The notes below the pieces were generated by a model that did not search any database, was not told the origin of the DNA, and saw nothing but the letters and a program-made list of their open reading frames with translations. A stretch of 64,000 bases of DNA from Vicinamibacteria bacterium (GTDB lineage Bacteria > Acidobacteriota > Vicinamibacteria > Marinacidobacterales > Marinacidobacteraceae): positions 1,472,001-1,536,000 of the forward strand of contig CAXXLQ010000004.1 in assembly GCA_963668695.2 (NCBI GenBank), given 5' to 3'. How positions within the stretch are numbered: the first letter of the stretch is position 1; each line of letters begins with the position of its first letter. Of this stretch, positions 1 to 64,000 are shown piece after piece. The position numbers and the translations under genes are program-made.

Positions 1-569
1 TGGTCCGTGTTCTGCCACACCATCGCCACCCGAAGCGGTTGGCGAAGGCGATCCTGGTCCTGTTCCCACATCAGCCATTCGAGCGTCGTGCTGGCGAGCG
101 CCTCCACGGGACTGAGCGCGCCGAAAACCCACTGGTTGCCTTCGCGGAAAATCGATTTCGAGGCTCCGCCGGCATTCACGAATGGAATTCCGCGACGCAT
201 CGGCACGATGACCTGCGCCTGAACCAGCGGGGTCGAATAGCCCGAAAGGAGTGCGACGGCGCCGTCAACGGCGATCAGCCGTTCCAACAGGCTCGGGGAG
301 ATGGAGGCGTCGCTCTTGTCGTCGTAGACGCGCAACTCAATCGGGCGCCGAACGCCGTCGATTTCCACGCCGCCCTGAGCATTGGCCTCCTGGACGGCCA
401 GTTGGTATCCGTCCCGGAAGAACCCGCCAACGTTTGCGTGTTTCCCACTCAGCGGGAGAGCGGCTCCGATCCGGATTGCGTTGCTGTCTCCACCCGAGCA
501 CGCCGGAAGGCCGACGAACAGCCCAAGAACGAGCGAGAGGAGCCAGCGGGTGCGGTGGTCAGTGGACAT
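1..569 (-). CDS. ABC transporter substrate-binding lipoprotein, branched-chain amino acid (LivJ/LivK-like) family; 3' end runs off the window
   Basis: Manual translation from ATG at 569: MSTDHRTRWLLSLVLGLFVGLPAC (lipobox), then IRIGAALPLSG...GYQLAVQEANAQGG...IELRVYDDKSD, the typical type I periplasmic binding protein N-terminus. Not in the ORF track because it is open at the edge. Confidence 0.85.
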   Translation of the reverse strand, partial: MSTDHRTRWLLSLVLGLFVGLPACSGGDSNAIRIGAALPLSGKHANVGGFFRDGYQLAVQEANAQGGVEIDGVRRPIELRVYDDKSDASISPSLLERLIAVDGAVALLSGYSTPLVQAQVIVPMRRGIPFVNAGGASKSIFREGNQWVFGALSPVEALASTTLEWLMWEQDQDRLRQPLRVAMVWQNTD

Positions 570-841
570 AGGGAGAAGCCGCAGTGGGCAACCCGAAATT
601 CTACCAAGACCACGCTGGGACAGAGCAGCAACTTGCCGGACTCTTCCGATCGGCGTTCCCGGCCGTGCAGGGCCATCTCACGTACTGCGGAACGACCGAA
701 ACTGATGGCGGCGAACCTTGTTCGCCACCTGCGTGATCGGGGGGAAAGTGTGAAAGGGGGGCTCCCGCCCCCCTTTCACAAGAATGTACGACGAATCGGA
801 ACTCGCCGAAGCGCGCGGAGGCGCGCGACGGAGTTGCGATT

Positions 842-1021
842 CCCGAGCCAGGAGCGGCTGGGAGTCGGGTTCCCCGACCCCAGCCACTCCCGCTCCGGGG
901 TCTCCGTGCGGCTCTCGCCGCACTTCGGAAGCCCGAGCCAGGAGCGGCTGGGAGTCGGGTTCCCCGACCCCACCCACTCCCGCTCCGGGGTCTCCGTGCG
1001 GCTCTCGCCGCACTTCGGAAG
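842..1021. repeat. 2 x 90-bp tandem double-hairpin unit (variant A)
   Basis: CCCGAGCCAG...CGGAAG starts at 842 and 932; the two copies differ at one base; related to the array at 3057-3416. Confidence 0.95.
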
Positions 1022-1197
1022 CCCGGCGCGAAGCGCCGGGCGGTTCGGAAGGGAGGCGCACCGTTGGACAAGCCAACGACGAGTTACGCCCTGACCCGGC
1101 GCCCCCTTCTGGACCGCTCGATGTCCGGAAGCGACTCTACAATCGCGGCCCCGTGTCCAGTCTTGGCGAACAACTCCCGGAAACCGGGATTCCGGTT

Positions 1198-1992
1198 ATG
1201 GAAGTCCTGCCGGTCAGGGATATCCGCTTTCACGAAGAAGTCGATCTGGCCAGGGTCGCGGCCCTGATCGAACGCCTCGGCACCGACGGCGTCCTCCGGA
1301 ATCCGCCGATCGTCGCGCGATTGCCCGGACGAACTCGGCTGCTGCTGGACGGAGCGAATCGTATTGAGGCTCTGTCGCGCATGGGAATCCGGCACGCGTT
1401 GGTGCAGACGGAGGAATTCGGAGACCCCGCACTGGATCTATCGCACTGGAACCACGTGATCCGCGCCCGCGAGGCTGCCGCCATCGTCAAAGATCCCCCG
1501 GCCAACACCCGGATTCAGCTCCCGGCGCCCCGGCAGGAGACACCGGGCGGTGGCCCCATCTGCCGTCTGGTGCTTCCGGGCGGTGACGAAACGGTGTTTC
1601 TGGCTCCGTCCGAGCCATCGAAGCGCGCGGCGGCGCTCCGGGACCTTTGTGCCCGATACACCCACCCGCGCGCCAGGCTCGCGCGTATTCCCCACGGCGA
1701 CCTCGATCAGGTGCGATCTGCGTATCCCGGTTTCGGGGGCATGCTCGAGTACGCCGGCATCTCGAAGGAAGAGGTGCTCGCAATTGCCGAGGCGGGCGAA
1801 CGGCTGCCGTCCGGGATTACGAGATTTCTGGTTCCCCGGCGCGTCCTGGGCTTCAACCTGCCGCTTTCGTTTCTTGAAATGAACCTCCCTCTCGACGAAA
1901 AGCGAAGGCGCCTCGAAGACCTCGTTGCCGACCGCTTCGACTCCGGCCGCGTTCGCTACTACGCGGAACCGGCGTTCGTGTTCGACGACTAG
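1198..1992 (+). CDS. ParB/Srx-fold protein, SbnI-like (putative free L-serine kinase)
   Basis: Motifs FHEE, LRNPPIV, LLDGANR, W-x-H, GERLPSGITRF-x3-RRVL and RYYAEP parallel S. aureus SbnI as I recall it (LHET, IRHPILV, IDGVHR, GETVPAGVTRF, RCYTEK). Start ATG 1198 or GTG 1153; the ORF-track extension to 784 runs through repeats. Confidence 0.7.
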   Translation: MEVLPVRDIRFHEEVDLARVAALIERLGTDGVLRNPPIVARLPGRTRLLLDGANRIEALSRMGIRHALVQTEEFGDPALDLSHWNHVIRAREAAAIVKDPPANTRIQLPAPRQETPGGGPICRLVLPGGDETVFLAPSEPSKRAAALRDLCARYTHPRARLARIPHGDLDQVRSAYPGFGGMLEYAGISKEEVLAIAEAGERLPSGITRFLVPRRVLGFNLPLSFLEMNLPLDEKRRRLEDLVADRFDSGRVRYYAEPAFVFDD

Positions 1993-2270
1993 TCGCCCGT
2001 GGGGAAGGGTCCCCCAGGCGCAGAGCGCCGGGGACGGACGCCGGCAGAGTTTCGCCACCACCGGCCAGGCGGAGCGAACTGGGGCGGTGGGACGCCAGCT
2101 TCGGGTGTCCGGCGCCGGGATGGCCGAGGCCCTGCCGGACGGAGCGCTCGCCGCCGGTTGGGTTACGATTTTCGGAGGCCTGCTCGGCGGCAGCGCTCGC
2201 CGGAGTCTCTCGGTGACGGACGTTCGGGAGCGAGGATCGGACCGGAAGGGGCCAATAGGAGAAACGGTCG

Positions 2271-3020
2271 TTGTCGGGACACAGCAAATGGCACTCGATC
2301 CGCCACAAGAAGGCGATCGTGGACGCGAAGCGCGGCAAGGCGTTCACCCGGCTCCTCAAGGAGGTCACGATGGCCGCCCGCATCGGCGGTGGCGGCCAGC
2401 AGTTCAATCCACGGCTGCGGTTGGCCGTCGACAAGGCGAAGGCCGGAAATGTCCCGCGCGACAACATTGATCGCGCGATCAAGAAGGGCACCGGCGACCT
2501 CCCCGGTTTTCGGATCGAAGAAGCGAGCTATGAGGGCTATGCCGCCGGCGGAGTGGCGGTCTTCGTTCAGGTGGCGACTGACAACCGAAACCGCACGGTC
2601 AGCGACGTTCGCCACCTGTTCTCCAAGTACGGGGGGAACCTCGGAGAAAACGGATCGGTCAACTGGATGTTCGAAAAGGCCGGACAGTTCCTGGTGCCCA
2701 GGGATCAGGCTTCCGAAGACGATCTGATTGACATCGTCCTGTCGAGCGGCGGCAGTGACGTGCTCGAGGACGGCGAGCATTGGGACCTGCGCTGCCCTCC
2801 GGAGGTCTTCGCCGCCGTAAGGGACGCGCTGGGATCGAGCGGGATCCGGTGTGACAGCGAAGAGATCGCAATGCTCGCCACTCAGCATGTACGGGTCGTC
2901 GGGGGTGAGGCCCAGCGAGTCCTCAAGCTCATGGACGCGCTTGAGGATCACGAGGACGTAATTGGCGTCTGGGCGAACTTCGACATGGACGACGAAGAGC
3001 TGGACGTCGCGGCGTCCTGA
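2271..3020 (+). CDS. yebC: YebC/PmpR family protein
   Basis: MSGHSKWHSIRHKK...NPRLRLAVDKAK...YEGY...TDNRNRT; lies upstream of ruvC as usual. Confidence 0.97.
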   Translation: MSGHSKWHSIRHKKAIVDAKRGKAFTRLLKEVTMAARIGGGGQQFNPRLRLAVDKAKAGNVPRDNIDRAIKKGTGDLPGFRIEEASYEGYAAGGVAVFVQVATDNRNRTVSDVRHLFSKYGGNLGENGSVNWMFEKAGQFLVPRDQASEDDLIDIVLSSGGSDVLEDGEHWDLRCPPEVFAAVRDALGSSGIRCDSEEIAMLATQHVRVVGGEAQRVLKLMDALEDHEDVIGVWANFDMDDEELDVAAS

Positions 3021-3027
3021 CGGCCAA

Positions 3028-3622
3028 GCAGCCTGTGGACAAAGTTACGCGGTATTCCCGAGCCAGAAGGGATGGTGGTCGGGTGACCCCGCCCCCCGTC
3101 CCTTCCGCTCCGGGGTCTCCGCGGTGCTGGCGCCCCGCTCCGGAAGCCCGAGCCAGAAGGGATGGTGGTCGGGTGACCCCGCCCCCCGTCCCTTCCGCTC
3201 CGGGGTCTCCGCGGTGCTGGCGCCCCGCTCCGGAAGCCCGAGCCAGAAGGGATGGTGGTCGGGTGACCCCGCCCCCCGTCCCTTCCGCTCCGGGGTCTCC
3301 GCGGTGCTGGCGCCCCGCTCCGGAAGCCCGAGCCAGAAGGGATGGTGGTCGGGTGACGACGCCCCCCGTCCCTTCCGCTCCGGGGTCTCCGCGGTGCTCG
3401 CGCCCCGCTCCGGAAGCGACCGGCGATGCATCCCGGCTGAACCGTGACGCTTCGCGTCGCTCATCGTTGCGCTTCGGTCGAAATACGCTCGGGCCAGTTC
3501 TCCCGGTGGGGGCTCCTCCCTCGCGCGCCTTGTCAGCCGGGCCCCCACCGGGAGGACTGGCCCCACCGGGAGAACTGGGCCTCACCGGTCTCGGTACTCA
3601 CGTCCCCTTATCCACAGGCTGC
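3028..3622. mobile_element. MITE locus 1 (180-bp backbone + 4 x 90-bp array + three 18-nt inserts)
   Basis: Terminal inverted repeats GCAGCCTGTGGACAAAG / CCTTATCCACAGGCTGC; internal sequence shared with five other loci. Confidence 0.85.
3057..3416. repeat. 4 x 90-bp tandem double-hairpin unit (variant B), inserted inside MITE locus 1
   Basis: Unit starts at 3057, 3147, 3237 and 3327; removing it rejoins CGCGGTATT|CGACCGGCG, matching the MITE backbone. Confidence 0.95.
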
Positions 3623-3630
3623 TGACCCTC

Positions 3631-4194
3631 TTGCATCCGTCGAAGGCCGCTGGCGAGCCCGGGATTCCGCCTGGGATTCGGCCTGGGATTCGGGTCGTCG
3701 GGCTCGATCCCGGCTCGCGGATCACCGGCTGGGGAGCGGTGGAGGAGACGGAGGGCAGGCTCCGGGTCGTGGACTACGGGACCGTGCGGTGCTCACCCCG
3801 TGCCCCGCTTGTGCTGCGCCTCCAAACGCTCCATCGGGAAATCGGGGAAGTCATCAGGCGGCTTCATCCCGATGAAGTCGCCGTGGAGACGGTCTTCAGC
3901 GCGGTGAGCGCCGGCGCGGCTCTCACCCTCGGACACGCCCGTGGCGCTGTCCTGGTGACTGCGGCGGATCTGCCCGTCGCCGAATACAGCCCGCGCTCTG
4001 TCAAACAGGCGCTTACCGGATACGGAGCGGCCGGCAAGGGTTCGGTGGCCAGCATGGTGGCCCGGCGACTCGGGATGGCCGACCCGCCGGCCTCGGAGGA
4101 CGCGGCGGACGCGCTCGCCGTCGCCATTTGCCATCTGGACGCCCGGCGGGCCAAGGCCCGTCTGGCCCGTGCCACCCAGGGACGATCCGGGTGA
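3631..4194 (+). CDS. ruvC: Holliday junction endonuclease RuvC
   Basis: RVVGLDPG, VAVETVF, EYSPRSVKQALTGYG, DAADALAVAICH; start uncertain. Confidence 0.95.
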   Translation: MHPSKAAGEPGIPPGIRPGIRVVGLDPGSRITGWGAVEETEGRLRVVDYGTVRCSPRAPLVLRLQTLHREIGEVIRRLHPDEVAVETVFSAVSAGAALTLGHARGAVLVTAADLPVAEYSPRSVKQALTGYGAAGKGSVASMVARRLGMADPPASEDAADALAVAICHLDARRAKARLARATQGRSG

Positions 4195-4793
4195 TCGAGC
4201 GCCTCGCCGGCAGGCTGCTTGCGACTGGCGAAGGCCATGTCGTGCTTGACGTCCATGGGATCGGTTTCCGGCTGCAGGTATCGACGGGCACCGCGTCGCG
4301 CCTTGGAGTTCCGGGAGACGAGATATCGCTCACCGTCCGGATGTTGCTGCATCGCGAGGAGACCGTTCAGCTCTACGGATTCCGAGAGACTGAAGAAGCG
4401 GTCCTCTTCGACCAGCTCCGGGGAGTCAGTGGGGTGGGCCCTTCCGTGGCCCTGAATCTCCTGTCGCTGTCCGTTCCGCGGCTGCGCCAGGCCATCCGGG
4501 ACAAGGAAGTGAAGCTGCTCCAGGCAGCTCCGGGAGTGGGCGCAAAACTGGCGCGCCGCCTCATTACGGAACTTGCGGAGGCGCTGCCGGAGGAGGAAAG
4601 CCCGGCAGCGCCGGCGGTCGAGGCGCGAGATCCGGTGCGCGAGGCGTTGGTCACCGCCTTCACCAACCTGCAGTTCACCGACCGGCGCCGCATCGAGGAA
4701 GTCGTGCAATCCGTCCGGGCCGAAAAGCCCGACGCCGACCTGCAGGATCTCTTCAAGGTGGCTCTCAGTCGCCTGTCCGCTCGAGGATCCTGA
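4191..4793 (+). CDS. ruvA: Holliday junction branch migration protein RuvA
   Basis: GTG overlapping the ruvC stop; MIERLAG...DVHGIGF...QLYGF...VSGVGP...PGVGAKLARRL. Confidence 0.95.
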   Translation: MIERLAGRLLATGEGHVVLDVHGIGFRLQVSTGTASRLGVPGDEISLTVRMLLHREETVQLYGFRETEEAVLFDQLRGVSGVGPSVALNLLSLSVPRLRQAIRDKEVKLLQAAPGVGAKLARRLITELAEALPEEESPAAPAVEARDPVREALVTAFTNLQFTDRRRIEEVVQSVRAEKPDADLQDLFKVALSRLSARGS

Positions 4794-5064
4794 GCAGCCT
4801 GTGAACAAAGTCACGCGGCCCAGTTCTCCCGGTGGGGGCTCGAGCGGCGATCCATCCCGGCTGAACCGCCCCCCCACCGGGAGAACTGGCGCTTCGCTTC
4901 GCTTATCGTTGCGCTTCGGTCGAAATACACTCGGGCCAGTTCTCCCGGTGCGGGCTCCTCCCTCGCGCGCCTTGTCAGCCGGGCCCCCACCGGGAGAACT
5001 GGCCCCACCGGGAGAACTGGGCCTCGCAGCTCTCGGCGCTCACGCCACTTTGTCCACCGGCTGC
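4794..5064. mobile_element. MITE locus 2 (backbone + five 18-nt inserts)
   Basis: GCAGCCTGTGAACAAAG ... CTTTGTCCACCGGCTGC; 271 bp, about 180 + 5 x 18. Confidence 0.85.
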
Positions 5065-5066
5065 CA

Positions 5067-7067
5067 ATGATCGCCCCTTCGCCCGCAGATACCAACGAGT
5101 TCTGGGACCGCGCCCACGCCCGGCTGAGAGAGGCATCCACGCTGCTCGGGCGGGTCCGCCGGATCTCGACGGGTCGATTGGCAGTCGTCGTGGTAGCACT
5201 CGCTTTGGCGCTTGGAGCCGGTGAGGCCGGGCTCTGGTCCCATTGGTGGATCGTCATCCCCTGCGGGTCGTTCGTCTGGCTGGCGTTCGTGCACGAGCGC
5301 CTCTGGAACCGGGCGCGCGGAGCGCAACACATCGCCCAGCTTTACCATCGGGCTGCGCTCCGGGTAGATCGCGATACCGAAGGAGAACCGGGCAGTCCCG
5401 ACACGCCGGCGGCGGCCATCCGAAGGGGCGGGCCCCCGGCTCATCGAAATACGGTCGACGAAGACCACCGCCTGGCGCATCGGCGCCACCGGATCTCGGA
5501 GCTTGCGGACGGCCAACTGGGAGACCATCTCGACCTCTTCGGATCCGGCGGGCTCTTCGAACGGCTCGCCGATTGGCGGACCGATGCCGGTGGAGAAACG
5601 CTGGCCGGATGGTTACTCCAACCCGCTCCTCCCGCGGAGGTGGCGTCCCGTCAGATTGCCATCCGGGAGCTCGCATCCCGAATCGAGATCCAGGAAACCC
5701 TGGCGGCTTCCGGCTGCCTCGAACCGTGGCCGAACGCTCGATCATCGGTGGTGCTGGATTGGTTGGGGCCGGGCGGTGCCGCCCGCGACGGGACACGACC
5801 GCCTCCGGCGGAAGAGGGTGAGGAAGGCTCCGAACCTGCCGGCCGCAAGACGGAAGTACTGCTCGGAGGTTTGGCAGTCCTCCTCAGCGTGGTCAACATG
5901 TTGGGGTTGTTCCGGTGGATGTACGTGGGCGATGCGTCCTTGTTCCTGGGCGCGGTGGCCCTGTCCGCGGCGCTGGGTCTGTGGCTCCGAGTGCGGGTTC
6001 GGGAACTAGAAGCCGCTCTGAGCCTGATGGAATCGGAGATCGCGGGCATCCGGCAGATCGCCCTGTCGGTGACCTCGGAGGGTTTCGATTCCCCGCTTCT
6101 TAGGGCACTTTCAAAGCGGCTCGCGCGCGCCCACGCGGCGCTCGGGAAGCTCGAACGACTGCAGCTTCGGCTGCGAGCCCGTCGCAACCTGCTCTTTGCG
6201 CCGGTAGCCGCGCTCTTGTTCTGGGGGACGCATCACACCTGGGCCATCGACCGTTGGCGTCGTCGGTACCAGCGGGAGGCGCGGGAGTGGATCCGAGCCG
6301 CAGGCGAGTTCGACGCACTCCTGGCGCTGGCGCAGTACGCCATCGAGCGTCCCGGGCACGTGTTCCCCGAGTTCGACGCCCTGCCGGGGTTCGAAGCAAA
6401 AGGTCTCGGCCATCCGTTGATCCCGGAAGTCCGTCTCCAGCGCAATGACGTTCGCCTCGGACGCGGAGAAGCGGATGTGCTGATCGTCACGGGTTCCAAC
6501 ATGTCCGGCAAGAGCACTCTGCTTCGGACCATCGGCGCCAATTTCGTCCTCGCGCGCATGGGTGCGCCGGTCACCGCTACCACCCTTCGGCTCGGGCCGC
6601 TCGCACTCGGCGCCTCGATCGCCGTCCATGACTCACTCCAGGACGGGGTCTCCCGCTTCCTGGCCGAACTCCTGGCGTTGAAGGCGGTACTGGATACCGG
6701 CTCAGCCGAGGAACCGCTGGTCTTCCTGCTGGACGAAGTGCTGCAGGGGACGAACTCGGATGACCGTAGAGCGGCCGCGGCTGCCTTGCTGCGCGAACTC
6801 GGCAGGCGTTCCGCCATCGGCGTGATGACCACCCACGATCTTTCGCTCACGGAGCTGGCCCACGAACTCCCGGGTCGGGTCCGTAACATGCATTTCACCG
6901 AACGGGTGGTGGACGGCGCCATGGAGTTCGACTATCAGCTTCGGGACGGCGTCCTCGCGCGCGGCAACGCCCTCGATCTGATGCGCATGCTCAATTTGCC
7001 CGTGCCCGAGGGGGAAGTGGCCGAGTTCACTTCACTTCCTGCCCCGGGTCCGGGGAGAGAGCACTGA
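5067..7067 (+). CDS. Membrane-anchored MutS-family ATPase (MutS domain V, no mismatch-recognition domain)
   Basis: Hydrophobic segments near the N-terminus and middle; GLGHPLI, IVTGSNMSGKSTLLR (Walker A), DSLQDGVSRFLAEL, LLDEVLQGTNS, TTHD. Confidence 0.9.
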   Translation: MIAPSPADTNEFWDRAHARLREASTLLGRVRRISTGRLAVVVVALALALGAGEAGLWSHWWIVIPCGSFVWLAFVHERLWNRARGAQHIAQLYHRAALRVDRDTEGEPGSPDTPAAAIRRGGPPAHRNTVDEDHRLAHRRHRISELADGQLGDHLDLFGSGGLFERLADWRTDAGGETLAGWLLQPAPPAEVASRQIAIRELASRIEIQETLAASGCLEPWPNARSSVVLDWLGPGGAARDGTRPPPAEEGEEGSEPAGRKTEVLLGGLAVLLSVVNMLGLFRWMYVGDASLFLGAVALSAALGLWLRVRVRELEAALSLMESEIAGIRQIALSVTSEGFDSPLLRALSKRLARAHAALGKLERLQLRLRARRNLLFAPVAALLFWGTHHTWAIDRWRRRYQREAREWIRAAGEFDALLALAQYAIERPGHVFPEFDALPGFEAKGLGHPLIPEVRLQRNDVRLGRGEADVLIVTGSNMSGKSTLLRTIGANFVLARMGAPVTATTLRLGPLALGASIAVHDSLQDGVSRFLAELLALKAVLDTGSAEEPLVFLLDEVLQGTNSDDRRAAAAALLRELGRRSAIGVMTTHDLSLTELAHELPGRVRNMHFTERVVDGAMEFDYQLRDGVLARGNALDLMRMLNLPVPEGEVAEFTSLPAPGPGREH

Positions 7068-8093
7068 ATGGGTGCGCCGAAGGCTCCGCCCGGCTACCCG
7101 GACGAAGAGTTCCACCAGAGCCTGCGGCCCCGGGACTTTGGGGAGTACGTGGGCCAGGGCGCGGTGCTCGAACAACTCGAGATCAGCGTCAGCGCCGCCC
7201 GGGCCCGGGGCGAGCCCCTCGATCACGTGCTCCTGCACGGGCCTCCGGGACTTGGCAAGACGTCGCTGGCCGCGGTGCTCGCCCGGGAACTCGATGTTCC
7301 CATGCACACTTCATCAGGACCGCTCGTACCCCGTACCGGCGACATGGTCGCGCTGCTCAGCTCGCTGGCGCGCAACGAGATCCTGTTCATTGACGAGATC
7401 CATCGTCTCGCTCCCGCCGTCGCCGAAGTCCTCTACCCGGCGATGGAGGACCACTACGTGGACATCATGGTCGGCGAGAAGATGGGAGCTCACAGCCTCC
7501 GAATCGATTTGCGGCCCTTCACGCTGATTGGGGCTACTACCCGCGCCGACCTGTTGACCGGCCCCCTCCGGGATCGATTTCCGCTCGTCCACCAGCTCGA
7601 GTTTTATTCCATCGCGGAGGTGGAGAGGGTTCTGGCGCGCGCCGCGCTGGTTCTGGGGGTACACCTGGAGCCGGACGCCGGACGGGACATCGCATCCCGG
7701 GCGCGTGGAACGCCCCGGGTCGCCAACAACCTGCTGCGCCGCGTGCGGGATTACGTCGAGGTGCGCAGCGATGGAACGATTCGCCGGGATACGGCGCTCG
7801 CGCTACTCGAGATTGCCCAGGTGGACGAGGAGGGGCTGGACCGCTTCGACCGCAAGATTTTGGCGAGCCTGCTCGACAACTTTTCCGGCGGGCCGGTGGG
7901 AGTGGCCAACCTCGCCGCCACGCTCGGCATGGACAACCGAACCCTGGAAGAGGTGCATGAGCCGTATCTCATCTACCGCGGCTTCCTGAGGCGGACAGGA
8001 AAAGGACGCATGATCACCGATCGGGGCGCGCGGCATCTGAGACGCGCGGCATCGGGAACGCTCTTTCCCGGTTCGCCGGCCGTCAAACAATGA
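7068..8093 (+). CDS. ruvB: Holliday junction branch migration helicase RuvB
   Basis: SLRP...YVGQ, HVLLHGPPGLGKT, LFIDEIHRL, FTLIGATTR, RGTPRVANNLLRRVRD. Confidence 0.98.
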   Translation: MGAPKAPPGYPDEEFHQSLRPRDFGEYVGQGAVLEQLEISVSAARARGEPLDHVLLHGPPGLGKTSLAAVLARELDVPMHTSSGPLVPRTGDMVALLSSLARNEILFIDEIHRLAPAVAEVLYPAMEDHYVDIMVGEKMGAHSLRIDLRPFTLIGATTRADLLTGPLRDRFPLVHQLEFYSIAEVERVLARAALVLGVHLEPDAGRDIASRARGTPRVANNLLRRVRDYVEVRSDGTIRRDTALALLEIAQVDEEGLDRFDRKILASLLDNFSGGPVGVANLAATLGMDNRTLEEVHEPYLIYRGFLRRTGKGRMITDRGARHLRRAASGTLFPGSPAVKQ

Positions 8094-8140
8094 GGGACCC
8101 CGGCGGCGGGTGACACCCCGGGTCTCCCGGACCTGATTTA

Positions 8141-8611
8141 GCAGCCTGTGGTGAAACCTGCGCGGCCCAGTTCTCCCGGTGGGGGCTCGGCCGGCGATCC
8201 ATCCCAGCCAAACAGCCTGTGATGAAACCCACGCGGCCCAGTTCTCCCGGTGGGGGCTCGGCCGGCGATCCATCCCGGCTGATCGCGTCGCGTCGCGTCG
8301 CTCATCGTTGCGTTTCGGTCGAAATACACCAGGTATTCCTCCCTCACGCGCCTTGTCAGCCGGGCCCCCACCGGGAGGACTGGCCCCACCGGGAGAACTG
8401 GGCCTTACCGGCCTCGGCGCTCACGCGGGTTCCACCACCGGCTGTTCACCGCGTCGCTGCGCGGCGCTCATCGTTGCGTTTCGGTCGAAATACACCAGGT
8501 ATTCCTCCCTCACGCGCCTTGTCAGCCGGGCCCCCACCGGGAGAACTGGCCCCACCGGGAGAACTGGGCCTCACCGGCCTCGGCGCTCACCCGGGTTCCA
8601 CTACCGGCTGC
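8141..8611. mobile_element. MITE locus 3: complete MITE (8212-8445) nested inside another copy
   Basis: Outer ends GCAGCCTGTGGTG / CTACCGGCTGC flanked by TA; inner ends ACAGCCTGTGATG / CACCGGCTGT. Confidence 0.85.
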
Positions 8612-8613
8612 TA

Positions 8614-9681
8614 GTGCGGACATCCGACTTCGCGTTCGACCTGCCCGCGGAACTCGTCGCCCAGGAACCGCCCACCGCGCGAAGCGACGCCCGCCTGCTG
8701 CACCTCGGCGCAGGTGGCCGGGCGGCGCACCGGAGATTTCCGGACCTTCCGGCGCTGCTACGGCCGGGGGACCTCCTGGTCCGGAACGTCACGCGGGTGA
8801 TTCCCGCGCGCGTTCCGGCCCACAAAGAGGTTGGCGGCGGGGGCGTCGAAGTGCTGATCCTTCCGGAGGAGGCAGCTCCGCGCGACCTTTTTCGCGCCCT
8901 GACCCGGCCGGCGCTCCGCCCGGGCGTGCGGCTCGTTGCTGGCGAAGGGGAAACCGTGCGTCTCGAGGTCGGTGAGGACCTTGGGGGCGGGCAGCGCCGG
9001 ATCCGGATTCTTTCGGGGGCGAAAGACCTGTTCGAGCTCGCCGGCAAGGTGGGCCGTACTCCGCTGCCGCCCTACATCCGCCGGGATCCACCGGGTTCGG
9101 AAGCACCGGGCGGCACCGACCGGGAGCGGTATCAGACGGTGTACGCTCGTTCCCCCGGTTCGGTCGCCGCTCCGACCGCCGGACTTCATTTCGATCTGCC
9201 CATGTTCGGGCGGCTGCAGGAGCGCGGGATAGCGGTGGCGGACCTCGTGCTGCATGTGGGGTACGGCACGTTCGCACCGGTGCGCGTGGAGGATCCTCGG
9301 GAACACGTATTGGCGGCCGAACGATTCTCGGTTCCGCCGGAGACCAGCCACGCCGTCCTTTCCCAACTGGCTGAGGGGCGGCGCGTCGTCGCAGTGGGGA
9401 CCACGACGGTGCGGGTGCTGGAGACGCCCGGGGTGCTCGAGCGCGGCGCGGGCGCCGGCGAGACCTCCCTGCTCATCCTTCCGGGTCACCGCTTCCGCGT
9501 GGTGTCCGCGATGCTGACCAACTTCCATCTGCCCGAGAGTTCGCTTCTCATGCTGGTCGCCGCGTTCGGCGGGACCGAAGCGGTGCTCGACGCCTATCGC
9601 GAGGCGGTCCGGGAGCGGTACCGCTTTTACTCCTACGGCGATGCCATGTTCGTGGAGAAGGGCGCGGCCGGGCCCCCGTAG
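8614..9681 (+). CDS. queA: S-adenosylmethionine:tRNA ribosyltransferase-isomerase QueA
   Basis: GTG start giving MRTSDFAFDLPAELVAQ; PLPPYI, RYQTVYA, AAPTAGLHF, TNFHLP, FYSYGDAM. Confidence 0.97.
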   Translation: MRTSDFAFDLPAELVAQEPPTARSDARLLHLGAGGRAAHRRFPDLPALLRPGDLLVRNVTRVIPARVPAHKEVGGGGVEVLILPEEAAPRDLFRALTRPALRPGVRLVAGEGETVRLEVGEDLGGGQRRIRILSGAKDLFELAGKVGRTPLPPYIRRDPPGSEAPGGTDRERYQTVYARSPGSVAAPTAGLHFDLPMFGRLQERGIAVADLVLHVGYGTFAPVRVEDPREHVLAAERFSVPPETSHAVLSQLAEGRRVVAVGTTTVRVLETPGVLERGAGAGETSLLILPGHRFRVVSAMLTNFHLPESSLLMLVAAFGGTEAVLDAYREAVRERYRFYSYGDAMFVEKGAAGPP

Positions 9682-9762
9682 AATTTGGCCGAGCATCATT
9701 GCCCGGGGAACGTCGCCAGGTCTCGGAGCGCCCCTGGGCCCAGCCGGGACGAGGGCCTTCCA

Positions 9763-10164
9763 ATGAAACGTTTACGAGTCGGCAGTGGGGTCTCGTGGGA
9801 GACCGAATTCGGCTACTCCCGGGCGACCAGGGTGGGCGACCGCATCCTCGTTTCGGGAACGACCGCGACCGGACCCGATGGGCCGGTGGCAATCGGCGAC
9901 CCGGAGGCCCAGACGCGATTCGCGCTGGAGAAGGTCCGCACCGCGGTCGAGGCGCTCGGCGGCAGTCTCGATGAGGTGGTGCGAACCCGGATCCATGTGA
10001 AACCGGGGGTCGATTGGGAAGCCGTGGCCAAAGTCCACGGGGAGTTCTTCGCGGCCGTCCGTCCGGCTTGCACGCTCACCTACGCGGATCTGGTCGGGGA
10101 GGAATACCTTGTCGAAATCGAGGTGGAAGCGGTGGTCGGCTGCGCCGCTCCGGAGGACGTATGA
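9763..10164 (+). CDS. RidA/YjgF family protein
   Basis: WETEFGYSRATRVG..ILVSGTT...VVRTRI...RPACT...LVEIEVEA. Confidence 0.9.
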   Translation: MKRLRVGSGVSWETEFGYSRATRVGDRILVSGTTATGPDGPVAIGDPEAQTRFALEKVRTAVEALGGSLDEVVRTRIHVKPGVDWEAVAKVHGEFFAAVRPACTLTYADLVGEEYLVEIEVEAVVGCAAPEDV

Positions 10165-13100
10165 CGCTCGCGTGTCCGGAAGCGTCGCCGGGGCGGCCGG
10201 CGGCGCGATGCCGCCCGGTTCACCTCGCGCCGGGCATCCTGGTTTTGTTGGCGATGGCGGCGGCCTCCGCCGCGGCGCAGGGGCCGGTGCGCAGAGCGGA
10301 GGTTCCCGAGGGATTTGGGGTGCCCGCCCAGGTTCTCGAGGACATTGATTTCCGGATGGTGGGGCCCGCGCGCGGCGGGCGAGTGACGACGGTCACCGGG
10401 ATCCCGGACGAGCCCCACGTGTTCTACCTGGGCTCGACCGGTGGCGGGGTGTGGAAGACGGTGAACGCCGGAGTCTCGTGGACGAACCTTTCCGATGACG
10501 ACTTCGCGGTCGGCTCCATCGGCGCGGTGGCTGTTGCGCCTTCCGATTCCAACGTCATCTACGTCGGGACCGGCTCCGCCTGCCCGCGGGGCAACATCTC
10601 GGTCGGCAACGGCGTCTACCGCAGCACCGACGGCGGAAGGTCCTGGGCCCATGCGGGGCTTGAGGCCGCCGGACTCATCGGCCGGATCGTGGTGGACCCG
10701 GACGATCCGGATCGGGCCTTCGTGGCTGTTCTCGGTCAGATTTTCGGCCGTTCACCGGAGCGGGGGGTCTATCGCACCGAGGATGGAGGGAGCACCTGGT
10801 CCGCGGTGCTCCAGATTTCCGATGCGACGGGAGCGGTGGAGCTTGCGATGAACCCGGCGAATCCGCGGGAGTTGTTCGCCGCCATGTGGCAAGCCGAGCG
10901 GAAACCGTGGACCCTCATTGACGGCGGCGCGGAGGGCGGCCTCTACCGAACCCGGGACGGCGGAGATTCGTGGGAACTGGTTGGAGGCGGGCTTCCGGAG
11001 GCTTCCGAGGACACCCCGGTGGGCCGCATCGGAGTGTCCATCGCCGCTTCGGACCCCCGTCGCGTGTACGCGCTCGTCACCGCCGCGGAGGAGCGGGGCG
11101 GTCTCTACCGGAGCGACGACGGCGGGGACACCTGGACGCGGGTGAACGGGGACCGCCGCTTCCGGGCGCGCGGCTGGTACTACAGCCACGTGGTCGCCGA
11201 CCCCACGGATCCGGACACGGTGTACGTCCTCAACGCTCCGTTCCTGAAGTCGGTGGACGCGGGCAAGTCTTTCGAGTCCGTCCGCGTTCCGCACGGGGAC
11301 AACCACGACCTGTGGATCAATCCGAACGACTCCCGGATCATGGTGGAGGCGAACGACGGGGGCGCGGTGGTCACGCTCGACGGGGGTGAGAACTGGTCCT
11401 CCATCCGCAACCAGCCCACCGCCGAGTTCTATCGCCTCACCGTGGATGAGGAGTTCCCCCGGCGGCTCTACGGAGCTCAGCAGGACAACTCGACCATCAG
11501 CGTGCCCGCGTGGAGCGACAGCGGTCTCTCACCCGAGGCCCACTGGCTGGACGTGGCCGGAGGCGAGAGCGGGCACATCGCCGTGACCCCGGGCAGACCC
11601 GAGCTGACCTACGCCGGGAACTACATCGGGCAGATCGACCGGCAGGACCGTGAGGAGGCCGGGGCCCGGAACGTGATCGTTTATCCCGAGATGGCCGACG
11701 GGGTGGCCCCGCGGGACCTGAACTACCGTTTCCAGTGGAACGCTCCCATTCTGGTGTCCCGGCACGACCCCGAGGTCGTGTTCCACACCTCCAACTACGT
11801 CCATCGAACCAGTGATGGCGGCCTGTCGTGGGTGACCGTTTCGCCCGACCTGACCGTGGGCGATCCCGAAAAGGGGGCGCTGCCGGGGGGGCCGGTGCAG
11901 CATGACCACACCGGCGTCGAGGTGTACGGGACGGTCTTCGCGCTAGCCGAATCTCCCCGAGTGGCCGGAGTGCTGTGGGCCGGAACCGACGACGGCCGGG
12001 TCCACCTCTCCGGGAACGGAGGCGACGCCTGGACCGAAGTGACTCCGCCCGAGATGCCCGAGGGCGGCACGGTGAACAGTGTGGACGCCTCTATGCACCA
12101 CGACGGCGGCGCGCTGCTCGCCGTCCAGCGATACCGGGAGAACGACTTCGAGCCGTACGTCTTCCGCACCACGGATCTGGGGGCGACGTGGACGCGCCTT
12201 GGAGGCGACGGTGGGATACCGGCTGGTCACTCGGTGCGCGTCGTCCGGGAGGATCCCCAGAGCGAGAGCATCCTCTATCTGGGCACCGAATTCGGGCTCT
12301 TCCTGAGTCTGGACGGGGGCGCCCGCTTCGTCCCTTTCGGGGACCTGCCGGCGACCCCCATCACGGACCTGCAAGTGGCCGGTGACGAGTTGCTGGTCGC
12401 CACGCAGGGCCGCTCCTTCTGGGTGCTCGACGACCTCACGCCGGTGCGGGCGCTGGCGGGCCGCTCCTGGGACGCCTCCGCGCTACTACCGGCAGGAACG
12501 GCGGTACGACTGGCTACCGGCGGGGGTCGGCCCTTTCGCGGTCCGGGGGCTCCGGAGAACCGTCCGTCGGGGGCGCTCCTTCACTATTTCCTGCCCGACG
12601 ATCTTGAAGACGGCGACGAGCTCCGCGTCACGGTTCGGGACGCGGGCGGCCACGTGGTCCGGGAGTTGGTGCGGAAGCCGGCGCCGGGCGCGGAGCGCGA
12701 CAGGTCCCCGGATGAGCGTCCGACTCCCGACGCCGTACTGGAAGGCGAATCCGGGCTTCACCGGATCGCCTGGGATCTGAAGTACCGGCGTCCCGAGCTG
12801 CTGAAGGGCGCGGTCATGTCCATTTCCTATACGGGTGGCGCGTTCGTCCAGCCGGGGACCTACACCGCCTCGCTGTCCTTCCAGAAGGACGGCGGCGACG
12901 TTGCCGGCGGCGAAGTGGCCGGCGGCGATCCCGTCCGGTTCGAGGTGCTGAAGGACCCCCGCGTGACCGCCACGGACGACGATCTTCGCCAACAGCACGA
13001 TCTCGTGCGTCAGGCGCAAGCGCTTCTCGAACGGGTGCACGAGCGCATCGGCGCGCTCCGGGATGCCCGCGACCAGTTGGAAGCGGTCGAAAAACGGGCG

Positions 13101-13451
13101 CGGCAGCCGGACCTCTGGACCGATGCTCTGGAGGAGCAGGCCGAGGCCCTGAGCAAAGGTCTGACCGAGGTCGAGGAGGAACTGATCCAGCCGAAGAACG
13201 AGTCCGGTCAGGACCCCATCAACTTCCCCCCGAAGCTGGACAACCAGATCGCCTATCTCTACGGGCACGTCGCGCGGAACTACGGCCGCCCCACCGGAGG
13301 CTCATTCGAGCGCTTCCGGGACCTGGAAGAGGAAGCGGCACCGCATCTCGAACGGCTCGCGTCCCTCCTCGGCGCGGGGGTGGCCGACCTGAACCGGGCG
13401 CTTGAAGAAGCGGGAGTGACGGGGGCGATTCTCGCCGCGCCACCCCGTTGA
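10161..13451 (+). CDS. Secreted VPS10/BNR-repeat beta-propeller glycosyl hydrolase-like protein
   Basis: Signal peptide; many Asp-box repeats (S/T-x-D-G-G-x-T/S-W); GGRVTTV, DNHDLWINP, GAQQDN, RFQWNAPI; ATGA overlap with the RidA gene. Confidence 0.9.
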   Translation: MTLACPEASPGRPAARCRPVHLAPGILVLLAMAAASAAAQGPVRRAEVPEGFGVPAQVLEDIDFRMVGPARGGRVTTVTGIPDEPHVFYLGSTGGGVWKTVNAGVSWTNLSDDDFAVGSIGAVAVAPSDSNVIYVGTGSACPRGNISVGNGVYRSTDGGRSWAHAGLEAAGLIGRIVVDPDDPDRAFVAVLGQIFGRSPERGVYRTEDGGSTWSAVLQISDATGAVELAMNPANPRELFAAMWQAERKPWTLIDGGAEGGLYRTRDGGDSWELVGGGLPEASEDTPVGRIGVSIAASDPRRVYALVTAAEERGGLYRSDDGGDTWTRVNGDRRFRARGWYYSHVVADPTDPDTVYVLNAPFLKSVDAGKSFESVRVPHGDNHDLWINPNDSRIMVEANDGGAVVTLDGGENWSSIRNQPTAEFYRLTVDEEFPRRLYGAQQDNSTISVPAWSDSGLSPEAHWLDVAGGESGHIAVTPGRPELTYAGNYIGQIDRQDREEAGARNVIVYPEMADGVAPRDLNYRFQWNAPILVSRHDPEVVFHTSNYVHRTSDGGLSWVTVSPDLTVGDPEKGALPGGPVQHDHTGVEVYGTVFALAESPRVAGVLWAGTDDGRVHLSGNGGDAWTEVTPPEMPEGGTVNSVDASMHHDGGALLAVQRYRENDFEPYVFRTTDLGATWTRLGGDGGIPAGHSVRVVREDPQSESILYLGTEFGLFLSLDGGARFVPFGDLPATPITDLQVAGDELLVATQGRSFWVLDDLTPVRALAGRSWDASALLPAGTAVRLATGGGRPFRGPGAPENRPSGALLHYFLPDDLEDGDELRVTVRDAGGHVVRELVRKPAPGAERDRSPDERPTPDAVLEGESGLHRIAWDLKYRRPELLKGAVMSISYTGGAFVQPGTYTASLSFQKDGGDVAGGEVAGGDPVRFEVLKDPRVTATDDDLRQQHDLVRQAQALLERVHERIGALRDARDQLEAVEKRARQPDLWTDALEEQAEALSKGLTEVEEELIQPKNESGQDPINFPPKLDNQIAYLYGHVARNYGRPTGGSFERFRDLEEEAAPHLERLASLLGAGVADLNRALEEAGVTGAILAAPPR

Positions 13452-13471
13452 CCTGGGCGAACGCGGGGCAA

Positions 13472-13922
13472 GGGACCGCCGACCTCCAGGTCGGCACCGC
13501 GGCCCGCGGGGCCGCGAGACGGCGCAGTGCCGTAATCCTGGATGGTTCCCGTGTCGGCGTGCTCTCAGTGGGCGGGGTGGCGCGCAGGCCAGGGACCGCC
13601 GGTCTCCGACCGGCATCGCGCGGGAGCGCGAAACCAGCGCCGATGACACTGCGCCATACCAACGTGAGTGCCGCACCCTCTCCAATGACCATGGTTGTGG
13701 GCGCAATGACCATGGCTTCCCAATTGACCATGGCTCCGAGCCGAAATGACCATGGCTCGTGGCCGCAGGGACCGGATTTCCGCCCGCAGGCAACAGATCG
13801 GCCACCTTCGGACCAGAGGCGCAGATAGGTCACTCACGGCGCTCCACCCTTCCCCCACGGGCCATGACTTTCGCCGCCCTAGCCTAGCGGGCGGCGGTGC
13901 CGGTCTGAAGACCGGCGGTCCC
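13472..13922. repeat. Cluster of three REP-like palindromes between convergent genes
   Basis: GGGACC-GCCGACCTCCAGGTCGGC (13472), GGGACC-GCCGGTCTCCGACCGGC (13592) and inverted GCCGGTCTGAAGACCGGC-GGTCCC (13896-13922). Confidence 0.75.
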
Positions 13923-13933
13923 TGTCCGGCGGG

Positions 13934-15094
13934 TCATTCGTCCGTCGGATCCGGCAGGTCCTCCAGCAAGCCCTCGCGGTAGGGGAAGAGGGCCGGGGTG
14001 CCGCCGGTGTGGAGGAAGACGACGGTGTCGTCAGCGCTGAAACGGCCGCTCTCAATGAGGTCCAGGAGTCCGGTCATCGCCTTCCCGGTATAGACCGGAT
14101 CGAGCAGGATGCCCTCGGTGCGGGCGGTCAGCGCGATGGCTTCCACGACTCCCGGGTTCAGGATTCCGTACCCCTCGCCGAAGTACTCGTCGTGGACCAC
14201 CACGTCCCCGGGCCCGATCTCCACGTCGAGTCCCATCGCCTGGACCGTCTCCCGGGCGATGGCAAGGACGTTCTCTTCTCCGACGGCCTTGCTGCGGCCG
14301 GTGCTGATCCCGATGATCCGGACCTCGGGGGCGAGCGCCTTGGCTCCGACCACGAGTCCGGCCTGGGTGCTGCCCGAGCCGGAGGCGTGAACGACATGGG
14401 TGATCGTCACGCCGGCTTCGCGAGCCTGTGCCAGCAACTCCCGGAAACCGTCGGCGTAGGCGATGGATCCCAGCGGAAGTCCCATGGAGCCCCCGGTATG
14501 GGAGCCGCCGACCGAGACCACGTAGGGATTCCGCCCGGACTCACGTTCCGCGGCGGCGATCTCCGCGACCATCGCTTCCTGGTCTTCGTCCGGTTCGATG
14601 ATGCGCACGTCCGCGCCCAGGATCCGGTCGAGCAGCAGATTCCCGTCCGCCGGTGCGATCGACTGATCCTCTCGCCGCTGCAGGACGAGGATGGGATCCA
14701 TTCCCAGCCGCCGGGAGCCGGCGGCGGTCATCCGCGCCCAGTTGGACTGCACTCCCGCCCAGGTGATGACGCTGTCGCTGCCCTTGGCGACCGCGTCGGC
14801 GAGGATGAAGTCGAGTTTTCGCGCTTTGTTGCCGCCGAAGGCGAGCCCCGTCTGGTCGTCCCGCTTGACGAAGAGGCGGGGCCCGCCGAGTTCGGCGGCG
14901 AGGGTCGGCATCTCCTCGAACGGAGTCGGCAGGTGGGCGAGCGGCTGCCGCTCGAACTGGCTCAGTGCCTCGTCGAAGACGGTCATGGGGTCGGTCGTGT
15001 CTCCTTCCAGGTCGCCGGCGCCGCCGCATGATGCGAGGACGACAGCTGAGAGTGCGGCAACGGCGGCAAGAACGGAAAAACGGAGTGCGTTCAT
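13934..15094 (-). CDS. D-cysteine desulfhydrase family PLP enzyme with predicted lipoprotein signal peptide
   Basis: LPTP, FVKRDD, GGNKARKL, QSNW, SGSGSTQAGL, LLDPVYTGKA, FLHTGG; GGAGG before ATG 15094; N-terminus ...AVVLASC. Confidence 0.9.
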   Translation of the reverse strand: MNALRFSVLAAVAALSAVVLASCGGAGDLEGDTTDPMTVFDEALSQFERQPLAHLPTPFEEMPTLAAELGGPRLFVKRDDQTGLAFGGNKARKLDFILADAVAKGSDSVITWAGVQSNWARMTAAGSRRLGMDPILVLQRREDQSIAPADGNLLLDRILGADVRIIEPDEDQEAMVAEIAAAERESGRNPYVVSVGGSHTGGSMGLPLGSIAYADGFRELLAQAREAGVTITHVVHASGSGSTQAGLVVGAKALAPEVRIIGISTGRSKAVGEENVLAIARETVQAMGLDVEIGPGDVVVHDEYFGEGYGILNPGVVEAIALTARTEGILLDPVYTGKAMTGLLDLIESGRFSADDTVVFLHTGGTPALFPYREGLLEDLPDPTDE

Positions 15095-15156
15095 GGGCGA
15101 GCCTCCAGAACGGGCGAGTTTATGGCCGGGAGCCGGCGACGGCCGCGGGATTGTTG

Positions 15157-15264
15157 CTAGTAGCAATAACCGGGTCTGCCCCTGCGAACTGGGGGCGATC
15201 CGCCGGTTTTCGGACTGCTACTAGGTGCTCTGGCCGGGTCGGTGGGACTGCTACTAGTAGCAGT
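15157..15264. repeat. CTAG-bounded mini inverted-repeat element and adjacent 18-bp perfect palindrome
   Basis: CTAGTAGCAAT...ACTGCTACTAG (15157-15224); ACTGCTACTAGTAGCAGT (15247-15264). Confidence 0.7.
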
Positions 15265-15280
15265 AACCGGGTCTGCTGCT

Positions 15281-15684
15281 CCGGAACTGGGTGCGATAAC
15301 CGGCTCGGCTGGCCGGAACTGGGTGCGATAACCGGCTCGGCTGGCCGGAACTGGGTGCGATAACCGGCTCGGCTGGCCGGAACTGGGTGCGATAACCGGC
15401 TCGGCTGGCCGGAACTGGGTGCGATAACCGGCTCGGCTGGCCGGAACTGGGTGCGATAACCGGCTCGGCTGGCCGGAACTGGGTGCGATAACCGGCTCGG
15501 CTGGCCGGAACTGGGTGCGATAACCGGCTCGGCTGGCCGGAACTGGGTGCGATAACCGGCTCGGCTGGCCGGAACTGGGTGCGATAACCGGCTCGGCTGG
15601 CCGGAACTGGGTGCGATAACCGGTTCGGCTGGCCGGAACTGGGTGCGATAACCGGCTCGGCTGGCCGGAACTGGGTGCGCTAAC
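15281..15684. repeat. Tandem array of a 32-bp unit, about 12.6 copies
   Basis: CCGGAACTGGGTGCGATAACCGGCTCGGCTGG with period 32 from 15281 to 15665; nearly invariant; no spacers. Confidence 0.97.
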
Positions 15685-15767
15685 GGAGTCTGCTGGAGTC
15701 GTCGTGTCGCTCGCGGCGGTCGGCGCTCGAGCCCTCACTAGAATCATGCCGTTTCAGGAACCTCTGT

Positions 15768-17375
15768 TTGGCCCGGCTCAAATCCCACATCTCGACGGAA
15801 TCCGACGAATTCCGGGCCAACGAGGCCCACAACCGCCAGCTCTCAGAGACCCTGCAGGCCCGGATGGCCGAAGCCCGCAAGGGTGGCAGCGGCCGGGCGC
15901 GGACGCGCCATGCGGAACAGGGAAAGCTCTTTGTCCGCGAGCGAATCGAACGGCTCTCCGATCCGGATTCACCGTTCCTCGAGATCGGGCCGCTCGCCGC
16001 CCACGAATGCTACGACGCCCCCACCCCGGCCGCCGGTCTGGTGGCGGGAGTGGCTTCGATTTCGGGACGGCTCGCCATGGTGGTCGCGAACGATGCCACC
16101 GTGAAGGGTGGGACCTACTACCCGCTCACGGTCAAAAAACACCTCCGCGCCCAGGAAATCGCGGCCCGCTGCGAACTCCCGTGCGTGTATCTGGTGGATA
16201 GCGGCGGGGCGTTCCTGCCCCTCCAGGCCGAGGTCTTCCCCGACCGGGATCACTTCGGGCGGATCTTTCGCAACCAGGCGGTGATGAGCGCCCGGGGCAT
16301 TCCGCAGTTCGCGGCAGTCATGGGCATGTGCACGGCGGGCGGTGCCTACGTCCCGGCGATGAGCGACGAAGCGGTGATCGTCTCGGGAACGGGGACCATC
16401 TACCTTGGAGGTCCGCCGCTCGTGAAGGCCGCGACCGGCGAGGAGGTGAGCCCCGAGGAACTCGGAGGCGCCCGGATCCACACCGAACGCTCCGGGGTGG
16501 CCGACCATCTTGCGGAGGATGATCACGCGGCGATCCGGCTTCTCCGCGAATCGGTCGGGCGACTGCCCATCGGGTCCCAAGAGCCGATCCGCGACGCCGA
16601 TCCCGAACTACCCGACTACCCGGAAGAGGAAATCCTGGGCATCTGGCCCCGGGACCGCCGGGTCCGGGTGGACATTCGCGAAACCCTCGCCCGGCTGCTC
16701 GATGGCAGCCGCCTCGATGAGTTCAAGGCGCGCTACGGCACGACGCTGGTGACGGGGTTCGGCCGGATCGAAGGCATCACCGTAGGGGTCGTGGCCAGTA
16801 ACGGTGTCCTCTTCAGCGAGAGCGGCCTGAAGGGCGCCCACTTCGTTCAGCTCTGCGCTCGCGAGGGCTTGCCGCTGCTCTTCGTCCAGGACATCACCGG
16901 GTTCATGGTCGGGGCGCGCTATGAGCAGGGTGGGATCGCCAAGGACGGGGCCAAGATGGTGAACGCGGTGGCGACCGCGGAGGTCCCGAAGATCACCCTG
17001 ATCGCCGGTGGAAGCTTCGGGGCGGGCAACTACGCCATGTGCGGGCGCGCCTACGATCCGACCTTCGTCTGGTCGTGGCCATCGAGCCGCATTTCGGTGA
17101 TGGGCGGCGAACAGGCCGCGTCCGTCCTGGTCCAGGTCAAGCGCGACCAGCGCGAGCGCGCCGGGGAGCAGTTGACAAGCGCCGAGGCCGAGGAGATTGC
17201 CGCCCCCGTGCGCGAAAAGTACGAGCGCGAGGGCAGCCCCTACTACGCGACGGCGCGCCTTTGGGACGACGGCTTGGTGGACATGCGGAACACGCGCCGG
17301 ACGCTCGCTCTGAGCCTGGCGGCCGCCGCGAATGCGCCCGTGCCGCAATCCCGGCACGGCATCTTCCGGATGTAG
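15768..17375 (+). CDS. Methylcrotonyl-/geranyl-CoA carboxylase beta (carboxyltransferase) subunit
   Basis: [58 protein letters not shown]. Confidence 0.95.
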
Positions 17376-17415
17376 GCGTCCGGGAACGCGTGGCACCGGC
17401 ATCGTGAAGCCGCCA

Positions 17416-19314
17416 ATGCGGAAGAGAAACGTTCGGGTCGGCAACGCCGGCGGGTACTGGGGAGACGACCCGCGGGCGCTCCGGTCTCAGGTGCTCGGTC
17501 CGGAACCGCCCGAATTCGTGACCGCGGACTTTCTGGCCGAGATCACGATGAGCATTCTGCAAAAGCAGCGCTCCCGGGATCCCTCCGCCGGATACGCCCG
17601 GGATTTCGTGGACCAGATCGCCCCCCTGCTTCCGGCCATCCGGGAACGCGGGATCACGGTGATCACGAACGCGGGAGGGGTGAACCCCACGGGCTGCGCG
17701 CAGGCGGTGCTCCGGGCGGCGGTTCGGGCAGGAGTCGGGTTGACGGTCGCGGTGGTCGAGGGCGATGACCTGCTGGATCGGCTCGACCCCTTGTTGGCCG
17801 AAGGGGTCCGCTTCGACAACCTGGAAACCGGGGCCGCGTTCGCACCGCGCCGCGCGGATGTCCTGTCGGCGAACGCCTATTTCGGGGCCGAGCCGATCGT
17901 CCGGGCCCTCGCCCACCGGCCGGACGTGGTGGTCACCGGACGCGTCACGGACACCGGAATCACGCTCGCGCCCATTCGGCACGCCTTCGGCTGGGATCCC
18001 GACGACTGGGACCGGGTCGCGGGCGGAATCGTGGCCGGGCACCTGATCGAGTGCGGCGTGCAGGCCACCGGGGGGAACTTCACCGACTGGGAGCGGGTCC
18101 CGGGACTGGGCAGGGAGGGTTTTCCGGTCGTCGAGGTGGAAGAGGACGGCCGTTTCGTGCTCACGAAGCAGTCGGGATCCGGAGGGCTGGTGTCTCCTGC
18201 GGTGGCTCGGGAGCAACTGCTCTATGAAATTGGAGATCCGGAGTGCTATCTCTGCCCGGACGCGACCGTGGACTTTTCGGGACTCGGCGTCGTCGCCGTC
18301 GGAGAGGACCGGGTGCTTGTCGAGGGGGCGCGCGGCGGGCCGCCTCCGCCCGACCTCAAGGTAAGCGCTTCGGTCCGGGGCGGCTTCAGCGTGCGGGGCA
18401 GCCTGGTGGTCGGTGGCCCGGATGTCCGAAAGAAGGCGGGGGCGCTCGAGACTGCGTTCCGGGAGCGGCTCGGGGTCGACTGCGAAGCGGCGGGCGTTCC
18501 TTTTCCGGTGGAACTGCGGGTAGACCTCGCGGGTGCCGACGCGGCGCAGCGCGGCCTTGCCGATGCATCGCGCCTCGATCCCTCGGAGGGACTCGTCCGG
18601 TTCGCCGCCTGGAGCCCGGCCCGGGAGCCGCTGCAGGTCTTCCGCAAGCTGCTCCCGAGCTTCATCCTGAGCGGGCCGGCGGGCCTCGCCGTCACAGGGG
18701 GCGCGCCCGCGATTTCCGAAGTGGTCGGCTATTGGCCGGCGCTCGTCCCGCGGGACCGGGTTGTGGCCACGGTTTCGGTGATCCGGATGGCCGCCGACGG
18801 AACGGAGGAACTGGTCGCCGAAGAGCGCGTGCCCTTCGAGGGCCCGACCTCCCCCGCGGCCGGCAACCGGCCGCCGCGCGCCGAACGGCGTCCGGCTCCC
18901 GACTCTCCCGGGTCCGGCCCCGTCGTCGAGGCGCCCCTCGGGGCGGTGGCGCACGCGCGGAGCGGGGACAAGGGAGACGCCGCCAACATCGGGATCATCG
19001 GGCGGAGCGCCGCCTGCTATGAGTGGCTCCGGGAGCACCTCTCGGGTCCGGTCGTCGCGCAGTGGGTTCGGGAGGTGACCGACGGGCCCGTTACGCGCTA
19101 CGAGGTGCCGGGCCTCTGGGCGCTCAACTTCATTCTGGAGCGGGCGCTCGGGGGCGGCGGAACCCGCAGCCTGCTGCTCGATCCGCAGGGGAAGACACTC
19201 GCGCAGGGGCTGCTCCGCCAGCGGGTGCGGGTCCCGGCCGCCCTCCTTTCTACTATTCCTCCCGAGAATCGACCGCTCTCCGCAGCGTTCGCTTCCCCCT
19301 CGCCCGCACCATGA
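17416..19314 (+). CDS. atuA: Acyclic terpene utilization AtuA family protein
   Basis: GNAGGYWGD, FLAEITMSIL, NAGGVNP, TGRVTD, AGHLIECG, EQLLYEI, C-terminal ARSGDKGD...DPQGKT. Confidence 0.88.
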   Translation: MRKRNVRVGNAGGYWGDDPRALRSQVLGPEPPEFVTADFLAEITMSILQKQRSRDPSAGYARDFVDQIAPLLPAIRERGITVITNAGGVNPTGCAQAVLRAAVRAGVGLTVAVVEGDDLLDRLDPLLAEGVRFDNLETGAAFAPRRADVLSANAYFGAEPIVRALAHRPDVVVTGRVTDTGITLAPIRHAFGWDPDDWDRVAGGIVAGHLIECGVQATGGNFTDWERVPGLGREGFPVVEVEEDGRFVLTKQSGSGGLVSPAVAREQLLYEIGDPECYLCPDATVDFSGLGVVAVGEDRVLVEGARGGPPPPDLKVSASVRGGFSVRGSLVVGGPDVRKKAGALETAFRERLGVDCEAAGVPFPVELRVDLAGADAAQRGLADASRLDPSEGLVRFAAWSPAREPLQVFRKLLPSFILSGPAGLAVTGGAPAISEVVGYWPALVPRDRVVATVSVIRMAADGTEELVAEERVPFEGPTSPAAGNRPPRAERRPAPDSPGSGPVVEAPLGAVAHARSGDKGDAANIGIIGRSAACYEWLREHLSGPVVAQWVREVTDGPVTRYEVPGLWALNFILERALGGGGTRSLLLDPQGKTLAQGLLRQRVRVPAALLSTIPPENRPLSAAFASPSPAP

Positions 19315-20132
19315 GTTCCCCGCATCTCCAGCTCGATTTCGAGGCGCACGGCGTGGTCCGTCTCACGCTCCGGCGACCCGAGGCGCGAAATGCCCTGACC
19401 CCGGAGATGGTCGCGGGAATTCCGGCGCTGCTGGCGGAGCTATCCGCTTCGCCGGCGGAGGAGTGCCGGGTGGTGGTGTTGCAGGGGGAGGGGAGGGTTT
19501 TCTGCGCGGGGGCCGATCTGAAAGCGATGCGGGAGTCGGGACAGGCGAGCGAGGAAGAAAACCGCCACGACGCGCGGCGCTTTGCGACTCTTTTCCGATC
19601 GGTTGCCGCGTTCCCGGCGCCGGTCATTGCGGCGGTGCAGGGAGCGGCGCTCGGAGGCGGCTTCGGACTCGCGGTGTGTGCCGATCACGTCCTCGCCGAG
19701 GAAGCCGCCCGCTTCGGAACCCCCGAGGCGCGCCTCGGGCTCGTTCCGGCGGTCATCTCCCCCTACGTGGTGCGGCGCCTCGGCCCCGGCCGCGCCGGTC
19801 CCTTCCTGCTCGGGGGGGCGGTGGCAAGGGGGCAGGCTGCCCTTGCCGCCGGCATCGTGCACGAGCTGACTCCGGTCGGCGGCCTCTCCGATGTGCTCGG
19901 GGTGACGCTCGCGCGTTTCCTCGAGAGCGCTCCGCGGGCGGTGCGCCAGGCGAAGGCGCTCATGCTGCGGGAGGCTCCACTGCCCCCGCCGGACATCGAG
20001 GAGCTGACCATTCGTACGATCGCTGCCGCCCGGGCCTCCGACGAAGGGCAGGCGGGCACGGCCGCCTTCTTCACCAAATCGCCGCCGCCGTGGGCCCCCG
20101 GGTCAAAGTCCTCGGGTGGCGCGACCCGCTAA
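19311..20132 (+). CDS. Enoyl-CoA hydratase (methylglutaconyl/isohexenylglutaconyl-CoA hydratase-like)
   Basis: RPEARNAL, FCAGADL, GAALGGGFGL, EARLGLVPAVISPYV. Confidence 0.92.
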   Translation: MSSPHLQLDFEAHGVVRLTLRRPEARNALTPEMVAGIPALLAELSASPAEECRVVVLQGEGRVFCAGADLKAMRESGQASEEENRHDARRFATLFRSVAAFPAPVIAAVQGAALGGGFGLAVCADHVLAEEAARFGTPEARLGLVPAVISPYVVRRLGPGRAGPFLLGGAVARGQAALAAGIVHELTPVGGLSDVLGVTLARFLESAPRAVRQAKALMLREAPLPPPDIEELTIRTIAAARASDEGQAGTAAFFTKSPPPWAPGSKSSGGATR

Positions 20133-20141
20133 CGGTCCTTC

Positions 20142-22127
20142 GTGTCCTCTGCGCCGCCGCGGCTGCTGATCGCCAACCGGGGCGAGATCGCGCGGCGGAT
20201 CCTCCGCTCGGCGCGTGGGCGCGGCTCCCCGGTTGCGGTGGTTTCGACTTCCGCCGACCGCGGGGCGCCGGTTCGGGCGGAGGCTGACCAGGTCTTCGAA
20301 GTTCCGGACTTTCTGGATGGGCCGGCCGTGATCGCGGCGGCGGAGCGCTTTCGGGCGGATCTGCTGCACCCGGGATACGGCTTTTTGTCGGAGAGTCCCT
20401 CGTTTGCCGCTGCGGTAGAAGCTGCCGGTATCGGTTTCGTGGGACCGACCGCCGAGGCGATGCGCCGACTCGGTGACAAGGAATCCGCGCGGCAAACCGC
20501 GATCGCGGCGGGCGTTGAGGTGCTCCCCTCGCTGTCTTCGGAGGGGCTCGCCGCCACCGGGGACGGCGTGCGGGAGGCGAAGCGGGCAGGGCTCGACTTC
20601 CCCTGTGCGGTCAAGGCGGCGGCGGGCGGTGGGGGCATCGGGATCCGCGTCGTCCGCCGCCCGGAGGATCTGGCCGGCGCCCTGGCGTCGGCGTCCGCCG
20701 AAGCCCAAGCGGCCTTCGGCGATGGCCGGGTGTTTCTCGAACGCTGGCTCGACCGGCCGCGGCACGTCGAGATTCAGGTCTTCGGCGACGGACGGGGCGG
20801 CGGGGTCCACCTCGGCGAGCGGGAGTGTTCGGTCCAGCGTCGCCGGCAGAAGCTCGTGGAGTGGTCTCCCGGATTCGGAATCTCGGAGGATCTCCGCGCG
20901 CGGATGGGGCAGGCGGCGCTGCGGCTGGTGATCGAAAGCCGCTACCGGGGTGCGGGGACGGTGGAGTTCCTCCTGGACCCGGATGGGGGTTTCTTCTTTC
21001 TTGAAGTGAACACCCGGCTGCAGGTCGAGCACCCGGTGACGGAGGAGGTGTACGGGGTGGACCTGGTGGATGCGCAGTTGTCGCTCGCCGCCGGCGTTTG
21101 GCCCGATTCCCTGCCGCCGCCCGTATCCCGGCCCGGGACGTTTCGGCCGCTCACGCCCCGGGGAGCGGCGATGGAGGCGCGGGTCCTCGCCGAATCGCCC
21201 CGGAACGCGTTCGCCCCGAGCCCCGGGCGGCTCCGCCGCTACCGCGAGCCGCAGGGAGAAGACATCCGGGTGGACTCCGGAGTGGTCGAGGGCGCTGCCG
21301 TTCCTCCGGGTTTCGATTCCCTGCTCGCCAAGGTCATCGCCCGGGCCGAGACTCCGGCGGCGGCGGCCGCCCGGCTCGTCGCGGCGCTCGAGGACACGGT
21401 CATTCACGGAGTGGAGACCAACGTGTCCCTATTGATCTCGATTCTCCAGCATCCGGAGTTCCTCGCGGGGAACCCCCACACCGGCTGGGTCGAGGAGCGG
21501 GTCGAAGAACTGGTGGTGTCGCGACTGCCGGGCCCACTCGAGACGCTCCTCCGCCGCGAGCGGGTTGCCGAAGCGCTCTCGGCGGCGGCGCTGCGGCCGC
21601 GGCGAGCGGCGACCGCCGACATATTCCGATCGCTCGGGAGCGAGGCGGACTTTCCCCGACTGGATCCAGGGAGCCGGCCGGGGGAAGTTCTACTCTCCGG
21701 CGACGCCGTCAGAGACGCGGGAGTCCCGGAGCCGCTGCGGGCGACGGCGACTCCCCTCCCGGGCGGTCGCGAGGTGGCCGTCACCGTAGCCGGGGAAACT
21801 CTCGTCCTCGGGCTTTCCGGAGGCGGAGAGAAAGCCGGAGTCGCGAGCCGGGAGGGCGAGGTCCAGGCGCCCCTCGCCGGTGTGGTGGTGAGCGTGGTGG
21901 ACTCCGGCAGCAGCGTGGCGGAGGGCGAGGTCGTCGCGGTGATCGAGTCCATGAAGATGCACTGGGAAATCCGCGCTCCGGTGGGCGGATCTGTCGCAGA
22001 CGTCGCCGCGGGAGTCGGAGACGCCGTCGCCGCCGGGGCCCTCCTGTTCCGGATTGTCGCTCCGACCGCCGGGGATCCCGGACCTTCTCTGCGAGCGGGT
22101 TCTAACAGTGCTAGTGTGTGCTCATAG
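20142..22127 (+). CDS. Acyl-CoA carboxylase alpha subunit (biotin carboxylase + biotinyl domain)
   Basis: LLIANRGEIA, HPGYGFLSE, RECSVQRRRQK, EVNTRLQVEHPVTE, ESMKM biotinylation motif. Confidence 0.95.
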   Translation: MSSAPPRLLIANRGEIARRILRSARGRGSPVAVVSTSADRGAPVRAEADQVFEVPDFLDGPAVIAAAERFRADLLHPGYGFLSESPSFAAAVEAAGIGFVGPTAEAMRRLGDKESARQTAIAAGVEVLPSLSSEGLAATGDGVREAKRAGLDFPCAVKAAAGGGGIGIRVVRRPEDLAGALASASAEAQAAFGDGRVFLERWLDRPRHVEIQVFGDGRGGGVHLGERECSVQRRRQKLVEWSPGFGISEDLRARMGQAALRLVIESRYRGAGTVEFLLDPDGGFFFLEVNTRLQVEHPVTEEVYGVDLVDAQLSLAAGVWPDSLPPPVSRPGTFRPLTPRGAAMEARVLAESPRNAFAPSPGRLRRYREPQGEDIRVDSGVVEGAAVPPGFDSLLAKVIARAETPAAAAARLVAALEDTVIHGVETNVSLLISILQHPEFLAGNPHTGWVEERVEELVVSRLPGPLETLLRRERVAEALSAAALRPRRAATADIFRSLGSEADFPRLDPGSRPGEVLLSGDAVRDAGVPEPLRATATPLPGGREVAVTVAGETLVLGLSGGGEKAGVASREGEVQAPLAGVVVSVVDSGSSVAEGEVVAVIESMKMHWEIRAPVGGSVADVAAGVGDAVAAGALLFRIVAPTAGDPGPSLRAGSNSASVCS

Positions 22128-22130
22128 GGG

Positions 22131-22721
22131 ATGCTGCCCATGACACCCGTCGAGCACTACCTGACCTCCCGAGGTCTCCGGGAATCCGACCCGGAGGTCT
22201 TGAACCGCGCCCTGGTCGCGGTGCTGGATCGGATGGAGCCCCTGGCGTACGGCGATGCCGCGGACGGCCTGCCGGCAGCCGAGCAGGCCGTGCTGCGCAC
22301 CGGTGGCCTCGATCTGGAGCCGCATCCCGGCCCCGACCCTCTCGCGATGACCGCCGTCAAGTACGCCGCCATCGTGCACCGGAGCCTCACTTCAAGGGAG
22401 GTGAGCGAGCGGCTGGGACTCGCCGGCAGCCGGGTCCGCCAATTGGTCGCCGAGCGGTCGCTCTACAGCTTCCTGCTGGACGGCAAGCGCCGGATCCCGG
22501 GATTTCAGTTTCTGCCCGACGGCGGGTTGGTCCCGAACCTTTCGTGCGTGAACCGGGCGCTGAGCCCCGCGCTGCATCCCGTCGAGGTCTCCAACTGGCT
22601 GCACGGTCGAAATCCCGATCTGCTCGTGGACGAGGACATAGGTACCACGGTGTCCCCGCTTGACTGGCTCAAGGCCGGACACGATGCGGCGCCGGTAGCC
22701 CTGCTGGCGAATCGCTTATAG
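22131..22721 (+). CDS. Putative HTH antitoxin partner of the RES toxin
   Basis: HTH-like LTSREVSERLGLAGSRVRQL, then P-x-FQF and SPLDWL; directly upstream of a RES gene. Confidence 0.75.
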   Translation: MLPMTPVEHYLTSRGLRESDPEVLNRALVAVLDRMEPLAYGDAADGLPAAEQAVLRTGGLDLEPHPGPDPLAMTAVKYAAIVHRSLTSREVSERLGLAGSRVRQLVAERSLYSFLLDGKRRIPGFQFLPDGGLVPNLSCVNRALSPALHPVEVSNWLHGRNPDLLVDEDIGTTVSPLDWLKAGHDAAPVALLANRL

Positions 22722-22727
22722 GGCTCG

Positions 22728-23381
22728 GTGCCGAAACTCCCGAACACCCCCGATCTCGATCGCCTGCGGGCGCGGGAGCCTGTCCTCATTTCGATTCCTC
22801 GCGGCTCGGTCGTCCACCGCGTGTACCGGCGGGGTGGGGCTTACCCCACGCTTTGGAACGCGTTTCGTTTCTTCGGCCCCACCTCGGCGAGGTTCGATCA
22901 CCAGCTTCCGGACGAAGGCGGAGGTCCGTCAGCGCAGCAGCGCGGCGTGCTGTATGCGGCGACCGACATCGTCACCGCCCTTGCCGAGGCCTTTCAACAA
23001 GGACGGACCGTCAACCGACTCGCGAATCGGCCGTGGCTCGTGTCGTTCGCCTTGGCCAGTGAACTCACGCTGCTCGATCTGACCGGTACCTTCCCTATCA
23101 GCGTCGGAGCCTCCATGAAGCTGGCCAGTGGCCCCACCCTCTATTCGCAGAACTGGTCTCGCGGCTTCTACGAGTGTTCCCCCGGGGTCCACGGGCTCTA
23201 CTACTTTGGTTCGCTGACGAATCGCCCGGTAATGGCGCTCTACGAACGGGCGCTCGACGAACGGGCGCTCGACGCGGGTGTGTTTCCGGCGACTCCAAGT
23301 GTGCACCGGTCGCTGGACGACCCCCTGCTGATCGAACCGCTCCGCAATGCCTGTCGGACGGTCGGCTACGACTTCCTCTGA
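22728..23381 (+). CDS. RES domain toxin (NAD+ phosphorylase family)
   Basis: HRVY, ARFDH, VLYAA..TALAEAF, GLYYFGS (R-E-S pattern). Confidence 0.85.
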   Translation: MPKLPNTPDLDRLRAREPVLISIPRGSVVHRVYRRGGAYPTLWNAFRFFGPTSARFDHQLPDEGGGPSAQQRGVLYAATDIVTALAEAFQQGRTVNRLANRPWLVSFALASELTLLDLTGTFPISVGASMKLASGPTLYSQNWSRGFYECSPGVHGLYYFGSLTNRPVMALYERALDERALDAGVFPATPSVHRSLDDPLLIEPLRNACRTVGYDFL

Positions 23382-23431
23382 CGGTTTCCGGCGCGGCAGC
23401 CCTCCGCAGTCGGCCGCCCGGACTGCCACCA

Positions 23432-23560
23432 GTCTCCGCGTCCGCCGGCATCTTCGGGCTCATGGCATTCGTTACCGGTGCTCGCCGCGGCGGCGATCCT
23501 GGTTCCCGCGCTCCGGGGGGCGCGGGTCAGCCCGACCGAGGTACTGCGCATCCAGCAGGG
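23432..23560 (+). pseudogene. Internally deleted 3' remnant of an ADOP/FtsX-type ABC permease
   Basis: One frame reads SAGIFGLMAFVTGARR (cf. AVGIYGVMAYSVxQR); an overlapping frame reads LAAAAILVPALRGARVSPTEVLR (cf. LPARRAARVDPxxALR). Confidence 0.6.
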
Positions 23561-23634
23561 CGCGGGATCGCTCGGCAGCAGGCCGGGGCGCACCTGGCGA
23601 TCTGGACGCCCGCATTGCCGGGTTCCGTGAATTA

Positions 23635-23655
23635 GACTAGTCGAACCAGCTAGTC
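23635..23655. promoter_or_regulatory. Putative TA autoregulatory operator
   Basis: GACTAG-N9-CTAGTC inverted repeat just upstream of the Phd-family antitoxin RBS. Confidence 0.45.
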
Positions 23656-23669
23656 GGAGAGCTGCCCAC

Positions 23670-23927
23670 ATGAAGACCATTGGCGCCTACGAGGCGAAGA
23701 CCTTCCTGCCTCGGCTTCTCGACCGCGTGCAGCGCGGCGAGAGCCTCACGATCACCCGGCACGGCCGGCCCGTGGCTCGACTTGTCCCGGTGGACGTGGA
23801 CGACCGGGAGCGCGCCGCGGAGGCCGCTCGACGTATCGTGGAGCGTCGCGCTCGTCTGAAGAGAGCTGGCAAGACTGCTTCCATTGATGACCTGATCGCC
23901 ACGATCCATGAAGGGCACCGCTATTGA
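23670..23927 (+). CDS. Phd/YefM family antitoxin
   Basis: MKTIGAYEAKTFLPRLLDRVQRGESLTITRHGRPVARLVP. Confidence 0.93.
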   Translation: MKTIGAYEAKTFLPRLLDRVQRGESLTITRHGRPVARLVPVDVDDRERAAEAARRIVERRARLKRAGKTASIDDLIATIHEGHRY

Positions 23928-24340
23928 CCTCGTTCGTCCTCGACAATTCGGTTGTCCTCGCCTGGTGCCTCGAGGACGAGGCCCAGCCGCTGGCCGACCG
24001 CGCGATGCGCCGCGTGACTGAGGAAGGGGCCGTTGCGCCCGGAATTTGGTGGTACGAGCTGCGCAATGCGCTGATCAGCAACGAACGCCGAGGCCGTCTT
24101 TCGGCGGCAGACACTCGGGATAATCTCGTTGATCTCGCGAAAATGCACATCCTGTTAGATTCGAACCACGACGAGGCGACGATTCTTGATCTCGCCCGCC
24201 GGCACCGGTTGAGCGCGTACGACGCTGCCTATCTCGAAGTGGCCATGCGCCGGGGGCTTCCCCTGGCGTCGCTCGACCGGCGCCTCCGCGAGGCGGCAGC
24301 CGCGAATGGAATCGAAGTGCTGAACGAGAACGACTCCTGA
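23924..24340 (+). CDS. vapC: VapC (PIN domain) toxin
   Basis: FVLDNSV, WWYELRNAL, LSAYDAAYLE, LASLD; TTGA overlap with the antitoxin. Confidence 0.93.
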   Translation: MTSFVLDNSVVLAWCLEDEAQPLADRAMRRVTEEGAVAPGIWWYELRNALISNERRGRLSAADTRDNLVDLAKMHILLDSNHDEATILDLARRHRLSAYDAAYLEVAMRRGLPLASLDRRLREAAAANGIEVLNENDS

Positions 24341-24445
24341 GGCGCCGCCCCGGGGTGCGCTCCCGACACATGCTCCGCACCAAACTGTCGTAGGCGGGGC
24401 GTTTTCTCCGAAGCCAGAAGCGGGAGTTCGCCATACCCTTGCGAG

Positions 24446-25849
24446 ATGGCGCAGGCGACGGAACGTCCGGCGGACGGCCGCCGCGGCCTCGACATCTACA
24501 TCGTCCTCTCCGCTCTGATCGCGGTAGCGGCGCTCCTTACCTGGATCATCCCGGCCGGCCGCTACGAGCGGACGGTCCTTCCCGACGGGCGGGAGGCGGT
24601 GGTGCCGGGGTCCTACCAGGTGATCGAACGGTCGCCGGCGGGGCTCATGGACGTGATCACAGCCATCCCGGACGGGCTCGTCGACGCGGCGAGCGTGGTC
24701 TTCCTCGTGTTTCTCGTCGCGGGCTCGGTGGGGGTGATCCGCCGCGCCGGAGTCCTGGATCTCGGGGTGAAGCGGCTGACCGCCGCTACCGGGCGGCGGG
24801 TCGAACTCCTGATCCCGGCGCTCATGTTCGCCTTCGCTTCGGTCTCGGCGGTGGTGGGGATGCCGGAGCTCTCCATCGCCTACCTCCCGATCGTGCTGCC
24901 CCTGCTGCAGCGCTTCGGCTGCGGGCGGGTCACCGGAACCGCGGTGGCGCTGCTGCCGACGACCCTCGGCGCGGCGTTCGGGGTGACGGTGCCGTCGACG
25001 GTGGGGATCGGGCACCTGCTGGCGGGCCTGCCGATGTATTCGGGGGCCTCCTACCGGTTCGTCTTCTTCCTCATCGTGCAGACTGTGGCGGCGGTCTTCG
25101 TGGTGCGGCGGGCGCGCCGCGAGATCCGCCGGCGAAACGGGATCGGGGAAGTTCGAGAGCCAGTTCCCGCGGTGTCTGACGGATCCGCCTCCGTTTCGTT
25201 CAGCAAGCGCCAGAAGGTGGCTGGAATCGTGGCGCTCGGCCTGTTTGCGGCGGTTGTCGTTTCGGTTCTCGTTCTGCGCCTCGGGTTCGAGGAGATTGGG
25301 GGCGCCTTCGTCGCCATGGCGGTGGTCGTCTCGTTGTTGGCGGGCCGTGGGCCGAACCAGATCTGTTCCGACTTCAACGATTCGTTCCGGGAGATTCTCG
25401 TCGGCGCTCTGGTCTGCGGCGTCGCCCGCGGCGTTTCCGTGGTGATGACCGAGGGCGCGGTGATGGACACCGTGGTCTATAGGGCCGCCCTGATGGTGTC
25501 GTCCCTGCCGCCCGCGCTCACGGCCGTCGGGGTCTTGTTCGGCCAGACCGTTTTCAACTTCCTCGTCCCTTCGGGAAGCGGACAGGCGCTCATCACCCTG
25601 CCGATCCTGGTGCCGGTCGCCGATCTCGCCGGGGTCACGCGGCAGGTCGTGGTGCTCGCCACCCAATGGGGGGACGGGATCACGAACGTCATTTTTCCCA
25701 CCTCCGGGTATTTCATGGCGACGCTCGTGATGGCGCGGGTCGGGCTGCTGCGATGGATCCGCTACTACCTGCCGCTCTTTGGGATCATTCTCCTGATCGC
25801 GACCGGCGGGCTGGTGATTGCCCAATACATCGAGCTCGGCCCGTTCTAG
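24446..25849 (+). CDS. YfcC family (DcuC/AbgT-like) membrane transporter
   Basis: LTWIIPAGRYER, many TM helices, NFLVPSGSGQA, QWGDGITNVIFPT. Confidence 0.9.
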   Translation: MAQATERPADGRRGLDIYIVLSALIAVAALLTWIIPAGRYERTVLPDGREAVVPGSYQVIERSPAGLMDVITAIPDGLVDAASVVFLVFLVAGSVGVIRRAGVLDLGVKRLTAATGRRVELLIPALMFAFASVSAVVGMPELSIAYLPIVLPLLQRFGCGRVTGTAVALLPTTLGAAFGVTVPSTVGIGHLLAGLPMYSGASYRFVFFLIVQTVAAVFVVRRARREIRRRNGIGEVREPVPAVSDGSASVSFSKRQKVAGIVALGLFAAVVVSVLVLRLGFEEIGGAFVAMAVVVSLLAGRGPNQICSDFNDSFREILVGALVCGVARGVSVVMTEGAVMDTVVYRAALMVSSLPPALTAVGVLFGQTVFNFLVPSGSGQALITLPILVPVADLAGVTRQVVVLATQWGDGITNVIFPTSGYFMATLVMARVGLLRWIRYYLPLFGIILLIATGGLVIAQYIELGPF

Positions 25850-25871
25850 GGAGGCGGTCTGGAGAACACTC

Positions 25872-26363
25872 ATGCAAATCGTCAAACTCCCCATCGCGCG
25901 GATGACCGCCGAGTCCTTCGCCCCCTACGGCGAGGTCATGGAAGCGCGGGAACGACCCGCGGACGAGCGGCGGTTCTTCCCGATCGACTTCCAGATCGAC
26001 GGTCGGACGACCGTGGATGTCATCTGGCAGCCGTTTGAGGGACGGCGCTTCCGGCTCCTCGAGCGCCACTTCGCGGTGACGCAGGCGTTCATCCCGCTCG
26101 AAGGTTCTCCCGCGGTCGTCGCAGTGGCGGCGCCGACCGATCTCGAGGATCCCGACGCGATTCCACGACCCGAGGTCGTGCGCGCCTTCCTGATCGATCC
26201 GGGCAAGGGCTTCGCCTACAAGACCGGGACGTGGCATTCGCTCGACCGCTACCTGCTGAGGCCGCCGGGCGCGAGCTTCGTGATCCTGAACGTGGACCCG
26301 AACCCGACCCAGTTCGTGGACTACGCGGAACGGTTCGGGGTGGAGTTCGAGGTGGGCGGGTAG
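25872..26363 (+). CDS. Ureidoglycolate lyase family (cupin)
   Basis: ESFAPYGEV, LLERH..TQAFIP, RAF, GTWH. Confidence 0.85.
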   Translation: MQIVKLPIARMTAESFAPYGEVMEARERPADERRFFPIDFQIDGRTTVDVIWQPFEGRRFRLLERHFAVTQAFIPLEGSPAVVAVAAPTDLEDPDAIPRPEVVRAFLIDPGKGFAYKTGTWHSLDRYLLRPPGASFVILNVDPNPTQFVDYAERFGVEFEVGG

Positions 26364-26652
26364 GAGGGGCCCGTGGCCATGCGCCCTTGAGGACGGTGGG
26401 CCATTCGCGGGTTTCGCGCCCTGCGGGGGAGCGATGCCGGTGTGAACGCCCCGATCAGGACACCTGGCCAGCGTTCTCGCTGCCGCGCGCTTCACGCGGG
26501 TCGGCCGTACGCAGTTCCGCCCGCCTACGGCGGGCTGTGCCGACCGGAGGTCTAGACCCTTCGGACTTCGTTTTCTGGGCCCTCCGGTGTGAGAGGCACC
26601 GAAGGGCCCGGCGTTCCCTGACCTGCGGCGCCATCCGGGTGAGGGGCGCTCC

Positions 26653-27315
26653 TCAACGCAGAATCCGGCGTTCGGCGGCGAGGGCTTCGAGCTCCTGATT
26701 GAGTTCTTCCTGTTCGGCGCGGAGCCGGGGCGTGTCGAGCGCGCTCTGGAAGCGAGTCGGGTTGCGAGGGGCGTAGGGGAGGCCGCTGGCTCCGACGGCG
26801 GCGAGGGACGCCTCGATATCCAACAGGCGTTCCCTGATTTCGTTTTCCCGCTCGGCGATTTCGCGCCGCCGGGCCTCCAGGTTGGCGCGAACCTCTTCGT
26901 CACCCGCGCTTGCGGTGTCCTCGCCGGGGTCCCGCAGCGGAAGGTCCTCGCCGGTGATCGGGGGGTCGCGGAGCGCCTCCGTCTCGAGGGGAGCGGTCGC
27001 GCGGTCCGGCCCCGCCAAGCGCACGCCGGCGAGGTCGGCGTCGGTAAAGCGGGGCGCGGCGCCGCGCTGCTCCCGGCTCGCCTCGATCCGGGCGCGGTGC
27101 CGCCGCGCGGCTTCCGCCAGTGACGGTGGATCCTCCTGCACCGGCGTTAGCGGAAATCCGGGGCTCGCGGTGAGCAGCCCGACAACGATCGCCGCTGCCG
27201 GAACGGCGGCTCGGTGTTCAGGCCTTGATCGGATTACCAAAGCGGTCGCGGAGGACGTACGCCGGCAGGCGGTACTCCTCGTGGAACATCTGGGTGCGGA
27301 CAGAACCCGTGACAT
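26653..27315 (-). CDS. Hypothetical secreted coiled-coil protein (true start probably near 27200-27240)
   Basis: Hydrophobic AAAIVVGLLTA, SLAEAARR...RFTDADL, two coiled-coil stretches; co-directional with two upstream genes. Confidence 0.6.
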   Translation of the reverse strand: MSRVLSAPRCSTRSTACRRTSSATALVIRSRPEHRAAVPAAAIVVGLLTASPGFPLTPVQEDPPSLAEAARRHRARIEASREQRGAAPRFTDADLAGVRLAGPDRATAPLETEALRDPPITGEDLPLRDPGEDTASAGDEEVRANLEARRREIAERENEIRERLLDIEASLAAVGASGLPYAPRNPTRFQSALDTPRLRAEQEELNQELEALAAERRILR

Positions 27316-28441
27316 GGGACGCGATGTCTCTCCCGGTGAGCAAATAAACGACGGTGGGGCAAAGGTCGCGCCGCATCACCTGCTCGGGAAACACCGCACC
27401 CTTCCGGAAGTCGGGGCCGACCCCGAGCGTCCAGACGTTGTGTGCGTAGTAGTTCCCTTGCGAATGATGGAGCTGTCCGTACACGTTGACCTCATCGTCG
27501 CGTCCGCATTCGGGTCGAAGCAGGATCGCGGTGGTGTCGCGCAGGTACGGGTCGTTCTGAATGAAATCGTGCAGGTTGCCGATGAGCTCGTCGGTGGCCG
27601 CGATGTGCCGCCGGTACTGCTCGTAGTCGGTGTCGTAGTCCCAAAAGCCCGCGTCGCCGTGGGCATCGTCGAGAGCGAGCATCTGGATGGTGATCAGCTT
27701 CGGGCGGAAATCCCGAAGCAGATGCTTGGCGATCTCGAAGCACTGTCCGTCGCCGAGCGGCACTTCCCGGTCCACGAGCGAGGTCTTCGTCGACGCCGGA
27801 ACGTCGGTTCGCCGGGATGCCGCGTCGGCGAGCCAGTCCTCGAGATCCTTCCGGGTTTGGCGGGTGTGACCAAGCCCCGGTTCGATGTTGGCCTTCACCA
27901 ATTGCGCTGCCGACGCTTCCTGGTCGTCGTGGAACAGCTTGTTCATGGTCAGCGAATTCGCGCCGAACGGGAGCCCCCCGTCCGGGTGCGCGCTCCAGTG
28001 CTTCCGGTCGAAAACCCACGACCGGTAGTAGCTGACTCCCTGCAGCATCCAGTAGTCGTTCACCGAGCCGCCGAGTTCCTTCCGGACGGTCTCGGTCCAG
28101 GTCGGATAGAGCGGATGCTCCGAAACGGTTTCCCGGCCGGTCAGCATCTCGGTGTACATGTAGCCGTGGAGGTTCGCGGTCTCGCCAAAGTCTTCGGTGA
28201 AGACGCTCCCGGCTTCCATCATCCGCGCCATGTGCGGTGCATGCGCGGGGTCCTCGACGGTGTCCTTCTTCCGGCAACCGTTGCCGTAGAGGATGACAAC
28301 CAGGTGCTTCGTTTTCAGGCTCTGGTCGGGAACGACGGGGGCGCGCTCAGGGGTGGCGGCCAGCAGCCGGTCTGCCGCGCCGCTCAAACCGAGGGCCGCG
28401 GCGCCCGCGGCGCCCAGAAAGTGACGGCGATTCATGCTCAT
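27218..28441 (-). CDS. Tat-exported alkaline-phosphatase-superfamily-like protein
   Basis: MSMNRRHFLGAAG twin-arginine signal; KHLVVIL, EMLTG, LDDAH, IAATDELIG, TTAILLRPECGR; ATGA overlap with the upstream gene. Confidence 0.75.
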   Translation of the reverse strand: MSMNRRHFLGAAGAAALGLSGAADRLLAATPERAPVVPDQSLKTKHLVVILYGNGCRKKDTVEDPAHAPHMARMMEAGSVFTEDFGETANLHGYMYTEMLTGRETVSEHPLYPTWTETVRKELGGSVNDYWMLQGVSYYRSWVFDRKHWSAHPDGGLPFGANSLTMNKLFHDDQEASAAQLVKANIEPGLGHTRQTRKDLEDWLADAASRRTDVPASTKTSLVDREVPLGDGQCFEIAKHLLRDFRPKLITIQMLALDDAHGDAGFWDYDTDYEQYRRHIAATDELIGNLHDFIQNDPYLRDTTAILLRPECGRDDEVNVYGQLHHSQGNYYAHNVWTLGVGPDFRKGAVFPEQVMRRDLCPTVVYLLTGRDIASHVTGSVRTQMFHEEYRLPAYVLRDRFGNPIKA

Positions 28442-29988
28442 TGTCGAGGCTTCTCCTTTGCCGTCGTTGCCTTTTTCTTCTCGGGGAGGAACAAGACCTC
28501 CAGGCCGCGGATCTCCTCGTCGCGCACCGGGTTGAGGTTCAGGTAGTTCTGTGCCCGGTCGGAAATGTTCACCCGGGACACCGTATAGGCGCCGCGCTCC
28601 TGCCACTCCTTGATCTTCAGGGTTCCGCGAAAGACGTTCGGTTGCGGCACCAGCGAGGGCCGGTTCAGCGGCGGGTTCTTGCTTTCGAGTTCGACCCGGA
28701 CCAGATCCGCCCCGCTCGGGCTCCGGAAGGACACGTAGACCTTGTCCACCCCACTGAGGTTGTCTTCCACGAGCGCCGCGACGGGAATGGACTCGCTGGC
28801 GAGAGCCTCCCGTTGGGGAAGTTCGACGGCGAGCAACACCGGTGCTTCGTCGTCCCGCTTTTCCGGGTTCTCCGTTACGAGAACGTTCACATCCCGAAGC
28901 ACCGGAGCGGTCGCGGCGAAGATCAGTGCGCCGTTTCGCGCCGCGTCGTAAAGCTCGACCTTCTGGATCCGCCACCTCCCGCCTTCGTACCACTCGGGAA
29001 TCGAGAAGGCACCGAGGAAACGCCCCGGGCGCCGGGAATCGCCGATGAGATCCGCCCGTACCGCCCGCCTCCCGGACGGGCTGACGAACACCGCCCGCGC
29101 CTGCGCCGGCCCCGCGAGATTGTCCTCCGCAAAGGCCTCGACCCGGATGGCCTGCCCGACGTCAACCTCCGGGGTCAGGATCTCGACGGAGCGGAGGGTG
29201 GGTGGCGTCACGTCCGCCTCCGGGTTCTTTGAGACCACGAAGTAGGCGGGACTGCCGTCCGCGGCCCGCATGACCGGGTTGAACTCGGTGGAATACGCCT
29301 TCTTGTGCCCGTGCTCGTCGGTGATCATGGTGGAGCCGACGTTGTAGCGGCCCCCGGGGTGGTGGCGGTCCACCTTGCCGCGCCCGAGGTAGAGGTTCTT
29401 GTCCTTCTCGTGCGGCTTGAAGTTCACGTAGATGACCGAGGCCCGGCCGTATTGCTGACTCCAGAACTCGGCTACGAAACGCCGTCCCTTCTCGAAGGCC
29501 GGCTCCACCTTGGCGATCGCCCGCACCGTATCTCCGGGGTCCACCTCCAGATCAATGACCCGGAACTCCGTCAGGGCGGTCGAGCGATGGTCCCCGCTGA
29601 GGTTCCGCTGGGACGGCTGGGCGCCGCGCCGGCGGTACTGGAAGACCTCCGGGATGTAATCCTCATCGGAGACTCCGAGTTGGCCGGTAACGTCGGCGCT
29701 CGCCGGTTCGGTTCCCAGGGTTACATCCTCGACGATCTCGAAGGGGTAGGCAGCCGGATCGGGGTGTTTCTCGTGGCCCTTCTCTTCTTCGGGGGTGTTC
29801 TTGCCGGGGGTCTTCTGGCCGGAAACAGCCTGTTGTTCGGCAGACGGCGACCCGGTTCCTGGAGCCATCGCCTGAGCGAACGCGGGAGACAGACCGAGCG
29901 CCGCAGCGAACAGGACGGGGAACAGGACGGGGAACAGAATGGGCCAAGCCGCCCTGCCGACGACCCGGGGGGCTGTTAACCGCAGCAT
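28438..29988 (-). CDS. Secreted protein with about three repeated beta-sandwich (Ig-like) domains
   Basis: Signal peptide; repeats D-x2-P-x-L...EDNL-x-G...F-x-SPSG...F-x-G...W-x-E-x-G...D-x-A-x-N. Confidence 0.75.
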   Translation of the reverse strand: MLRLTAPRVVGRAAWPILFPVLFPVLFAAALGLSPAFAQAMAPGTGSPSAEQQAVSGQKTPGKNTPEEEKGHEKHPDPAAYPFEIVEDVTLGTEPASADVTGQLGVSDEDYIPEVFQYRRRGAQPSQRNLSGDHRSTALTEFRVIDLEVDPGDTVRAIAKVEPAFEKGRRFVAEFWSQQYGRASVIYVNFKPHEKDKNLYLGRGKVDRHHPGGRYNVGSTMITDEHGHKKAYSTEFNPVMRAADGSPAYFVVSKNPEADVTPPTLRSVEILTPEVDVGQAIRVEAFAEDNLAGPAQARAVFVSPSGRRAVRADLIGDSRRPGRFLGAFSIPEWYEGGRWRIQKVELYDAARNGALIFAATAPVLRDVNVLVTENPEKRDDEAPVLLAVELPQREALASESIPVAALVEDNLSGVDKVYVSFRSPSGADLVRVELESKNPPLNRPSLVPQPNVFRGTLKIKEWQERGAYTVSRVNISDRAQNYLNLNPVRDEEIRGLEVLFLPEKKKATTAKEKPRQ

Positions 29989-30172
29989 CGAAACACCCGC
30001 ACCTGAAGAACCCGAACCTGAAGAACCCGAATGGGGCCGCGCCAGTCAGACTCCTTGGGAGAGACGATCATCGCGGACACCCGAGAACGCGACGGGCCAA
30101 TATATCATCCGCCCCCCGACGCGCCGTCCGGCCCAGGAAGGGCGATCTCCCCGGCGCTTGCCTGAAGAAAAC

Positions 30173-31480
30173 ATGCCTCTTTTTGCCCGGCGTTTCGGCC
30201 ACATGGGTACCGAAAACGCGTTCAAGATCGGGGAAGACGTGGCCCGCGCCCGCGCCCGCGGCGTGGATGTCATTCCCTTCACCATCGGCGAACCCGACTT
30301 CGACAGCGCCCCGCACATCAACGAAGCCGGGATCGCCGCCATCCGCGCCGGGGACACCCACTACACGGACCCCGCCGGGATCGCTCCGCTCCGGGAAGCC
30401 CTGGCCAGCTACGTGTCCCGGACGCGCGGCATCGAGGTGACCGCGGATCGGATCATCGTCCTCCCGGGGGCGAAGCCGGCCATCGGCTACACGATGATGG
30501 CCTACGTGGACCCCGGCGACGAGGTCATCTATCCGAGCCCGGGGTTCCCGATTTACGAATCGTGGGTGACCTATCTCGGGGGCGTGCCGAAACCGCTCGT
30601 TCTCCGCGAAGAGCGCGGCTTCTCCTTCACGGTGGAGGATCTCGACCGGTTGCTCACGGAAAAGACGAAGGTCCTGATGCTGTGCTCCCCCTCGAATCCC
30701 ACGGGCGGGGTACTTCCGAAGAGCCTGCTCGAGGAGGTTGCCGCATTGGTGCGCGAGCGCGGCCGTCCGGACATCCGCATCTATTCGGATGAGATCTACG
30801 AGCACATCACCTTCGATGGCTTCGAACATACATCGATGGCTTCCCTTCCGGGAATGGAGGGGAACACGATCATCGCGAGCGGACACTCGAAGGGCTACGC
30901 GATGACCGGCTGGCGGCTCGGGTGGTGCGTGCTGCCCACCGTGGAGGAGGCCATCCGGTTCAAGCAGATCAACATCAACACGGTGAGCTGCGTTCCGCCC
31001 TTCATTCAGCAGGCGGCCCGCGAGGCGCTCGAGAACCCCAAGACCCTTGAGGTGGTGGGTTCGATGGTGGCGGAGTTCAAGCGGCGCCGCGACTACGTGG
31101 TGCCGGCGCTCAACGCCGTCCACGGGATCCGCTGCGCGAATCCGCTTGGCGCCTTCTACGTGTTTCCGAACATCTCGGGCGTCTGTGAATCCCTGGGCGC
31201 CACGGCGCACTTCGATTCGCTGCCGGATTCCCGGAAGGCGGGGACCAGTCCCGCAACCCTGGTGTCCCGTTTCCTCCTCTACTACCACGGGGTCGCCCTG
31301 GTGGACCGCCGCAGCTTTGGCGTCATCGGCAGCGAGGGACAGGACTTCCTCCGCCTCTCCTACGCGGCGGACATGGATTCGCTCCGGGAGGGAATCCGCC
31401 GGATCGCTGCCGGCGCGGCCGACCACGACGGGTTCCCCCGCTTCCTCGACGATCACATTGCCCTGGGAATCGCCGCATGA
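30173..31480 (+). CDS. PLP-dependent aminotransferase class I/II (aspartate aminotransferase-like)
   Basis: IGEPDF, SPSNPTG, SDEIY, SKGYAMTGWRLG, LRLSYA. Confidence 0.95.
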   Translation: MPLFARRFGHMGTENAFKIGEDVARARARGVDVIPFTIGEPDFDSAPHINEAGIAAIRAGDTHYTDPAGIAPLREALASYVSRTRGIEVTADRIIVLPGAKPAIGYTMMAYVDPGDEVIYPSPGFPIYESWVTYLGGVPKPLVLREERGFSFTVEDLDRLLTEKTKVLMLCSPSNPTGGVLPKSLLEEVAALVRERGRPDIRIYSDEIYEHITFDGFEHTSMASLPGMEGNTIIASGHSKGYAMTGWRLGWCVLPTVEEAIRFKQININTVSCVPPFIQQAAREALENPKTLEVVGSMVAEFKRRRDYVVPALNAVHGIRCANPLGAFYVFPNISGVCESLGATAHFDSLPDSRKAGTSPATLVSRFLLYYHGVALVDRRSFGVIGSEGQDFLRLSYAADMDSLREGIRRIAAGAADHDGFPRFLDDHIALGIAA

Positions 31481-32499
31481 GCCGCATCTTCGTTACCCGC
31501 CCCATTCCGGAAGCCGGTCTCGCCGTCCTGCGCGCCGCGGCTGAGGTCGAGGTGGCGCCTACTGCCGACGGTGATTCGACCCCGCGGGACCAGGTGCTGG
31601 CCGGCGCCCGCAGCGCCGATGTTCATGTCTCCTTGTTGACCGAAGCGGTGGACCGGGAACTCATGGAATCGGCCCCGCAGTTGCTGGGGGTCGCCAACTA
31701 CGCCGTCGGTTTCAACAACGTGGACGTGCCGGCGGCTACCGAACTCGGGCTACCCATCACCAACACCCCGGGCGTCCTCACCGACACCACGGCCGACCTC
31801 GCCTGGGCGCTCCTTATGGCGGTGGCCCGACAGATCGTTCCCGCCGACGCCTACATGCGACAGGGTCGCTACCGGATCTGGGGGCCGTCGCTCATGCTGG
31901 GCGCCGACGTGAGCCCCGGGGGCGATGAGCGCCGGAAAGTTCTGGGGGTCGTCGGCTTCGGGCGGATCGGCCAGACGATGCACAAGCGGGCGCAGGGTTT
32001 CGACATGGACGTGCTCGCCTTCGATCCACCCATGAAGGCGATCATCGAGGCCCGCCCGGATGTGGAGTACGCGGAGTTCGATGAACTGCTCGCTCGCAGC
32101 GACTTCGTCACGATCCACACGGATCTCAACCCCTCGACGCATCATCTGTTCAATGCGGACGCCTTTGCCCGGATGAAGAAGACCGCGATCCTGATCAACA
32201 CCGCGCGCGGCCCGGTAGTGGATGAAGCGGCGCTCGTGGACGCCCTCAAGTCGGGTCAGATCGGTGGGGCCGGCCTCGACGTGTTCGAGCACGAGCCGGC
32301 CTTCCATCCGGGACTCGCCGAGTGTGACCAGGTGGTGATGCTTCCGCACGTCGCCAGCGGCAGCGTGGCTACCCGGGACCGGATGGCCACGATGTGCGCC
32401 GAGAACGCGGTCGCTCACCTGACCCGGAAGCGCGCGCCGAACTGCGTGAACCCGGAGGTCTACGAAACCGAAGCGTACCGGCGGCGCATCGATCGTTAG
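31477..32499 (+). CDS. Glyoxylate reductase / D-glycerate dehydrogenase
   Basis: AVGFNNVD, NTPGVLTDTTAD, GFGRIG, INTARG, GLDVFEHEP, PHVAS. Confidence 0.93.
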   Translation: MSRIFVTRPIPEAGLAVLRAAAEVEVAPTADGDSTPRDQVLAGARSADVHVSLLTEAVDRELMESAPQLLGVANYAVGFNNVDVPAATELGLPITNTPGVLTDTTADLAWALLMAVARQIVPADAYMRQGRYRIWGPSLMLGADVSPGGDERRKVLGVVGFGRIGQTMHKRAQGFDMDVLAFDPPMKAIIEARPDVEYAEFDELLARSDFVTIHTDLNPSTHHLFNADAFARMKKTAILINTARGPVVDEAALVDALKSGQIGGAGLDVFEHEPAFHPGLAECDQVVMLPHVASGSVATRDRMATMCAENAVAHLTRKRAPNCVNPEVYETEAYRRRIDR

Positions 32500-32502
32500 C
32501 GT

Positions 32503-32591
32503 CCCGTGGAGAAAGTGCCGCGCCTTTCCCGCGCGCCAGCCAGTCCCCGGATTTACGGATCGTTGAGGAAGCGCGGCGCTTTCTCCACGGG
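32503..32591. repeat. 21-bp inverted repeat pair (mini-MITE or terminator-like stem)
   Basis: CCCGTGGAGAAAGTGCCGCGC / GCGCGGCGCTTTCTCCACGGG with one mismatch. Confidence 0.6.
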
Positions 32592-32740
32592 GAGGTTCCG
32601 CGAATCGCTGCGCGATTCACTCCACCTTTTCCTGCGGGGAGGGAACACCCCTCCCCGCACCCCACCCCGGCGGCGCTCCGCGCCGCATGGTACGTGTCTA
32701 CTCGCAGTCACTCCAGACTGAGAAGACACGAGGCCGCGCG

Positions 32741-34243
32741 ATGACCCAGACGTTCGTCATCGTCACGGTCGCCGCCTACCTGCTGGGACTCCTGTTCCTG
32801 GGCGCCGTCGCCTCCACCCGCATCCGGAACGTCACCGATTTCGTCGTCGCGGGCCGCCGGCTCGGCCTGGGACTCTGCACCTTCACCCTCTTTGCCACCT
32901 GGTTCGGGGGCGGAACGATGATTGGAGCGGCCGGGGCCGCCTACGCGGGCGGCTTGAACGCGGTGGTCGCCGATCCCTTTGGCGCTGCGCTCTGCCTGCT
33001 CCTCGCCGGCGCGTTCTACGTAAGGCTCCTGCGGCGCATGCGCCTGCTCACCGTTCCCGACTTCTTCCGCCGCCGGTTCGGCAGGCCGGCGGAGATCCTT
33101 TCCGCGCTCTCCATTCTCCCTGCCTACATCGGCTGGGTGGGCTCACAGCTCCTGGCGGTCGGCACCGTGCTCTCGGCAATGGCGGGCCTTCCCTTCATCG
33201 CCAGCATCCTCATTGCCGCTGCCATCGTGCTCATCTACACGGTGCTCGGCGGGATGTGGGGGGTGACCCTCACCGACTTCTTCCAGGCGCTGGTCCTGAT
33301 CGCGGCGATCGTGCTCCTGCTTCCCATCGTTCTCGGGGAAGCCGGCGGCATTGCCGCGGTGCTCGACCGTCTACCGGAGGGGCGCACGCGCTTCCTGCCC
33401 ACCGGCGGGCTGCTGGAATGGCTCTTCTTCGTACAGGCCTGGCTGGTGATCGGGCTCGGCAACCTCCCCGGCCAGGACCTGATGCAGCGGGCGTTCAGTT
33501 CCAAGAGCGAAAGGGTGGCGCAGTGGGCCGCCTACTTCGGGGGTTCGCTCTACCTGGTGGTCGGCCTCATCCCGGTGGCGCTCGGGCTGATCGGTTCGGT
33601 GCTCATGCCGGGGCTTCAGAACCCGGAAGAGATCGTGCCGCGTCTCGCCATGGCGTACCTGCCGCCAGTGGGTCTCGCCCTCTTCCTGGGCGCGCTCTTT
33701 TCGGCGCTCATGAGTTCGGCGGACAGCGGACTGCTCGCCCCGGCAAGCATCTTCGGGCAGAACATCATGCGGAACGTGGCGCCCGACCTGAAGCCCAAGG
33801 AGGTGCTCCTCGCCGTTCGGGTGGGCGTCGTCATCTTCTGCGGACTGGCGCTGGCGGTAGCCCTCTGGTTCCAGAGCGTCTATTCGCTGATGGTCGAGTC
33901 CTGGACCGTCATGATGGTGGGGCTGTTTGGCCCGCTCACCCTGGGGATGTACTGGAAACGGACGAACGGTCCGGGAGCCGTGTGCGGCATCGTCGCCGGA
34001 CTGGCGACCTGGCTGGGGCTCATCGGGGTGGAAATGGTCTGGGGCGCCGTGTCGCCCGGAAACGTGACGGAGCTTCCCAACGCTCTGATCGCCACCCCCG
34101 TTTCCCTGCTGGCGACCGTAGTGGTGTCCCTGCTGACCGCGAAGAGCCATCCCCCGCGGGTGCTCACCGATGCCTCGGGGCGGCCGATCGAGGAACAGGG
34201 TCGTCTCGGGACCCTGGGTCTCCGCCGCCCGGCGTCCGCTTGA
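32741..34243 (+). CDS. Sodium:solute symporter
   Basis: DFVVAGRRL, ATWFGGG, YTVLGGMWGV..TDFFQ, SALMSSADS, about 13 TM helices. Confidence 0.95.
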   Translation: MTQTFVIVTVAAYLLGLLFLGAVASTRIRNVTDFVVAGRRLGLGLCTFTLFATWFGGGTMIGAAGAAYAGGLNAVVADPFGAALCLLLAGAFYVRLLRRMRLLTVPDFFRRRFGRPAEILSALSILPAYIGWVGSQLLAVGTVLSAMAGLPFIASILIAAAIVLIYTVLGGMWGVTLTDFFQALVLIAAIVLLLPIVLGEAGGIAAVLDRLPEGRTRFLPTGGLLEWLFFVQAWLVIGLGNLPGQDLMQRAFSSKSERVAQWAAYFGGSLYLVVGLIPVALGLIGSVLMPGLQNPEEIVPRLAMAYLPPVGLALFLGALFSALMSSADSGLLAPASIFGQNIMRNVAPDLKPKEVLLAVRVGVVIFCGLALAVALWFQSVYSLMVESWTVMMVGLFGPLTLGMYWKRTNGPGAVCGIVAGLATWLGLIGVEMVWGAVSPGNVTELPNALIATPVSLLATVVVSLLTAKSHPPRVLTDASGRPIEEQGRLGTLGLRRPASA

Positions 34244-34917
34244 CGATCGCGAATCCAAAGGTGTCCACGCCTCGCTGGAGAATCGCGCCCACCGCGGCTC
34301 AACACGCGGAGGCGCTGGCCGAGCTCCAGCGCATCGTCTTTCCGACTCTGGACCCGTCGGAGCGCTTCGGTGCCGACCACTACCGCCGGCACGTCGAAAT
34401 CTTTCCCGGGGGTCAGTTCGTGGCCCTCGACGACGGGCGGCCGGAGACCCCGATTGCGGCGACCACGACCCTCCGGCTGAATCTCGATCTTGAGCATCCG
34501 CAGCACCGCTTCCCGGAGTTCCTGGGAGGGTTGTCGCTCAGTGCTCATGATCCGGCCGGGGAGTGGCTCTACGGGGCCGATCTCGGGGTCCACCCGGCCT
34601 GGAGGAGGCGAGGTATTGCCCGGGCGCTCTACGCGGCCCGGCAATCCGCCGCCGTTCAGCTCGGCCTGCGCGGCCAGCTCACCGTCGGCATGCTCAACGG
34701 CTACGGGGCGGTCGCCGATCGGATGAGCGCCGAGGAGTACTACGAGCAACTGGTGGCGGGGGTCCTCGAGGACCCCACGGTTTCCGCCCAGCTGCGGATC
34801 GGGTTTCGGCCGGGAGGACTGATTCCGGACTACGTTCAGGACCCGCGTTGCGGGGGCTACGGCGTCCTGCTCACCCTTCCGGTCGATCGTTGGCAGCCTG
34901 TGGTGGAACCCGCGTGA
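34240..34917 (+). CDS. GNAT family N-acetyltransferase
   Basis: FPGGQFVA, LYGADLGVHPAWRRRGIARALY, DPTVSAQLRIGF; TTG 34240 or GTG 34261; last codons lie within MITE locus 4. Confidence 0.88.
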   Translation: MTIANPKVSTPRWRIAPTAAQHAEALAELQRIVFPTLDPSERFGADHYRRHVEIFPGGQFVALDDGRPETPIAATTTLRLNLDLEHPQHRFPEFLGGLSLSAHDPAGEWLYGADLGVHPAWRRRGIARALYAARQSAAVQLGLRGQLTVGMLNGYGAVADRMSAEEYYEQLVAGVLEDPTVSAQLRIGFRPGGLIPDYVQDPRCGGYGVLLTLPVDRWQPVVEPA

Positions 34918-35125
34918 GCGCCGAGGCCGGTGAGGCGCTTGGCTGACAAGGCGCGTGAGGGAGGAATACCGGGTGTATTCCGACCGAAACGCAACGATGA
35001 GCGGCGCGCAGCGACGCGGTCAGCCGGGATGGATCGCCGGCCGAACGCCGCGCGGGTTTCATCACCGGCTGTTTGGCCGGGATGGATCGCCGGGCGAACG
35101 CCGCCGGGGTTTCACCACAGGCTGT
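34893..35125. mobile_element. MITE locus 4: insert-free 180-bp backbone (34893-35072) plus a fragment of an outer copy; reverse orientation
   Basis: GCAGCCTGTGGTGG ... CACCGGCTGT and ... CCACAGGCTGT; contains no 18-nt unit. Confidence 0.85.
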
Positions 35126-35306
35126 TAGGTCCCCGCTCGGGAACCGAGTGCCTAGCGCCAGTCACGGGCCCATCTGTAACATTCGCGGGTCACGCGCGTA
35201 GCGATAGCAAAGGCATTCCTTGATCCGCCCGCAAGGCGGTTGCCGGGTTCCCGGCAGGGGTCTGGAACCTTTGGGGAACGCGCCTCGTAGCGTCTGATGA
35301 CTCCGC

Positions 35307-36542
35307 ATGACTCCCGCCAAACCCGCCGACCGGCTCGCCGAACTGAAGATCGGTGACGAACAGCGCGGTTCGCGTCCGTTTGCGCTCGTCACCGCGATCA
35401 TCGGCGGGATCCTGGTTATCGGGGGTGGGGTATCGGCGGTCTTCCTCCTCGGGTCGGAACCGGAGGTGCTCGCTGTCCGCACGGCGCGGGTGCGCTCGGT
35501 CTCGGTAGACGCCGGGACCACGGTCCTCAACGCGAGCGGCTACGTGACCGCGCGCCGGCAAGCCACCGTCTCATCCAAGACGGCGGGGCAGATCATCGAG
35601 ATCGCCATCGAGGAAGGCATGGAGGTGATCGCCGGGCAGGTGCTCGCACGGCTCGACTCCTCGAACCTGGAGCGGAGTTTCGAGTTGGCGGAAGCGCAGA
35701 CGGCGGTGGCCCGGAAGGCGGTTCTCGAAGTGGAGGCCCAGCTTGCCGAGGCGCGTCTTCGCCAGGAGCGGACCAGACGCCTCGTGGAAGAGCGGGTAGC
35801 CGGACAGGCGGACCTTGACCGGGTCAATGGAGAGGTAGCGACCCTGGAAGCGCGGTTCGAGCGCCAGCAGGAGGACATCCGGGTTTCGGAGCGGCGGGCG
35901 GACGTCATCGGCCAGCAGATCGAGGACATGGTGATCCGGGCGCCCTTCGACGGCGTCATCACCGCCAAAAACGCCCAGCCGGGCGAGATGATGTCCCCAA
36001 TCGCCGGAGGCGCCGGCTTCACCCGTACCGGCATCGGCACCATCGTGGACATGACCTCGCTGGAGATCGAGGTGGATGTCAACGAGGCATACATCAACCG
36101 GGTATCGCCCGGGCAGCCGGTGGATGCGGTCCTCGACTCCTACGACGACTGGACGATCCCGGCGCGGGTGATCGCGATCATTCCGACGGCCGACCGCGAC
36201 CGGGCCACGGTCCGGGTGCGGATCGGCTTCGACGAACTGGACCCCCGGATCCTGCCGGACATGGGGGTCAAGGTGAGTTTCCGCTCCGCGGAAGCGGAAC
36301 CGGAAGAGGCCCCGGAGGGTCTGCTGGTCGAAGCCGCGGCGGTCTTTCAGGACACTGGGCGGGACCTGGTCTATCTGGTGCGCGACGGACGGGTCCAGCG
36401 CCGGGCGGTCCGGCTGGGCGACCGCCGCGGATCCGATGTGTTTGTGCTCTCCGGGCTCGTGGAGGGTGACCGGGTCGTCGTGGAGGGGCCCCCCGGCCTC
36501 GCGGACGGCGCGGAAGTCGTGGAAGCGGCCACGGCCCCGTGA
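35307..36542 (+). CDS. Efflux membrane fusion protein (HlyD/MacA-like)
   Basis: N-terminal TM; LNASGYVTARRQATVSSK, IRAPFDGVI, EVDVNE. Confidence 0.93.
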   Translation: MTPAKPADRLAELKIGDEQRGSRPFALVTAIIGGILVIGGGVSAVFLLGSEPEVLAVRTARVRSVSVDAGTTVLNASGYVTARRQATVSSKTAGQIIEIAIEEGMEVIAGQVLARLDSSNLERSFELAEAQTAVARKAVLEVEAQLAEARLRQERTRRLVEERVAGQADLDRVNGEVATLEARFERQQEDIRVSERRADVIGQQIEDMVIRAPFDGVITAKNAQPGEMMSPIAGGAGFTRTGIGTIVDMTSLEIEVDVNEAYINRVSPGQPVDAVLDSYDDWTIPARVIAIIPTADRDRATVRVRIGFDELDPRILPDMGVKVSFRSAEAEPEEAPEGLLVEAAAVFQDTGRDLVYLVRDGRVQRRAVRLGDRRGSDVFVLSGLVEGDRVVVEGPPGLADGAEVVEAATAP

Positions 36543-36566
36543 TTTCGGGGCAAGGAGAACTCTCAG

Positions 36567-37358
36567 ATGAGTGAAACAGGGATTTCGGAAGGGATTTCGG
36601 AAACGGACGGCGGAAACGGAGCCGCGGCGGAAGCGATGGTGGATGTGCGGAACGTCACCCGGACCTTCCGCCGCGGCCGGACGCCGGTTCCGGTGTTGCG
36701 GGGCTTCACCCTGCGCATGGAAAAGGGAGATTTCCTCGCGCTCATGGGCCCCTCGGGCTCCGGGAAGTCCACGCTCTTGAACCTCGTTGCCGGGCTCGAC
36801 CGGCCGACCAGCGGCGAAGTGATCGTGGGCGGTTCCCCGATTCACAGCCTCTCCGAGCGGCGCCTGGCCGGCTGGAGGGCCCGCAACATCGGGTTCATCT
36901 TCCAGTTCTCGAACCTCCTCGGGGCGCTGAACGCCGAACGGAACGTCGCGGTGCCACTGCTGCTGACCTCGTTTTCCGCCCGCGAGCGACGCCGCCGGGT
37001 TGCCATCGCCCTCGAAATCGTCGGCCTTTCCGATCGGGCCAAACACCGTCCCCGGGAACTCTCGGGCGGTGAGCAGCAACGGGTCGGCATTGCTCGCGCT
37101 CTGGTGAACGATCCGGCGCTCCTGGTGTGCGACGAGCCGACCGGGGATCTCGACCGGGGGACGAGCAACGAGATTCTCGATCTGCTGGTGGCTCTCAACC
37201 GCGACCAGGGGAAGACCATCCTGATGGTGACGCACGACCCGGTCGCTGCGGAGCGTGCCTCCCGGGTGCTCCATCTCGAGGACGGCCGGCTGGCCGACTG
37301 CGGACACGACGGGACGATCGTGATGCCCGTCCACGAACCGGCCGGGGCGGCGGTATGA
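36567..37358 (+). CDS. ABC transporter ATP-binding protein (MacB/LolD-like)
   Basis: GPSGSGKST, LSGGEQQRV, DEPTGDLD, VTHD. Confidence 0.96.
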   Translation: MSETGISEGISETDGGNGAAAEAMVDVRNVTRTFRRGRTPVPVLRGFTLRMEKGDFLALMGPSGSGKSTLLNLVAGLDRPTSGEVIVGGSPIHSLSERRLAGWRARNIGFIFQFSNLLGALNAERNVAVPLLLTSFSARERRRRVAIALEIVGLSDRAKHRPRELSGGEQQRVGIARALVNDPALLVCDEPTGDLDRGTSNEILDLLVALNRDQGKTILMVTHDPVAAERASRVLHLEDGRLADCGHDGTIVMPVHEPAGAAV

Positions 37359-38515
37359 CTTCCTTCACGCTGATCAGCGCGGCGCTTCGGCGGAAGAAGA
37401 CCAGGACCTTCCTGACCTTCTCATCGGTGGTCTTCGCGTTCCTGATCTTTGGCGTTTTGTCCATGCTGCAGGCGGCCTTTTCGATGGGGGCCGATATCGC
37501 CAACGAGGACCGGCTGGTGGTGCGTCACCGGGTTTCGCTCTTCCAGCTTCTCCCGCAGTCCTATGAAGCCGACATGGAGGAGGTCCCCGGCGTCATCGAC
37601 GCCATGCACATGACCTGGTTCGGCGGCGTGTACCAGGATCAGCACAACTTCTTCATGCAGTCTCCGGTGGAACCCGCGGAATACCTCGACATGTATCCGG
37701 AGGTCTCGGTCCCGGAGGAGGCGAAGCTTCGCTGGATCGAAACCCGGAACGGCGCCATCGCCGGCCGCGCGCTCGTGGAGCGCTTCGGCTGGGAGGTCGG
37801 CGACCGGATCCCGCTTCAGCCCACCATCTGGCAGCAGCAGGGGAGGGGCGATGAGGCCTGGGAGTTCGAGCTGGTCGGCGTCTACGAGAGCGACGTCGAT
37901 GGCTTCGACGAGACCCAGTTCCTCTTCCGCTACGACTTCTTCGACGAGGCCCGTTCCTTCGGTCGGGGGCAGGTAGGGTGGTTCGCGGTGCGGATCGCAG
38001 ATCCGGATCGCGCCGCGGAGGTTGCCGCCGCGATCGACGATGCGTTCCGGAATTCCGCCGCCGAGACCAAGAGCGAGTCCGAGGGCGCGTTCGCGGCCGG
38101 GTTCGCGAACCAGGTCGGCAACCTGGGGCTGATCGTGACCTCGATCCTCGGTGCCGTCTTCTTCACCATCCTGCTGGTCGCCGGCAACACCATGGCGCAG
38201 TCGGTGCGCGAGCGGATCGGCGAGATCGGGCTGCTGAAGGCGCTCGGCTTCACGGCCACCCGGGTGCAGCGTCTCGTTCTCATGGAGTCGGTGACGCTGG
38301 TGACCACCGCGGGATTTTTGGGAATGGTCCTCGCGGTCGGGCTCGAGAAAGTTCTCCGGTCGGCGCTTTCGGCGTATTTCCCGGGCCTCTTCCTGCGGCC
38401 CGCGGATCTGTTGTTGGGGCTCGGTCTCGCGGTCGTGACCGGCCTCATCGTCGGGATCTTTCCGGCGCGGCGGGCGATGCGGCTGGAGACGGCGTTCGCG
38501 CTGCGCCGCCTGTAA
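37355..38515 (+). CDS. ABC transporter permease (MacB/FtsX family)
   Basis: R-x-KTRTFLT, periplasmic domain, NTMAQSVRERIGEIGLLKALGF. Confidence 0.93.
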   Translation: MTSFTLISAALRRKKTRTFLTFSSVVFAFLIFGVLSMLQAAFSMGADIANEDRLVVRHRVSLFQLLPQSYEADMEEVPGVIDAMHMTWFGGVYQDQHNFFMQSPVEPAEYLDMYPEVSVPEEAKLRWIETRNGAIAGRALVERFGWEVGDRIPLQPTIWQQQGRGDEAWEFELVGVYESDVDGFDETQFLFRYDFFDEARSFGRGQVGWFAVRIADPDRAAEVAAAIDDAFRNSAAETKSESEGAFAAGFANQVGNLGLIVTSILGAVFFTILLVAGNTMAQSVRERIGEIGLLKALGFTATRVQRLVLMESVTLVTTAGFLGMVLAVGLEKVLRSALSAYFPGLFLRPADLLLGLGLAVVTGLIVGIFPARRAMRLETAFALRRL

Positions 38516-38527
38516 GGGGTACGGAAA

Positions 38528-39724
38528 ATGGGCGTCCTTTCTCTCCTGCGGCAGTGCCAGGCGATCACCCGTTACAACCTCGAAACCATCTGGGAGCGCC
38601 GCGCGGTTTCGGTGGTCGCGATCTTCGGAATCGCCGGGGTTGTCGGGGTCCTCGTCGCCGTGCTCTCGATGGCCGCCGGATTCCGTGCGGTGGTGACCGG
38701 ACAGGCCCGGGACGATGTGGCGGTGGTGCTCCGGAGCGGTTCCATCGGTGAATCGGCGAGCATCCTGAACCATCAGGACATCCAGGTTCTCTGGGAGGCT
38801 CCGGGGGTGGCGAGGGGCCCGGACGGTCCGCTGGTTTCGCCGGAACTCTTCGTCATCATCGACCGCAAGAAGATAGGGGTGGGAACCGACGCGAACGTCC
38901 CGCTCCGGGGCGTGGAAGCCGCGGCCTTCGTGTTGCGCGACCAGATCGAAATCGTGGAGGGGCGGAACTTCGAGCCGGGCCGGAACGAGGTCATCGTCGG
39001 CGACGGCGCCGCGGGCGCCTTCGAGGGTCTGCTCGTCGGCGACCGGATTGATGTGGGGCGGGCCTCCTGGGAGGTGGTTGGTCGGTTCACTGCGGGAGGC
39101 GGCGTCGCCGAATCGGAGATCTGGACGGACACCCGCGTGCTCCAGCAGATGTACCGGCGCGGCAACTCCTGGAACGTGGCCCTCGTGCGTCTCACCGACG
39201 CCGACGCTTTCGAGGGGTTCGAGCAGGCGCTGACCGACGATCCGCGCGTGAGCCTCGGCGCCCAGCGGCAGACCACCTACATGGCCGCGCAATCCAGGCC
39301 GATCGAGGCCTTCATCTCGGTAGTCGGTTGGATCATCGTCGCCATGATGTCGGCGGGCGCGGTCTTCGCCGCGCTGAACACCATGTACGCGGCGGTGTCG
39401 TCGCGGTCCCGAGAGATTGCGACCCTACGCGCCCTCGGGTTCTCCCGGCTGCCGATCGTGATCTCGGTGATGATCGAGTCGCTCGTCTTCGGGCTGATCG
39501 GCGCGGCGGCAGGCGGCGCGGCGTCCTGGTTCCTGTTCGACGGGTTCCGGGCGGCGACGATCAACTGGGCCTCGTTCAGCCAGGTGGCCTTCGCCTTCGC
39601 GGTGACACCGGAGCTCCTCGTTCAGGGGATCGTTCTTGCCCTCGTCATCAGCGCCATCGGCGGTTTCCTGCCCGCGGTGGGCGCCGCCCGCCGCAGCGTG
39701 ATCGGGGCCCTGCGGGAACAGTAA
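38528..39724 (+). CDS. ABC transporter permease (MacB/FtsX family)
   Basis: LNTMYAAVSSRSREIATLRALGF, GGFLPA. Confidence 0.93.
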   Translation: MGVLSLLRQCQAITRYNLETIWERRAVSVVAIFGIAGVVGVLVAVLSMAAGFRAVVTGQARDDVAVVLRSGSIGESASILNHQDIQVLWEAPGVARGPDGPLVSPELFVIIDRKKIGVGTDANVPLRGVEAAAFVLRDQIEIVEGRNFEPGRNEVIVGDGAAGAFEGLLVGDRIDVGRASWEVVGRFTAGGGVAESEIWTDTRVLQQMYRRGNSWNVALVRLTDADAFEGFEQALTDDPRVSLGAQRQTTYMAAQSRPIEAFISVVGWIIVAMMSAGAVFAALNTMYAAVSSRSREIATLRALGFSRLPIVISVMIESLVFGLIGAAAGGAASWFLFDGFRAATINWASFSQVAFAFAVTPELLVQGIVLALVISAIGGFLPAVGAARRSVIGALREQ

Positions 39725-39775
39725 GGCCCGCCACCCGGCCGGGGCCGCCCCCGATCGGCGTGGGTGGCTCAGTTA

Positions 39776-40227
39776 ACAGCCGGTGGTGAAACCCACGTGA
39801 GCGCCGAGACCGGCCAGTTCTCCCGGTGGGGGCGAGGCGCCCGGCTGACAAGGCGCGTGAGGGAGGAGCCCCCACCGGGAGAACTGGCCCGGGTGTATTT
39901 CGACCGAAACGCAACGATGAGCGGCGCGAAGCGACGCGGGTAACAGCCTGTGGTGGGACCCGGGTGAGCGCCGAGGCCGGCCAGTTCTCCCGGTGGGGGC
40001 GAGGCGCCCGGCTGACAAGGCGCGTGAGAGAGGAGCCCCCACCGGGAGAACTGGCCCGGGTGTATTTCGACCGAAACGCAACGATGAGCGGCGCGAAGCG
40101 ACGCGGTTCAGCCGGGATGGATCGCCGGCCGAACGCCGCGCGGGTTCCATTGCAGGCTGTTTGGCCGGGATGGTTCGCCGCTCGAGCCCCGGGAGAACTG
40201 GGCCGCGTGACTTTGTCTACCGGCTGT
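39776..40227. mobile_element. MITE locus 5: complete MITE (39943-40160) nested inside another copy; reverse orientation
   Basis: Outer ACAGCCGGTGGTG / CTTTGTCTACCGGCTGT; inner ACAGCCTGTGG / TGCAGGCTGT; five 18-nt-type inserts. Confidence 0.85.
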
Positions 40228-42358
40228 TGAGCCCGCGCCGCCGGAGCAGCGGCTCCACGTCCGCGTCCCGCCCGCGGAACGTGCGGAAGAGATCCATCGC
40301 CTCGACGCTGCCACCCTTCGAGAGCAGCGTTTGCCGGAAGTGGTCGCCGTTTTCGCGCTTCAGGCCGTCGTTCTCCTTGAACCATTCGACTGAATCGGCG
40401 TCCAGGACCTCGCTCCAGATGTACGAGTAGTAACCGGCTGAATAGCCGCTGCTCCAGATGTGCGAGAAATAGGTGCTCCGGTAGCGGGGCGGCACCGGAG
40501 CAAAGGCGACCCCCGCCGCTTCCAGCGCGGACTCTTCGAACGCGAGGACGCCGTCGGCTTCCGGAACGTCGGAAGCGTCGAGTTGATGCCAGGCCAGATC
40601 CAGCAGCGTGGCCGCCAGGTATTCGGTGGTGGCGAAACCCTGGTTGAAAGTGCGCGCCGACAGCACCCGGTCGAGGAGGTCCGCCGGAATCGGCTCCCCG
40701 GTTTCGTAGTGGACCGCGTAGTTCCGGAGCACCTCCGGCCAGGTGGCCCACATCTCGTTCACCTGCGAGGGGTATTCGACGAAATCCCGCGGCACCGAGG
40801 TTCCCGCGAAGTAGGGGTAGCGGACGCTCGAAAACAGGCCGTGGAGCGCGTGTCCGAACTCGTGGAACATCGTGATGACTTCGTCGAAGGTCAGCAGCGT
40901 CGCTTCCCCCTCGGGAGGTTTCGGGATGTTCAGATGGTTCGCGACGACCGGTTTCGTTCCCAGGAGGTTTGACTGGGAGACGTAGGCGTTCATCCAGGCG
41001 CCGCCCCGCTTCGACGGCCGGGCGTAGAAGTCGCCGATGAAGAGTCCGAGCGGGGAGCCGTCCTCCTCGAAGACCTCCCAGATGCGCACATCCGGGTGAT
41101 AGACCGGCAGTTCGGGCCGTTCTTCGAAGCGGAGGCCGAAGAGCTGGTTTGCGGCGTGGAAGACGCCGTTTACCAGGACGCCGTTCATCTCGAAGTAGGG
41201 CTTGAGTTGCGAGGCGTCAAATGAGAACCGTTGGGCTCGGAGCTTTTCGGAGTAGTACGACCAGTCCCAGGCGGCGATCTCGATATCGGCGCCCTCGGAT
41301 CGGGCGAGCGCCGCCAGGTCGTCGGCTTCCCGGCGCGCGTTGGCCACTGCCGCCGGGGCAAGCCCCGCGAGGCGCCCGTTCACGGCCTCGATGGTCTGCG
41401 CCGTCTGCTCCTCAAGGACATAGGCGGCGTGGTGCGGGTATCCGAGCAGCCCGGCGCGCTCGGCGCGGAGCGCCGCGATCTTCACGATCACCTCGCGGTT
41501 GTCGTGTTCCCCCCCGCGACTGCCCCGCGTGAGCGAGGTATTCGCGATCTGCTCCCGCAGTGCGCGATCTTCGAGCGATGAGAGGGCCGGCTGGCCGCTG
41601 GTGTTCAGGAGGGCGATCACGTACTTGCCATCGAGGTCGCGCGCCTTCGCCGCCTCGGCCGCGGCGGCGATTTCCCCTTCGGAAAGTCCGGCGAGTTCCT
41701 CGGCGGTATCCACCACCACTGCCGAGGCGTTCACCTCGTTCAGGGTGTTGTCGCTGAAGGCGGCCGAAAGGGAAGCGACTTCGGCGTTGATCTCCCGCAT
41801 GCGCTCCTTCTCGGGTTCCGAGAGCTGGGCGCCGGCGCGGGTGAAGTCGCGCCGGTACTGCTCCACCAGCCGCACTTCCTCGGGCGAGAGTCCGGCGGCC
41901 TCGCGCCCCTCGAAAAGCGCCTCCACCCGGGCGAAGAGGTCGGCGTTCAGCAGGATCTGGTCCGAGTGGGCCGCCAGCTTGGGCGCCATCTCGGCGCGGA
42001 TGGCATTGATCTCGTCGTTCGTATCGGCGGACGACAAGCTGAAGAAGACCCGCGCCACCTGGTCGAGCAGACGCCCCGACCGCTCCATGGCGACGAGGGT
42101 GTTCTCGAGGGTGGCCGGCTCCGAGGACGACGCGATCGCCTCCACCTCCTCGATCTGCTCGGCCATCCCGCGCTCGAACGCTCCCCGGTAGTGACCGTCC
42201 TCGATGAGGTCGAAGGCGGGCAGCCCGTAAGGGAGGCTGCTCTCGGCAAAGAAGGGGTTGTCGTCCATCTCTGGCTCAGGCGTCCCGCCGCAGCCGGCGG
42301 CGAGGATCAGCGTCAGGACCGGGGCCGCCGCGGCGGCCGGGAGGTGGCGGCTGTACAT
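40217..42358 (-). CDS. dcp: M3 family peptidyl-dipeptidase Dcp, lipoprotein
   Basis: LILAAGC lipobox, KRGGAWM, FHEFGHALH, RDFVEYPSQ, GYSAGYYSYIW; AGGAG RBS. Confidence 0.93.
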   Translation of the reverse strand: MYSRHLPAAAAAPVLTLILAAGCGGTPEPEMDDNPFFAESSLPYGLPAFDLIEDGHYRGAFERGMAEQIEEVEAIASSSEPATLENTLVAMERSGRLLDQVARVFFSLSSADTNDEINAIRAEMAPKLAAHSDQILLNADLFARVEALFEGREAAGLSPEEVRLVEQYRRDFTRAGAQLSEPEKERMREINAEVASLSAAFSDNTLNEVNASAVVVDTAEELAGLSEGEIAAAAEAAKARDLDGKYVIALLNTSGQPALSSLEDRALREQIANTSLTRGSRGGEHDNREVIVKIAALRAERAGLLGYPHHAAYVLEEQTAQTIEAVNGRLAGLAPAAVANARREADDLAALARSEGADIEIAAWDWSYYSEKLRAQRFSFDASQLKPYFEMNGVLVNGVFHAANQLFGLRFEERPELPVYHPDVRIWEVFEEDGSPLGLFIGDFYARPSKRGGAWMNAYVSQSNLLGTKPVVANHLNIPKPPEGEATLLTFDEVITMFHEFGHALHGLFSSVRYPYFAGTSVPRDFVEYPSQVNEMWATWPEVLRNYAVHYETGEPIPADLLDRVLSARTFNQGFATTEYLAATLLDLAWHQLDASDVPEADGVLAFEESALEAAGVAFAPVPPRYRSTYFSHIWSSGYSAGYYSYIWSEVLDADSVEWFKENDGLKRENGDHFRQTLLSKGGSVEAMDLFRTFRGRDADVEPLLRRRGLNSR

Positions 42359-42436
42359 ATCTGTTGCTCCTGTTTCTGGGTGGGGTCTGCCCGACGATGT
42401 CCGCAGGGCGCCGATCGTGCGCTGCGGGAGGGTCCG

Positions 42437-42508
42437 TCATGAAGCGCTCCACCGGCGCAGCAGGGGAACCCCGCAGCCGGCGAACTCCCGGACGTTGACG
42501 ATGATCAC
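42437..42508 (-). pseudogene. Remnant of FitB/VapC PIN toxin (large internal deletion)
   Basis: GTGA-coupled start MIIV joined directly to the typical FitB C-terminus NVREFAGCGVPLL..W. Confidence 0.7.
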
Positions 42509-42767
42509 GGGGAGAAGTTCTCGGAGCTGAAATCCGGCGGTTCCCGCATCGGCTCGCGCGGCGGCAGCTGAGTTCCACACCGCCAATGGGCTCGACGAGC
42601 CTTCGGATTGCGTCGTACAGGTTTTCTCGCGGGCCGGGATCAGCGTCCACAACGGTTGTCAGGATGGTGCGCGCTTCCGCTTCCATGGACCTCCCGTTCT
42701 CGGCCGCACGGATGCGAAGACGCTTCTTCGTGGTTTCGTCGAGGTTGCGGATCGAAAGATTGGCCGT
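42505..42767 (-). pseudogene. FitA/StbC-like ribbon-helix-helix antitoxin, inactivated
   Basis: GGAGG RBS followed by ACG in the start position; ANLSIRNLDETTKKRLRIRAAENGRSMEAEARTIL; frameshift after GGVEL, with LPPREPMREPPDF continuing in another frame. Confidence 0.8.
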
Positions 42768-42867
42768 AACCGGGACCTCCCCGAGGACCGGGATTCTACG
42801 TTTGGCCCATACCCGCATGGTTCCGGCCGGTTCCGTATCGTGCCCCACGGACGTCCGGGGGCGGGGT

Positions 42868-43680
42868 TCAGTAGCCGGGGTTTTCCACATCGACTTCGAC
42901 GATGCGGTTGCGCCTGGGGTTGTGGCGCTCGTTGCGGTAACCACGAGGGTTGGCGACGAACCAGACATCCGCCCCGGATGTCCGGTCCCGGAAGAACGCC
43001 GGGTGGTGAGTGTGCCCGAAGCACCAGACCCGCATCTTGGCGAGGAGCCCGCGCCCGGCGTTTCTCACTTCCTCGAACAGCCCGTTGTAGTACGAGCCGT
43101 TCGACGCCGGCTCATAGCCATCCCGGAGACCGCCGGAATGGGGAACCGAGTGCGTCACGACGACGACATGCTCGACGGCTGGATCGTCGCGAGCGCATTC
43201 GAGCTGGCGGAACAGGGTGCGCCTCGATTCTTCCCACCGTTCCAGCGCCTGCTGCGGGTCGCCCCCCGGGAAGACGAGCCGCGCGTCATTGGAGCGCGAG
43301 CTCCACCACTCCGATTGCGCCCGAAACGAACCGGAAGACGGCTCCCGGAATTGGTACCAGCCGTTTGCGCCGGCGAAAGCCGTGTTGCCGAGACAAAACG
43401 GCCCTTTCCGGTCGAGATAGTGGATATTCGCGGAGAACGCTTCCTGGAGCCGATCCCGCGTCCGGTCGATTTCGCCTCCTGACGAATAGAACTCGTGGTT
43501 CCCGTCCACGAACACGACTTGCCCGTACTCCCGCGCCAGCGCGGTCACCGCCGCCGCCGTCACCTCCACCCCGTTGCCCACATCGCCGGCGATCACCAGC
43601 GTCTCTGAATCACCGGTGCGGAGAGGCCGGCCGCGCCAGCCGGTGTCCTCATGGACATCCGAAACCAGATCGAACCGCAA
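42868..43680 (-). CDS. Calcineurin-like metallophosphoesterase
   Basis: SDVH, AGD, GNHEFY, VTH, GHTH, NPRGY. Confidence 0.92.
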   Translation of the reverse strand: MRFDLVSDVHEDTGWRGRPLRTGDSETLVIAGDVGNGVEVTAAAVTALAREYGQVVFVDGNHEFYSSGGEIDRTRDRLQEAFSANIHYLDRKGPFCLGNTAFAGANGWYQFREPSSGSFRAQSEWWSSRSNDARLVFPGGDPQQALERWEESRRTLFRQLECARDDPAVEHVVVVTHSVPHSGGLRDGYEPASNGSYYNGLFEEVRNAGRGLLAKMRVWCFGHTHHPAFFRDRTSGADVWFVANPRGYRNERHNPRRNRIVEVDVENPGY

Positions 43681-43693
43681 TCGGTTTCTCCTA

Positions 43694-43964
43694 GCCGCCG
43701 GTGGTGAAACTCACGTGAGCGCCGAGACCGGTGAGGCCCAGTTCTCCCGGTGGGGCCAGTCCTCCCGGTGGGGGCCCGGCTGACAAGGCGCGTGAGGGAG
43801 GAGCCCCCACCGGGAGAACTGGCCCGGGTGTATTTCGACCGAAACGCAACGCAGAACGCAGCGAAGCGGAGTGGTTCAGCCGGGGCCCCCACCGGGAGAA
43901 CTGGGGATCGCCGGTCGAGCCCCCACCGGGAGAACTGGGCCGCGTGGGTTTTGCCACCGGCTGC
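43694..43964. mobile_element. MITE locus 6 (backbone + five 18-nt inserts); reverse orientation
   Basis: GCCGCCGGTGGTG ... CCACCGGCTGC flanked by TA on both sides; 271 bp. Confidence 0.85.
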
Positions 43965-43984
43965 TACGCCCCTTGCAGAGCCGA

Positions 43985-46288
43985 CTATCTCCGGTAGGAC
44001 TGAGCGCGACGAACCTCGCGTTCGGCCTCGGCGGTTCGGCCCTGGCGGTTGTAGATGTCCGCCAGCACCAAGTGCCCGAGGGGCGCCATTTCCGGCTCGG
44101 GCTCGAGGGCCAGACCGCGGAGCGCGGTCTCTTCGGCTTCTGGTAGTTCTCCGCGGTCGAGAAGCGCCTTGGCGAGATACAGGTGGCCGACCGCGAACTC
44201 GTCGTTGTGCCCGATGGCGGCCCGGTAGGATGCCTCCATCCGGTCCTGGTCGCCCAGCGCGCCGTAGAGCTTCGCGACGTTGAAGTGGGACCGGAAATCC
44301 TTCGGAGCCATCTCGAGGCGGGTCTCGTAGGCCTTGATCGCGCGGGAACCGTCGCCGCGTTCCTCGAACAGCAGCGCCAGGTTGAACCAGGCGTCCGAGA
44401 GCAGGTCGTCCATCTCGAGCGCGAGGCGGAACTCGGCCTCGGCCTCGTCGAGCCGTCCGAGGCTCAGGAGGCACTCCCCCTTCAGGTTGTGGGCCGGCGC
44501 CCGCTCCTCGCCCGTCGCCTCGAGCCCGGCGAGGACCTCGAGCGCCGCCTCGTACTCCTCGCGGGCGGCGTGGATCTCGGCGAGGTGATAAAAGGCCTGG
44601 TTGTCGTTCGGGTCCAGCTCAAGCAGCCGCCGGTAGCCGGCCGCCGCTTCGTCGAGCCGGTCCGCCAGCCGGTAGGCGTCGGCGAGACCCAGGATCGCGG
44701 ACTTGTATTCGGGGTCAAGGGACAGCGCTTCCCGGTAGGCCACGATGGCCTCGTCCCAGTCTTCCTGCTTCACGAAAAGGTTCCCGAGGATGAAGTGCGC
44801 CTCAAGAATGCCGGAGTCTTCGGCAAGCACCCGCCGCACCTTGGTCATCGCTTCCTCGACCCGCTCCTCGGTGGAGTCGGTACCCGCCGCCTTCAGCAGG
44901 TTGTAGAGAACGATCTTGTCCTTGGGATCGGCGAGCGGTTCGTCTTCGTTCACCCGGACTCGGGAAGACCCTCCCAGATATCCCAGGGCGGCCAGTTGCG
45001 CGCGGGTGTCCTCATCCAGCGTTTCGGGCGCCTGTTCCTCTGCTCCTTCGTTCCCCAGCTCGGCCACCAACTGGTCGAGCCGCGCCTGGAGTTGCCGCGC
45101 CTGGCCGGGCCGGTCCGGGGCGAGGTTGCGTGCTTCGCCCGGATCGTCGAGCACTTCGAAGAGTTCCGGCCGCGGCGCCGAAATGAAATGGAGCAGGCCG
45201 TTCCGGAGCGAGCGGAGCGGGGACCAGCCGTAGTGGTTCCGGGGATAGAGACTTTCCGAATACGCCCAGAGTCCCAGGTCGCTCTCGGATCCGTCCGCCA
45301 GCGGCGCGAGGCTCACGCCCTGCACGGGCTCCGGAACCGGCACTCCCACCAGGCTGAGCACCGTGGGCATGAGATCGATCCCGCGCACCTGGGCCGGGAC
45401 CCGCAGCCCGCGTCCGATCTGCCGGTAGGGCGCCCGCAGCAGAAAAGGCACCTGCATCGAGGCGTCGTAGATGAAGAATCCGTGGGCTCCCTCCCGGTGC
45501 CGGCCGAGACTCTCGCCGTGGTCGCCGATCAGGACGAGGAGGGTGTCGTCGGCGAGCGCGCTTTCGTCCAGCCAGTCGAGGAGCCGGCCGACCAGGGAGT
45601 CGGTGAACAGGACTTCCGCGTCGTAGCTGGCTTCCGAGTAGCCGCTCACCCGGGAGGCCCAGGGTTCCGGCGCCTCGTAGGGCCAGTGCGGGTCGTAGAG
45701 GTGGATCCAGGAGAAAAACCGCTCCTCCTTCACCTCGTCCATCCAGGCGAGCGCTGCGTCCATTACTTCATCTCCCGGACGCTGCACGCTGTCGAGGCTG
45801 ATGCGCTCGAACTCGCGGAAGTTGAAGTCGTCGTAGTAGCGCTCGAATCCCTGGTCGAGCCCCCAGCGCGAGTCCACCACGAAGGCGGCCACGAATCCGC
45901 CGGTGCGGTATCCGGCATCGCGCAGCACTTCGGCGAGCGTCTCCGAGTCTTCTGGAACGTAGTAGCCGCCGTTGTCCCGGACCCCGTGGAACATCGGGTA
46001 GGTCCCGGTGAACATGGAGGTGTGGGAGGGCAGGGTGAGCGGAACCGTGGCGGTGGCCTGCTCGAAGAGCACGCCTTCGGCAGCTACTCGTCCGAAAGCG
46101 GGCGTTTCGATGCGGTTACTGCCGTACTGGCTGAGGTGCCGCGCCGACAGGGTGTCGAGCGTGACCACCACCACGTTCAGCGGGCGGACGGGGTCCGTCC
46201 CGCCCGGAAGTTCCGCGCACCCCGCGCTCAGGAGCGCGGTCAGGCCGATGCCGACCGCGCCGAACCGGACGAGCCGTAGCGGGAACAT
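43985..46288 (-). CDS. Sulfatase-like hydrolase with C-terminal TPR repeats (lipoprotein)
   Basis: LLSAGC lipobox; NVVVVTLDT, TLPSHTSMFTG, HLYDPH, DHGE, LAALGY, then several TPRs. Confidence 0.92.
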   Translation of the reverse strand: MFPLRLVRFGAVGIGLTALLSAGCAELPGGTDPVRPLNVVVVTLDTLSARHLSQYGSNRIETPAFGRVAAEGVLFEQATATVPLTLPSHTSMFTGTYPMFHGVRDNGGYYVPEDSETLAEVLRDAGYRTGGFVAAFVVDSRWGLDQGFERYYDDFNFREFERISLDSVQRPGDEVMDAALAWMDEVKEERFFSWIHLYDPHWPYEAPEPWASRVSGYSEASYDAEVLFTDSLVGRLLDWLDESALADDTLLVLIGDHGESLGRHREGAHGFFIYDASMQVPFLLRAPYRQIGRGLRVPAQVRGIDLMPTVLSLVGVPVPEPVQGVSLAPLADGSESDLGLWAYSESLYPRNHYGWSPLRSLRNGLLHFISAPRPELFEVLDDPGEARNLAPDRPGQARQLQARLDQLVAELGNEGAEEQAPETLDEDTRAQLAALGYLGGSSRVRVNEDEPLADPKDKIVLYNLLKAAGTDSTEERVEEAMTKVRRVLAEDSGILEAHFILGNLFVKQEDWDEAIVAYREALSLDPEYKSAILGLADAYRLADRLDEAAAGYRRLLELDPNDNQAFYHLAEIHAAREEYEAALEVLAGLEATGEERAPAHNLKGECLLSLGRLDEAEAEFRLALEMDDLLSDAWFNLALLFEERGDGSRAIKAYETRLEMAPKDFRSHFNVAKLYGALGDQDRMEASYRAAIGHNDEFAVGHLYLAKALLDRGELPEAEETALRGLALEPEPEMAPLGHLVLADIYNRQGRTAEAEREVRRAQSYRR

Positions 46289-46342
46289 GTCGGCCGGATT
46301 ATCGCCGAGACCCGAACCGGCGTCGGTCCGGTGTCGGTAAGC

Positions 46343-46379
46343 ATGTGGATTGATGCCCACATATCACTGCGGTAATATG
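46343..46379 (+). promoter_or_regulatory. Sigma70-type promoter with overlapping operators; probably leaderless transcript
   Basis: TTGATG (46350)-N17-TAATAT (46373), ATG 6 nt downstream; inverted repeats ATGTGG/CCACAT and CATAT/ATATG. Confidence 0.6.
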
Positions 46380-46384
46380 CCACC

Positions 46385-46621
46385 ATGAAGGCAGTACAGA
46401 TCAATTTCTCCGAGGAGCTGCTGGTACGGCTCGACGCCGACGAGATCGTGCGCCGGCTGGGCCGTTCCGAAGTGGTCCGGCGCATTGCAGAGGCCTATCT
46501 CCACCGCCGGGAAGAGCAGCGGATCGAGGCCGAATACGTGCGGGGCTACGGGCCGGACTTCCCGCCGATCGAAGAGGAATTGAAAGGCTGGACCGAGGCG
46601 GCTGCTCCATGGCCGGAATAG
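46385..46621 (+). CDS. Ribbon-helix-helix (CopG/MazE-like) antitoxin
   Basis: MKAVQINFSEELLVRLD...GRSEVVRR; overlaps a PemK gene. Confidence 0.88.
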   Translation: MKAVQINFSEELLVRLDADEIVRRLGRSEVVRRIAEAYLHRREEQRIEAEYVRGYGPDFPPIEEELKGWTEAAAPWPE

Positions 46622-46968
46622 TCCGGCGCGGAGATCTCTGGCTCCATCGGTTCGGCACGCCGGATCGGCGGCGCCCGGTTCTGGTGTTGACCCGCGATGA
46701 AGTGGCGAACAGGCTCGGCACGGTCGCCGTGGCGCCCGTCATGTCCACGATCCGCGGGATTCGCAGCGAGGTCAGGGTCGGAGTGGCCGAAGGACTGAAG
46801 CAGGACTCCGTCGTGAACCTCGACCATGTTCACACGGTGTCACGAGCCGCGCTCCATCAATGGATTGGCCGCCTCGGTCCAGCCCGGATGTTCGACGTCT
46901 GCCGGGCGTTGAACGCGGCCTTCGGATGTGAGGCGACCATGGTCCGTGAGCAGCCGTGGGTGTTGTGA
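46609..46968 (+). CDS. mazF: PemK/MazF family endoribonuclease toxin
   Basis: RRGDLW, RRPVLVLT, VAPV.STIRG, SVVNLDHVHTV. Confidence 0.92.
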   Translation: MAGIVRRGDLWLHRFGTPDRRRPVLVLTRDEVANRLGTVAVAPVMSTIRGIRSEVRVGVAEGLKQDSVVNLDHVHTVSRAALHQWIGRLGPARMFDVCRALNAAFGCEATMVREQPWVL

Positions 46969-46987
46969 TGGCGCCGCATGATCGTTG

Positions 46988-47025
46988 CCCATATAGCCCA
47001 TAGTCGATGATATGGGTAATATGGG
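46988..47025. promoter_or_regulatory. Putative VapB operator
   Basis: CCCATATAGCCCATA-N8-TATGGGTAATATGGG imperfect inverted repeat ending 3 nt before the ATG. Confidence 0.6.
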
Positions 47026-47028
47026 TCC

Positions 47029-47271
47029 ATGAAGACGACCGTAGAGATCCACGACGCGTTGCTCCTGCGTGCAAAGGATCACGCCCGGCAAAACGGAACC
47101 ACGCTCCGGTCGGTGATCGAGGAGGGACTCCGCCGAACACTGGACGAGCCGCAGCCTCAGGAGCCGTACCGCCTGCCCGACCGGAGTGTCGGAGACCCGG
47201 AGGACCCCTGGCCGCTCGACGACTACACCTGGCTCGAACTCCGGGAAATCATCTACGGAGACCGCGGTTAG
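47029..47271 (+). CDS. VapB-like antitoxin
   Basis: MKTTVEIHDALLLRAK..A...GTTLRSVIEEGLR. Confidence 0.88.
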   Translation: MKTTVEIHDALLLRAKDHARQNGTTLRSVIEEGLRRTLDEPQPQEPYRLPDRSVGDPEDPWPLDDYTWLELREIIYGDRG

Positions 47272-47273
47272 CC

Positions 47274-47726
47274 GTGCTCGCCGTGGACACGAACGTCCTG
47301 GTTCAGGCACATCGGCGAGACGCGCCACAACATGCGGTGGCTCGCCGATGCCTTACCGGGCTCGCAGAGGGCAGCCGGATCTGGGCAATCCCGTGGCCCT
47401 GCTGCCATGAGTTCCTGAATGTGGTTACGAACCCCAGGATCTGGAAGACGACTGCCAGTCCCATGGCGGACGCGTGGCAGCAGCTCCGCGATTGGGCGGC
47501 TTCGCCTGCAAACCGCCTGATCGGCGAAACGGACGGCCATCTGTCGTTGCTCGGCGATCTTGTCAAGCGCCCCCGCGTGCGGGGACCCGTCGTCCACGAT
47601 GCCCGGATCGCCGCGATCTGCGTTGCCCACGGGGTGGACGTGCTCTTCACCTGCGATCGCGATTTCTCACTCTTCCCCGAACTGCGCACCCACAATCCGC
47701 TTCGGGGTTCGGCAGGAGCGCCGTGA
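47274..47726 (+). CDS. vapC: VapC (PIN domain) toxin
   Basis: GTG start: LAVDTNVL, HEFL, VHDARIAA, TCDRDF. Confidence 0.92.
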   Translation: MLAVDTNVLVQAHRRDAPQHAVARRCLTGLAEGSRIWAIPWPCCHEFLNVVTNPRIWKTTASPMADAWQQLRDWAASPANRLIGETDGHLSLLGDLVKRPRVRGPVVHDARIAAICVAHGVDVLFTCDRDFSLFPELRTHNPLRGSAGAP

Positions 47727-47794
47727 GGACGCCGCCGGCGCGGGACGCCAACTCGGGAAGCGTCACCGCCGGCCAGGGAACGCCGACCTCTGTT

Positions 47795-47842
47795 TTCGGT
47801 TGCGAGGCGACCATGGTTCGCGAAGAGCCGTGGTCGCTCTGA
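47795..47842 (+). pseudogene. Orphan second copy of the mazF 3' end
   Basis: Encodes FGCEATMVREEPWSL* versus FGCEATMVREQPWVL* at 46921-46968; 38/48 nt identical. Confidence 0.75.
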
Positions 47843-48022
47843 GGGGAGAATTCCGCGTCTGGTAAGGAACCGGCTGACCACGCGAACCCAGGCAACCGGG
47901 CTCCCATTCGCCCCGCGCGACGGCGCTTGACACAGGAGCGTCGCAACCCGTACGGTGTTGTCGATTCAATCCCGTCTCGCGGACCCCTGCGGGACCGATC
48001 AGATTTCCTTAGGAGTTGTCTG

Positions 48023-50854
48023 ATGATGAAGACTCGGAAGCTACTTGGAGGCCTGCTGGCGCTCGGACTCGTCCTTGCTGCCGGCTCGGCGTTCGGCCAG
48101 ATCACCGGCACGATCCTGGGCACGGTGTCGGACGACCAGGGACTGGTTCTTCCCGGCACGTCGGTGTCCGTCTCCTCGGATCAGCTTCCCGGAGGGCCGC
48201 GCTCGGCGGTAACGAACGCTTCCGGGCAGTACCGCTTCCCGAACCTGCCTCCCGGCGAGTACACCCTCACGGTGGAACTCTCCGGCTTCGGGACCTATAT
48301 CGAGGAAGGGATGCAGGTCCTGGTGGGAGGCACCGTAGAGCGGGGCGTTTCGCTCGGTCTCGCCACCGTCGCCGAGACCGTGACTGTCACCGGCGAGACG
48401 CCGGTGGTGGACACCCGCAAGTCCGGGGTTTCGACGAACTACACGAGCGAGTACATGGAAAACACCCCGCTCCGCCGGTTCAGCTTCTTCGACTTCACCA
48501 AGTCCGCTCCCGGCATGTCGGCCACCAACCCGACGAGCGGGACCAGCAGCCGGGTGTCCGCGTTCGGGTCCGGGGTGGACGAGAACAAATACATGATGGA
48601 CGGCGTGGACTTCACCGCTCCGGTTTCCGGCGCCGCCTGGCCCTGGCCGGCCACCGACCTGATCGAGGAAATGGAGATCGTTTCCCTCGGCGCGTCAGCG
48701 GAACACGGCAGCGCGGCGGGCGCCGTCTTCAATGTCGTGACCAAGCAGGGAACGAACAGGTTCACTTTTACCGGTGCCGCGTACAAGCAGTCCCAGTCCC
48801 TCACCACGCAGCCGATCAAGCTGAACGCGGACGGCGAAGACGACCCGAACGGCTGGGGCTACAACCGGGACCGCTACGACGACTACACGGTCCACGGCGG
48901 CGGCCCGATCATCCGGGACCGGGCGTGGTTGTATGCCAACTACCAGTACCTGCAGGACTGGGACACCCAGCCGGGGGCGGATCCGCAGTTCCCCCGCAAG
49001 TTCGGCGCCCACCGCATGTTCTGGAAGCTGACGGCGGATATCACCCCGAACGTCAAGTTCATGCATACGTACCACGATGACATCTGGGTCATCCCCGCGA
49101 CCCCGTCGGTGTCCCGCCCCTTTTCCACCATCGCCACCTTCAGTGGGAAGAACCCTTCGTTGACGTTCGGGCGCATCACCCACATCCTCAGCCCCGAGAC
49201 CTTCTATGAGGTCGGAGTATCGGGTTTTTACTCCCCGCGCGACCTCAGCGAGTCGAACAACCCAGGAGTCCCTGGGACCGTTGACATCGACAACGGGATC
49301 CGGTACGGCGGCAATCCCTATTACGACATCTTCAAGCAGGCGCGCACGGATGTGAAGGGAAAGATCAGTCACTACGCGAGCGACTGGCTGGGCGCCGACC
49401 ATGACTTCAAGTTCGGCGTCCAGTACACGGACGGCTCCCACAGCTCGCACGGCGGCTACGTGCCCGGCCCCAACTACCCTGGCGGGGTCTACTACTACAT
49501 CAACGGCGACGGCACTCCCTACGGGATCCTTACTTCGACGACCTACAACACCGGAGGGCAGTTCAAGGAGACCGCAGCCTACGTGGAGGATGTCATCAAC
49601 GTCGGCAACCGCGTCACCGTTTCCGCCGGGGTGCGGCTGGATCGGGTGCGCGGGATCAGCCAGGACGTGGACGACCTGCTGGTGAACGACCTCGTGGCGC
49701 TCACCTTCGACAAGCAGGGGACCGTTTCCGGCGCCGCGGAGCAGTTCAGTTGGACCAACTTCGGGCCGAGGCTCGGCTTCAACATGCGGCTCGACGACGA
49801 CGGGAAGACCGTCCTTCGCGGCAACTGGGGACGCTTCTACCGGACCGCCATCACCGGCGAATTGAGCAACATCCACCCCGGGCAGGGAAGCCAGCAGGAG
49901 TTCTACTGGAATGAGGACACCGGGAGGTACGACATTGAGGGACCGAAGTACGAGGCGAGCACCGACGTCGGCTACGACTCCAGTTCCCGGTCTCCCGTGA
50001 CCGATCAGATGTCCATCGGCTTCGATCGGGAACTCGGAACCAGCCTCGCCTTCAGCTTCACCTACGTCCGGAAGGATCAAAACGACCTGCTGGGCTGGAA
50101 CGTGGAAAACGCCACCTACACCACGGCCTCCCACGCCTTCGGCAACGGCCAGACCATCGAGGTCTATCCCATCACCTCGGATCCCGACGTCCGTTTCTAC
50201 CGCCTGACCAACGTGGACTGCCAGGGCATTTCCTACCGTTGCGATCCGATGTACATGGACTACAACGGATTCGTATTCGGCCTCGAAAAGAGGATGTCCG
50301 ACAACTGGCAGGCGCAGGCCTCTTATGTCTGGTCGAAGGCCTACGGGATCCTGCCCTCCAGCGGGTTCGGCGCGGCGTCGAGCCAGACCACGCGGGTGTA
50401 CGGAAGTTCGCTGGCCCGGGACCCGAACCAGTTCATCAACGCGGAGGGACACTTGCTGAACGACCGGACCCACACGTTCCGGGTTACCGGGACGGTTATC
50501 CTGCCGTTCGACATCCTGTTCGGCTGGAACTACGCCTACTTCAACGGCAAGCCTTGGGCGCAGCGTGGCCGGATTCCGAGGGAGGTCCTGCCGCAGAGCG
50601 GACTAAGCGTCAATCTCGAAAGCCCCGGATCGAGACGGCTGGATGATCAGAACCTGCTGGACTTCCGGATCTCGAAGTCCGCGTTCCTCGCGGAAACGAC
50701 CCGGTTCGAGGTGTTCGTGGACGCCCTCAACCTGATGAACGCGACATCTCCGGAGGACGTGGCGTCTCAGACCTGGGACTCCAGTCTGTACGGCGTCGGT
50801 GAGCGCTTTGTGGATCCTCGGCGGCTCATGATTGGCGTCAAGATCACCTACTGA
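48023..50854 (+). CDS. TonB-dependent receptor-like outer membrane protein (carboxypeptidase-regulatory-like N-terminal domain, Oar-like)
   Basis: AGGAG RBS, signal peptide, GTVSDDQG..LPG, YRF..LPPGEY, plug motif NVVTKQG, beta-barrel ending in an aromatic residue (KITY). Confidence 0.93.
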   Translation: MMKTRKLLGGLLALGLVLAAGSAFGQITGTILGTVSDDQGLVLPGTSVSVSSDQLPGGPRSAVTNASGQYRFPNLPPGEYTLTVELSGFGTYIEEGMQVLVGGTVERGVSLGLATVAETVTVTGETPVVDTRKSGVSTNYTSEYMENTPLRRFSFFDFTKSAPGMSATNPTSGTSSRVSAFGSGVDENKYMMDGVDFTAPVSGAAWPWPATDLIEEMEIVSLGASAEHGSAAGAVFNVVTKQGTNRFTFTGAAYKQSQSLTTQPIKLNADGEDDPNGWGYNRDRYDDYTVHGGGPIIRDRAWLYANYQYLQDWDTQPGADPQFPRKFGAHRMFWKLTADITPNVKFMHTYHDDIWVIPATPSVSRPFSTIATFSGKNPSLTFGRITHILSPETFYEVGVSGFYSPRDLSESNNPGVPGTVDIDNGIRYGGNPYYDIFKQARTDVKGKISHYASDWLGADHDFKFGVQYTDGSHSSHGGYVPGPNYPGGVYYYINGDGTPYGILTSTTYNTGGQFKETAAYVEDVINVGNRVTVSAGVRLDRVRGISQDVDDLLVNDLVALTFDKQGTVSGAAEQFSWTNFGPRLGFNMRLDDDGKTVLRGNWGRFYRTAITGELSNIHPGQGSQQEFYWNEDTGRYDIEGPKYEASTDVGYDSSSRSPVTDQMSIGFDRELGTSLAFSFTYVRKDQNDLLGWNVENATYTTASHAFGNGQTIEVYPITSDPDVRFYRLTNVDCQGISYRCDPMYMDYNGFVFGLEKRMSDNWQAQASYVWSKAYGILPSSGFGAASSQTTRVYGSSLARDPNQFINAEGHLLNDRTHTFRVTGTVILPFDILFGWNYAYFNGKPWAQRGRIPREVLPQSGLSVNLESPGSRRLDDQNLLDFRISKSAFLAETTRFEVFVDALNLMNATSPEDVASQTWDSSLYGVGERFVDPRRLMIGVKITY

Positions 50855-50874
50855 CCGCGCGCGTACCCGATTTC

Positions 50875-50902
50875 GGGGCGGGGGCCGGAGGGCCCCCGCC
50901 CC
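50875..50902 (+). terminator. GC-rich hairpin after the receptor gene (terminator or mRNA stabiliser)
   Basis: GGGGCGGGGGCC-GGAG-GGCCCCCGCCCC followed by TTCT. Confidence 0.6.
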
Positions 50903-50923
50903 TTCTCATATCCTCGCCCCAGC

Positions 50924-53074
50924 GTGAACCGACCAGGCCCGAAACCGCTGGCGCTCGCGCTGTTGCTCCTGGCACTGTCCCCGATTCTGCTGTCGGGGCA
51001 GGACGGCGCTCCCGACATCCGCAAACAGGAAGCCGAGGAACACTTCCAACACGGCCTCCGGATGGTGGGCCTCCGGAACAACGATCGGGCCATCGAGCTC
51101 TTCCAGTACGCGATCGCGCTGGATCCTGACCACCCCGGGGCCCATTTCTACGTGGGGCTCGCGTACATCCAGCGCGGCTACACGAGCCTTCGGCTGGCCG
51201 AGCATCATCTCTCCCGCGCCATCACGCTCGACGGCACGAATCCGCGGCAGTACCACTGGCGAGGCATCGCCCGGCTGCGGCTCGGCGATTACCCCGCCGC
51301 CACCGCCGACTTCGAAGTAGTTCTCCGGGAGACGCCGGACAGCCCCACCACGCTTCGCGCCCTGGGGGCGACGCTCCTCCGGATGGGGGCTCCCGGTCCC
51401 GCCTCGGCGGCGCTGCGCCAAGCGGTGGATCTCGAGCCCGAGATGCTCGAGCCGCGCTGGAACTTGATGGTTGCCGCGGAGCGGGCCGCCGGCGATTCGT
51501 CATCGCTTCCCGAGCGCTACCGCCTCGAGATTCCGGATCGCGGCGCGGAGTCGCCCGTTCGCTTCGAGGAGGTCTCGGCCGACATCGGGATCGAGCGCTG
51601 GTCGCGGGCTCGGGCCAGCGGCTGGGCCGACTTCGACGGGGACGGAGATCTGGATCTGTTCGCCCTCGGAATCCGGGACCCGCACGCGCTCTACCGAAAC
51701 CGCCTGCGCGAGGACGGCGCCGCGACCTTCGCGTCCGCGGCTCTCGATGCCGGGCTCTTCGATCCGCGCGGCGGGTGGTCCGCGCTCTTTTTCGACTACG
51801 ACCGCGACGGCGATCCGGACCTCTACGTGACCCGCGACGGCTGGGACGGCGAGGATGACAACAGCCTCTATCGCAACGACGGCGGCCGCTTCGTGGATGT
51901 CGCGGCGGCCGCGGGAATCCTGAGCGGCGCCGACAGCTTCACGGCGGCGGTGGCGGATGTGAACCGCGACGGCCTCCTCGACGTGTACGTGGCGAACGGG
52001 GTGGCCACCCGGGGAGGAGCTTCCAACGAACTCTTCCTCGGGCTTCCCGAAGGGCGGTTCGTAGAGCGGGCGGAGGCCATGGGGGTGGCGGACCACGGCC
52101 GCTCCATCGGCTCAGCCTTCGGCGACTATGACAACGACGGCTGGCCCGACCTGCTGGTCGTCAACTTCTTCGACCGTCCGGTGCTCTACCGCAACCTCGA
52201 GGGCGGAGGATTCGAGGATGTTTCCGACGCGGCCGGCATCGCCGCCCCGCACGAAGGTTTCGTCGGGTTCTTTTTCGACTACGACAACGACGCGCGCCTC
52301 GACATTCTGGTGGTGGGCTTCACCTCCGACATGGAGGTGGCGCTCCAGAGCCGCATCGCCGGGAAGGCCGTTGCCGAGGGCAGCCGCCTGGCGCTTTACC
52401 GGAACCAGGGCGACGGCACCTTCAACGACGTGACCGCGGAAGCCGGGCTCTCCTGGAACCTCGGCGCCATGGCGGCCACCTTCGGTGACTACGACAACGA
52501 CGGCTGGCTCGACATCTTCATCGGGGTAGGCGCGCCACCCATGGAGCGATTCGAGGCAAATCGGCTGTTTCGCAACCTCGGGGACGGCACCTTCGCCGAC
52601 GTGAGCGCTTCGGCCGGGGTGGACGACCTGGGGAAAGGGCACGGCGCGACGTTCGCGGACCCCGACCACGACGGCGATCTGGATCTTTTCGTTCCCATCG
52701 GTGGGGCATTCCCCGGGGATCGCCAGCGGAGCCGCTTCTACCGGAATCCGGCCTCGCAGATGCCGCATCCGAATGGCTGGCTCCACATCCTGCTCCGCGC
52801 CTCGAGCCTCCATCCCGATGCCGTGGGCGCCCAGGTGGCGCTGCGGGTCACCGATGCGCCGGATGCGCCCGTGCAGTTGCAGGAAGTTGCGATTGGTGGA
52901 GGCTTCGGAGTGACGCCCAGTCCCATTCTGGAGTTCGGCCTCGGGCAGCACCACACGGTTGCCGAAGTCGCCATCCGGTGGCCGGGCGGCGGCCACCGGG
53001 TGCTGCGGAACATTCCCGCGAACCAGCGGATCCTGGTCGTCGAGAACGAACCCGGTTACCAGGTCCTGCAGTGA
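50924..53074 (+). CDS. TPR + FG-GAP/VCBS + ASPIC/UnbV (CRTAC1-like) secreted protein
   Basis: Signal peptide, TPRs, about seven D-x-D-x-DG-x-x-D repeats, C-terminal LEFGLG...IRWPGG...PANQ. Confidence 0.92.
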   Translation: MNRPGPKPLALALLLLALSPILLSGQDGAPDIRKQEAEEHFQHGLRMVGLRNNDRAIELFQYAIALDPDHPGAHFYVGLAYIQRGYTSLRLAEHHLSRAITLDGTNPRQYHWRGIARLRLGDYPAATADFEVVLRETPDSPTTLRALGATLLRMGAPGPASAALRQAVDLEPEMLEPRWNLMVAAERAAGDSSSLPERYRLEIPDRGAESPVRFEEVSADIGIERWSRARASGWADFDGDGDLDLFALGIRDPHALYRNRLREDGAATFASAALDAGLFDPRGGWSALFFDYDRDGDPDLYVTRDGWDGEDDNSLYRNDGGRFVDVAAAAGILSGADSFTAAVADVNRDGLLDVYVANGVATRGGASNELFLGLPEGRFVERAEAMGVADHGRSIGSAFGDYDNDGWPDLLVVNFFDRPVLYRNLEGGGFEDVSDAAGIAAPHEGFVGFFFDYDNDARLDILVVGFTSDMEVALQSRIAGKAVAEGSRLALYRNQGDGTFNDVTAEAGLSWNLGAMAATFGDYDNDGWLDIFIGVGAPPMERFEANRLFRNLGDGTFADVSASAGVDDLGKGHGATFADPDHDGDLDLFVPIGGAFPGDRQRSRFYRNPASQMPHPNGWLHILLRASSLHPDAVGAQVALRVTDAPDAPVQLQEVAIGGGFGVTPSPILEFGLGQHHTVAEVAIRWPGGGHRVLRNIPANQRILVVENEPGYQVLQ

Positions 53075-53102
53075 GCCGCCGCCGACCCCCGTTGGCGGTG
53101 TG

Positions 53103-54154
53103 TCATGACTGGTTGGCTCGGGTCTCCGCAATTCTGGCCTGTGCGATGATCCAATCGAATCCAGGAGCATCGCCCAGAATCATCTCCTGCATGGCGCGGT
53201 AGTCCCGTTCGACAACGGCCATCAAGTCCGGTTGTGGCAGGAGCCGTACCTTCCCGGGGACCGCTTCGTCAAAGCGCTTCCAGCGTTGCGGGAAGGCCAT
53301 CAGGCTGTGGCGCCGAACGTCGTCGAGCAGTTCGTGGTCCTGGAGGGCCTTGGCTCCCAGTTCCGTCGCGGTGATCATGGCCGCGTCGTAGTAGTGACGC
53401 GAGAGCCGATGTTGGTCCTTCGGGAGTCGGCCTTCGTCACGGAAACCGCAATGCCAACCGTGGAGGATCAGTAGCTTCTCCCAATACGTGCGGGTGGGAG
53501 AAATCGCTGCAATGTTCTCGACCGCGAGGGACCACTCGGTGAGTTCATCCGCGATGAACGGCGTAACCGTGGAGTTCTGCCGGGGGCCGAGTGCTGATCG
53601 CGACCCGCACTCGATCCGTACTCCTGGTGTGACGTAGGAAAGTTCCGGGTGCGGGAAGAGGGTTGGATACTTGATCAGCAGGGTGGGGTCGGAATGCTCG
53701 TCGTCCCGAACGACGCGTCCGCCGCCGAAGCCGTCATTGAGTGCTGCGAGTTCGGTGTGGAGGCTGTTGAAGACGTAGCTACGGCAAGCATCATCCTTGA
53801 GTCTTGCGAACGGAGTCTTGCGAACGCCCTCTCTCGGGCCTTCGGTGACAGGCCAATGGCCGTCGGGTCAGAGCCCCCGCTGAAACCGAGGTCTCTCCGA
53901 TCCACGACAATGTCAATGTCTTCCGAGAAGCGCGGGACCAGTTGGAATGCCTTCGATAACGAGGTGCCGCCCTTGAAGAGCAATCTCGGGTGACCGTCCG
54001 GTAATCCGTTGTAGAGCAGATCGAGGGTAAGACAGACCCAAAAGTCCTTTTCGACATAGGCTGGCGGCGTATCGAGCCGACGGGACGTTTCCTCGAATAC
54101 ATCTGCCCGGTCACGGTCAGGAAGGTTGAGGAATCGGCGGAACGCGTCGTTCAT
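53103..54154 (-). pseudogene. abiEii: AbiEii type IV toxin (nucleotidyltransferase), frameshifted by a 14-bp tandem duplication
   Basis: EKDFWV, FKGGTSLSK, RFSEDID; downstream frame RIECGSR, RTYWEK, SRHYYD. GAGTCTTGCGAACG x2 at 53799-53826; 1052 - 14 = 1038 bp = 346 codons. Confidence 0.88.
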
Positions 54155-54798
54155 TCGGCCGGGCATTCGGCCGGGCATTCGGCCGGGTTCTCCGGTGTTT
54201 CGAGATCCCGTGTCAGATCCGCGACCCAGCCGGGCAGGTACCGCCGGTGGCGGACGATGTCTTTCTTCACGACATCCGGAAGCCGGGAGGCGAGGGTTGT
54301 GACGATCCCGGTGTCCTTGAGGTTGTCTTTTCCCAGCCACCGCAGAGCTTGGACGACGGGTCCCGCCGGTCGGTGAGCCCAGCTCATTACTCGCGGTCCC
54401 GCATGTCGCAGGCGAATCGTTCGCCCGTCAACGGTGATGACGCGGCTTGGCCCATCGGTCAGATAGCCGGCTTTGGCCGGCACCGCGTTCGTGAGGCCGA
54501 GTTGGTTCGCGGCTGCGGCGCCATCGCGCACGATGCGCACATTGTCTCGTCGAGCGATAGCGGCAATGACTGCGTCCATATCGGCGCGGGCAGGTCCATT
54601 CAGCACCCGGCTGATTCGGGGCCGATCGTAGAGACCGGGTCCAATCCGTCGGAGGCCTCCCTTCTTCGCGAGCCGTGACAACGCCTGGTCAACAGCGGGC
54701 CGTTTGCCGATGTCCAGAAAATCGGTGGCGCCGAAGACCCACTTCCCCCTGCCTCGGACGCGCACACGCTTCATGATGCGGGTGGCTGTTCCGGTCAT
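54151..54798 (-). CDS. AbiEi-type (DUF6088-like) antitoxin
   Basis: DFLDIG..AVDQALSRL...RRIGPGLY, AAANQLGLT.AVP, YLTDGPSR; ATGA overlap with the toxin. Confidence 0.88.
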   Translation of the reverse strand: MTGTATRIMKRVRVRGRGKWVFGATDFLDIGKRPAVDQALSRLAKKGGLRRIGPGLYDRPRISRVLNGPARADMDAVIAAIARRDNVRIVRDGAAAANQLGLTNAVPAKAGYLTDGPSRVITVDGRTIRLRHAGPRVMSWAHRPAGPVVQALRWLGKDNLKDTGIVTTLASRLPDVVKKDIVRHRRYLPGWVADLTRDLETPENPAECPAECPAE

Positions 54799-54821
54799 GC
54801 GTTATCTCCTTCGAATATATG

Positions 54822-54850
54822 TGTCAGAAATATATCCGATGTTTCTGACA
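54822..54850. promoter_or_regulatory. Putative AbiEi autoregulatory operator
   Basis: TGTCAGAAA-N11-TTTCTGACA perfect inverted repeat upstream of the AGGAG RBS. Confidence 0.7.
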
Positions 54851-55007
54851 TTTCAGAACCCATCACAACCCCGCCGCCCTTGCGGAACCGGGTTCACGGC
54901 CGATTGTGGAAGAGAGGCGAGAAGGGGCCGCACCTGGCTTTGGCGCCTCTCCGTTTGGTGTTGCACCGAATGGTTGACGCTGCGCGTGTCGCCCGCCTCG
55001 GGCGGAC

Positions 55008-55033
55008 GATGCCGGTCTGAAGACCGGCGTCCC
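55008..55033. repeat. REP-like palindrome
   Basis: GATGCCGGTCTGAAGACCGGCGTCCC, same family as 13896-13922. Confidence 0.7.
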
Positions 55034-55105
55034 CTGTCGGGCAACGCCAAGTCCTGGTTGGAGGTCGCTGCTCCCGCTGTCGCCTCCCTTTACGATACCG
55101 GCGGC

Positions 55106-56623
55106 ATGCACACCGTTCTGGATCGATTGGGACTCGGGGAAGGCGCTCCCGGCGCCTGCACCGGCCCGGAGGGTTGGATCCTCACCGGGGAGGAGCCTCT
55201 CGTCTCGCTGAACCCTTCGACGGGCGAGCCCATCGCCGCCGTCGTCCCCGCCGATCGTCGCGCCGCCGAGCAGGTGGTTGCCGAAGCGACGGAGGCCTTC
55301 CGTTCGTTCCGCGAGCTTCCGGCGCCGAAGCGCGGCGACCTGGTGCGCGATCTGGGGAGCGCGCTCCGCGACGACAAGGAACCGTTGGGAGATCTGATCG
55401 CCCTCGAAGCCGGAAAGATCCGGGCCGAGGGACACGGCGAAGTCCAGGAGATGATCGACGTCTGCGACTTCGCGGTGGGTCTGTCGCGCCAGCTCTACGG
55501 GCTCACCATGGCATCGGAGCGGCCCGGCCACCGGATGTTCGAGCAGTGGCACCCGCTCGGACCGATCGGAGTGATCACCGCCTTCAACTTCCCGATGGCG
55601 GTCTGGTCGTGGAACGCGGCGATCGCCGCGGTGTGCGGCGACCCGGTGATCTGGAAGCCGTCGGAACACACTCCGCTCTGCGCGGTCGCGGTGCAGAACG
55701 TCGCGAACCGGGTGATGGATGACCACGGCGTCTCCGGGGTCTTCAACCTGCTCGTGGGAGGCGGTGACCTCGGCGCCGCCCTCGCGGCCGACCGGCGGCT
55801 CCCGCTGATCTCCTTCACCGGCTCCACCGGGGTGGGCCGGAAGGTCGCCACCGAGGTCGCGGGCCGGCTGGGCCGCTGCCTGCTGGAGCTCGGAGGCAAC
55901 AACGCGGTGGTCGTCAGCCGCAACGCCGATCTCGATCTGGCGGTGCGGGCCATCGTCTTCGGCTCGGTGGGCACCACCGGCCAGCGCTGCACCACCACCC
56001 GCCGGGTGATCGCCGATCGGGAGGTCGCCGGGCCGCTGGTGGAGCGGCTTGCCGACGCCTACCGGCAGGTCCCCATCGGAGACCCGCTCGATCCCGCCAC
56101 GCTCATGGGGCCGCTGATTTCGGCCGGCGCGGTCGAGGCGATGCAGGGGGCGCTGGAGCGGGTGGTTGCTGAGGGCGGAACCATCGTCTGCGGCGGTGCA
56201 CGCCGGCCCGACGTGGGCCCGAATCATGTGGAGCCGGCCATCGTCAGGATGTCCGCCCAGACCTCGCTGGTGGCCGAGGAAACCTTCGCTCCCATCCTCT
56301 ACATCCTGGAGACCGATTCGCTGGAGCAGGCGATCGTCCTCCACAACGACGTGCCGCAGGGCCTCTCCTCGGCGATCTTCACCGACAGCCTGCGGGAAGC
56401 CGAGACCTTTCTCTCGGCGCGGGGCTCCGACTGCGGCATCGCCAACGTGAACATCGGCACCTCCGGGGCGGAGATCGGGGGAGCCTTCGGTGGCGAGAAG
56501 GACACCGGCGGCGGCCGGGAATCCGGGTCCGACGCCTGGAAGGCTTATATGCGCCGCCAGACGAACACCATCAACTGGTCGAAGGATCTGCCGCTCGCCC
56601 AGGGAATCGAGTTTGGCGGGTAG
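55106..56623 (+). CDS. Aldehyde dehydrogenase, ALDH7 / piperideine-6-carboxylate dehydrogenase type
   Basis: GEVQEMID.CDFAVGLSRQL, TAFNFP, LELGGNN, GQRCT, EETFAP, GGGRESGSDAWKAYMRRQT. Confidence 0.95.
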   Translation: MHTVLDRLGLGEGAPGACTGPEGWILTGEEPLVSLNPSTGEPIAAVVPADRRAAEQVVAEATEAFRSFRELPAPKRGDLVRDLGSALRDDKEPLGDLIALEAGKIRAEGHGEVQEMIDVCDFAVGLSRQLYGLTMASERPGHRMFEQWHPLGPIGVITAFNFPMAVWSWNAAIAAVCGDPVIWKPSEHTPLCAVAVQNVANRVMDDHGVSGVFNLLVGGGDLGAALAADRRLPLISFTGSTGVGRKVATEVAGRLGRCLLELGGNNAVVVSRNADLDLAVRAIVFGSVGTTGQRCTTTRRVIADREVAGPLVERLADAYRQVPIGDPLDPATLMGPLISAGAVEAMQGALERVVAEGGTIVCGGARRPDVGPNHVEPAIVRMSAQTSLVAEETFAPILYILETDSLEQAIVLHNDVPQGLSSAIFTDSLREAETFLSARGSDCGIANVNIGTSGAEIGGAFGGEKDTGGGRESGSDAWKAYMRRQTNTINWSKDLPLAQGIEFGG

Positions 56624-56643
56624 CCCGCCAGCCAAGGAGGTAC

Positions 56644-57402
56644 GTGATGCCGAGAAACTGCCTGACCATTCTGTTGGTTGGAGTCCTCGGGGGCTGCGGT
56701 GGGGAACCAGCGGCCCCCGAGGCGCCGGTTCCCGAAGTTTCGGCTTCCGAGGCGCTCATTGCGAAGTCCATCGCCTACCACGATCCGGACGGGCGGTGGG
56801 ACACCGGCGAGATCGCGCTCCGGATCATGGAGTCCCGGCCGAACGGCGTTGCGCGAGCCGTCGAAGTAGGGATGGCGCCGGGAGCCGGCGCGATGGAGGT
56901 GAGCCGGGAGACCGACTCCGAGACGGTCACCTTCGCGGTGGTCGGAGAAGCGATTCTCATGCGGGCGGTAGACGCCGAGGAGAGCCTTGATGAGGAAGCG
57001 CTCGCCGAGCACGGACTCGATTCCGAACGCGTGATGTGGCTCCGGAACTACTACCTGTTCGTCTGGGGACTCCCGATGAAGCTGCGGGATCCGGGGACCA
57101 TCGTGGACCCCGAGCCGGTCGCCGATTCGTATAACGGCCAGGACGCCCTCAAGGTCCGGGTCACCTACGACCCCGAGGTCGGCGGCGACACCTGGTACTT
57201 CTATTTCCACCCGGACACCGCCCGACTGATCGGTTACCGCTTCTATCACGACGAATCGGCGAACGACGGCGAGTACATCCACCTCGACGGAGAAATCGAG
57301 AACGGCGGGCTGCGGCTCCCGGCGAAGCGGAGCTGGTTCTTCCACTCGAACGACGAGTTCCTGGGCGAGGACGAAGCCGTTTCGCTGACCGTGACGCCCT
57401 GA
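56644..57402 (+). CDS. DUF6503-like lipoprotein
   Basis: LGGC lipobox; SIAYHDP, YYLFVWGLPMKLRDPG, GGDTWYFYF; AAGGAGG RBS. Confidence 0.75.
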   Translation: MMPRNCLTILLVGVLGGCGGEPAAPEAPVPEVSASEALIAKSIAYHDPDGRWDTGEIALRIMESRPNGVARAVEVGMAPGAGAMEVSRETDSETVTFAVVGEAILMRAVDAEESLDEEALAEHGLDSERVMWLRNYYLFVWGLPMKLRDPGTIVDPEPVADSYNGQDALKVRVTYDPEVGGDTWYFYFHPDTARLIGYRFYHDESANDGEYIHLDGEIENGGLRLPAKRSWFFHSNDEFLGEDEAVSLTVTP

Positions 57403-57436
57403 TTCAGCAGTCGGTTAAGGTAGTGGATCGGCAACC

Positions 57437-59239
57437 ATGATGGCCCTTGCGCTCGCCGTCCTGTTCCTGGCGGTGTCCGGTACCGTCCAGCCGGATGCGC
57501 GGGTCTTGGCCCAGGCCCGCAGTCTCCTGGAACAACAGGAATTCGCCTCGGTGCTGGACGTGCTGGACGCGGCTGGCCCGAACGGAGCCCATCCGGACTT
57601 GCTTCGGCTCCGGGCCGAGGCGTACGTCGGACTGCTCGACTATCCGACAGCGGTCGCTGTGCTCGAGCGTGCCGGTCGTGAGCCAGAAAACCTGGCGCTT
57701 CGCATTCGGCTCCTCGCCATGTTGAGCCGCGACGACGAGGCGCGCGAGGTCCTGGCCGAACTGTTGGCCCTTGATCGGCGCCCTCCCGACCGGCCCCGAC
57801 TGGAACTGGCGGGGCAGCTCCGCAAGTCGGGTCTCGTCCCCGAGTCTCGCCGGGTGCTGGGTACTCCGACTGCTGCGGATTCGCCAGCCCTGACGCTCGA
57901 ACATGGGAGGCTCCGGCTCGCCGAAGACGACTACCCGGGCGCCCTGCCTCTCTTGGCGTCTGCTGCCTCTGTCGAAGAGCCACCGGTGGGAGCCGCGTAC
58001 GAGTTCGGCCGCTGCCTTGCACTCCTCGGACGGCGCGAGGAGGCCATTGCCTGGCTCCGGAGAGCCGTCTCCGAATCACGTGACGATTCCCTGGCCCGTT
58101 TCCGACTCGGCCAGTTGCTCGTCCAGGATCCCGATCCCACTCTGGTCGCCGAGGGCCGGCGGCTTCTCTCCGGTCACGAGGAGAGTCGGTTGCGGGCCCG
58201 TCGTCGGGACCTGCTGCTCACCAGGCTCAACGAGCATACGGTCATCAGCGGATCCCCGACGGACCGCGTCCCCGGGCTCGTGACCTCAAGTCGGGACGGC
58301 TGGGTAGAACTGGTGGGATTGCTGCTCGACAGGGGCGATGTCGTGGAGGCAATCCGCATCGTGCGGGCGGCTTCGGCTCGCTACCCGGGGGATCCGGCCT
58401 TCGACATCGGCAGGGCGCGGGCGCATCTGCAATCGGGCAAGCTCGCGGCCGCCGCCGAGGTCCTCGCGCCCCTGGTCCCGGCGCCCGGCGAGCCGCTCGA
58501 GGGCGCCTCGCTGAGCGCCGCTCGTTGGCTGGCCGACGTGAGGCTGCGGGGTGGCGATCCGGCCGCTGCGGCGGCGCTCTTCGACCGTGTTCTGGAGGCG
58601 GGCGGTGACGGGATCTCGCCCGGGATTCGCGCCGCCGCCGCCACCGCCTTCGCGATGAAGGGCGATCCGGCCCGGGCGTTAATGCTCTTTGGTCAAGTAC
58701 TCGACCGCACCGCGGGCCCCGCCCGCGCCGGACCGCTCGCCGACAGCGCGCTGGTATTGGAGATGCTCGCGCGTCCTGCCGAAGCCGAGACTCGCTACCG
58801 CGCGTCGCTGGCAGCCGACCCGGCCCACACCTCCGCCTCCCTGGGCCTTGCCGAGTTGCTGCTGCGCACCGGCCGGACCGATGAGGCGGTGGTGGTGATT
58901 CGTTCGGCCCTTGAACAGGCTCCTGACGACCCCGCCCTGCGAGATCTGCTCTCCCGGGCCACGCCCGGTGATGCTCAGGATTCTTCCGGGGGTTCTCGGG
59001 CAGCGGTCAACAGATCGGTGATCTCCTTCCAGGCTTCTCCCGAGAGCACGAGCGTCCTCTCGTCTCCGGCCCGGAGCGCCTGTACCTCGCCGGCTGCGGA
59101 GACTCTGAGATGGACGGTCTCCGGTTCGCTCGCTCCGGAGTCCCCGCTCGCTTCGGTAACGGCGAGCGTCCAGGCGGCGTCGTCGCCGGGGAGCTGCTCC
59201 GCACCCAGGTCGTCCGCCTCGGTGGAGTTCAGCTTGTAG
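57437..59239 (+). CDS. Secreted tetratricopeptide repeat protein (3' end overlaps the convergent gene)
   Basis: Signal peptide and degenerate TPR helices up to about 58950. Confidence 0.75.
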   Translation: MMALALAVLFLAVSGTVQPDARVLAQARSLLEQQEFASVLDVLDAAGPNGAHPDLLRLRAEAYVGLLDYPTAVAVLERAGREPENLALRIRLLAMLSRDDEAREVLAELLALDRRPPDRPRLELAGQLRKSGLVPESRRVLGTPTAADSPALTLEHGRLRLAEDDYPGALPLLASAASVEEPPVGAAYEFGRCLALLGRREEAIAWLRRAVSESRDDSLARFRLGQLLVQDPDPTLVAEGRRLLSGHEESRLRARRRDLLLTRLNEHTVISGSPTDRVPGLVTSSRDGWVELVGLLLDRGDVVEAIRIVRAASARYPGDPAFDIGRARAHLQSGKLAAAAEVLAPLVPAPGEPLEGASLSAARWLADVRLRGGDPAAAAALFDRVLEAGGDGISPGIRAAAATAFAMKGDPARALMLFGQVLDRTAGPARAGPLADSALVLEMLARPAEAETRYRASLAADPAHTSASLGLAELLLRTGRTDEAVVVIRSALEQAPDDPALRDLLSRATPGDAQDSSGGSRAAVNRSVISFQASPESTSVLSSPARSACTSPAAETLRWTVSGSLAPESPLASVTASVQAASSPGSCSAPRSSASVEFSL

Positions 59240-60372
59240 AGCAGATCCTCAACGGCCACCGTATCGACGACGCGCGGCAGTGAGCCGCCGGTTTCCATCG
59301 TCCATTCCCGGCCTTCCTCTCCCTCGCGGCGCTGGAAGACCGCGTCCCCGCCGGGGCCCCGGACCACCAACGTCACGGCCTGGAAGCCGGCGAACCGGAA
59401 GAGGGCCAGGGACCGCAGGCTTGCCAGTTCGGTCTCGGCGCCCTCCCGGAGCGCGTCGAAGAGCGGCTTGCCGACCACAAAGACCAAAGGGTCCGATTCC
59501 ACCCGGGCGAAGACTCCGGGCGGGGTGCGGCTCTCCCCTCCGAATTGAATGGTCCGGGAGATCTCCTCCTCCTGCGGCCCGACCGCCAGGCTCAGTTCGG
59601 CGCGCAAGCGGGGCGCGCCCAGTCCGAATGAGCCTTGAGGTTCCTCCGCGGCGCCGGGCGCCAGGCCCGCCATCTCGGCGTCCAGCAGCCGTGATGCGAA
59701 CTGCGACGCCTCGTAGGGGTCGGCGGCGAACTGGTAGGGGTGCACGATGCGCCATATGCCTTTGTCCCGCGCCAGCTCTGCTGCGGTCCCTTCGCCGGTC
59801 GTAAGCCGGAGGCGCCGCGCCGCCGGAGCTTCCAACTGGAACACCCGTTTGTCCCGGAGGTCCCAGGCGCTTTTGTCGAAGTTGTCCCGGACGAAGGCGG
59901 AAGTCACGAGGACCCGGTCGCCGAGACGGAGATAGCGGTTTCCGGATGCCGGAGTCTCATCGCCGAAACCGGCGGTGAGCGGTTGGGCGTCCGGCGCATC
60001 TCCTGCTGGGAACACCCGGATCGCGAGTCCGGGTGGAGCGAGGCCGAACTCGGGGAAGTCCTCTTCCCGGATCCCTTCGAGTTCCCGCTCGAAGCGCAGT
60101 GATCCGACGTTTTGCAGCAGGAGGTCAACCTCGCCCGAGTCCGCGGACGATTCGGGGCCTTCGCCCTCGGCGACGACGAATCCGCCGTCATCCCGGGTCA
60201 CGCGGACGGTGGGTTCGCCCGGACGTTCTATCTCGACGGCGAGGATTTCAGCCTCGTCCAGACCAAATACCGGCTGGCCATCGTCGGAGGCGTTCTCGTC
60301 CCGCTCGAAGAGCGTGATCCAGCCGGCGACCGCCACGGCCGCCAGCAACGCGACGAGGGTCGTCCGGCGCAT
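58975..60372 (-). CDS. DUF4340 domain protein
   Basis: N-terminal TM, repeated FGL..P modules, DLRDKRV; last gene of a gldAFG-like operon. Confidence 0.8.
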   Translation of the reverse strand: MRRTTLVALLAAVAVAGWITLFERDENASDDGQPVFGLDEAEILAVEIERPGEPTVRVTRDDGGFVVAEGEGPESSADSGEVDLLLQNVGSLRFERELEGIREEDFPEFGLAPPGLAIRVFPAGDAPDAQPLTAGFGDETPASGNRYLRLGDRVLVTSAFVRDNFDKSAWDLRDKRVFQLEAPAARRLRLTTGEGTAAELARDKGIWRIVHPYQFAADPYEASQFASRLLDAEMAGLAPGAAEEPQGSFGLGAPRLRAELSLAVGPQEEEISRTIQFGGESRTPPGVFARVESDPLVFVVGKPLFDALREGAETELASLRSLALFRFAGFQAVTLVVRGPGGDAVFQRREGEEGREWTMETGGSLPRVVDTVAVEDLLYKLNSTEADDLGAEQLPGDDAAWTLAVTEASGDSGASEPETVHLRVSAAGEVQALRAGDERTLVLSGEAWKEITDLLTAAREPPEES

Positions 60373-60428
60373 CCCGCCCGCGCTATCGCCGCGAAGTGCG
60401 GCAGGGAGTCTCCCCCGCCTGCGGCGGC

Positions 60429-60454
60429 GATGCCGGCCTGAAGGCCGGCGCTCC
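60429..60454. repeat. REP-like palindrome
   Basis: GATGCCGGCCTGAAGGCCGGCGCTCC. Confidence 0.7.
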
Positions 60455-60459
60455 TGGTG

Positions 60460-62019
60460 TCACCGGCGCGACCACCAGACCGTGACGCCCCAGATGAGGA
60501 AGAACCCGGGCAGGAACACCAGGCTCAGGAGGACGACGTTCCGCACCTGGGCGGAGGTCATGGTGATCCGTCGATCCTCGGCGGAGCGGGGGCGGATCGC
60601 GATCAGATCCTCGTCTTCGGTGAGCCAGTTCACCATGTTGAGGAAGAGATCGGCGTTACCGAGCGGGGCGAGGGCGAGGTTGTTCCCGATGAAGTCGGAA
60701 TCCCCGACGATCACCAGGCGGCCCTCCGGGGATTCAGGAGACTCCCCTTCCGATTCCGCTGCTTCCGCGGGACCGGATTGCCCGGGACCGGATTGCCCGA
60801 CCACCGGAGAATCCGTGGCCGCCAACTCCCCAATTCCATCCTCTGCTTCTTCGTCATTGCCGGTTTCCACGTGGACCGCGTAGGCGAGCCTCAGGGGTCC
60901 GGTCCGGTCGTCTTCTCCGGCGTTCACCTCGCCGGTCTCCAGTTCGTCCGCGTCCCGCTCGCCCCAACTGGCGTCGGAACTCAGGACGAGTTCCGAAAGA
61001 CGCATCCCGGCGGGAAGTTCCGCGGGCGGTGTCGCGATCAGGCTCTGCGCGAGGGGGAAGACGGTGGCCGCGTTCACGAAACCGCGGGTGATCGGATGGA
61101 ACCCGTAGGACGCGGCGAGGGGAACCTCCACCCCGAAGCCGAAGAGTTGACCCACTCCGCTCGCGTCGATCACCACGTCCCCCGCGGGCGCCGCCCCGAA
61201 TTCCTGGGCCAGTCCGGTGAGCTCAAGCCGCTCATCCGGGGTTCCCGGTGGATCCGGAGGGTCGAGCAGCAGCATGGCCTTCCCGCCTGCGCGGATATGG
61301 GCGGCGAGAGCGGCGGACTCGGCTTCCAGCAGATCGAGCCGGGGTCCGGCGACGATCACGACGGCGGCATCCTCAGGGATTCGGACTTCCCCCTCCTCGA
61401 CCCTCTCGAGCAGCGCCAACTCGGCAACTTCGTAGTTCGACTCTTCGAGTCGCGACCCGATTGCGGAGAGGCCGCCCGCGCCCGTCTCGGCGAGCGAGCG
61501 CTCCTGGTGCCCGGTCGTGAAATAGACCTTCTTGGTCTCACCCTTGAGGAGCTTCACGATGGCGTTCGTGATGTCCTGCTCCTGGGGCGCCGCGACCCGT
61601 TCCTGCCGCTGTCCGGCTTCCACCACTACCGCGCCGAAGGGAATCCCGGCTTCGGCGGTGGCCTGGTAGGCGCGAGCCCGCGCGGGCTGCGCCTCCTGAT
61701 CGATGACTTCCCATTCGATCCGGTCGCTGCGGTCGGCGTAGCGTTCGAAGAGCTCGATGGTGCGTCCGGCGGCGCGGGGCTGATCCAGCACGACGAGACG
61801 TACGTCGCGGTCGAGCTCTGCGAGAATGCGGATCGTCTGTGGGGAAAGGCTGAACTGGCCGCCGGTGGTGGTGTCCCAAGTCGCGTTACGGCGGTTCGCC
61901 ACGTAGTTGACGCCGACCAGGGCGGCGAGGAGGAGCAGGGCCGTCACGCCGAGGTTGACCCCCTCCCGGGCGCTCCGGCGGCCAAGCGCCGCGCGGAGAC
62001 GCGCGAACCCGGCGCTCAT
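60460..62019 (-). CDS. GldG-family ABC transporter auxiliary component
   Basis: WDTT...FSLSPQT, EQDITNAI, YFTTGHQE, GDSDF, NADLFLNMVNWL, C-terminal TM. Confidence 0.88.
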   Translation of the reverse strand: MSAGFARLRAALGRRSAREGVNLGVTALLLLAALVGVNYVANRRNATWDTTTGGQFSLSPQTIRILAELDRDVRLVVLDQPRAAGRTIELFERYADRSDRIEWEVIDQEAQPARARAYQATAEAGIPFGAVVVEAGQRQERVAAPQEQDITNAIVKLLKGETKKVYFTTGHQERSLAETGAGGLSAIGSRLEESNYEVAELALLERVEEGEVRIPEDAAVVIVAGPRLDLLEAESAALAAHIRAGGKAMLLLDPPDPPGTPDERLELTGLAQEFGAAPAGDVVIDASGVGQLFGFGVEVPLAASYGFHPITRGFVNAATVFPLAQSLIATPPAELPAGMRLSELVLSSDASWGERDADELETGEVNAGEDDRTGPLRLAYAVHVETGNDEEAEDGIGELAATDSPVVGQSGPGQSGPAEAAESEGESPESPEGRLVIVGDSDFIGNNLALAPLGNADLFLNMVNWLTEDEDLIAIRPRSAEDRRITMTSAQVRNVVLLSLVFLPGFFLIWGVTVWWSRR

Positions 62020-62786
62020 CCGCGCCACCTGCGGGAGCGCACCGACTCCCGGGCGAGGTACAGCCAGAACCCGGCAAAGGACAGGTAGAACACGAGATCG
62101 CGGGTCGTGATCACCCCGCGCGCGAATCCCTCCAGGTGGCCGGTCACCGAGAGGTAGGCAAGGACGCGTCCCAGGTCTCCCCCGCGCGCTCCCGCGAACT
62201 CCAGCAGCCAGAGGACGAGCAGCGCTCCGAAGGTCAGGAGTCCCGCCACGATCTGGTTCCCGGTCAGACTCGAGAAGAAGAGGCCCAACGCGAGGAGTCC
62301 GGCTCCCAGCAACGCCAGGCCGAGGTAGGCGGCGAGGACCGGCGGAACCTCCGGCTGGGAAAACCAGAACAGGACGCCCAGGTGGAGCCCGGTCAGCGCC
62401 AGCATCCCGCCGTAGAGGGTGAATGCGGCGAGGAACTTGCCGAGAACGATCTCCCCATCGGTGATCGGCGCCGTCAGCAGCAGTTCCATGGTCCCCGACC
62501 GGATCTCCTCGGAAACCGTGCGCATCGAGAGCAGGGGCATCAGGAACAGCGCCAGGATGGCGGTGCTCGCCATGAGCCAGCGGATCAGGTCGGTGTTCAC
62601 GTTCAAAGTGCCGCCGCTGAAGCCGCCCATCTGGCTCATCCGCATGCCGGCCTCCACGAAGCTTTGGAGGTAGTCGGCGAAGAAGTACCCGTAGAGGAAT
62701 GCGAACGCTCCGAAGAGGACGTAGGCCACCGGCGACGCGAGGGCGGCGCCTATCTCGCGCCGGGCGATGGTCAGCGCGTTCCTCAT
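62016..62786 (-). CDS. GldF-like ABC-2 permease
   Basis: IARREI...SPVAY, PLLSMRTVSEE..SGTMELLLT.P, LGKF, NQIVA. Confidence 0.92.
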   Translation of the reverse strand: MRNALTIARREIGAALASPVAYVLFGAFAFLYGYFFADYLQSFVEAGMRMSQMGGFSGGTLNVNTDLIRWLMASTAILALFLMPLLSMRTVSEEIRSGTMELLLTAPITDGEIVLGKFLAAFTLYGGMLALTGLHLGVLFWFSQPEVPPVLAAYLGLALLGAGLLALGLFFSSLTGNQIVAGLLTFGALLVLWLLEFAGARGGDLGRVLAYLSVTGHLEGFARGVITTRDLVFYLSFAGFWLYLARESVRSRRWRG

Positions 62787-63826
62787 GAGTCCTTTCCCGG
62801 CGCTTCCGGGCCGCCCGTCCTGTCCGGGGCATCTGCGCCCGGTTCGTCCGCGCCGGCGCCGTCCGCTTCCATCTCCTCGGTGGTGAGCGCCAGGAAGACG
62901 TCCTCGAGGCTCGCGCCGCCCCGGCGAAGGCCGTAGAGCGGGGCGCCGGCGTCGAGAAGTACCCGCGCCAGTTCGGTCGAAACGCCGCGGTCGCCGGCCG
63001 CTTCCACCTGCAGGATCGAGGTCCGTTCCGCGGTCTCGGGACCGGCCTCCACCCGGGCTACGCCGGGAACCGAGCGGAGAGCGGCAACCGCCGTTTCCGC
63101 CGGGGCTGACGTCTCGATTTCCCAGCTTCCGCGGCCGCGCTGCGCGGCGCCCAACCGCGCCACCAGTCCGTCGGGAGTGTCTTCGGCGCGCAGCCGTCCA
63201 CCGGCGATGATGACCACCCGGTCGCAGGTGACCGCCACTTCCGGGAGGATGTGCGTCGAGAGCACGACGGTGCGGTCACCCGCCAGGGCGCGGATGAGTT
63301 CGCGCGTCTCGTGGATCTGCTTCGGATCGAGGCCGGCGGTCGGCTCGTCAAGGACCAGCAGATCGGGTTCGTGGACGAGCGCCTGCGCGAGCCCCACCCG
63401 TTGGCGGTATCCGCGGCTCAGCTTCCCGATGATGCTTTCCCGGGCCTCTCCGAGGGCGCAGCGCTCGATCGCGCGAGCTACCGCTTGCTGAATCCGGCTT
63501 CTTGGGACTCCCCGGAGCCGCGCCGCGAATTCCAGGAAGGCGGCGACCTCCATCTCGGGGTACAGCGGTGGATTCTCGGGCAGATACCCGATACGCCGCT
63601 TGACGTCGAGTGGCGCCTCCGAGATGTCCAGACCGGCGACCAGCACCCGTCCTTCGGTGGGCGGCATGAAGCCGGTGATGACCCGCATGGTGGTCGTCTT
63701 CCCGGCGCCGTTCGGCCCCAGGAACCCGAGGACCTCTCCCTTCGCGACGCCGAAGCTGAGATCCGCTACCGCCAGTGTCCTCCCGTAACGCTTGGAGACG
63801 CGGTCCACCAGGACGAGGGGTTCCAC
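62783..63826 (-). CDS. GldA-like ABC transporter ATP-binding protein
   Basis: GPNGAGKTT, IGYLPE, LSRGYRQRVGLAQA, DEPTAGLDP, STHIL. Confidence 0.95.
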   Translation of the reverse strand: MEPLVLVDRVSKRYGRTLAVADLSFGVAKGEVLGFLGPNGAGKTTTMRVITGFMPPTEGRVLVAGLDISEAPLDVKRRIGYLPENPPLYPEMEVAAFLEFAARLRGVPRSRIQQAVARAIERCALGEARESIIGKLSRGYRQRVGLAQALVHEPDLLVLDEPTAGLDPKQIHETRELIRALAGDRTVVLSTHILPEVAVTCDRVVIIAGGRLRAEDTPDGLVARLGAAQRGRGSWEIETSAPAETAVAALRSVPGVARVEAGPETAERTSILQVEAAGDRGVSTELARVLLDAGAPLYGLRRGGASLEDVFLALTTEEMEADGAGADEPGADAPDRTGGPEAPGKDS

Positions 63827-63949
63827 GGCTGTTCCGAGGGGAGGTGTCTCGATGGCGTTCAGTCCTGGCGGTCTCCCGCTCCCGAGTCAGCGGTTGCGGC
63901 CGGCCCGGCAGTCTATACTGGCTTCCGGCGCTTCCGGTTCCACGTTTCC

Positions 63950-64000
63950 ATGAGTCTTCGCCGCTTGTTTCTCTCGTCCGGTGTTGGCCTTGCGGCCGGA
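63950..64000 (+). CDS. Probable start of an exported protein (partial)
   Basis: MSLRRLFLSSGVGLAAG resembles a signal peptide; TATACT -10-like box at 63914. Confidence 0.35.
   Translation, partial: MSLRRLFLSSGVGLAAG

Follow-up and report, generated by a model that had tools for sequence, protein, structure and literature searches.

The window analysed here, a stretch of 64,000 nucleotides of a Vicinamibacteria genome, contains several copies of one MITE family, and within these copies a sequence of 18 nt, CCAGTTCTCCCGGTGGGG, recurs in both orientations. The question raised by this arrangement is whether the 18-mer is an ordinary part of the MITE or, as a preliminary description of the window proposed, a separate micro-element that has entered the MITE repeatedly with local overwriting. 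Our analysis supports the proposal. Allowing up to two mismatches, we found 23 matches in the window (18 exact), compared with 0.01 expected, and none of 100 shuffles reached 23. All 23 units lie inside copies of the MITE family. About 24 had been counted before; loci 1 to 6 hold 3, 5, 6, 0, 4 and 5 units, the remaining one is a truncated copy in locus 5, and the start previously placed at 3495 is off by one. The features are as follows.

3417-3602, locus 1, partial MITE; units at 3494-3511 (+, site C) and, as a site D doublet, 3543-3560 (-, T>C variant) and 3561-3578 (-)
4795-5063 (+), locus 2, full MITE between ruvA and the next gene, 5 units: 4820-4837 (+, A), 4872-4889 (-, B), 4936-4953 (+, C, 1 mismatch), 4985-5002 and 5003-5020 (-, D doublet)
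8142-8610 (+), locus 3, 6 units within 8167-8567
8142-8208, MITE head module of locus 3; unit at 8167-8184
8212-8445, full MITE of locus 3; units at 8238-8255 (+), 8366-8383 and 8384-8401 (-); site C empty (TAT)
8438-8610, partial MITE of locus 3; units at 8532-8549 and 8550-8567 (-)
34894-35072 (-), locus 4, empty MITE backbone of 179 bp with 0 units, used as the reference backbone
39776-40227 (-), locus 5, two MITE copies and a head module; units at 39814-39831 (+, E), 39870-39887 (-, C), 39981-39998 (+, E), 40037-40054 (-, C)
about 40187-40201, truncated unit of locus 5 lacking CAC
43697-43963 (-), locus 6, full MITE, 5 units: 43738-43755 and 43756-43773 (+, D doublet, the second a T>C variant), 43805-43822 (-, C), 43887-43904 (-, F), 43921-43938 (-, A)

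Locus 4 had been taken for the empty backbone, and this was correct: the minus-strand copy carries no unit, and its sites read GGC-GT-TCGG, CCGG-TAT-TCC and GCC-AAGC-GCCTC. The whole 4.1-Mb genome (G000), which is near-closed (4 contigs, 91.7% complete) and, like all genomes compared here, a metagenome assembly, contains 1631 copies of CCAGTTCTCCCGGTGGGG, 1288 of them exact, clustered in 609 groups inside repeats. About 79% of the copies occupy six fixed sites of the MITE of about 180 bp, while the remainder lie mostly in a REP-like hairpin. The earlier statement that units occur only inside the MITE is thus true of the window and not of the genome, where at least 163 units belong to this second, REP-like hairpin family and its kin, a target family missed by the preliminary description. 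Candidates with non-repeated flanks amounted to 20 units, most of which still bear a short family-2 motif. Since almost no unit lies in unique DNA, each observed event concerns a type of site that is filled elsewhere too.

Conservation in the flanks of the copies is confined to position -2 (G in 92%), position -1 (G in 60% or C in 39%), position +1 (G in 86%) and position +2 (C in 88%). The unit measures 18 nt, or 20-21 nt with its conserved flanks. The true unit is a 20-nt block composed of the 18-mer and GC, sometimes with a G in front. The unit alone is unstructured, with no palindrome and no hairpin (DNA fold with flanks -2.8 kcal/mol, z=+0.63); direct reading and the fold revealed at most 3-4 bp of complementarity between its ends, flanks included, and on direct reading a GTAG or CGTC tetranucleotide is absent at both ends. 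An Rfam search gave no match, and no strand bias relative to replication was observed (422/428 vs 372/343, p=0.36). The head-to-tail doublets first seen in the window recur genome-wide at 151 junctions with 0 spacing, giving a period of 18 nt.

Six backbone sites, three in each orientation, had been recognised in the window, and the same six were recovered genome-wide with 280 units at 26+, 3 at 42+, about 72 at 54-59-, 312 at 105+, 389 at 136- and 212 at 142/143-; a rare seventh site, 145+, holds 12. Comparison of filled and empty junctions in hundreds of copies revealed that the block replaces 0-3 bases, with a net gain of 18-19 nt and no target duplication, which bears out the overwriting beside the GGGG end that had been described. 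At site A, empty CGGC-GT-T (114 copies) corresponds to filled CGGC-[18]-GC-T (207 copies); at site C, CCGG-TAT-T corresponds to CCGG-G[18]GC-T; and at site F, AT corresponds to [18]GC. The rule that two bases usually become GC, as first formulated, fits sites such as A and F, but site B yields GG, and at sites D and E no bases are overwritten (net +18 and +19). The replaced bases usually contain T, often directly after CCGG. Site D carries arrays of 0, 1, 2 and up to 5 units, as slippage of a tandem repeat or VNTR would give, but slippage cannot account for the single units at no fewer than 8 unrelated sites. In the second family, the target (GGGAACGCCGG^T..ACCGGC) is the stem of the REP-like hairpin beside its loop. 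The unit itself is a target in a sister genus (G018), which has 54 unit-in-unit nestings at CCCGG^T^GGGG, where T is again replaced by the unit plus GC. Empty site C and empty family-2 targets form perfect hairpins. We also considered whether the 18-mer is itself a MITE and rejected this on the lack of target-site duplication in the junction tables and the short complementarity of its ends.

G000 was compared with two congeners, G001 and G004, over 126 flank-anchored pairs, including 26 clean MITE pairs. In 16 of the 26, one or more precise unit indels separate the two orthologs, giving 28 events in total (17-19 or 35-37 nt), and window loci 2 and 6 are among the orthologous pairs with unit differences. 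At locus 2, the MITE of G004 is without exactly the 36-nt D doublet, and G001 and G008 have no MITE there; at locus 6, the MITE of G004 is without the D doublet and the F unit, while G001 has all five units. Mismatches near the 28 events affect 31 of 161 positions in the three adjacent bases, 38 of 1096 at 4-25 nt and 140 of 4125 beyond (p=0.93), a substitution rate at 4-25 nt of 3.5% vs 3.4% elsewhere. As no excess exists at 4-25 nt, no flanking sequence was transferred together with the unit, and ordinary gene conversion is not the explanation. The unit moves independently of the MITE.

Site C is empty or filled in 308 and 328 copies in G000 and in 160 and 150 copies in G001, and the corresponding counts in congeners G010, G009 and G014 are 97/0, 55/0 and 31/0. 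The 183 of 183 empty copies in these three congeners, together with the perfect hairpins of the empty targets, show that the empty state is ancestral. The preliminary description had itself named two opposing readings, that a longer ancestral MITE contained the units and has been losing them by deletion, and that they arose as an artefact of assembly or adapters. On paper, the lengths add up in both directions; however, ancestral loss is contradicted by the site C counts and the perfect-hairpin empties, deletion cannot recreate TAT, GT or TG, and divergence is far lower in the units than in the backbone. An artefact is excluded by the exact 18-mer being present in 21 of 41 relatives from independent assemblies, which represent five genera, all in one family (it is found in 0 of 16 genomes from the two other families); the same 21-mer also recurs in many independently assembled MAGs, and the motif appears in contigs of runs from several studies. 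Taken as a pair, these readings are hardly credible.

The 369 full-length MITEs display 44 distinct occupancy patterns, and site occupancy is combinatorial. Sites D and E are statistically independent and site B is independent of every other site, while sites A, C and D tend to be filled together (odds ratios 2.4-5.6). On the backbone tree, state changes are 15-30% fewer than in shuffles, indicating that simple inheritance explains some of the pattern. The T>C variant is strongly bound to particular sites, accounting for 22% at D, 21% at E and 16% in family 2, but 0.4% at A, 0.6% at C and 0% at B, and a TT+TC doublet has been gained or lost as a single 36-nt block at site D at no fewer than 4 orthologous loci. 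Both observations fit donors from the same site, or inheritance, better than random donors. In addition, MITE loci absent from G001 are as unit-rich as shared loci (2.70 vs 2.51 units per 180 bp). Most of the 1631 copies were probably carried along by MITE transposition and not inserted singly, a contribution that the preliminary description overlooked.

These patterns bring into play very short-patch ectopic conversion, under which a rare accident would have placed the unit in each type of site a single time or a few times, and filled and empty states would then have been exchanged between paralogous MITEs by heteroduplex or loop repair, transferring only the unit and 2-3 adjacent bases with no dedicated mobility factor. 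At every site one pair of alleles is seen repeatedly (e.g. TAT vs G[18]GC), variants are site-bound and the 36-nt doublets move as blocks at site D, all as this explanation expects. Truly unique DNA yielded no unit, and events confined to site types that are filled elsewhere are also what transfer between paralogs would give. Only 3 loci with 7 events could be polarised with both relatives; two of the seven require either a loss restoring the original bases, which is how they look, or a parallel gain. On the other hand, paralogs differ at about 13% of positions, so the absence of a substitution excess at 4-25 nt means that conversion tracts would need to be shorter than about 25 nt, with no homology-length requirement. 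Moreover, at least 8-10 unrelated target contexts, including another repeat family and the unit itself, would still need a non-homologous insertion step, and the exact conservation of the 18-mer across genera would be left unexplained. We therefore regard conversion of this kind as unlikely.

The same conservation raises the further alternative of a functional motif, such as a host-protein binding site or a signal for uptake or processing, which selection, and not mobility of its own, would maintain and multiply. At filled A and C sites the 18-mer is exact in about 96-97% of cases, compared with a mean pairwise backbone identity of 87%, and in 42 ortholog-shared units 8 of 756 positions differ vs 184 of 4575 in the backbone (p=7e-6), a rate about 4 times slower. 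Inverted unit pairs form very stable stems of 22-25 bp (-36 kcal/mol, z=-7.2), as does each E/C pair at locus 5. In one case a copy immediately precedes a GTG start and provides a GGGAG there in reverse complement; this arrangement is kept in one congener. Conservation across five genera, slow change, stable stems and this upstream copy all speak for function, but selection makes no precise 18-nt insertions, and a writing mechanism would still be required. In addition, 3-6 copies are piled up per MITE while congeners live with 0-83 copies, and the lack of an Rfam match, of structure in the unit alone and of replication-strand bias also count against it. A purely functional motif thus appears quite improbable.

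What, then, might write the unit? An RNA/RT-templated or recombinase-guided process had been suggested, together with a search for a donor locus next to a reverse transcriptase, an IS110 recombinase or a RAYT, and the RNA/RT idea gained no support. Six-frame HMM searches of G000 returned no match for PF00078 (RVT_1, reverse transcriptase), only a sub-threshold match for TnpB (PF07282), and none for PF01797 (Y1_Tnp, RAYT), for which a control search was positive in 6 of 14 known genomes. The single IS110 copy shows no link to the unit, serine recombinase (PF00239) had no match in G000, G004 or G018, and the only GIY-YIG match in G000 falls in a 664-aa open frame, which we take to be UvrC. These results bear on whether the unit belongs to a known small-repeat system, be it REP/REPIN with RAYT (Y1 HUH), IS200/IS605-type single-strand transposition, RT templating or an Ssn-type GIY-YIG nuclease with a hairpin motif. 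The lack of target duplication, the precise ends and the hairpin-stem targets do resemble single-strand HUH transposition; nevertheless, the search results and the non-palindromic, untagged unit without strand bias make membership in any such system very improbable. Membership was rejected for REP/REPIN-RAYT because the unit is not a palindrome of 20-40 nt, has no GTAG/CGTC head and has no PF01797 counterpart in G000; for the IS200/IS605 type (PATE) on the Y1, PF07282 and strand results; and for retroelements of the retron, DGR or group II type on the RVT_1 result.

The explanation that we favour, and consider rather probable, is that the 18-mer is the core of a non-coding micro mobile element of about 20 nt, written into short GC-rich targets by a trans-acting, sequence-specific activity. 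The element would consist of CCAGTTCTCCCGGTGGGG followed by GC, sometimes preceded by G, and would multimerise head to tail. The activity would write it into a few targets, most of them directly after CCGG or GGC, where the block would substitute for the next 0-3 bases (T, GT, TG, AT, TAT, or GC at site B) with nothing duplicated. Its targets would be the six spots of the resident MITE, the REP-like hairpin stem by the loop and, in the sister genus, CCCGG^T of the unit itself. Units inside the MITE would be copied along with its transposition, yielding most of the copies in the genome, and direct units may recombine, deleting the MITE interior. Three points of this account are our inference: insertions make up most of the events, copies already present act as donors, and the block has a dedicated factor that recognises it. 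Because no enzyme was found, this central actor is hypothetical; in our opinion, an as yet unrecognised protein is a likelier mover than any transposase family searched. We tentatively raise the possibility of a new class of mobile DNA, in which a 20-nt non-palindromic 'patch' would be copied from existing copies by a sequence-specific machine (a protein or guide-dependent) and written into CCGG^T-like motifs in place of 1-3 bases. Its chemistry would be unlike DDE, HUH, serine/tyrosine recombinase or RT-based transposition, and its role as the site recognised by the machine would keep its sequence unchanged from genus to genus.

The block of 18-20 bases described here from sponge-type Acidobacteria is among the smallest mobile DNA pieces seen. 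To our knowledge, how repeats too short for transposase-binding ends spread has been an open question since small dispersed repeats (SDRs) were described in 2008. The present lineage is an unusually clean system: one genus is represented by several genomes that are closed or nearly so, the target sites are available in hundreds of filled and empty copies, the overwrite rule is defined, some congeners have the MITE with no unit at a given site, and a sister genus shows self-nesting. Comparison of gene content should therefore lead to the mover, and a plasmid would allow it to be tested. A mover that proved to be a new enzyme would insert a fixed 20-nt block at a short motif and replace a few bases, an activity of interest for mobile DNA and for genome writing tools. 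Even if only very short-patch transfer is involved, bacterial MITE interiors evolve several times faster per site than by base substitution.

Among known repeats, the BIMEs of E. coli and BOX of pneumococcus are composite intergenic repeats in which the number and order of small modules vary, as they do here, and this is attributed to recombination or slippage; in our case, one 20-nt block enters unrelated contexts in both orientations, overwrites bases and changes at orthologous loci. DNA uptake sequences (DUS/USS), which are evenly dispersed, many within genes, in naturally competent lineages, are a conceivable parallel, although our units cluster in repeats. REP/REPIN sequences, as treated by Bertels & Rainey 2011 (PMC3116915), are likewise short, high-copy, extragenic, often arranged as inverted pairs forming hairpins and conserved within a lineage, but REPs are palindromes with a cognate RAYT gene, whereas our unit is non-palindromic, has no Y1 transposase match and inserts inside other repeats at fixed positions. 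For the Ssn nucleases and their SRM/NTS hairpin repeats, Chenal et al. 2025 (PMC11893778) give an NTS hairpin of about 30 bp and a GIY-YIG partner gene. They share with our unit a short motif, repeated hundreds of times, that a single dedicated small protein would read, so that a co-distributed-gene approach is applicable. Our unit differs in forming no hairpin, and the only GIY-YIG match lies in the 664-aa frame. The host MITE carries most units, and unit insertions would account for its changeable interior; the unit itself, without inverted ends and target duplication, is not a MITE. The closest known elements appear to be SDR1-8 of Nostoc-type cyanobacteria, said to have been described by Elhai et al. 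2008 (Genome Res 18:1484), which reportedly measure about 21-27 nt and reach hundreds to thousands of copies, with SDR4-6 forming hairpins. They are cited with one-line descriptions in PMC3116915 and PMC2884548. This likeness, already drawn in the preliminary description and in our judgement apt, is one of general features: both are very short (about 20 nt) and high in copy number (hundreds to thousands), lie within larger repeats, are sometimes tandem, and are present or absent at otherwise identical loci without target duplication or a known mover. Unlike the SDRs, the unit described here belongs to the Acidobacteriota (Vicinamibacteria), is shorter with its 18-nt period and 20-nt block, slightly under the SDR size range, forms no hairpin such as those of SDR4-6, and follows an overwrite of 1-3 bases and a CCGG^T preference that are defined here on hundreds of sites.

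Searching the window for the 18-mer CCAGTTCTCCCGGTGGGG or its reverse complement, with at most two mismatches, returned 23 matches, 18 of them exact, compared with a chance level of 0.01 in dinucleotide-preserving shuffles. The finding of this unit is far beyond chance, and it is not an artefact. The preliminary description had counted about 24 copies; 23 of these were borne out, while the 24th is a shortened unit at about 40187-40201. The copies stand in the five unit-bearing loci named there, and every one lies inside a single MITE family, a carrier repeat of about 180 bp, as had been claimed. The element at locus 1 that had been read as 180 + 360 + 54 bp proved to be a composite repeat of about 570 bp (window 3058-3624), which contains the locus 1 MITE and occurs in at least eight further places in the genome at 88-95% identity. 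At window 3657-3693, a 12-nt unit of the gggattc type is present three times, either at the start of a ruvC-like gene or directly before it, and 12 nt are missing there in one contig of run X8.

Across the source genome (4.10 Mb, 67% GC, 4 contigs), in which the window occupies C4:1472001-1536000, we found 1631 units with at most two mismatches, of which 1288 were exact, with 829 on the plus and 802 on the minus strand, in 609 clusters; no replication-strand bias of the units was found. A search with the empty backbone, from which the units had been taken out, recovered about 650 MITE copies, and 1294 of the 1631 units fell inside these MITE alignments, at six main sites and a rare seventh.

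Unit sites (MITE backbone position, strand) and the unit-free MITE copy of the window
26, plus: site A
42, plus: site F
54-59, minus: site B
105, plus: site C
136, minus: site D
142/143, minus: site E
145, plus: rare extra site
window 35072..34894, minus: unit-free MITE copy, 179 bp

The 337 units outside MITE alignments comprised 82 in head modules or incomplete MITE copies, 163 in family 2 and its kin, and 92 in other contexts, many of which are deleted MITE derivatives. Family 2 consists of two successive hairpins, the first of them REP-like (GGGAACGCCGG..ACCGGC). Only 20 units had non-repeated flanks, and most of these keep the short motif of that hairpin. Stop-to-stop frames of 250 codons or more cover 91% of this GC-rich genome and 77% of the units, so genes and spacers are not separable in this way. 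Conservation around the unit was limited to two positions per side: G at -2 (92%) and G or C at -1, and on the right G (86%) followed by C (88%).

Junctions were read using backbone sequence as anchors and recording whatever lay between. At site A, the empty form CGGC-GT-T (114 copies) corresponds to CGGC-[18]-GC-T when filled (207 copies); at site C, CCGG-TAT-T corresponds to CCGG-G[18]GC-T; and at site F, AT corresponds to [18]GC. Site B has GC when empty and the unit followed by GG when filled; the earlier account of the junctions was thus right overall, except that the bases here become GG and not GC. Site D shows a clean gain of 18 nt between GGGC and GCCTC, as a monomer, a doublet or up to five units, and site E a gain of 19 nt. 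In family 2, GCCGG-TG-TTCAC becomes GCCGG-[18]GC-TTCAC (+18) and GCCGG-T-CTTCAG becomes GCCGG-[18]GC-CTTCAG (+19). These junctions at sites A-F and in family 2 indicate that a block of about 20 nt overwrites zero to three bases and never produces a duplication; its left context is most often CCGG. Models of circular permutation, GG-core recombination and 2-bp GC duplication failed to give the observed products. A footprint left by an excised larger element was also rejected, judging from the two halves of the unit, which do not form inverted repeats.

The site comparisons show that the ancestral state is the empty one. Site C was empty in every copy of the same MITE in three congeners (97 in G010, 55 in G009 and 31 in G014) and filled in none, while it was roughly half filled in the source genome and in G001. 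In addition, site C in its empty form is part of a perfect hairpin (GGAATAC/GTATTCC), and the family-2 target, likewise when empty, is perfectly palindromic; deletion could not have rebuilt these bases. Both findings contradict the scenario, raised in the preliminary description, in which all units are ancestral parts of one long element lost by deletion. The unit also enters itself: G018, from a different genus, contains 54 unit-in-unit copies at CCCGG^T^GGGG, in which T is replaced by the unit plus GC as elsewhere. No such nesting was found in the source genome, G001, G004, G008 or G031. At four loci of G018 (L005, L006, L014 and L029), a second variant of the unit, CCGGTTCTCCCGGTAGGG, is present in addition to the standard one, in MITE sites of its own; this suggests that the micro-element has subfamilies.

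Four lines of evidence lead us to conclude that the unit is mobile by itself. Two are the ancestral empty state and the self-nesting in G018 described above; the others are site occupancy and the comparison of orthologous loci. Among 369 full-length MITEs, 44 different occupancy patterns were found, and several pairs of sites were statistically independent. Repeat loci of the source genome were anchored by 300-bp unique flanks in two congeners (0.4 Mb from G004, 1.2 Mb from G001). This gave 126 anchored pairs; in 55 of them the relative lacked a MITE, and 66 were alignable. Of the latter, 26 were clean (at least 90% identity and no indel above 60 nt), and in 16 of these 26 the two sequences differed by one or more precise unit-sized indels, which gave 28 events altogether.

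Examples of orthologous loci (units in source genome / G004 / G001)
C4:1454706: 0 / 1 / 4, rest 95% identical
window locus 6: 5 / 2 / 5
window locus 2: site D doublet limited to the source genome

The mismatch rate around the events was 19.3% in the adjacent three bases, 3.5% at 4-25 nt and 3.4% beyond (p=0.93). With paralogous MITEs diverging by about 13%, transfers bringing even 10 nt of flank would be visible. A transfer of the unit between paralogs in a very short patch is the less likely alternative. Both relatives were cleanly aligned at three loci, where seven events could be polarised: three were common to the source genome and G001, two were found in G001 alone, and two were shared by G001 and G004 to the exclusion of the source genome. 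The last two need parallel gain or a restoring loss, and they count in favour of short-patch transfer. In Logan contigs over window 3200-5400, the MITE parts drew contigs from all paralogs; a join from 4984 to 5021 omitting the 36-nt doublet was present in four runs, with sides of 19-25 nt that are not assignable to locus 2.

Units also travel with the MITE. Unit density per 180 bp in the source genome was 2.70 at loci whose MITE is missing from G001 versus 2.51 at shared loci; therefore, the bulk of the 1631 copies were probably inherited and not inserted singly. This likeness in density is also in keeping with short-patch transfer, as are three further observations. First, a T>C variant of the unit is common at sites D and E and in family 2 and nearly missing at A, C and B. 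Second, in four or more orthologous loci, a doublet of the standard and variant units was gained or lost as one piece of 36 nt. Third, the occupancy of sites A, C and D shows a positive association. However, short-patch transfer leaves unexplained how the unit first entered at least eight unrelated contexts. A FastTree phylogeny of the backbone (369 rows, about 145 columns) gave 83-106 changes per site versus about 95-125 in shuffles, at a resolution too poor for counting independent insertions. Hairpin-templated copying from an inverted partner was rejected: the strongest association is between the same-orientation sites A and C, and a unit can stand alone in its MITE, as at C4:1454706 in G004.

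The MITE itself undergoes other changes. Its first 53 bp or so (71 bp with a unit) form head-to-tail modules before full copies, both in the window (8142-8208 and 35073-35120) and genome-wide, where 109 unit pairs are spaced exactly 53 nt apart; three orthologous loci differ by a 53-nt block. This head module amounts to a second type of modular variation within the MITE. Mini-copies with both MITE ends and a single unit between them were also observed (e.g., C4:668229 and 2348083), as were short derivatives of the form that recombination of two direct units would produce.

Short MITE derivatives joining the site A left flank via one unit to the site C right flank (source genome)
C4:126857
C4:593953
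C4:1200282
C4:3424088
C4:3473237
C4:3900618
and others

The unit sequence is strongly conserved. Filled A and C sites carry the exact 18-mer in about 96-97% of cases, and units shared by position in two species differ at 8/756 positions versus 184/4575 in the backbone (p=7e-6); a looser count including misaligned columns (25/807) showed no significant difference from the backbone. The exact 18-mer was present in 21 of 41 relatives: in all 15 genomes of its own genus (5 to 1288 copies, the low counts in fragmented assemblies probably being undercounts) and in four further genera of the family. It was absent from all 16 genomes that represent the order's two other families. A 21-mer scan of public genomes matched mainly MAGs titled Candidatus Marinacidobacterium, Vicinamibacteria or Acidobacteria, and one titled Gammaproteobacteria; the 20-mer had no match in viral contigs. 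The unit with its flanks showed no fold (z=+0.6), inverted unit pairs formed stems of -36 kcal/mol, and an Rfam gathering scan of the window gave no match.

Six-frame HMM searches of the MITE-rich 4.1-Mb source genome revealed no Y1/RAYT transposase and no reverse transcriptase (RVT_1); the proposal that insertion is RT-templated is therefore unsupported. TnpB gave a sub-threshold match at best, the one GIY-YIG domain lies within a 664-aa frame that we take to be UvrC, and no serine recombinase (resolvase domain) was found in the source genome, G004 or G018. A single IS110-family transposase (C4:482399, locus L184) lies inside a family-2 hairpin, a few bases from the unit entry point there; this copy has no unit-like ends and was rejected as the mover. 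Across relatives, in tallies of IS110 and serine recombinases that include G027 (flagged unpublished, and not used for any conclusion), IS110 and unit counts agreed only loosely, and G031 had 36 units and no IS110 match. Genes around the unit in near-unique DNA (DUF819, FAA hydrolase, methyltransferase) gave no lead to a mover. The unit at C4:3267755 (L090 3256-3273), with T as its first base, lies directly upstream of the GTG start of the DUF819 membrane protein gene, and its reverse complement places GGGAG about 10 nt before that start; a run of tandem repeats of about 15 nt follows, and the arrangement is also found in a congener (L003).

Taken together, we lean towards a micro mobile element of 20 nt, which enters resident repeats by being written into their CCGG^T-like motifs and is afterwards carried along by these repeats. 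On the tests that define them, the unit falls outside REP/RAYT elements, IS200/IS605, retroelements and MITEs. No published description was found for Marinacidobacterium, and none of the matches listed was an account of such repeats in Acidobacteria, sponge symbionts or MITEs. The nearest described thing is the small dispersed repeats (SDRs) of heterocystous cyanobacteria, which are of roughly its size class and share its nesting, tandem forms and lack of duplication, with a mechanism equally unexplained. Unlike the SDRs, the Acidobacteriota unit belongs to another phylum, is shorter and has no hairpin, and its target and overwrite rule rests on hundreds of sites. The mechanism of this SDR-like micro-element is potentially new.
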